A DNA stretch of 20,000 nucleotides from an uncultured virus (IMG/VR IMGVR_UViG_3300037963_005433). Taxonomy: Duplodnaviria; Heunggongvirae; Uroviricota; Caudoviricetes. Positions 1 to 20,000 of the stretch are shown piece by piece (positions within the stretch are counted from its first letter, which is position 1; each line of letters begins with the position of its first letter). A program made the translations under genes and the position numbers. The stretch is taken from IMG/VR virus record IMGVR_UViG_3300037963_005433, positions 58,173-78,172 of that record. One strand, given 5' to 3'. Under the pieces are notes generated by a model. The model did no database searches. It was not told the DNA's origin and saw only the letters and a program-made list of their open reading frames with translations.

Positions 1-815
1 CCAAAAGCTAAAGCAGGTCCATAGTTGCCATTACTAGATGTTCCGTTGCCTCTAATGAAAAGACCAACGCCATCGTAATCATTGTAAGTAGCGTTGAAGT
101 TGCCCGATGCTGGATCAGTTGTTAATACTGCGTTGGGCGACGATGTTCCAATGCCAACTCGCCCAGAGCTGTCGATGCGTAGACGCTCCGCGTTGTTAGC
201 AAAAAACAGCATTGCATCATCGTTATTTGCATACTGGATTTGACCGATATTGTTATCATCACTATCGCCCATTTGAATTACAGACGTTCCAGACGTTGAT
301 GCATTGAGCATCAAGATCGGATTCCCTGAGCCTGTACCAATTTTTACGGTGCCATCAGATTGGATACGCATCCGCTCGGTCGGGCTGTCTCCGCCGTCCG
401 CTGTGGTGGAAAATACTAAACGGGTTGGCTTATCATCATCCCCATGATCACCATCGGCAAAAGCACGAATTGTTGCGCACTCTTGATGAGTTGTAGCTGT
501 TGAATCATTGCCATACCAACTGATTGCACCAAGTTCGTTGCCAGAAGATACGGAAGTGTCGTTACGCAATAGCGCAATAGCGCCGCCACCATTACGGGCA
601 ACTTGCAGCATTTCGTTGTTTCCGCCGAATGCACTAGTCGTACCAATCATCACTCGACCAGAGCCATCAACTGTTAAGCGTGCGATTGATTGGGTTGCTA
701 CTGCTACTTCATTTTCAGCACCACAAAACACGCCGGTTTGCGGTGCATCGGAGGTGCTTGCAAAGGCAAGAGCCTGAACCAGATCACTAATAAGTTGTGC
801 TCTTGTCTGTGACAT
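1..815 (-). CDS. Tail fibre / virion structural protein, N-terminal part (runs off the window)
   Basis: Not in the ORF track. ATG at 815, open to position 1: MSQTRAQLISDLVQ...; repeated ERMRIQSDGTVKIGT, ERLRIDSSGRVGIGTSSP and RLTVDGSGRVMIGTT motifs typical of cyanophage tail fibres. Confidence 0.8.
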   Translation of the reverse strand, partial: MSQTRAQLISDLVQALAFASTSDAPQTGVFCGAENEVAVATQSIARLTVDGSGRVMIGTTSAFGGNNEMLQVARNGGGAIALLRNDTSVSSGNELGAISWYGNDSTATTHQECATIRAFADGDHGDDDKPTRLVFSTTADGGDSPTERMRIQSDGTVKIGTGSGNPILMLNASTSGTSVIQMGDSDDNNIGQIQYANNDDAMLFFANNAERLRIDSSGRVGIGTSSPNAVLTTDPASGNFNATYNDYDGVGLFIRGNGTSSNGNYGPALAF

Positions 816-867
816 CTTTTTAAAACTATTTCCGTCTTTCTATTTTACGACTTGTAGTCTGGGCAAT

Positions 868-892
868 AAAAAAGCCCGCTTGGTGCGGGCTT
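868..892 (-). terminator. Rho-independent terminator
   Basis: Minus strand AAGCCCGC-ACCAA-GCGGGCTT followed by a T tract, just downstream of 913..1278. Confidence 0.85.
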
Positions 893-912
893 GTCAGTAT
901 GTAATTAAAAAA

Positions 913-1278
913 TCAGAAGTTCCACTTCAGGCCTGCTTTGGAGCCATAGGAGGCATCATCAGCAAAGACACCAGACAGTTCACCGTAGACTGACAGTGAT
1001 TCGGTAGCCGCCACAGAGAAACCAGTCTTGGCGCTGAGGTCAGTGCTGTTGCTGCCGGTGGCAGGGTTCGAGAGGTAAGGACCACCCTGGAGATACCATC
1101 CAAGTGCACCGGTGGTGCCTTCAATACCAACATGGATGTCTGTACCGTGACCAGCACCCTTACCTTTCTTGTCCCAACCTGCGTTGTTCTCAATGTTTAA
1201 GTAAGGTCCAGCCAGGACGGGGCTTGCAATCAGACAGGAGATGCAAGCAACTGAGAATGCTTTAATTGCTTTAAGCAC
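913..1278 (-). CDS. Small secreted outer-membrane beta-barrel-like protein
   Basis: Signal peptide (…ASPVLA|GPY), amphipathic beta strands, C-terminal AGLKWNF barrel signature; resembles small picocyanobacterial/cyanophage OMPs. Confidence 0.7.
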   Translation of the reverse strand: MLKAIKAFSVACISCLIASPVLAGPYLNIENNAGWDKKGKGAGHGTDIHVGIEGTTGALGWYLQGGPYLSNPATGSNSTDLSAKTGFSVAATESLSVYGELSGVFADDASYGSKAGLKWNF

Positions 1279-1331
1279 AGTAAGTAAGCGAAATTGCCTA
1301 CGAATCTTAGTATTAAAAAACAGTTTGTCTA

Positions 1332-1598
1332 CTACTGTTCGTACAGTTTTTCAAGTGAATTCGTCTTGGTTTTCTCGTAGTAACCAATACGTTCTTGGAT
1401 AATGTTGTAGTAGCTGATGGCTGCATCAACCATTTCTTCAGCATTCATTTGTGCTGCAAGGCTTTCATTTGCCAGCATTGCAGCGGTCAAGATCGTGACG
1501 CCCCACTCATTCTTGGAGCCAGCAATAGCAGAAAGCGGTGTCCCTTCCTGCGTAAACCCCGCAATCAAGTTAGTTAATTGATCAGGATTTTGCGCCAT
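1332..1598 (-). CDS. Hypothetical protein
   Basis: 88-aa ORF, ATG start, co-oriented with neighbours. Confidence 0.75.
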   Translation of the reverse strand: MAQNPDQLTNLIAGFTQEGTPLSAIAGSKNEWGVTILTAAMLANESLAAQMNAEEMVDAAISYYNIIQERIGYYEKTKTNSLEKLYEQ

Positions 1599-1632
1599 GG
1601 GAACACCGCCGTTTCATTTAATTGTATCGGCC

Positions 1633-1950
1633 CTAGTTTTCGTGCCGAGCAATCCAATACCAANNNNNNNNNNAACAGTTAGCAGCGTTCTGATGGAAAC
1701 GTTTGCTGTTGAGAAGCTTCAGCTTTTTAGCTTCAAGCTCCTCGACCTTGTCTGCGTTACCAGGAAGGATGTCATCACCATTGCAAAGCATTGATGTCTC
1801 CAGTTCATTGGCTTCGATCTGAAGCTCAATGTCCTTCATGGTTTGCTGGTAGCACTGCATTTTGATCTGTGCGTCAGACAGATTCGTTGGTGCCTCCAGC
1901 TTCTGGTACAAGTTGCCCGAGATATTCGGGTGCTTCCACTTCCAATTCAT
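1633..1950 (-). CDS. Hypothetical coiled-coil protein (spans the N gap; start uncertain)
   Basis: C-terminal part of ORF 1633..2214; likely start MNWKWKHP at 1950, overlapping the end of the upstream gene. Confidence 0.55.
   Translation of the reverse strand: MNWKWKHPNISGNLYQKLEAPTNLSDAQIKMQCYQQTMKDIELQIEANELETSMLCNGDDILPGNADKVEELEAKKLKLLNSKRFHQNAANCXXXXWYWIARHEN
1664..1673. other. Assembly gap (10 N)
   Basis: Run of N. Confidence 0.99.
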
Positions 1951-2593
1951 TGCTAACGAGGCGTCGTGTTCGTATCGAAAATTCTTGTATGACTTTGACT
2001 CCGTCTGGTAGTTGCTGTCCGTTCGTGTGGGCGTCGCGTATTGCATCGAGATTCGGGAGGATTTCTGTAGTTGTTTTGGGTTCCGTTCTTTCTTCAAGAA
2101 CTTCTCCTGACATTGAACGTACCACGGTGTGCTTAGTGACGCACACTTCTTGCTGGATGCAGAAGGAATCTTGTTCAGAAGGTTCCCATAACTGCGGATC
2201 CGTTTTGATTTCAACTGCTAGCTCCTTGCGTTTAGATACAGTGAACTGATAGTTACGCCCATTGATCTTGTTGGTATCAAGGGGCAAAGAACGGCGCAAA
2301 TACTTGACCAGTTCTTTTAGCTGCCGCACCTGAGATTCGTGGTGCTTTTGTGCCTCCTGTAGTTTTACTTTTTCTTTTTTAGCGCGTTCCGCACTGTCTT
2401 CGTGATGGGCGAGCGCGTAGTAGATACGATCCACCTTTTCAGACCGTAGCTTGGAACAGGCTTCCAACTCTGCCCGCGCCAAGTCTTGGGACTCAGGAGT
2501 GAGAAGAGGAAAAGAGCGTTCCAGGGCACCATAGTGCTGGTAAAGCTGCAGGACGTTGAGCTTTTCTAGTTTAGTTTGAGTAATTTGTTCCAC
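1874..2593 (-). CDS. Siphovirus Gp157-like protein
   Basis: Coiled-coil N-terminus (SEKVDRIYY…AERAKKEKVKLQ…QLKELVKYL) and C-terminal PNLDAIRDAHTNGQQLPDGVKV pattern typical of the Gp157 family; GTG start. Confidence 0.65.
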   Translation of the reverse strand: MEQITQTKLEKLNVLQLYQHYGALERSFPLLTPESQDLARAELEACSKLRSEKVDRIYYALAHHEDSAERAKKEKVKLQEAQKHHESQVRQLKELVKYLRRSLPLDTNKINGRNYQFTVSKRKELAVEIKTDPQLWEPSEQDSFCIQQEVCVTKHTVVRSMSGEVLEERTEPKTTTEILPNLDAIRDAHTNGQQLPDGVKVIQEFSIRTRRLVSNELEVEAPEYLGQLVPEAGGTNESV

Positions 2594-2601
2594 GGTTCGT
2601 A

Positions 2602-2721
2602 TCAGAAAGAGGTGACGTGGGATTGAATTCGATTCATTGCATATGCCAGCAGCCCAGCGGCTGCTGTCAAAAGAAGATCTCGAAGAATGGGAAGAGCAGA
2701 AGCGAGGATGGTCTCGAACAT
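2602..2721 (-). CDS. Small hydrophobic protein (39 aa)
   Basis: Not in the ORF track: MFETILASALPILRDLLLTAAAGLLAYAMNRIQSHVTSF; fills the intergenic gap. Confidence 0.6.
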   Translation of the reverse strand: MFETILASALPILRDLLLTAAAGLLAYAMNRIQSHVTSF

Positions 2722-2742
2722 TGAAGGAATGGTTTAGGTGTC

Positions 2743-2769
2743 CGTCAGTTTTAGGTCGTGACCAGGACC
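2743..2769 (-). ncRNA. Pseudoknot motif, copy 1
   Basis: GGTC-CTGGTCAC-GACC-TAAAA-CTGACG. Confidence 0.7.
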
Positions 2770-2788
2770 TGGAGTCTAAGGGGGTGTG

Positions 2789-3730
2789 TCAACCCCCCTT
2801 CTTCCAGATGTGCTTGAGCTGTTGCAGGCTGTCACCGGGATATGGGACATAGCCTGCTTCGAGCATGTTGTCGAACAGTTCCCAACTGTCATCTTCTGTA
2901 AAAGTTTCGCCCTTGCGATAGTGCCGCCAGTGACTGAGCGGTGCGTTTACACCGGACTTGGTATGGATAAGGGTCATGCGTCCCTTGGTATTGCCGTCTT
3001 CAGGCGGTGCGTACCACCAGGCAACACACTTCTCTGGTACGTCGTTGCATTCGATCCGGATCTGAGACCGCTTGCTGATGAACTCGCGGTACTTTTCGAC
3101 CCAGCTCAGGTGTTTGCAACGTGGTTTGAAGTGTGGGATCTCTTCCTTGAACGCCTGTAGATGATTGAGCTGGCGATGAAAGGACCCACATGAGCAATAA
3201 GGTTCGCCAAAACTAGCTTGCTCTTCCTGCTCTTCGTCAAAGTCACCATCCAAGTCAAGGAGCCGAGGTTTAATGTGAAACCCGTCTGGTGCAATGAGAT
3301 ACCCAATATCGAACTGTTCGTTCTGGAGTACGGGGAGTAAGGCATCTTTGGTATCAAAGTGGATGAGCTGATCAGCAAACCGTGCCTGGAAACGAGCGTT
3401 GGGATTGAGCCGCTCGCCTAGTGAGTGTGTGTATGACCAGCCTTTGAACAAGACATAACCGTTGTCCCGCCATGCACTGGGTCCACGATAATTAGGTCCA
3501 AGGTACGCAAAGAAGTTCGGTAGTCTGTTTGTGAACTTCGTGAATGCAGCGCAGACCTTTTCCCTGGGAAACTCTTGGCTGGTGCCGTCAGTGCGAGTGA
3601 TGCAAACGTTGTCGCCAACAAGACTGATGCCCGCAATGTCAGTGTCATCAAAGTCATCGAATGCGCGGCGTAAATTAGAACGGCAATAAATGAGAGACTG
3701 TGCCTCATTTAGTTTGGTTTTGGTTTCCAT
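2789..3730 (-). CDS. SWIM-type zinc finger protein
   Basis: YCSCGSFHRQ…PRCKHL (CxC…CxH) motif; likely start METKTK at 3730. Confidence 0.7.
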   Translation of the reverse strand: METKTKLNEAQSLIYCRSNLRRAFDDFDDTDIAGISLVGDNVCITRTDGTSQEFPREKVCAAFTKFTNRLPNFFAYLGPNYRGPSAWRDNGYVLFKGWSYTHSLGERLNPNARFQARFADQLIHFDTKDALLPVLQNEQFDIGYLIAPDGFHIKPRLLDLDGDFDEEQEEQASFGEPYCSCGSFHRQLNHLQAFKEEIPHFKPRCKHLSWVEKYREFISKRSQIRIECNDVPEKCVAWWYAPPEDGNTKGRMTLIHTKSGVNAPLSHWRHYRKGETFTEDDSWELFDNMLEAGYVPYPGDSLQQLKHIWKKGG

Positions 3731-3787
3731 TTGAATAGTTTGAGTTTGGTAAGATGTATGTAACATCCAAACAATCTTGGATATCAC

Positions 3788-4048
3788 ATGGACAACATCA
3801 AGTACGTTTCGTTAAGTCAATTCCAGATTGAACCAACGTTGGACGATAAGTTCTGGCTGGAGAAAGTTAAGCGATTCGTAGATGATTGTGAATCAACCTC
3901 CACATTGAAAGAAGTGGCGACCATGTTAGCCACGATCGCCACCACAAGACAGGGTGTAATTCGTGGGTTGATCCAAGACATGTTCATCTTCCAGAATGTT
4001 GCTGTCGATGAGCAGGACGTGTCCAACCCAGATGTTACTTCAAAGTGA
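3788..4048 (+). CDS. Small helical protein, possibly NblA-like
   Basis: 86-aa ORF filling the gap on the plus strand; helix-loop-helix pattern PTLDDKFWLEKVKRFVDDCES…. Confidence 0.6.
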   Translation: MDNIKYVSLSQFQIEPTLDDKFWLEKVKRFVDDCESTSTLKEVATMLATIATTRQGVIRGLIQDMFIFQNVAVDEQDVSNPDVTSK

Positions 4049-5047
4049 GGCGTCTTCGCCAGTGGGGTTCTGCTGAGCAGGCAGGGCGGGTGCATCGATA
4101 GTGCGGTTGGCAGGGGCGATCATTAGACCGTCCTTCATGCCGTAGCTGCCACCGAGCTTCTCAGCGTCTTGCTTGGCATGCTGGTTGATGTAATCAGCAA
4201 ACAGATCCTGGAACTTCCAAGCACTCTCACGGTTGTCATCCGGGATAGTGAGGTTGTCTAGTGATGCAATAGCTGTGTCTTGATCGCTGTACTCAGGGAT
4301 GTCAAACCCTTCGATGCAGCAGATCTCGACGTTGTTTGCACCACGCATGTCATTCACCAGAGTCGGGATAAAGACTGTGGTGGCAAAGAACTTCTCGTTA
4401 AAGGCCAGGGGTACCTCAGCGTCCAGTGCTTTGCACAGACACTTGGACATTTCTTTCTCGTACATCTTGACCTTTTCGGCCATGTCCGTGCCATTCAAAC
4501 CTTTGAGGGTAAGAACGATGGGAATCTTATGAGCGGGCACATTGTCCTTGGTCAGGATGTTGACCAGGTACTTGGTGCGAACGCTGTACTTACGCTTGTA
4601 CATCTCACCTTTGGCATTCGCCAGATCAGATGCAGTCTTGTCTGCTTCAAAGAGTTCCTTGACTTCAGGATCCTCGAAGGTGCCGATGGTTTGACGCATG
4701 CCACCGGTTTCTTCAACCATCAGTGGTGAACGCAGCAGAATCTGCAGCCGAGGGATGATGAAGTTCAGTCCTTCTTCGATAGAGGTGTTGGGTGCCAAGC
4801 CAAAGGTTTGCTTGTAATCCCAAAGGACGGAGCCCTTGTCGAAGTCAGCTTCCTTGGCAGTCCAGTTGCAGGTGTCCAGATCGGACTTGCGGATGAACCA
4901 ACCACGGGTCTTGGATTTGTTCAGAGGTTGAATCGTAACGAGGTTCTGGTAGCCAGAGACAAACTCTTTGGATTGGAACATCCGGAAGGAGTCAAGGCTG
5001 CGCTTGGTGATGGATGAAGCTTTTTTCACAGTGAGGTTCGTAGTCAT
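4040..5047 (-). CDS. DUF5895-like protein in the replication/recombination module
   Basis: 335-aa ORF; IPRLQILLRSPL and RTKYLVNILTKDNVPAHKIPIVLTLKG segments recall cyanobacterial DUF5895; family call tentative. Confidence 0.5.
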   Translation of the reverse strand: MTTNLTVKKASSITKRSLDSFRMFQSKEFVSGYQNLVTIQPLNKSKTRGWFIRKSDLDTCNWTAKEADFDKGSVLWDYKQTFGLAPNTSIEEGLNFIIPRLQILLRSPLMVEETGGMRQTIGTFEDPEVKELFEADKTASDLANAKGEMYKRKYSVRTKYLVNILTKDNVPAHKIPIVLTLKGLNGTDMAEKVKMYEKEMSKCLCKALDAEVPLAFNEKFFATTVFIPTLVNDMRGANNVEICCIEGFDIPEYSDQDTAIASLDNLTIPDDNRESAWKFQDLFADYINQHAKQDAEKLGGSYGMKDGLMIAPANRTIDAPALPAQQNPTGEDASL

Positions 5048-5059
5048 GAAATGAAAAGC

Positions 5060-5086
5060 GGGCAGTTTTACGTCATGCCCAGGACG
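5060..5086 (-). ncRNA. Pseudoknot motif, copy 2
   Basis: CGTC-CTGGGCAT-GACG-TAAAA-CTGCCC. Confidence 0.75.
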
Positions 5087-5095
5087 ATTTTAGTT

Positions 5096-5191
5096 CTATC
5101 CGCCAGCAGCGAATGTAAACATTAATAACACTGTCATTAGCATTGCTGGAAGTAGAAGCAAGACCAACAACTGCAGCTGATCAACTGTCAT
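5096..5191 (-). CDS. Small membrane peptide (31 aa)
   Basis: Not in the ORF track: MTVDQLQLLVLLLLPAMLMTVLLMFTFAAGG; TAATG stop/start overlap with ssb. Confidence 0.55.
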   Translation of the reverse strand: MTVDQLQLLVLLLLPAMLMTVLLMFTFAAGG

Positions 5192-6072
5192 TAGAACGGA
5201 GCGTTTTCATCATCGGTCGGTGGAGGACCGTAGGCACCAGGAAGATCCGGCAGATTCCCCCTTGCACCCACTGGTTCTTGCACCTTCCAAGGATCACTGG
5301 CAGGTTCTTGCGCAATCGCTGCTTGATGCGGAGAGCTGGGAACTTCTTGTTCCTCAGGATCACCAGTACGTCCACCCCAAAGGGATGTCACCTCCTGTCC
5401 TCCTGCCACGTTTGCTTTTGATTCGACAGGTTTTTGATCAGCAATGCCCTTGGGTGCCAAGGTCATGTTGATGAGCTGCAGCTTGGTTAGAGTGCGTTGC
5501 TCTTTGGTTTCTTTATCGGTCCACGAATCAGTGACGATACGTGCCTCGATTGTCAGACCAGTGCCCTTCTTGGTGTAGTCAGCGATCAGCTTCGCAGGCT
5601 GGAAACGATCGTCGAAACCATTGATGGCGTAGAAGTTGAACAGGTTTGACTCTCCCTTCTTGGTGACAACAGAGAGAGTTTGGTTTGTGATCATGTGGTT
5701 TGGCGTGGTCTTGCACTGCCGTGTGTCTTCAGGATTGATGTCCTTGACACACCGACCTGCCAATACCACGTTGTTCAGGATTGGAAACTGTTCAACATCG
5801 ACAGGAGTTACCACTCCACCATGCAATGAGAACGTCCTGGATTCCAAGTCGTATTGAATCTTGGCACCATGGATGTAGACACCCATGCCTTTCTTCATGG
5901 CACGAAAGCGGTTGCCCTGCTTCTCGCCATAAATGGTCAGCTCAAGATCAGTGGGAGCTTTCTTCCCATAAGGAGGGAGTGTGATTTTACAGCGCATGAC
6001 TGTATTGGTTGCGCCCGTGAAAGCCTCGCGGGGATCTTCCCGGAGTTGAGCGCACACTGTGACGAAGTTCAT
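5191..6072 (-). CDS. ssb: Single-stranded DNA-binding protein with two tandem OB folds
   Basis: MNFVTVCAQLREDP… and LNNVVLAGRCVKD…KKGTGLTIEARIVTDSWTDKETKEQR; disordered tail ending DDENAPF. Confidence 0.85.
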   Translation of the reverse strand: MNFVTVCAQLREDPREAFTGATNTVMRCKITLPPYGKKAPTDLELTIYGEKQGNRFRAMKKGMGVYIHGAKIQYDLESRTFSLHGGVVTPVDVEQFPILNNVVLAGRCVKDINPEDTRQCKTTPNHMITNQTLSVVTKKGESNLFNFYAINGFDDRFQPAKLIADYTKKGTGLTIEARIVTDSWTDKETKEQRTLTKLQLINMTLAPKGIADQKPVESKANVAGGQEVTSLWGGRTGDPEEQEVPSSPHQAAIAQEPASDPWKVQEPVGARGNLPDLPGAYGPPPTDDENAPF

Positions 6073-6091
6073 CGTAGGTACGGAAATGTGT

Positions 6092-6118
6092 TGGCAGTTT
6101 TACGTCTTACCTAGGACG
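6092..6118 (-). ncRNA. Pseudoknot motif, copy 3
   Basis: CGTC-CTAGGTAA-GACG-TAAAA-CTGCCA. Confidence 0.75.
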
Positions 6119-6124
6119 TGGGGA

Positions 6125-7987
6125 TCAATGCGTCTCCGCCCAGGAATGACCTACGCGTGAGTCGCCCTCAATCTTACATCTGAATCCAAAAAATTCTTGA
6201 GCTTCTGGGAATGCTTTCATGGCTTCTTCACGAATTTTTTCTGTGTGCTGCGGTGAGCAAGCCAACTGAATTTCATCGTGGATCATCAGCATCTGTTCCC
6301 ATTGGTGTCCGTGGGGCAAACCCAAGCGGCCTTCGATGTTCTTGTGGGTGTTGATGACAACCTGTTTCATCAGGATTGCACCAGCTGATTGAAGCAAGAC
6401 ATTTAGTCCCTTGAATGCAGACCTGCAAACCAGAGGACGACGATCAAGACCAATCAAATACCCACGAATCCCAATTGTTTCTTCAATCTGATTCTTTAAC
6501 TTTTTAAGCGCAGGTACACCAGTCATGAAGCCGTTGATGGCTGCCTTACCCATGGTTGCAAGCTTGTCGGGGTTCTTCTCATTTGGATCAATGATTGTCC
6601 CCGCCTTAATTGCACCACAGCCATACAACATCCCATACAAAAGACGCTTGCTAATATCCCTGGTTTCAACACCGAACTGCTCCTGGTTGTAGGTGTGAAT
6701 GTCTACTTCTGGATTCACAACCAGTGCTGCGTACTCTCCCTCATCCCACAGTGCCAAGTACCCAGCCAAGCAGCGCAGCTCCAGTGCCTTGGCATCAATA
6801 CCGATTAAGTCCCAACCATCAGGTGGATGAAACAAGCTGCGACATTCATGGCCGTAAGGTGAATAACCAGCGGGAACTTGCCCGAGGTTGGGAGATTTAT
6901 GGGCTGCTCGCCCCGTGATACAGCCATTGGTAATTACATTGCCGTGCATCCTGCTGGTTTGATTGTCAACCAACTTGAGCCAAGCATTACTTCCATCTGC
7001 GATTTGACCAAGACGTTTCTTGATCAACATGTATTCGGCTAGGGGTTTTGCTTCGGGGTATGGGAGTCGTTCCAACACTTCGTCATTAAGGATTGGATTT
7101 CCTTTTTCAGTTTTCTTTTCTGGTTTCCATCCGTACTTTCGTGTAAGTCGATCAACAATTTGCTGACGCGATCCAGGATTGAATTTCTCATATCGGATCT
7201 TTTCGAATGGCTGTCCTGCAACATAACCTCGTTTGGCATTGTTTACCTTCGGCGTAAACCATTCGCTGTGTTTGATGGGCGGGAAGATCTCTTCTAAATG
7301 TTCTTCGATTGCTTTTTGTTTTGCTCTAAGAACATCCACGAGATCAAGAGCTGCATCAATATCAAAAGGAACGCCTGCTCTAATTTGTTTGTTAATTGCA
7401 TAAGCAAATTCATGTTCAAGTTTAAGCGACGATCCCGGGTAGTTTTGCTTCCCGATGTGTAGCCAAAGCTTTTTAGTGACTTCAACGTCCTGGATGCAGT
7501 ACGCCAACATCTCCTCAGAAAATTCGGAGAAGTCTTTGAAGTCGATCTTATGATCGGCCAGTCTCCATCCCCAGGCCTTAAGTGAAGCGGATCCACGCAA
7601 CTTAGGTGGAACCTCCGGATATTGTTCTGTGTCGAGGTCATATAAGACCTCTGCGGGCCAGATGAGTCGTGTGCAGATGAGTGTGTCAAGAATCCGTGCA
7701 GAATGCTGGAAGTTGTAAAGCTTTTCGAGTACGGGAATATCGTAAAAGATTACATTGTGACCAATGAGAATATCGGCACTTGCCAAATGAGCAAGAGCCC
7801 TATCAATAGCATCAGGCCCGTAAGTAAAAGTCTGCCCTCTCTTAATGTCATAGATAACGACACAGTGAGTAAGAGTAACTTCATCGTAAAGACCATCAGT
7901 TTCAATGTCAAAAATTAACCACGTTTCATTTTCTGAATCGGGCTTCAACGCAAATGCTGAGTTCTTGACCTGCGAGATATTCGTCAT
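6125..7987 (-). CDS. polA: DNA polymerase family A (T7 gp5-like) with 3'-5' exonuclease
   Basis: ExoI FDIETDG, ExoII GHNVIFYD, ExoIII YCIQDV; motif A DAKALELR, motif B RDISKRLLYGMLYG, motif C IHDEIQ; ends SWAETH. Confidence 0.97.
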   Translation of the reverse strand: MTNISQVKNSAFALKPDSENETWLIFDIETDGLYDEVTLTHCVVIYDIKRGQTFTYGPDAIDRALAHLASADILIGHNVIFYDIPVLEKLYNFQHSARILDTLICTRLIWPAEVLYDLDTEQYPEVPPKLRGSASLKAWGWRLADHKIDFKDFSEFSEEMLAYCIQDVEVTKKLWLHIGKQNYPGSSLKLEHEFAYAINKQIRAGVPFDIDAALDLVDVLRAKQKAIEEHLEEIFPPIKHSEWFTPKVNNAKRGYVAGQPFEKIRYEKFNPGSRQQIVDRLTRKYGWKPEKKTEKGNPILNDEVLERLPYPEAKPLAEYMLIKKRLGQIADGSNAWLKLVDNQTSRMHGNVITNGCITGRAAHKSPNLGQVPAGYSPYGHECRSLFHPPDGWDLIGIDAKALELRCLAGYLALWDEGEYAALVVNPEVDIHTYNQEQFGVETRDISKRLLYGMLYGCGAIKAGTIIDPNEKNPDKLATMGKAAINGFMTGVPALKKLKNQIEETIGIRGYLIGLDRRPLVCRSAFKGLNVLLQSAGAILMKQVVINTHKNIEGRLGLPHGHQWEQMLMIHDEIQLACSPQHTEKIREEAMKAFPEAQEFFGFRCKIEGDSRVGHSWAETH

Positions 7988-8159
7988 TTTTGTTGATCCA
8001 GTTCAGGATTTGTTGAGCACCAGCACGGTGAGGATGGGAATAAATCCGCCCAAGGGCAGATGTTGAATCTAGATCGATCAGCTGAAAGCTGTTGGTTTCC
8101 ATACAAGGTTTGATACCTTGAGGTTTACCATTCTTCCAGGTAGCGATGACGTAACTCAT
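7926..8159 (-). CDS. Hypothetical protein
   Basis: 77-aa ORF between GP88-like gene and polymerase. Confidence 0.65.
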   Translation of the reverse strand: MSYVIATWKNGKPQGIKPCMETNSFQLIDLDSTSALGRIYSHPHRAGAQQILNWINKNDEYLAGQELSICVEARFRK

Positions 8160-8216
8160 CTGTCAGTTTATTAACCAACAGATGATATTAGATCTTGTAG
8201 GTTGTGCAACCTATTC

Positions 8217-8966
8217 CTACTTGCTGTATCCAACAAAGCCTCCTTCTTTTTTACGTTGAGATAGTGCTTTAGAAGCTTCGGTGTTAGCGCGTTGGCTGCC
8301 ATGAACCAGTAATGCAAACGGTTTGTCACCTAAGCAGTGGCTGTCGTCATGGTCAATCTCTAGACCAAGGTCAGCTGCTTCTTGTTCTGTATAAACCACC
8401 TGTGAAGTGCGAATAAAAACGTCAGGATTTTTATTTATAATTGCATCGAGGTTACCGCCCTTCGATGCTGTCAAATAAAAATTACTAGGAATTTGGTCTT
8501 TGAGATTGAGCCACATGTTGAGTGATTTGGTGTAGGCATAGAAGGTTTGATTGGGACGCTGCTTTGCAACAAGCAGCCATGCTCGCATGTATTCTTCTGT
8601 CCAGAAATCACCAGACTCATGGACACGGATTAGTTTCTTAGGTTTGGTAACCGTAAGAGACAGATCGATTAGATCACGGAGCAGTATGGCTTGGTTGCCA
8701 TTGCCGTACATAGTTTTTCGAATTAGATCCCAGTTGTGCCATCGTGCTTCTCTAACGTTAGGCCGCACTTCGCTCATTGCAGCAAAGCAACGAAAGTCTT
8801 TTGCGTCAGTGCCATTATCATTCGGAATGTCAGTGATCTTGCCTGTCACACGGTCTGCATAGGTACGGCAGACACCAGCGTGTGGACATGAATAACCTGC
8901 TGGCAGTGAGAAGATTAGTCTGTTGCGAAGTTTACCGTTGCCGGTAGAAAACTTGAGGGTTTGCAT
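8217..8966 (-). CDS. Gene product 88 (GP88)-like protein
   Basis: GNGKL…FSLPAGYSCPHAGVC…CFA, IRVHESGDFW, FYAYTKS motifs. Confidence 0.75.
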   Translation of the reverse strand: MQTLKFSTGNGKLRNRLIFSLPAGYSCPHAGVCRTYADRVTGKITDIPNDNGTDAKDFRCFAAMSEVRPNVREARWHNWDLIRKTMYGNGNQAILLRDLIDLSLTVTKPKKLIRVHESGDFWTEEYMRAWLLVAKQRPNQTFYAYTKSLNMWLNLKDQIPSNFYLTASKGGNLDAIINKNPDVFIRTSQVVYTEQEAADLGLEIDHDDSHCLGDKPFALLVHGSQRANTEASKALSQRKKEGGFVGYSK

Positions 8967-8995
8967 TGAGATAGTTTGATAAGTTGTGCTTATGT

Positions 8996-9035
8996 ATGGG
9001 ACTTACACAGCGTCTGCACCTGCGCTGATGCCCAT
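8996..9035 (-). ncRNA. Stem/internal-loop motif B, copy 1
   Basis: ATGGG-CAT-CAGCG…CGCTG-TGTAAGT-CCCAT. Confidence 0.55.
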
Positions 9036-9038
9036 CAA

Positions 9039-9506
9039 TCAATCCATATAATTACTTTCAATCCTCTCTACATAATGCATCGTTGCTTCTGCAATAAATA
9101 ATGAAATGTTTCCTTGATAATGTTCTTCATTTAGAAACGAAGCAGCTTCTCGAATTCTGTTTTGAAATTCTTCACTGAACTCAACCCCCACAACATCAGG
9201 CATAGCCCTTGGTGTGTAGTCGTTTTTGACATAAGCAGGATTGTCTTTCATCCATTGTTCTATTTCTACTCGTTTGAAATAAAGATTACGCCCGCTCTTC
9301 ATCAAAGGCTTTGGAAAGAGGCCAGCCCTCATCTTTCGATGGATTGTTTGTCTAGTCGTTCTGAGTTCATCCATAACCTCCGCCATGCTCCAACGTTCCT
9401 TGTCTTGTTTTGTTGCTATTGGTTTTGCTGGTTCAACAGAGTAGTTGCAGTTGCTTGACCATTCCTTTTCGTTAGCCAGGCGTTTTTTTGCTGCTTGAGG
9501 TGTCAT
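9039..9506 (-). CDS. AlpA/excisionase-like HTH DNA-binding protein
   Basis: WSMAEVMDELRTTRQTIHRKMRAGLFPKP…YFKRVEIEQWM; likely start MTPQAAKK at 9506. Confidence 0.75.
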   Translation of the reverse strand: MTPQAAKKRLANEKEWSSNCNYSVEPAKPIATKQDKERWSMAEVMDELRTTRQTIHRKMRAGLFPKPLMKSGRNLYFKRVEIEQWMKDNPAYVKNDYTPRAMPDVVGVEFSEEFQNRIREAASFLNEEHYQGNISLFIAEATMHYVERIESNYMD

Positions 9507-9510
9507 TGCA

Positions 9511-9524
9511 GTAGCGGTTGTTAC
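9511..9524. promoter_or_regulatory. Putative NtcA box
   Basis: GTA-GCGGTTGT-TAC (GTA-N8-TAC), 18 nt before a TAAGAT -10 element. Confidence 0.55.
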
Positions 9525-9542
9525 AAGTGTGTAAAGCAGGTG

Positions 9543-9548
9543 TAAGAT
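9543..9548 (+). promoter_or_regulatory. Putative sigma70-type -10 box
   Basis: TAAGAT 6 nt before the riboswitch 5' end. Confidence 0.5.
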
Positions 9549-9554
9549 AAAGGG

Positions 9555-9606
9555 ACGTTCACCTCTATCTTGGAGGCGCAACCAACTGATCCACGGAACG
9601 GGGGAC
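9555..9606 (+). ncRNA. Downstream-peptide RNA (glutamine-II riboswitch)
   Basis: CGTTCA-CCTC…GAGG-CGCA…CCACGGAACG-GGGG: P1 CGTTC/GAACG, P2 hairpin and G run, directly upstream of a DUF4278 ORF. Confidence 0.85.
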
Positions 9607-9627
9607 AGTCTTATGCGGAGAACCACA

Positions 9628-9774
9628 ATGAAACTCGTCTATCGCGGAGTTCCATACGAGCGTAAGGAAGCTTTTGCTAGCTACCTGTGTACTCAAAACC
9701 TTAAAGTCCAACGGGCTGAAGCGGAGAAAGAGCACGATCGTCGGAATAATAGCAAGAAAGAAATGATCGTTTGA
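9628..9774 (+). CDS. DUF4278 family small protein (48 aa)
   Basis: Not in the ORF track: MKLVYRGVPYERKEAF…; YRGVxY signature; GGAG SD upstream. Confidence 0.85.
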   Translation: MKLVYRGVPYERKEAFASYLCTQNLKVQRAEAEKEHDRRNNSKKEMIV

Positions 9775-9794
9775 CGATTGTTACACTGTTAGAT

Positions 9795-9820
9795 AGGCTG
9801 CCTTCGGGTGGCCTTTTTTT
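9795..9820 (+). terminator. Rho-independent terminator
   Basis: AGGCTGCC-TTCG-GGTGGCCT followed by a T tract. Confidence 0.85.
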
Positions 9821-9973
9821 ATGGACAAAGAAGAATTGAAAGAAAAGATCATTGGACTAATTGAACAAGACATTGAGGACGGCGAGGTGTTGCCTCACTA
9901 TGGTTTGATTGCGGATTGGAAGATTCGGTACATGGATCTAGCTAAGCTGATCTGGCAGTACCTCCACGTTTGA
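9821..9973 (+). CDS. Hypothetical protein (50 aa)
   Basis: Not in the ORF track: MDKEELKEKIIGLIEQDIEDGEVLPHYGLIADWKIRYMDLAKLIWQYLHV. Confidence 0.6.
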   Translation: MDKEELKEKIIGLIEQDIEDGEVLPHYGLIADWKIRYMDLAKLIWQYLHV

Positions 9974-9975
9974 AC

Positions 9976-10242
9976 ATGCTCACGTCATTTATTTCATTGG
10001 TATTGGCATCCGTAATGTGGGTACAGGTGCCGCAATGGGAGAATGACTGGTCCAAATGTGCAGTTGATGTACCTGATGTGGGTTGTCATTGGTACATCGT
10101 TAATCCTGACAATACCTTTGGTAAGGGATTTTCCTGGGAGAATGCCCCATGGTTCAGCGCCGAGGGTCTCCTTGATGTCTCAAAGTTGGAGAACACCATG
10201 TTGACCCTTCAGACATCTACTGATCAACAGGAACAATCGTAA
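9976..10242 (+). CDS. Secreted/membrane-anchored Trp-rich protein
   Basis: Hydrophobic N-terminus, two Cys, WVQVPQW…CHWYI…FSWENAPWF. Confidence 0.7.
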   Translation: MLTSFISLVLASVMWVQVPQWENDWSKCAVDVPDVGCHWYIVNPDNTFGKGFSWENAPWFSAEGLLDVSKLENTMLTLQTSTDQQEQS

Positions 10243-10474
10243 TCTGCTTACGCTTTATACTTTTGTTACCCCAGCGAGGTATGCGAATGCAGTACTTAGC
10301 TGTGTTGATGATGTGTTCTGGGTACTGACAAGTCCACCACCGCCATTGACAGTCGTCGCATTCTCTGTGACGAACAATGCGACCATCTTCGCTGTAGTAG
10401 GTGTTCTTGACGCGATTTGTTTCCCAACCACACTTAGGACAAGGTGGTACAGGATAATTAACGCGTGCTGCCAT
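10217..10474 (-). CDS. Zinc-ribbon protein (NrdR N-terminal-like)
   Basis: CPKCG…RVKNT…IVRHRECDDCQWRWWT. Confidence 0.7.
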   Translation of the reverse strand: MAARVNYPVPPCPKCGWETNRVKNTYYSEDGRIVRHRECDDCQWRWWTCQYPEHIINTAKYCIRIPRWGNKSIKRKQITIVPVDQ

Positions 10475-10497
10475 GATGTTTAGAAAGTGTTGAGCCG

Positions 10498-10833
10498 TTA
10501 AGCGACACGGTTGTAGTCGTCATCAAGACGTTCAATGTCGGTCTCAGAGAGATGAGCGCCGCGTTGAACCTCGATGATGCCAAGTCCCTCTGGGCCTGCT
10601 TCTGCACGATGTACGGCATTCTCAGGCACAAAGAGCGTGGTCCCTGGAGCAGCTGGAGTAACTGTGTTACCGCAGGTAAGTTTACCGGATCCTTGGACGA
10701 TTACCCAATTCTCAGAGCGATGCCAATGGCGTTGCAGACTGATGCGTTGGTTCGGATGAATCCAAATCTTTTTAACTAAGAAACCTTCACCTGTTTTGAT
10801 AGTTTCAAAGTATCCCCAAGGACGTTTTTCCAT
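10498..10833 (-). CDS. Cupin, type II mannose-6-phosphate isomerase C-terminal domain
   Basis: RPWGYF…ISLQRHWHRSENW…HR…IIEVQRG…ETDIERLDDDYNR. Confidence 0.9.
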   Translation of the reverse strand: MEKRPWGYFETIKTGEGFLVKKIWIHPNQRISLQRHWHRSENWVIVQGSGKLTCGNTVTPAAPGTTLFVPENAVHRAEAGPEGLGIIEVQRGAHLSETDIERLDDDYNRVA

Positions 10834-11138
10834 TACAGCTTTACATCGCTGTAATAATTATCCATGGTGTTGCGATAATCATCAACAACCTTTTCAATGT
10901 TTTCAGCAGCACAAAGGCGCATCTGATCTACTTCAACAGGTTGTTGGAGATGATCCCATTTGACTTGAATAAATTTCCGACGACGTGTACCAGTCCTGGT
11001 CTTCTGAGTTTTAAGAATCAGATCAGTGACGGTACCAAAGCGTTGACCCATGTTGATCGAAGTCATTTTGGGTTTGTCTGCAACGCGTTCACCCACTTGG
11101 AAACGGAAAGTGGGGTCAAATTTTTCTTGACTAGGCAT
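10833..11138 (-). CDS. Hypothetical protein (SH3/KOW-like beta barrel)
   Basis: FQVGERV…FGTVTD…IQVKWD pattern. Confidence 0.65.
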   Translation of the reverse strand: MPSQEKFDPTFRFQVGERVADKPKMTSINMGQRFGTVTDLILKTQKTRTGTRRRKFIQVKWDHLQQPVEVDQMRLCAAENIEKVVDDYRNTMDNYYSDVKL

Positions 11139-11451
11139 TGGTTTGAGGAATGGTGTCGAGCTTGAGGCCTTCTAAGGTGTACAACGTTTCTGTTGTACCA
11201 AGGATGCGGAATGCATCTTCAATCAGTTCATAGTTTTTGGCGTCATTGTCGTAGTACTCATTGAGAATCAGTTCAGCCTGCTCGAAGCCTCCTGGGTCAC
11301 CAGTGAGCTTGGTCAGGACGATACTGGACATGTTGTCCGTAAATAACTCTGAGAGTTTCTTACGAACAACAGGCCAGGTCCATGATGGGACAAGATCTAG
11401 AACTTGGTGAACAAGTTGAAGATCTGTTAATTCAGACTCGTTTGAAATCAT
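11131..11451 (-). CDS. Hypothetical protein
   Basis: Likely start MISNESEL at 11451. Confidence 0.65.
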   Translation of the reverse strand: MISNESELTDLQLVHQVLDLVPSWTWPVVRKKLSELFTDNMSSIVLTKLTGDPGGFEQAELILNEYYDNDAKNYELIEDAFRILGTTETLYTLEGLKLDTIPQTNA

Positions 11452-11452
11452 G

Positions 11453-11476
11453 AAAAAACCCCGGGTGTACCGGGGT
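11453..11476 (-). terminator. Terminator-like hairpin
   Basis: ACCCCGG-TACAC-CCGGGGT followed by a T tract. Confidence 0.75.
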
Positions 11477-11497
11477 CGATGCTCTCCCCGTGCCAGG

Positions 11498-11857
11498 TTA
11501 GGCAGGGGTTGCTTCAGTTTCAACTACTTCTTCAAGCATTCCTGACTCTTTGAGTTTGTCGAGCATGGCAACCATGATGTTGGCATTCTCTTGGGTCTTT
11601 TCCATAAAGTGTTTGGCACGTTCTGCAGTGATGCTGTGAACGCAGCCGTTCTCTTCGACGAAGACCCATGAGCCATCTGGTTGTGGCTTGCCCTTCTCCA
11701 GTGCCCAACGTTCGCAGTTGCGAATGTATTGGATCTGGAGATTGTGTGAGTCAGTCAGACCACGGTCGTCGATCCAGGTGAGGCCGACGTTGTAGCGAGT
11801 GTCTTCGTCTTTGAAGCAATGAGGCTGGGGAAGAAACTGTTTGAAAGCTCCTAGCAT
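11498..11857 (-). CDS. Hypothetical protein
   Basis: Start MLGAFKQF at 11857; the longer ORF-track start lies inside the tRNA. Confidence 0.7.
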   Translation of the reverse strand: MLGAFKQFLPQPHCFKDEDTRYNVGLTWIDDRGLTDSHNLQIQYIRNCERWALEKGKPQPDGSWVFVEENGCVHSITAERAKHFMEKTQENANIMVAMLDKLKESGMLEEVVETEATPA

Positions 11858-11877
11858 TGTCTTGTGTAGGTTTGGTT

Positions 11878-11966
11878 TGGTGAGAGTGGTGGGACTTGAA
11901 CCCACATAGCCATTACTGACTGACAGATTTTAAGTCTGTTGCGTCTACCAATTCCGCCACACTCTC
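11878..11966 (-). tRNA. tRNA-Leu(UAA)
   Basis: GAGAGTG acceptor stem, D arm GCGGAATTGGTAGACGC, anticodon arm ACAGA-CTTAAAA-TCTGT, long variable arm, GGTTCAAGTCC T loop, encoded CCA; no intron. Confidence 0.95.
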
Positions 11967-12001
11967 AGAAAGCCCAGGAGTTCCACCTTACCTGGGCGAG
12001 T

Positions 12002-12052
12002 CTAGGACTTACACCATCACCGCCCCATGACTAGGAAATGATGGATGCCCAG
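12002..12052 (-). ncRNA. Stem/internal-loop motif B, copy 2
   Basis: CTGGG-CAT-CCATCA…TGATGG-TGTAAGT-CCTAG. Confidence 0.55.
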
Positions 12053-12056
12053 TTGA

Positions 12057-13823
12057 TCAGGACTTTAGTTCGTCCTCACGGATTTTCAATGCTTTCTTGA
12101 AAACATCTTCAACATCCGCACGCTCTTGATCATTGAGACGTGCATTGCCAACATCTGCAATTTGATTGACAGTCATAACACCATTGTCAACAGTTAGTTG
12201 GATGGTGTAACGAGGCTTGTTGTCGATCATGCACAAGATGATGAGGTGTTTCATCTTCTTGATTCCTTCTGCATAACCATGTCCACCACCAACGCAGTTA
12301 CGTACGGCACGGCCCCACGCAGCAAGTTGGTGTGTGTCATGTGGTTGGAAGAATGAATACACAGAGTCAGTATTGAGGTAAAGACTCTTTGTATCCTTCA
12401 CTTTGATGGGTGTAGGAAACAGCTTTTGTGGTAGATCAATGTTGGGGTTACTGATCTTCCAGGTCTCTGCCATGAGATGGTCATGCCATTCCTGGAGACG
12501 CCAACGCTTTGGCTTGATGTTGTCAATCCGACCGGCTGCAATGCATTGGGTCAGCATCTGATATGTGTCACGCCAAAGGCTGAAGTAAACATGTTTGTTG
12601 CCTGTTTTGGAATCTTCCCTAGCCCAATCCTTTTCTTCTAGTTCATGCTTGTAGTGCATGTGAAGCATGTTCAGGAATGATTCAACAGGCAGGTTGTCAC
12701 GCATCCACTGATAGCCAGTTTCAGTGTGGTAACCAGGAAGTTCACAACGACAAAGCCAGTCATACCTGGAATGAAGCAGGTTGAGATCCATGTCTTCATA
12801 GATAGGTTTGATGGATAACATTGAGTCAATAAATTGATACAGGATTGCGTAAGGTTTGACAAGAGCCTCACGGTTGTACCTGAGTAATGCTGTTTGTTCT
12901 TCGTGGATGGCGTAGGTATCTTTCATAGACTGTGCCACTTTGGATCTAAACCATTTGGCATCCCATACTTCTTGTACACAAGAATGACGCCAACGTCTAC
13001 GAAATACGTTCAGAATGGTGTCAAGATCATGAACATAATCATCTGTATGATTTGCCCACCTAGGCCTGGAATAATACCCCTGCATAATGTTGATGAACTT
13101 ACAGTTCTCTGGGTTCATTCGTGCGAAAGAGCTGTCATTACCACCAGTAAATGTAGGAATAGTTTTAAACAACTGTGCTGACCATTTAGTAAGCACTTTG
13201 GATAGTTCATAGGTGGCACCGTAATTACAGATGTTGTGATTCTCAGTTACTTTTCTCCAATAGTCGGTTGTAAAACCATCAGCAAAGTCATCTTTGGTAA
13301 AGAACAAAGTCTTGCGATACCAAAACGTACGGCCATCTTTAATGCGTGGAAGCATGTCATCCTGGCTGCCATATAAATGATCAAACATAGCTGTAGTGGA
13401 ATGTAATTTTGATATAAACTTTTGATCACATTGTTTACGTGCTGCAGCTGTATCTTTGAAGGTAAAGCTAAGGCCATAGACATAGCCATCATCTTTACGT
13501 CGTGGTATCCATGCAGCAACCCACAGTTGTTTGTAGTAGTAAACAACTGCGACAGGCTGAGGATCCTCACCAAAGACAGGCTTGGTGATTAGGTGTACTT
13601 TCCCTTGTTTGACAGACTTTGAATTGATGATGTCAACAACTTCGTTCCAAGTTCTGTCGTTGACGACATCAGATGGGATAAGGTTCGAGGGCCTGCCGTT
13701 GGGATGTGTGTTCTTCTTTTTGGCTTTGCGATCTTCTGCAGCCATGACAGCTGCAAGTTTCTTGCGGGTTTGGTCATAGCCTGCAACTTCAAGTGCAAGC
13801 TGATCGGGGAGATTGAAATGCAT
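12057..13823 (-). CDS. PcfJ-like domain protein
   Basis: C-terminal WHDHL…QPHDTHQLAAWGRAVRNCVGG…YTIQL…QIADVGN matches the PcfJ pattern. Confidence 0.75.
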   Translation of the reverse strand: MHFNLPDQLALEVAGYDQTRKKLAAVMAAEDRKAKKKNTHPNGRPSNLIPSDVVNDRTWNEVVDIINSKSVKQGKVHLITKPVFGEDPQPVAVVYYYKQLWVAAWIPRRKDDGYVYGLSFTFKDTAAARKQCDQKFISKLHSTTAMFDHLYGSQDDMLPRIKDGRTFWYRKTLFFTKDDFADGFTTDYWRKVTENHNICNYGATYELSKVLTKWSAQLFKTIPTFTGGNDSSFARMNPENCKFINIMQGYYSRPRWANHTDDYVHDLDTILNVFRRRWRHSCVQEVWDAKWFRSKVAQSMKDTYAIHEEQTALLRYNREALVKPYAILYQFIDSMLSIKPIYEDMDLNLLHSRYDWLCRCELPGYHTETGYQWMRDNLPVESFLNMLHMHYKHELEEKDWAREDSKTGNKHVYFSLWRDTYQMLTQCIAAGRIDNIKPKRWRLQEWHDHLMAETWKISNPNIDLPQKLFPTPIKVKDTKSLYLNTDSVYSFFQPHDTHQLAAWGRAVRNCVGGGHGYAEGIKKMKHLIILCMIDNKPRYTIQLTVDNGVMTVNQIADVGNARLNDQERADVEDVFKKALKIREDELKS

Positions 13824-13846
13824 GATGTTGTGTAGGTATGGGGAGT

Positions 13847-13873
13847 AAGAAGTTTAACGTCATACTTAGGACG
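13847..13873 (-). ncRNA. Pseudoknot motif, copy 4
   Basis: CGTC-CTAAGTAT-GACG-TTAAA-CTTCTT. Confidence 0.7.
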
Positions 13874-13875
13874 AG

Positions 13876-14526
13876 TTAGGTTTTAGTCTTGAACAGTTGC
13901 GCAAATGTTGGAACCTTTGGCTTCTTTCCACGTGGTGCTTTGTTTACTGCTTTACTATTCACACGTGCATGCCTTAAAAATTTTTTTACAACTGACAAAG
14001 TTTCGTTGTGTGTTTGTTCAAGAGTATTCAGACGTAATTGGTTTTTACTTGCACGTGTAACTATGTCCTCCAGAAACTCTGCGTAAGCTTTCCAATTGCC
14101 ATCTTTTGGTTTACCCTGTTGAATTTTCCAATAGGTAGGTACGTCTACTTGAGGCCAAATTCTTATGCCATAGTCAATTGATCCGTCTTTACGTACATAC
14201 CGATATGGAGTGCCTTGAAATAAAACTTTTTCATAATGACCCATCGCTTGAAAACGTGGGTCTTTTGCTTTACGTCCATTTTCTAAACTAAGAACTTCCT
14301 CCGGCTCAAGCTGATGTTTGATCCAAACATGATCAATGTGCCATTTTTGACATTGAGGTACTGTTTTATCAGGAGCAAGATGTGTAAGTTTAGCGTTTAT
14401 TAGTAATACATCTAAATAACCATCGTCACCATTGCTTTTGATTTCTTTAACAAAACCTTGGATATCAACAATTTCACCCATCAAATCTTTAAGGGGTTTT
14501 CTGATAGTTCTTGGTTTGTGTTGCAT
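13876..14526 (-). CDS. Hypothetical basic protein
   Basis: Likely start MQHKPR at 14526; DHVWI and YRYVRKDGSIDYGI motifs; AT-rich. Confidence 0.7.
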   Translation of the reverse strand: MQHKPRTIRKPLKDLMGEIVDIQGFVKEIKSNGDDGYLDVLLINAKLTHLAPDKTVPQCQKWHIDHVWIKHQLEPEEVLSLENGRKAKDPRFQAMGHYEKVLFQGTPYRYVRKDGSIDYGIRIWPQVDVPTYWKIQQGKPKDGNWKAYAEFLEDIVTRASKNQLRLNTLEQTHNETLSVVKKFLRHARVNSKAVNKAPRGKKPKVPTFAQLFKTKT

Positions 14527-14557
14527 TGAAATACATAAAGTCAAAGGTATAAAAAAA

Positions 14558-14584
14558 GGGCAGTTTAGTGTCATGCCCAGGACA
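14558..14584 (-). ncRNA. Pseudoknot motif, copy 5
   Basis: TGTC-CTGGGCAT-GACA-CTAAA-CTGCCC followed by T7. Confidence 0.75.
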
Positions 14585-14590
14585 TTTGAG

Positions 14591-14848
14591 TCAGTCTAGA
14601 TACCGATCGGATGTGTCAATGACTTCCCAGTTAAGGTCAAGATCATCAACATAACGGAGGAAAGCATCTCCATGGTGGGGGAATGGTACCTCTGGATCAA
14701 TTGCAAAGCTTGCTTCGCATAGTGCCGGACCGTATTCAGCAGGTTCAAGCATAGTTTGTGCATGGACAAGAACCATGTCTTCAACCGTTGCTTCCACATA
14801 GACACGTTGATCGTCAAAGGTAGTTTCATGGATTGAAATGACAGCCAT
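14591..14848 (-). CDS. Hypothetical acidic protein
   Basis: 85 aa; TAATG coupling with the upstream gene. Confidence 0.75.
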   Translation of the reverse strand: MAVISIHETTFDDQRVYVEATVEDMVLVHAQTMLEPAEYGPALCEASFAIDPEVPFPHHGDAFLRYVDDLDLNWEVIDTSDRYLD

Positions 14849-15111
14849 TAGTTGATCTGTTTGCGAACGGTCAGATGTTTGACCATGGCGTAACCCATGG
14901 AATGAATCGATGAATCCTTTGATGCAAAGATCCCATTGGGACCATACTCCTCAAAGTATTCTTCGAAGGCATCAATGATGCGTTGCCTGTTGCTCATGTC
15001 TGCAGTTCTGTATGCAGCCATAAGTTTTTGAGCAAAGCCACCACCGTAGGTTTCAATGCGTTGAACAGTTGCTTCGATCGTTGGATCGGTAGGTGTGAGC
15101 TTGTTGAGCAT
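14848..15111 (-). CDS. Hypothetical phage protein
   Basis: YGGGFAQKLMAAYRTADMSNRQRIIDAF motif. Confidence 0.75.
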   Translation of the reverse strand: MLNKLTPTDPTIEATVQRIETYGGGFAQKLMAAYRTADMSNRQRIIDAFEEYFEEYGPNGIFASKDSSIHSMGYAMVKHLTVRKQIN

Positions 15112-15119
15112 GAGTTGAT

Positions 15120-15320
15120 TTAGAACAGTTTGATGTTGCGCTTGGACAGGCCAGTGCCCGGGATTCCAACGGAACCACGGATACCAGACCCACGGGCATT
15201 CATTGTGAACAAGAATGGTCCAAGCTTGATTGATTTGCTGAATGACTTCACACCACGTTCAGTGATGTTGAAGCCACCGACAGTTTTGTCGAAGTTGAAT
15301 GCGCTGCGTTTGCGTGTCAT
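15120..15320 (-). CDS. DUF4236-like protein
   Basis: FSKSIKLGP…SVGIPGTGLS. Confidence 0.65.
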   Translation of the reverse strand: MTRKRSAFNFDKTVGGFNITERGVKSFSKSIKLGPFLFTMNARGSGIRGSVGIPGTGLSKRNIKLF

Positions 15321-15538
15321 TGTTTGTCAGGATTGAGAGCGTCAGGCAGGATGTACCTTGGATCATCCTTTTCCATGTTCGACATAACGAACACTTCTCC
15401 TGTATTTGGATCAAGGAATCCACCGATAAATCCTGCGCCGCAAGAGTCAGCTTTTTCCCTGAGTTGTGCAGTGAGCTGCATCATGCGCAGCTTGGTGGAT
15501 TGTGGAGTGTTGTCCGGTACAGCAGGCTGGTTTGGCAT
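15317..15538 (-). CDS. Hypothetical protein
   Basis: Likely start MPNQPAV at 15538; ATGA overlap with the next gene. Confidence 0.65.
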   Translation of the reverse strand: MPNQPAVPDNTPQSTKLRMMQLTAQLREKADSCGAGFIGGFLDPNTGEVFVMSNMEKDDPRYILPDALNPDKQ

Positions 15539-15664
15539 AGTGAAATCAGGTGTAGGAATGGTGAATGAATGAGCAGTGTAGGCGGTGGTTTCACCGATGA
15601 TTAACATAGGACTTCAGCTTTTCTTAAGGATGCCGAAGACAAAGGTCCCGACATCCCAAGGTAT

Positions 15665-15907
15665 CTACTTGTAATGCAGTTGTCTAGTCCTGTAATCCAA
15701 GACGCTTTCCGTCCATGTGGAATCAGGATGATCGAGGACAGCACGGCGGGCTTTTTCGACGGCCTCTTCTGTGCCATCGTGATATAACATCAGTGAAACA
15801 GCAGTGTCTAGGTCTGCGAGCAGATGTGAGACAGCATTTGGAAGTCCACGGGGTATAGGCCTACCTTTCTGTTCGTAATACTCAATGATGTAATCAGGAT
15901 AATCCAT
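15665..15907 (-). CDS. Hypothetical protein
   Basis: 80-aa ORF. Confidence 0.65.
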   Translation of the reverse strand: MDYPDYIIEYYEQKGRPIPRGLPNAVSHLLADLDTAVSLMLYHDGTEEAVEKARRAVLDHPDSTWTESVLDYRTRQLHYK

Positions 15908-15932
15908 GAGATGAAGAAGAAAGATTGAAGGG

Positions 15933-16136
15933 TTACCTATAAGAACTAAAAGATATCTTGGTACTCCCCTTGCGGGGGTCCGGGGGGATCAATGGTTCTA
16001 CAACGAGTGCTCTATCGAGCAAACCCATGTTCTTACCTGTAATATCTATTTGTGCTGCAAGGTGCCTTGCAAATGCACCACGTCTTTTTGGCTTGAAGAC
16101 TGACTTCTTGGGTTTGTTGCCATTGTGACGTCCCAT
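15933..16136 (-). CDS. Small basic hypothetical protein
   Basis: Start MGRHNG coupled by TGATG overlap. Confidence 0.55.
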   Translation of the reverse strand: MGRHNGNKPKKSVFKPKRRGAFARHLAAQIDITGKNMGLLDRALVVEPLIPPDPRKGSTKISFSSYR

Positions 16137-16492
16137 CAAATTAAAGCGAGGATGGTCAACCAACTATCGGGGTGGTCAGGTTCGACTTCATCTTCTGCCG
16201 GTGTTAGGCAGGTTGAATCGAGTGCCCACTCCTCGATTTCTCCGTTGGAAGGGACAGGGTACCATCCTTCGAGGGAGTCCTCGACTTCTTCTGGTTTCCA
16301 GTAACACTGGAGTTTGCCACCCGGGTCTTTGAAGACGCAGCCCGTGATCGGGTGCGTGTCTTCGTCTTCTTGGTTGTAGAGGTTTGGGTTGTAGTTGACT
16401 TCTGCAGGGAACTGCTCTTGGCACTCCTCTTCGGTGAAGGGGACGTAGCCGGTGAGTTCGTCTGCAATGCGTTTGGTTTCTGGATGAAGCAT
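16136..16492 (-). CDS. Acidic hypothetical phage protein
   Basis: C-terminal EIEEWALDSTCLTP…VEPDHPDSWLTILALI. Confidence 0.7.
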   Translation of the reverse strand: MLHPETKRIADELTGYVPFTEEECQEQFPAEVNYNPNLYNQEDEDTHPITGCVFKDPGGKLQCYWKPEEVEDSLEGWYPVPSNGEIEEWALDSTCLTPAEDEVEPDHPDSWLTILALI

Positions 16493-16581
16493 GAGATCAA
16501 CTCCGTGATGATGATTGAGATGATGACAATGATGTGCAGGATGACATCATCGTGTGTGTCAGTTGTGCTTTTAGTGGTCAT
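16204..16581 (-). CDS. Membrane-anchored S/T/K-rich protein overlapping 16136..16492
   Basis: GGAGGT SD upstream of ATG; TM segment VILHIIVIISIIITELISCF. Confidence 0.45.
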   Translation of the reverse strand: MTTKSTTDTHDDVILHIIVIISIIITELISCFIQKPNALQTNSPATSPSPKRSAKSSSLQKSTTTQTSTTKKTKTRTRSRAASSKTRVANSSVTGNQKKSRTPSKDGTLSLPTEKSRSGHSIQPA

Positions 16582-16774
16582 AGCACCTCCGAGTCCAGTT
16601 ACGAAGAGTACCTATTAAAGAACAGTAGTTCTTGTAGTCTTCTTTCTTCGATAGCTGGACGCTTGTTTCATCTTGAAAAGCAGATACTGCTGATGCAACA
16701 CAGTACAAAATCATTTGAAGTTCTTGTTCTGTTAACAAGATCTTGTGGTAGCGGTCAGCTGTGGTAGTCGGCAT
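16571..16774 (-). CDS. Hypothetical protein
   Basis: Start MPTTTAD at 16774 with GGAGG SD. Confidence 0.6.
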   Translation of the reverse strand: MPTTTADRYHKILLTEQELQMILYCVASAVSAFQDETSVQLSKKEDYKNYCSLIGTLRNWTRRCYDH

Positions 16775-16928
16775 CGCCTGCCACCTCCTCTGACATGAGT
16801 TCTTGCATGAGCTGTTCTTGCTCGTTGGCAATGTCGTTAAGAACGAATTGCTGGTCTTGGGTGTACTCAGTTTTGACAGCATCGTTGAGGCGTTGCTGAT
16901 TGAGTAGCCAGGTCTTGATTAGTGACAT
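16755..16928 (-). CDS. Hypothetical protein (57 aa)
   Basis: Not in the ORF track: MSLIKTWLLNQQRLNDAVKTEY…. Confidence 0.65.
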   Translation of the reverse strand: MSLIKTWLLNQQRLNDAVKTEYTQDQQFVLNDIANEQEQLMQELMSEEVAGDADYHS

Positions 16929-16951
16929 GATTTGAAATGGTGTAGGTCAAT

Positions 16952-16978
16952 GAGCAGTTTTAGGACGTGCTCAGGTCC
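16952..16978 (-). ncRNA. Pseudoknot motif, copy 6
   Basis: GGAC-CTGAGCAC-GTCC-TAAAA-CTGCTC. Confidence 0.75.
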
Positions 16979-16983
16979 ATCGG

Positions 16984-17166
16984 TCAGTCACTGTAGTGTT
17001 GTTTGAGTTTGTGATAATTGGCATTCACCCACTCATCCAAGCCATACATGACGATTTGAATCGGATCTTGACCGGATAGTTCTCCGAGTTCAATCAATCG
17101 ATCCATTGTTCTCTTTGAATGGAGAACTTGTTGGAGAAGTTCAGTGGTCTTGGTGGTAGTCATCAT
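16984..17166 (-). CDS. Hypothetical protein
   Basis: 60-aa ORF, ATGA coupled. Confidence 0.65.
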   Translation of the reverse strand: MMTTTKTTELLQQVLHSKRTMDRLIELGELSGQDPIQIVMYGLDEWVNANYHKLKQHYSD

Positions 17167-17501
17167 TTGTACAGGAATCCTCCTGCCCAGTCACAACGTT
17201 TGATCGCCTCGTCATACGATGAATCGTCTTGGAGGCGGTAGCGGACATCTGGAACACCGCAGGCGTCTCGCTGGGGTGAAGCCCACGAAGCAGGCTTATA
17301 TACATTTCCATCTTTGTCAATGAAGGCAAAGACGGAACCTTGAGGGTAGATAAGTTTGATGTACTTACGTCCAATGAGACGTGCACATTCTCTGTAATCC
17401 TCATTGAACCGGTGCATACCAGTACAACGTTTCATGTAGCTGTGTTCGCATGCACGTTGGAGGTCGGTGATGCGTTGGTCAACGAGAGGAGATAGTTTCA
17501 T
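17163..17501 (-). CDS. Hypothetical phage protein
   Basis: GRKYIKL…SVFAFIDKDGNVYKPASWASP motif recalled from many phages. Confidence 0.75.
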   Translation of the reverse strand: MKLSPLVDQRITDLQRACEHSYMKRCTGMHRFNEDYRECARLIGRKYIKLIYPQGSVFAFIDKDGNVYKPASWASPQRDACGVPDVRYRLQDDSSYDEAIKRCDWAGGFLYK

Positions 17502-17512
17502 TTGAGGTGAAG

Positions 17513-17752
17513 TTAGTCGTCGCTGTAGTCAGCGCAGATGATTTGGCACAAGACCTTACCAGGGAATTCATCATGGAATTTGGCATAGGCTTGGCCGACT
17601 GTAGAACCGCTGACCTTGTAGAAGTGTCGCTGTTGCATCGGTTGTTCGCCGTTGTCAGCTTGGTCGACGTACATGATTTCCCAATCGCGGACGTCTCCTT
17701 CCGGGCCAGGGTTGAGTGATTGATACGGCATAGATTGTGTGCAACCACACAC
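17513..17752 (-). CDS. Hypothetical protein
   Basis: 79-aa ORF tiling the gap. Confidence 0.6.
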   Translation of the reverse strand: MCGCTQSMPYQSLNPGPEGDVRDWEIMYVDQADNGEQPMQQRHFYKVSGSTVGQAYAKFHDEFPGKVLCQIICADYSDD

Positions 17753-17755
17753 ATC

Positions 17756-18013
17756 CTAGTCAGCCGTATGTCTTGTGATTGGAAGTTCATATTCCTCAAT
17801 CAACATTGACTCAAATTGAGCCAATACTTTTACCTTGGAACCTTTGAAGCCATACTCTTTCTTCACAGTTGAATACACACTGGGAAGGTTGCGAGATAGC
17901 TTCATGCCTTTGGTTTCAAGGATGAGTGCTTTGTGGAGAGTGAGAAGTCTGAACTTGGAGGTGTCATCGCCAGTGATAACGAAGCCACCGTTGTTGTCAG
18001 TTTGAATAGCCAT
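17756..18013 (-). CDS. Hypothetical phage protein
   Basis: LETKGMKLSR…YSTVKKEYGFKGSKVKVLAQF. Confidence 0.75.
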   Translation of the reverse strand: MAIQTDNNGGFVITGDDTSKFRLLTLHKALILETKGMKLSRNLPSVYSTVKKEYGFKGSKVKVLAQFESMLIEEYELPITRHTAD

Positions 18014-18037
18014 AAAAAAACCCGGCGTGTGCCGGGT
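18014..18037 (-). terminator. Terminator-like hairpin
   Basis: ACCCGGC-ACAC-GCCGGGT followed by a T tract. Confidence 0.75.
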
Positions 18038-18061
18038 GAGAGTGTGTGAGTTAGTTGAAAT

Positions 18062-18505
18062 TTACACCGTTACATGACGCCATGCACGATTTGCATGGAT
18101 GTTTGCAATGGTGTCTTTGGATACGCTGTAACCTTGAGCGATGTCCATGTAAGCTTTGTGCTTACTGCCGTACTCTTTCATCATCCCTTGGTTGTTCAAG
18201 ATCTCTTTGATCTCACGAACGTCAGACTCAGAGAGCTTGGGGTTACCACGACGGCCAGTCTTGGAGTTGTTGGTGATTTTGGACACCAGCATCTTGACTG
18301 GTGCAGCGGGATGAATTTGTTTGGGAGTGTCTGGTGCCTCGATCAGATCTGCGATTGGTGCTGCGAGAGCAAACTTCAGATCCATGGTGCGTGCGCCCTT
18401 CTTGATGGAGAAGGTAACGCTGCTGTCATTGCTGATAACGCAGACGTGATCAGGGGTGGAGACGTTGATTTCGGACAAGTTGTCCATGGGATTTGTCGAG
18501 TACAT
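18062..18505 (-). CDS. Protein with C-terminal HTH DNA-binding domain
   Basis: KLSESDVREIK…IAQGYSVSKDTIANIHANRAWRHV. Confidence 0.7.
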   Translation of the reverse strand: MYSTNPMDNLSEINVSTPDHVCVISNDSSVTFSIKKGARTMDLKFALAAPIADLIEAPDTPKQIHPAAPVKMLVSKITNNSKTGRRGNPKLSESDVREIKEILNNQGMMKEYGSKHKAYMDIAQGYSVSKDTIANIHANRAWRHVTV

Positions 18506-18590
18506 GCAAAAGATAGTGAGTCTTGGGAGTAAAGCAACCCCTGCTTACGAGCTGTTGTAATAGCGATGGGCGCAAGCAGGGGGAGGGGGT

Positions 18591-18785
18591 CTACTGTGCG
18601 AGATATCTAATGTGCATACATTGTTTTGAGTCACCGATAAACGATTGAAAGGTGACGAGCCTGTGATAGTCAGGCAAACGTTTGCACGTCAGAGCTGCAC
18701 CGGCATTGGTGACTTTCTGTCCCCCGATAACGAGGAGAAAGCCGAAGCCGGTACCAAGCACAAAGCAGGTGAGAGCTTTAGTCAT
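18591..18785 (-). CDS. Small membrane protein, paralog 2 (64 aa)
   Basis: Start MTKALT at 18785; TM segment plus two Cys. Confidence 0.75.
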   Translation of the reverse strand: MTKALTCFVLGTGFGFLLVIGGQKVTNAGAALTCKRLPDYHRLVTFQSFIGDSKQCMHIRYLAQ

Positions 18786-18795
18786 GAGTTGGGAT

Positions 18796-18990
18796 CTACT
18801 GTGAGAGATAACTGGTGTGGATGCAGTATTTGGCATCACCCAGATAAGATTTGTAGGTTACAAGCCTGTAGTAGTCAGGCCTTTGTTGGCACTTTGCTGT
18901 GTGATAGGCGTTCATGGTTTTCTGTCCGAGGAAGACGAAGAAAAAACCAAGAACAGTACCAAAAAACACAGCGGTCATGGGCTTAGCCAT
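18796..18990 (-). CDS. Small membrane protein, paralog 1 (64 aa)
   Basis: TM segment plus two Cys; aligns without gaps to 18591..18785. Confidence 0.75.
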   Translation of the reverse strand: MAKPMTAVFFGTVLGFFFVFLGQKTMNAYHTAKCQQRPDYYRLVTYKSYLGDAKYCIHTSYLSQ

Positions 18991-19068
18991 AAGCTAGTGA
19001 CTGTTAAGAAAAGATTAAGCAGGATGTTGAGTCCTGCAGAGAAGGCCCGAAGGCCCTCAGTGCAAGAG

Positions 19069-19467
19069 TCAGAGACTTGCCACCTGTTCAGGCGTAAGCT
19101 CTTTGGAGAACGGCTTGTCAGCCTTGGGTTGTGGCTTGGAGCCAAAGATGTACTGCTGCACGGTCATCTGCAGCTCCGGCTTTTGGAGTGGCTTTAGCTC
19201 ATCGTCCTTCATGTAGAAGGCACGGATCGCTTTGATGCGACCCATGAGTGTCAGCTCCTGGCCGGTTTGCAGGTTGCCGTTGCGGTATGCAGTGAGCAAC
19301 CCGTTGCTGTTGGTGAAGTGAACACATGCAGTAATCTCATCACTGAGATTGGTGTACACCTTGACAGACAAGAAGTTCTGGTCGTTGTACTCAACCTCTT
19401 CGAGATTGGCAACACGACCGTGTACCGTCAGCTGTTGAGCGTCGGGATACTTGATGGATTCAGTCAT
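19069..19467 (-). CDS. OB-fold (SSB-like) protein
   Basis: LTVHGRVAN…NLQTGQELTLMGRI pattern. Confidence 0.6.
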   Translation of the reverse strand: MTESIKYPDAQQLTVHGRVANLEEVEYNDQNFLSVKVYTNLSDEITACVHFTNSNGLLTAYRNGNLQTGQELTLMGRIKAIRAFYMKDDELKPLQKPELQMTVQQYIFGSKPQPKADKPFSKELTPEQVASL

Positions 19468-19556
19468 GGTTTGAACTGAGATAGTGTGCTGGAGCCCATC
19501 CCAGCTTTGGGCAATAACTGCTCCAGGGTTTGCACCTGGAGACCCGCTTGTACGGA

Positions 19557-19694
19557 TCAGTTAGGTTCAATAAAGCGTGCAATCTTACGACGCACGTCAT
19601 TAGTTTTCCTGATCAATTGTTCCTTTGATCTGTCATGCTGCAGGTGGTGGGCTGCTGCGATCAGACCGGAGGCAATGGTCTTGCGAATTCCCAT
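19557..19694 (-). CDS. Small basic protein (45 aa)
   Basis: Likely start MGIRKTIA at 19694. Confidence 0.6.
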   Translation of the reverse strand: MGIRKTIASGLIAAAHHLQHDRSKEQLIRKTNDVRRKIARFIEPN

Positions 19695-19721
19695 GGTGAA
19701 TAAAGAATCAGAATGAATGAT

Positions 19722-19754
19722 CTTGGACTTACTTGTGATACTCACAATGCCAAG
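19722..19754 (-). ncRNA. Stem/internal-loop motif B, copy 3
   Basis: CTTGG-CAT-TGTGA-GTA-TCACA-AGTAAGT-CCAAG. Confidence 0.55.
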
Positions 19755-20000
19755 TTGACTTACAGTTCTACGCCGCGCCGGGTAGGCGAAGGCTCTAAAT
19801 CCGATCTCATGCGCAATAATTACGATGAAAACGCCAGTATTTATACTCAAATTCAATCATTTCTATCTAATTGTTACGGAATGGTGACATAAACACGGCT
19901 AATCGAAGGGTTCGCACTGCACATCGAAGGCAGTACATGGTACCCATGCCGCAGTTTCTTTTTTTTCCTTACACATGCGCAATCGGACAGGCGGTGGGAG

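What the first reader, a model, noticed from the sequence alone, without database searches (positions are those of the whole stretch)
2743..16978. Six dispersed copies of a 27-nt covarying H-type RNA pseudoknot between genes
Seen: six minus-strand (sense) copies at 2743-2769, 5060-5086, 6092-6118, 13847-13873, 14558-14584 and 16952-16978. All have identical spacing: 4-bp stem1, 8-nt loop starting CT, stem1', a 5-nt linker ending AAA, then CT plus 4 nt. Stem1 covaries (GGTC/GACC, CGTC/GACG, TGTC/GACA, GGAC/GTCC). The loop pairs with the 3' tail and also covaries (GTCA/TGAC, GGGCA/TGCCC, GGTA/TGCC, TGAGCA/TGCTCA, and TAAG/CTTA with a mismatch). Each copy lies 2-19 nt after a stop codon and 12-31 nt before the next likely start, including ssb, the DUF5895-like gene and the PcfJ-like gene. 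Inference: selection acts on RNA structure rather than on a DNA site, so this may be a phage-wide post-transcriptional regulon. Candidate roles are a 5' exonuclease (RNase J) block or processing signal, an SD-independent translation (re)initiation element, or a protein-binding operator analogous to the T4 gene 32 leader pseudoknot. I cannot assign it to a named family.
Basis: partly seen in the sequence, partly recalled or inferred. Interest (0 to 1): 0.9.

Follow-up and report, generated by a model that had tools for sequence, protein, structure and literature searches.

The report
Gene-end RNA mini-pseudoknot in cyanophage
Six short spacers between the early and replication genes of this marine cyanophage hold the same tiny knotted RNA fold, a widespread phage element that no RNA catalogue lists, that resembles a plant-virus RNA known to stop RNA-degrading enzymes, and whose job in bacteria is still untested.

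Summary
Six sense-strand copies of a 27-28 nt H-type pseudoknot sit at the stated coordinates, and they are the only six in the 78-kb phage genome. Layout: P1 4 bp, C(U), P2 5-6 bp, 1 nt, P1', UWAAAC, P2'.

This is one phage's share of a very large family, not a private regulon. Whichever stem the pattern left free covaries strongly. The motif also occurs in named phages and in bacterial genomes of many phyla. Orthologous sites in the relative S-EIV1 carry compensatory changes. No Rfam family matches, and no paper I could search describes it.

Across the family the motif is tied to the upstream gene end:
- The stop-to-knot spacing has a sharp floor at 5 nt.
- Forty-three sense tRNAs lie 2-35 nt downstream, against 3 upstream.
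- The distance to the next start codon varies widely.

My best reading, untested, is a compact mechanical roadblock that caps the 3' end of the upstream message segment. The RNase-J-only, SD-replacement and gene-32-type operator ideas are not supported as general roles. The closest known element is plant-virus coremin/xrRNA-WCC, but membership fails because there is no hp2. This scan has noted the same motif on other DNA at least 18 times.

The parts
2743..2769 (-). Pseudoknot copy 1 (GGTC-CTGGTCAC-GACC-TAAAAC-TGACG). It lies 19 nt after the TGA stop of the 332-aa gene 2789-3787 and 21 nt before the 39-aa membrane-type ORF 2602-2721 (MFETIL...).
   Evidence: The orthologous site in S-EIV1 and in 6 viral contigs, before MFE... 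ORFs, shows compensatory P2 changes.
5060..5086 (-). Pseudoknot copy 2 (CGTC-CTGGGCAT-GACG-TAAAAC-TGCCC). It lies 9 nt after the TAG stop of a 31-aa hydrophobic ORF (5096-5191) that overlaps the ssb stop (TAATG), and 12 nt before the DUF5895-like gene 4040-5047.
   Evidence: The orthologous S-EIV1 copy lies near 29.15 kb, before an MTT... gene.
6092..6118 (-). Pseudoknot copy 3 (CGTC-CTAGGTAA-GACG-TAAAAC-TGCCA). It lies 6 nt after the stop of family-A DNA polymerase 6125-7987 and 19 nt before ssb 5191-6072.
13847..13873 (-). Pseudoknot copy 4 (CGTC-CTAAGTAT-GACG-TTAAAC-TTCTT). Its P2 is weakened by one U.U mismatch. It lies 2 nt after the stop of the 216/232-aa gene 13876-14526 and 23 nt before the PcfJ-like gene 12057-13823.
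   Evidence: Eight contigs whose downstream ORF begins M(Q/E)F.LP..L..EL..YDP carry GAGCA/TGCTC, GGACA/TGTCC, AGACA/TGTCT or AAGCA/TGCTT at this site. I judged the likeness of the window gene's start (MHFNLPDQLALEVAGYDQ) to these by eye.
14558..14584 (-). Pseudoknot copy 5 (TGTC-CTGGGCAT-GACA-CTAAAC-TGCCC), followed directly by T7. It lies 6 nt after the stop of the 85-aa gene 14591-14848 and 31 nt before the in-frame ATG at 14526.
   Evidence: The ATG inside the loop (14574) is only the first in-frame ATG of the mechanical ORF.
16952..16978 (-). Pseudoknot copy 6 (GGAC-CTGAGCAC-GTCC-TAAAAC-TGCTC-A). This is the only copy with P1 GGAC/GTCC. It lies 5 nt after the stop of the 60-aa gene 16984-17166 and 23 nt before the 57-aa ORF 16755-16928.

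Best explanation
Each copy is transcribed as part of a polycistronic early/replication message and folds into a compact H-type pseudoknot. P1 has 4 bp. The single-base loop is C5. P2 has 5-6 bp between the hairpin loop and the 3' tail. The A-rich UWAAAC strand is placed to lie in the minor groove of P1.

The knot sits at the smallest distance behind a stop codon (5 nt or more) at which a terminating ribosome need not unwind it. It therefore stays folded on translated RNA.

I propose that it acts as a mechanical roadblock that delimits stable RNA segments. Its main role would be as a 3' cap. After an endonucleolytic cut downstream (RNase E/Y, or RNase P where a tRNA follows), 3'-to-5' exonucleases would stop at the knot and the upstream cistron would survive. 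A second, 5'-side barrier role for the cistron that follows is possible. This would fit the ssb and 216-aa genes, which are bracketed by two knots.

Shown: the fold's covariation, its strand, its placement and its distribution. Inferred: the tertiary contacts, the roadblock property and its direction.
For: The fold:
- Alignment A1 has 114 sequences. The search pattern fixed the inner P1 and left P2 free. P2 pairs 7-27, 8-26, 9-25 and 10-24 form in 99, 110, 110 and 110 of 114 sequences, with 31, 51, 38 and 15 double changes.
- In A1, 92.1% of cells are paired against 79.6% in shuffles (0 of 500 shuffles reach this). Slid registers give 21-47%.
- Alignment A2 has 102 sequences with P2 fixed and P1 free. 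P1 pairs 2-15 and 3-14 form in 101 and 102 of 102 sequences, using four Watson-Crick types.
- With P1 free, 115 of 137 instances have 4 of 4 P1 pairs.

RNA on the sense strand:
- G.U 68 against A.C 14 in A1, and 12 against 7 in A2.

Link to the gene end:
- Of the instances with a sense ORF end nearby, the stop lies 2-12 nt before the knot in 60 of 87, 77 of 108 and 37 of 72, in the three sets.
- The antisense control gives 25 of 70, 17 of 50 and 15 of 49.
- There is a cliff at 5 nt: 29, 25 and 10 instances sit at exactly 5 nt, and only 2, 3 and 4 at 2-4 nt.
- The distance to the next start spreads over 6-198 nt.

tRNA asymmetry:
- Forty-three sense tRNAs lie downstream, 42 of them 2-14 nt after the knot and one at 35 nt. 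Three lie upstream and none is antisense.
- After RNase P cleavage the upstream RNA would be left with a tail of only a few bases behind the knot.

Position in this window:
- Strong intrinsic terminators lie elsewhere on the minus strand, at 18037-18020, 11477-11457 and 892-872. The knots are therefore internal to transcription units.

Conservation:
- The knot is kept at orthologous sites in S-EIV1 (PolA 66.6% identical) and in other contigs, with compensatory changes.
Against: - No RNA ends were observed. The only RNA-library data were assembled contigs, which bridge copies 1-3 and cannot show ends or strand.
- The closest characterised analogue, coremin, blocks a 5'-to-3' enzyme rather than a 3'-to-5' one (PMC6546385 abstract; PMC10520033 passages).
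- In this phage lineage the knot-to-start distance is also narrow (12-31 nt here), so a role for the downstream gene is not excluded.
- The individual helices are weak. P1 scores -2.0 to -4.7 kcal/mol and P2 scores 0.0 to -6.8 over 6 pairs. Stability would have to come from tertiary contacts that I could not model.
- In a bacterial microprotein family the stop codon lies inside the knot's loop and a normal terminator follows. A simple 3'-cap model does not explain this.
- The search patterns fixed the conserved bases, so conservation of those bases is not an independent result.
Confidence: 0.42

Rival explanations
1. A 5'-side barrier like an xrRNA. The knot would stop a machine moving 5'-to-3', either RNase J exonuclease or RNase E scanning from a monophosphorylated end. 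It would then become the protective 5' end of the cistron that follows.
For: - The motif shares its core with coremin: a loop starting with C, the closing G of P1', and then UUAAACU. Coremin stalls Xrn1 and scanning ribosomes, and xrRNA-WCC does so with a Watson-Crick loop-spacer helix (passages of PMC10520033 and PMC10321173).
- In this window each knot lies 12-31 nt before a start codon.
- The ssb and 216-aa genes have a knot on both sides.
- Cyanobacterial hosts have RNase J: the Synechococcus elongatus control genome gave a match to the family, though the output does not say whether it passed the cut-off.
Against: - Across the family the knot tracks the upstream stop and not the downstream start.
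- Forty-three knots stand just before tRNAs, whose 5' leaders RNase P removes. Only 3 follow a tRNA.
- No RNase J match was found in 3 of 5 host genomes tested: two MAGs, which may be incomplete, and Saprospira grandis.
- Vibrio phages carry a variant.
- The hp2 hairpin that coremin needs for Xrn1 resistance is absent.
Confidence: 0.2
2. A ribosome-directed element. The knot would sit at the mRNA entrance of a ribosome that has the stop codon in its A site. It would tune termination, or block post-termination sliding and re-initiation, and so insulate neighbouring cistrons translationally.
For: - The 5-nt floor of the stop-to-knot spacing equals the spacer range of -1 frameshift stimulators (own knowledge).
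- Coremin stalls scanning ribosomes and stimulates frameshifting (PMC10520033 and PMC10321173 passages).
- In a bacterial microprotein family the UGA stop lies inside the loop.
Against: - A floor with a tail up to about 30 nt is also what mere avoidance of the ribosome footprint predicts.
- Knots before tRNAs have no cistron to insulate.
- No slippery heptamers or extended frames were looked for or seen.
Confidence: 0.15
3. A transcription-level signal. The nascent knot would act as a pause or as a weak, non-canonical intrinsic terminator or attenuator between genes.
For: - A T-rich run (6 or more T in the 9 nt after the knot) follows in 11 of 128, 16 of 136 and 17 of 121 instances.
- Window copy 5 is followed by T7.
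- The knot in Staphylococcus phage B166 is followed by TTTTT.
Against: - About 86-91% of instances have no T run.
- RNA-library contigs run across copies 1-3 (weak evidence).
- Canonical terminators are not enriched behind the knot in viral contigs: 6 of 122 and 2 of 131, against 4 and 5 in the upstream control.
Confidence: 0.08
4. A binding site for a phage or host protein that co-regulates the flanked genes. This would be an operator or regulon, as at T4 gene 32. Alternatively, an SD-independent ribosome landing pad.
For: - One copy precedes ssb.
- Leaders behind the knots lack an SD and are G-poor.
- A second short motif, ACCTAC, follows the knot in 5 of the 6 copies.
Against: - The same knot occurs in hosts of at least nine bacterial phyla and in unrelated phages. 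A dedicated protein partner is therefore unlikely.
- Genes of this window without the knot lack an SD too.
- Other phages have normal SDs behind the knot.
- Many knots precede tRNAs.
Confidence: 0.08
5. A DNA-level element. This could be a single-stranded DNA fold used in replication or recombination, or a mobile mini-repeat that marks cassette borders.
For: - An RNA-library contig of a relative joins 13840 to 14552. It thus lacks exactly the gene between copies 4 and 5 plus one knot.
- A remnant ATGTATTTCAAT behind copy 5 resembles the start of the PcfJ-like gene behind copy 4.
Against: - The excess of G.U over A.C shows that only the sense strand folds well.
- The strict tie to stop codons and to gene orientation fits RNA.
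- The six copies all differ in both stems, unlike a recently spread repeat.
Confidence: 0.04

Closest known systems
[quoted passage not shown]
   Same: - A small hairpin whose loop starts with a pyrimidine and ends A-N.
- The same spacer core, UUAAACU, directly behind the hairpin. In this phage lineage even the GUC/GAC stem is shared.
- In xrRNA-WCC the loop pairs with the spacer bases behind AAAC to form an H-type pseudoknot.
- Viral, tiny, and also found in intergenic regions.
   Different: - Coremin needs a second hairpin (hp2) right behind the spacer. The phage motif has none: 0 of 6 copies, and no enrichment in 384 relatives.
- The coremin loop is YGAD or YGNNAD. Here it is CUNNNNAN, with U at position 2.
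- S2 is 3 bp in WCC and 5-6 bp here.
- P1 is free to vary across the phage family, with more than 50 sequences.
- The carriers here are DNA phages and bacteria, which have no Xrn1.
- Here the motif is tied to the upstream stop codon.
Pistol self-cleaving ribozyme (Rfam RF02679), 5' domain
   Same: A P1 hairpin whose loop forms a roughly 6-bp pseudoknot, followed by a linker with conserved AAA. Common in phage DNA. (This description of pistol is recalled; I saw only the abstract of PMC4604425 in the listing.)
   Different: - There is no P2, no P3 and no cleavage-site strand. The pseudoknot partner follows the linker directly, and a start codon or tRNA follows within 2-31 nt.
- No pistol hit at E up to 10 in the window or in 20 related loci.
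Compact luteovirus-type H-type pseudoknots that stimulate -1 frameshifting (BWYV type; own knowledge)
   Same: About 28 nt long. Short L1 with a conserved C. One base at the helix junction. An A-rich L3 opposite a G-C-rich S1. Placed 5-9 nt behind the codon in the ribosomal A site.
   Different: Here the A-site codon is a stop codon and no overlapping frame continues. The motif is repeated between genes and before tRNAs.
Intercistronic 3' stabiliser hairpins of bacterial operons (REP in malEFG, puf operon hairpins; own knowledge)
   Same: Placed just behind the stop codon of the upstream cistron inside an operon. Proposed here to work in the same way.
   Different: Those are long G+C-rich hairpins. 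This is a 27-nt pseudoknot with conserved single-stranded bases.
T2/T4 gene 32 translational-operator pseudoknot
   Same: An H-type pseudoknot in a phage leader, here also found before an ssb gene (copy 3).
   Different: That element is a single site that gp32 itself uses for autoregulation. Here five of the six copies precede other genes, and the family occurs without ssb and before tRNAs.

Membership tests
Coremin / xrRNA-C | hp1: 3-bp GUC/GAC stem with a YGAD (or YGNNAD) loop | tested here: not met
   The stem is GUC/GAC in 5 of the 6 copies but varies freely across the family. The loop is 8 nt, CUNNNNAN, with U rather than G at position 2. The consensus comes from the PMC6546385 abstract and PMC10520033 passages.
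Coremin / xrRNA-C | Conserved spacer GUUAAACUAC behind hp1 | tested here: inconclusive
   UWAAACU is present in all copies, but my search patterns required it. The final AC of the spacer is replaced by the variable P2 strand.
Coremin / xrRNA-C | Second hairpin (hp2, about 4 bp) directly behind the spacer, required for Xrn1 resistance | tested here: not met
   Present in 0 of the 6 copies. In the three sets it is found in 12 of 129, 12 of 135 and 21 of 120 instances, against 12, 7 and 10 after shuffling and 22, 32 and 21 at a site 30 nt further on.
Coremin / xrRNA-C | Stalls a 5'-to-3' exoribonuclease | not testable with these tools
   Needs an enzyme assay.
xrRNA-WCC (Watson-Crick coremin) | Antiparallel Watson-Crick S2 between the hp1 loop and the spacer bases behind AAAC | tested here: met
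   P2 pairs form in 99-110 of 114 sequences, with 15-51 double changes per pair. P2 is 5-6 bp here, against 3 bp in WCC (PMC10321173 passages).
xrRNA-WCC (Watson-Crick coremin) | G at loop position 5, plus hp2, for Xrn1 resistance | tested here: not met
   The L1 base is an invariant C here. There is no hp2.
Pistol ribozyme (RF02679) | P2 and P3 helices and a G-U cleavage site behind the P1/pseudoknot domain; match to the covariance model | tested here: not met
   No Rfam hit at any knot at E up to 10. Only 2-31 nt separate the knot from the next gene or tRNA.
preQ1-I riboswitch (RF00522) | Ligand pocket with a conserved C in a multi-base L2; SD sequestered in P2; match to the covariance model | tested here: not met
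   No Rfam hit. The junction is a single variable base. There is no SD in P2. The riboswitch features listed are recalled.
T4 gene 32-type operator | Single site in the leader of the ssb gene, followed by an unstructured U/A-rich landing region | tested here: not met
   There are six sites and only copy 3 precedes ssb. The family is common before tRNAs and unrelated genes.
Intrinsic (Rho-independent) terminator | G+C-rich hairpin followed directly by a U run | tested here: not met
   Only copy 5 has a T run. Across the family a T run follows in 11 of 128, 16 of 136 and 17 of 121 instances. The consensus scan places the window's terminators elsewhere.

The most novel reading that the evidence does not exclude
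The phage knot and the coremin/xrRNA-WCC element of plant, fungal and invertebrate RNA viruses may be one fold class used across domains of life. It would be a 27-nt, protein-independent mechanical roadblock. In bacteria it would stop exonucleases, and perhaps ribosomes, from either side. Phages of most bacterial phyla would use it to cut polycistronic messages into separately stable segments. If so, it would be the first xrRNA-like element of prokaryotes and among the smallest widespread structured RNAs.
Probability: 0.3. Interest if true: 0.9.

Novelty: new variant of a known kind. Interest (0 to 1): 0.8.

Why it matters
- Phage operons are tightly packed, and how neighbouring genes reach different expression levels is largely unknown.
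- A 27-nt, sequence-tolerant knot that marks gene ends in phages of cyanobacteria, Firmicutes, Actinobacteria, Bacteroidota, candidate-phyla bacteria and others points to a general post-transcriptional device that annotation pipelines and Rfam miss.
- It is short enough for structure determination and for direct enzyme assays.
- If it blocks exonucleases it would be a ready-made insulator or stabiliser part for synthetic operons.
- Its likeness to the coremin xrRNA raises a testable question: is this convergence or shared ancestry between RNA elements of eukaryotic RNA viruses and DNA phages?

Tried and rejected
- Megablast of the window against named phages gave no match. The relative S-EIV1 was found only by protein search.
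- N4-type hairpin promoter or a T7-like phage RNA polymerase promoter. The genome has no giant or T7-like polymerase gene among its large ORFs, read by eye from the translations (not scanned against Pfam). A double-stranded promoter would not covary. Rejected.
- tRNA-acceptor mimic (knot followed by ACCA). ACC follows in only 7 of 128, 21 of 136 and 8 of 121 instances. Rejected as a general feature.
- A -10 promoter box (TAGACT) before the knot. The upstream bases are mainly stop codons and an A-rich spacer, and the consensus scan finds no promoter at the knots. Not supported.
- RNA evidence. Four RNA-library runs were held only as assembled contigs. They cover parts of the window at 90-99% identity and bridge copies 1-3, but they show no ends, strand or level and may contain DNA. 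There is no finding on processing.
- Literature. I made four searches: pseudoknot/phage/intergenic terms; 'coremin'; xrRNA terms; and the sequence words GUUAAACU, GTTAAACTG and UUAAACUG. I also searched passages in seven papers. None describes the phage element.
- The alignment archives of PMC10690425 (10,006 candidate viral RNAs) could not be searched. The motif may be among them unnamed.
- A look-up of this scan's notes by the sequence of copy 2 found nothing.
- The 20-aa microprotein before bacterial copies matches no Pfam or NCBIfam family. It has unrelated neighbours in the two genomes examined.

Full report
**The thing itself**

All share one layout:
- positions 1-4 pair with 13-16 (P1);
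- C5;
- positions 6/7-11 pair with 23-27/28 (P2);
- one free base at 12;
- the strand U-W-A-A-A-C at 17-22.

A 20-nt degenerate pattern finds 6 matches in the window against 0.21 expected, and 0 of 200 shuffles reach 6. In the whole 78,172-bp virus record it finds the same six and nothing else. All lie on the strand of the flanking genes.

A looser structural descriptor returns 32 hits in the genome. The six copies score 16-17 and the other 26 score 11-15. Random genomes give 44.7 hits on average, so there are no hidden extra copies. Copy 4 is imperfect, with a U.U mismatch in P2.

**The carrier**

The record is a cyanophage.
- Pfam finds the cyanophage outer-membrane-protein domain, a mannose-6-phosphate-isomerase-type cupin, family-A DNA polymerase, SSB, DUF5895 and a PcfJ-like domain.
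- Rfam finds a glutamine-II riboswitch and a tRNA.
- The polymerase is 66.6% identical to that of Synechococcus phage S-EIV1.
- No large ORF looked like a phage RNA polymerase. This was read by eye from the translations and was not scanned.
- The six knots lie in the minus-strand early/replication block. They sit between consensus intrinsic terminators at 18037-18020, 11477-11457 and 892-872, so they lie inside transcription units.

**Placement in the window**

The stop-to-knot gaps are 19, 9, 6, 2, 6 and 5 nt. The knot-to-start gaps are 21, 12, 19, 23, 31 and 23 nt. These figures require two small ORFs:
- a 31-aa hydrophobic ORF that starts in the ssb stop (TAATG) and ends 9 nt before copy 2;
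- a 39-aa membrane-type ORF behind copy 1, which is conserved in relatives.

**A large family, not a private regulon**

Pattern A fixes the inner P1 and leaves P2 free. Pattern B fixes P2 and leaves P1 free. It reached the limit with 132 loci. Pattern B read backwards gives 3 hits.

The stem left free is almost always complementary.
- In 114 sequences (six from the window plus 108 distinct hits of pattern A), the four free P2 pairs form in 99, 110, 110 and 110 sequences. They show 31, 51, 38 and 15 double changes.
- Overall 92.1% of cells pair, against 79.6% in shuffles (0 of 500) and 21-47% in slid registers.
- In 102 distinct hits of pattern B, P1 pairs 2-15 and 3-14 form in 101 and 102 sequences with four Watson-Crick types each. 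The outer pair 1-16 forms in 83.
- More than 50 different P1 sequences occur.
- The optional pair U6-A28 forms in 75 of 114 and 69 of 102 sequences.
- G.U pairs exceed A.C pairs by 68 to 14 and by 12 to 7. Only the sense strand folds well, so this is RNA.

One caveat applies. The bases the patterns demanded (CCU, A11, G13, YWAAACU) cannot be counted as independently conserved.

**Orthologous sites**

- Seven sites before the MFE... membrane peptide carry GGTCA/TGACC, AAGCA/TGCTT or GGGCA/TGCTC. The window copy has GGTCA/TGACG, with the last pair broken.
- Eight sites before the M(Q/E)F.LP... gene carry GAGCA/TGCTC, GGACA/TGTCC, AGACA/TGTCT or AAGCA/TGCTT (one of them AAGCA/TGCTA, with the last pair broken). 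That gene resembles, by eye, the start of the window's PcfJ-like gene.
- S-EIV1 has three copies. Two stand at the positions of window copies 1 and 2, with compensatory changes. There is none between its polymerase and ssb genes. Knots are therefore both maintained and turned over.

**Distribution**

It gave 121 loci and 124 instances, 116 of them with at least 3 of 4 P1 pairs. The record titles name:
- Firmicutes, Actinobacteria, Bacteroidota and Chloroflexota;
- Saccharibacteria and Parcubacteria;
- Aminicenantes and Thermodesulfobacteriota;
- beta- and gamma-proteobacteria, Verrucomicrobia, Spirochaetota and a cyanobacterium.

A BLAST of one variant against named phages finds 137 records. 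They include phages of Synechococcus, Microcystis, Nostoc, Lactobacillus, Mycobacterium, Arthrobacter, Paracoccus, Bacillus, Moorella, Vibrio and Staphylococcus, and the deep-sea thermophilic phage D6E.

Rfam 15 has no match at the knots, either in the window or in 20 related loci, at E up to 10.

**What the placement says**

Among instances with a sense ORF end nearby, the stop lies 2-12 nt before the knot in 60 of 87, 77 of 108 and 37 of 72. The same test in antisense gives 25 of 70, 17 of 50 and 15 of 49.

The distribution has a cliff. There are 29, 25 and 10 instances at exactly 5 nt, and only 2, 3 and 4 at 2-4 nt. Five bases is about what a ribosome with the stop codon in its A site keeps single-stranded in its entry channel (own knowledge). 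So the knot sits as close to the gene end as it can without being unwound.

The distance to the next start is broad, at 6-198 nt. Among the instances whose sequence I printed, several are followed by ordinary AAGGA-type SDs.

In 43 instances a sense tRNA follows: 42 at 2-14 nt and one at 35 nt. Only 3 knots follow a tRNA, and no tRNA is antisense. The knot therefore belongs to the end of the upstream ORF and not to the start of what follows.

Canonical terminators are not enriched behind the knot in viral contigs. A T run follows in 9-14% of instances.

**Mechanism**

These facts fit best a structure that must stay folded on translated RNA and that marks the 3' side of a cistron. After a cut downstream (RNase P where a tRNA follows, RNase E/Y elsewhere), the upstream RNA would end in the knot plus a few bases. 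From own knowledge, such a tail is too short for 3' exonucleases to grip. I put this at about 0.4.

The xrRNA-like 5' barrier is the main rival, at about 0.2. It is favoured by the likeness to coremin and, in this phage lineage, by the narrow 12-31 nt distance to start codons. It is disfavoured by the tRNA asymmetry and by hosts without a detectable RNase J: none in 3 of 5 genomes tested, two of them MAGs.

A ribosome-directed role (0.15) would explain the 5-nt floor and the bacterial microprotein genes whose UGA stop lies inside the loop. Transcription, operator and DNA-level readings are less likely, for the reasons given under the rivals.

Nothing here is experimental. The RNA-library contigs that bridge copies 1-3 cannot show ends.

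**Comparison with known elements**

A lead from this scan's earlier notes pointed to the coremin xrRNA. I checked it against the papers.
- Coremin is a 3-bp GUC/GAC hairpin with a YGAD or YGNNAD loop, the spacer GUUAAACUAC and a required second hairpin. xrRNA-WCC adds a 3-bp Watson-Crick helix between loop and spacer (PMC6546385 abstract; passages of PMC10520033 and PMC10321173).
- The phage knot shares the C-initiated loop, the UUAAACU core and the Watson-Crick loop-tail helix.
- It lacks hp2, has U instead of G at loop position 2, a longer P2 and a freely varying P1.
- It works, at most, like coremin. It is not a member of that family.
- None of these papers mentions phages or bacteria: 0 occurrences, and none of 'phage' and two unrelated ones of 'bacteri'.

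Pistol, preQ1-I, the gene-32 operator and intrinsic terminators all fail their tests (see the membership table).

**Novelty**

I found no description in Rfam 15 or in four full-text searches. The alignment archives of a 10,006-candidate viral RNA survey could not be searched. This scan itself has at least 18 earlier notes on the same motif in other genomes, all unchecked by experiment.

- the 5-nt floor in the stop-to-knot spacing;
- the 43-to-3 tRNA asymmetry;
- the G.U against A.C strand test;
- the RNase J census of host genomes;
- the orthologous compensatory changes with S-EIV1;
- the cassette-like indel between two copies;
- the bacterial microprotein context.

Noticed in passing
window 9553-9609 (+), with ORF 9613-9774 (+) and terminator-like hairpin 9795-9814 (+): A glutamine-II riboswitch (RF01704, 45.4 bits against a gathering score of 33) lies on the opposite strand. 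It is followed by a 53-aa ORF and a strong terminator-like hairpin. Together these make a small plus-strand unit inside the minus-strand block.
   Followed up: no
window 11881-11966 (-): A tRNA gene (62.9 bits) spans 86 nt on the DNA against a 71-position model. This suggests a long variable arm or an insert. It has no knot in front of it.
   Followed up: no
window 13840 / 14552 (joint in RNA-library run X16): A 441-nt contig of a close relative joins the leader behind copy 5 to the leader behind copy 4. It thus lacks the 216-aa gene and one knot. Both leaders share ATACCT. Behind copy 5 an out-of-frame ATGTATTTCAAT resembles the start of the PcfJ-like gene behind copy 4. This looks like gene-cassette gain or loss by recombination between the knot and leader units.
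   Followed up: partly
window, 4-12 nt behind copies 1, 3, 4, 5 and 6 (for example 6075-6081, 13834-13840): A second short motif, (T)ACCTAC/ACCTAA/ACCTTT, recurs in the G-poor leaders behind the knots. It also recurs in some relatives (L030, L034, L048, L081). It is not SD-like. In copy 3 it could pair with the loop as an alternative to P2.
   Followed up: no
window 2775-2798 (-): A GGGGGG...CCCCC hairpin encloses the TGA stop of gene 2789-3787, just before copy 1. That copy has the longest stop-to-knot gap, 19 nt.
   Followed up: no
window 1663-1672: A run of ten N (an assembly gap).
   Followed up: no
L262, L265, L269, L278, L282, L288, L290, L308, L333, L339, L353, L356 and others (bacterial genome contigs): Chromosomes of anaerobes hold a roughly 20-aa ORF, MKR(Y/F)xVPRxxHCxxGC...S. 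The record titles name Aminicenantes, Eubacteriales, Thermodesulfobacteriota, Spirochaetota and Myxococcales. The ORF's UGA stop is the UGA inside the knot's loop. In several of them a terminator-like hairpin with a T run follows, by eye. There is no Pfam or NCBIfam match, and the neighbours are unrelated in the two genomes examined.
   Followed up: partly
L331 (Saprospira grandis DSM 2844): The knot is flanked on both sides by the same roughly 19-nt repeat (GCGAAGCAGCATTGAAACA). It may be a CRISPR spacer taken from a phage rather than a resident copy.
   Followed up: no
L382 1501-1526 (Staphylococcus phage B166, record 21042-21067): The knot lies 9 nt after the TAA stop of the head-morphogenesis gene and before the scaffold and capsid genes. 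In the deposited record it is overlapped by a software-predicted 'promoter' feature.
   Followed up: partly
L180 1498-1603: Two knots 78 nt apart flank a G+C-rich stretch that looks able to form a hairpin, just before a start codon.
   Followed up: no
window, upstream of nearly all minus-strand genes: Almost no gene of this phage has a Shine-Dalgarno sequence, whether or not a knot precedes it.
   Followed up: partly
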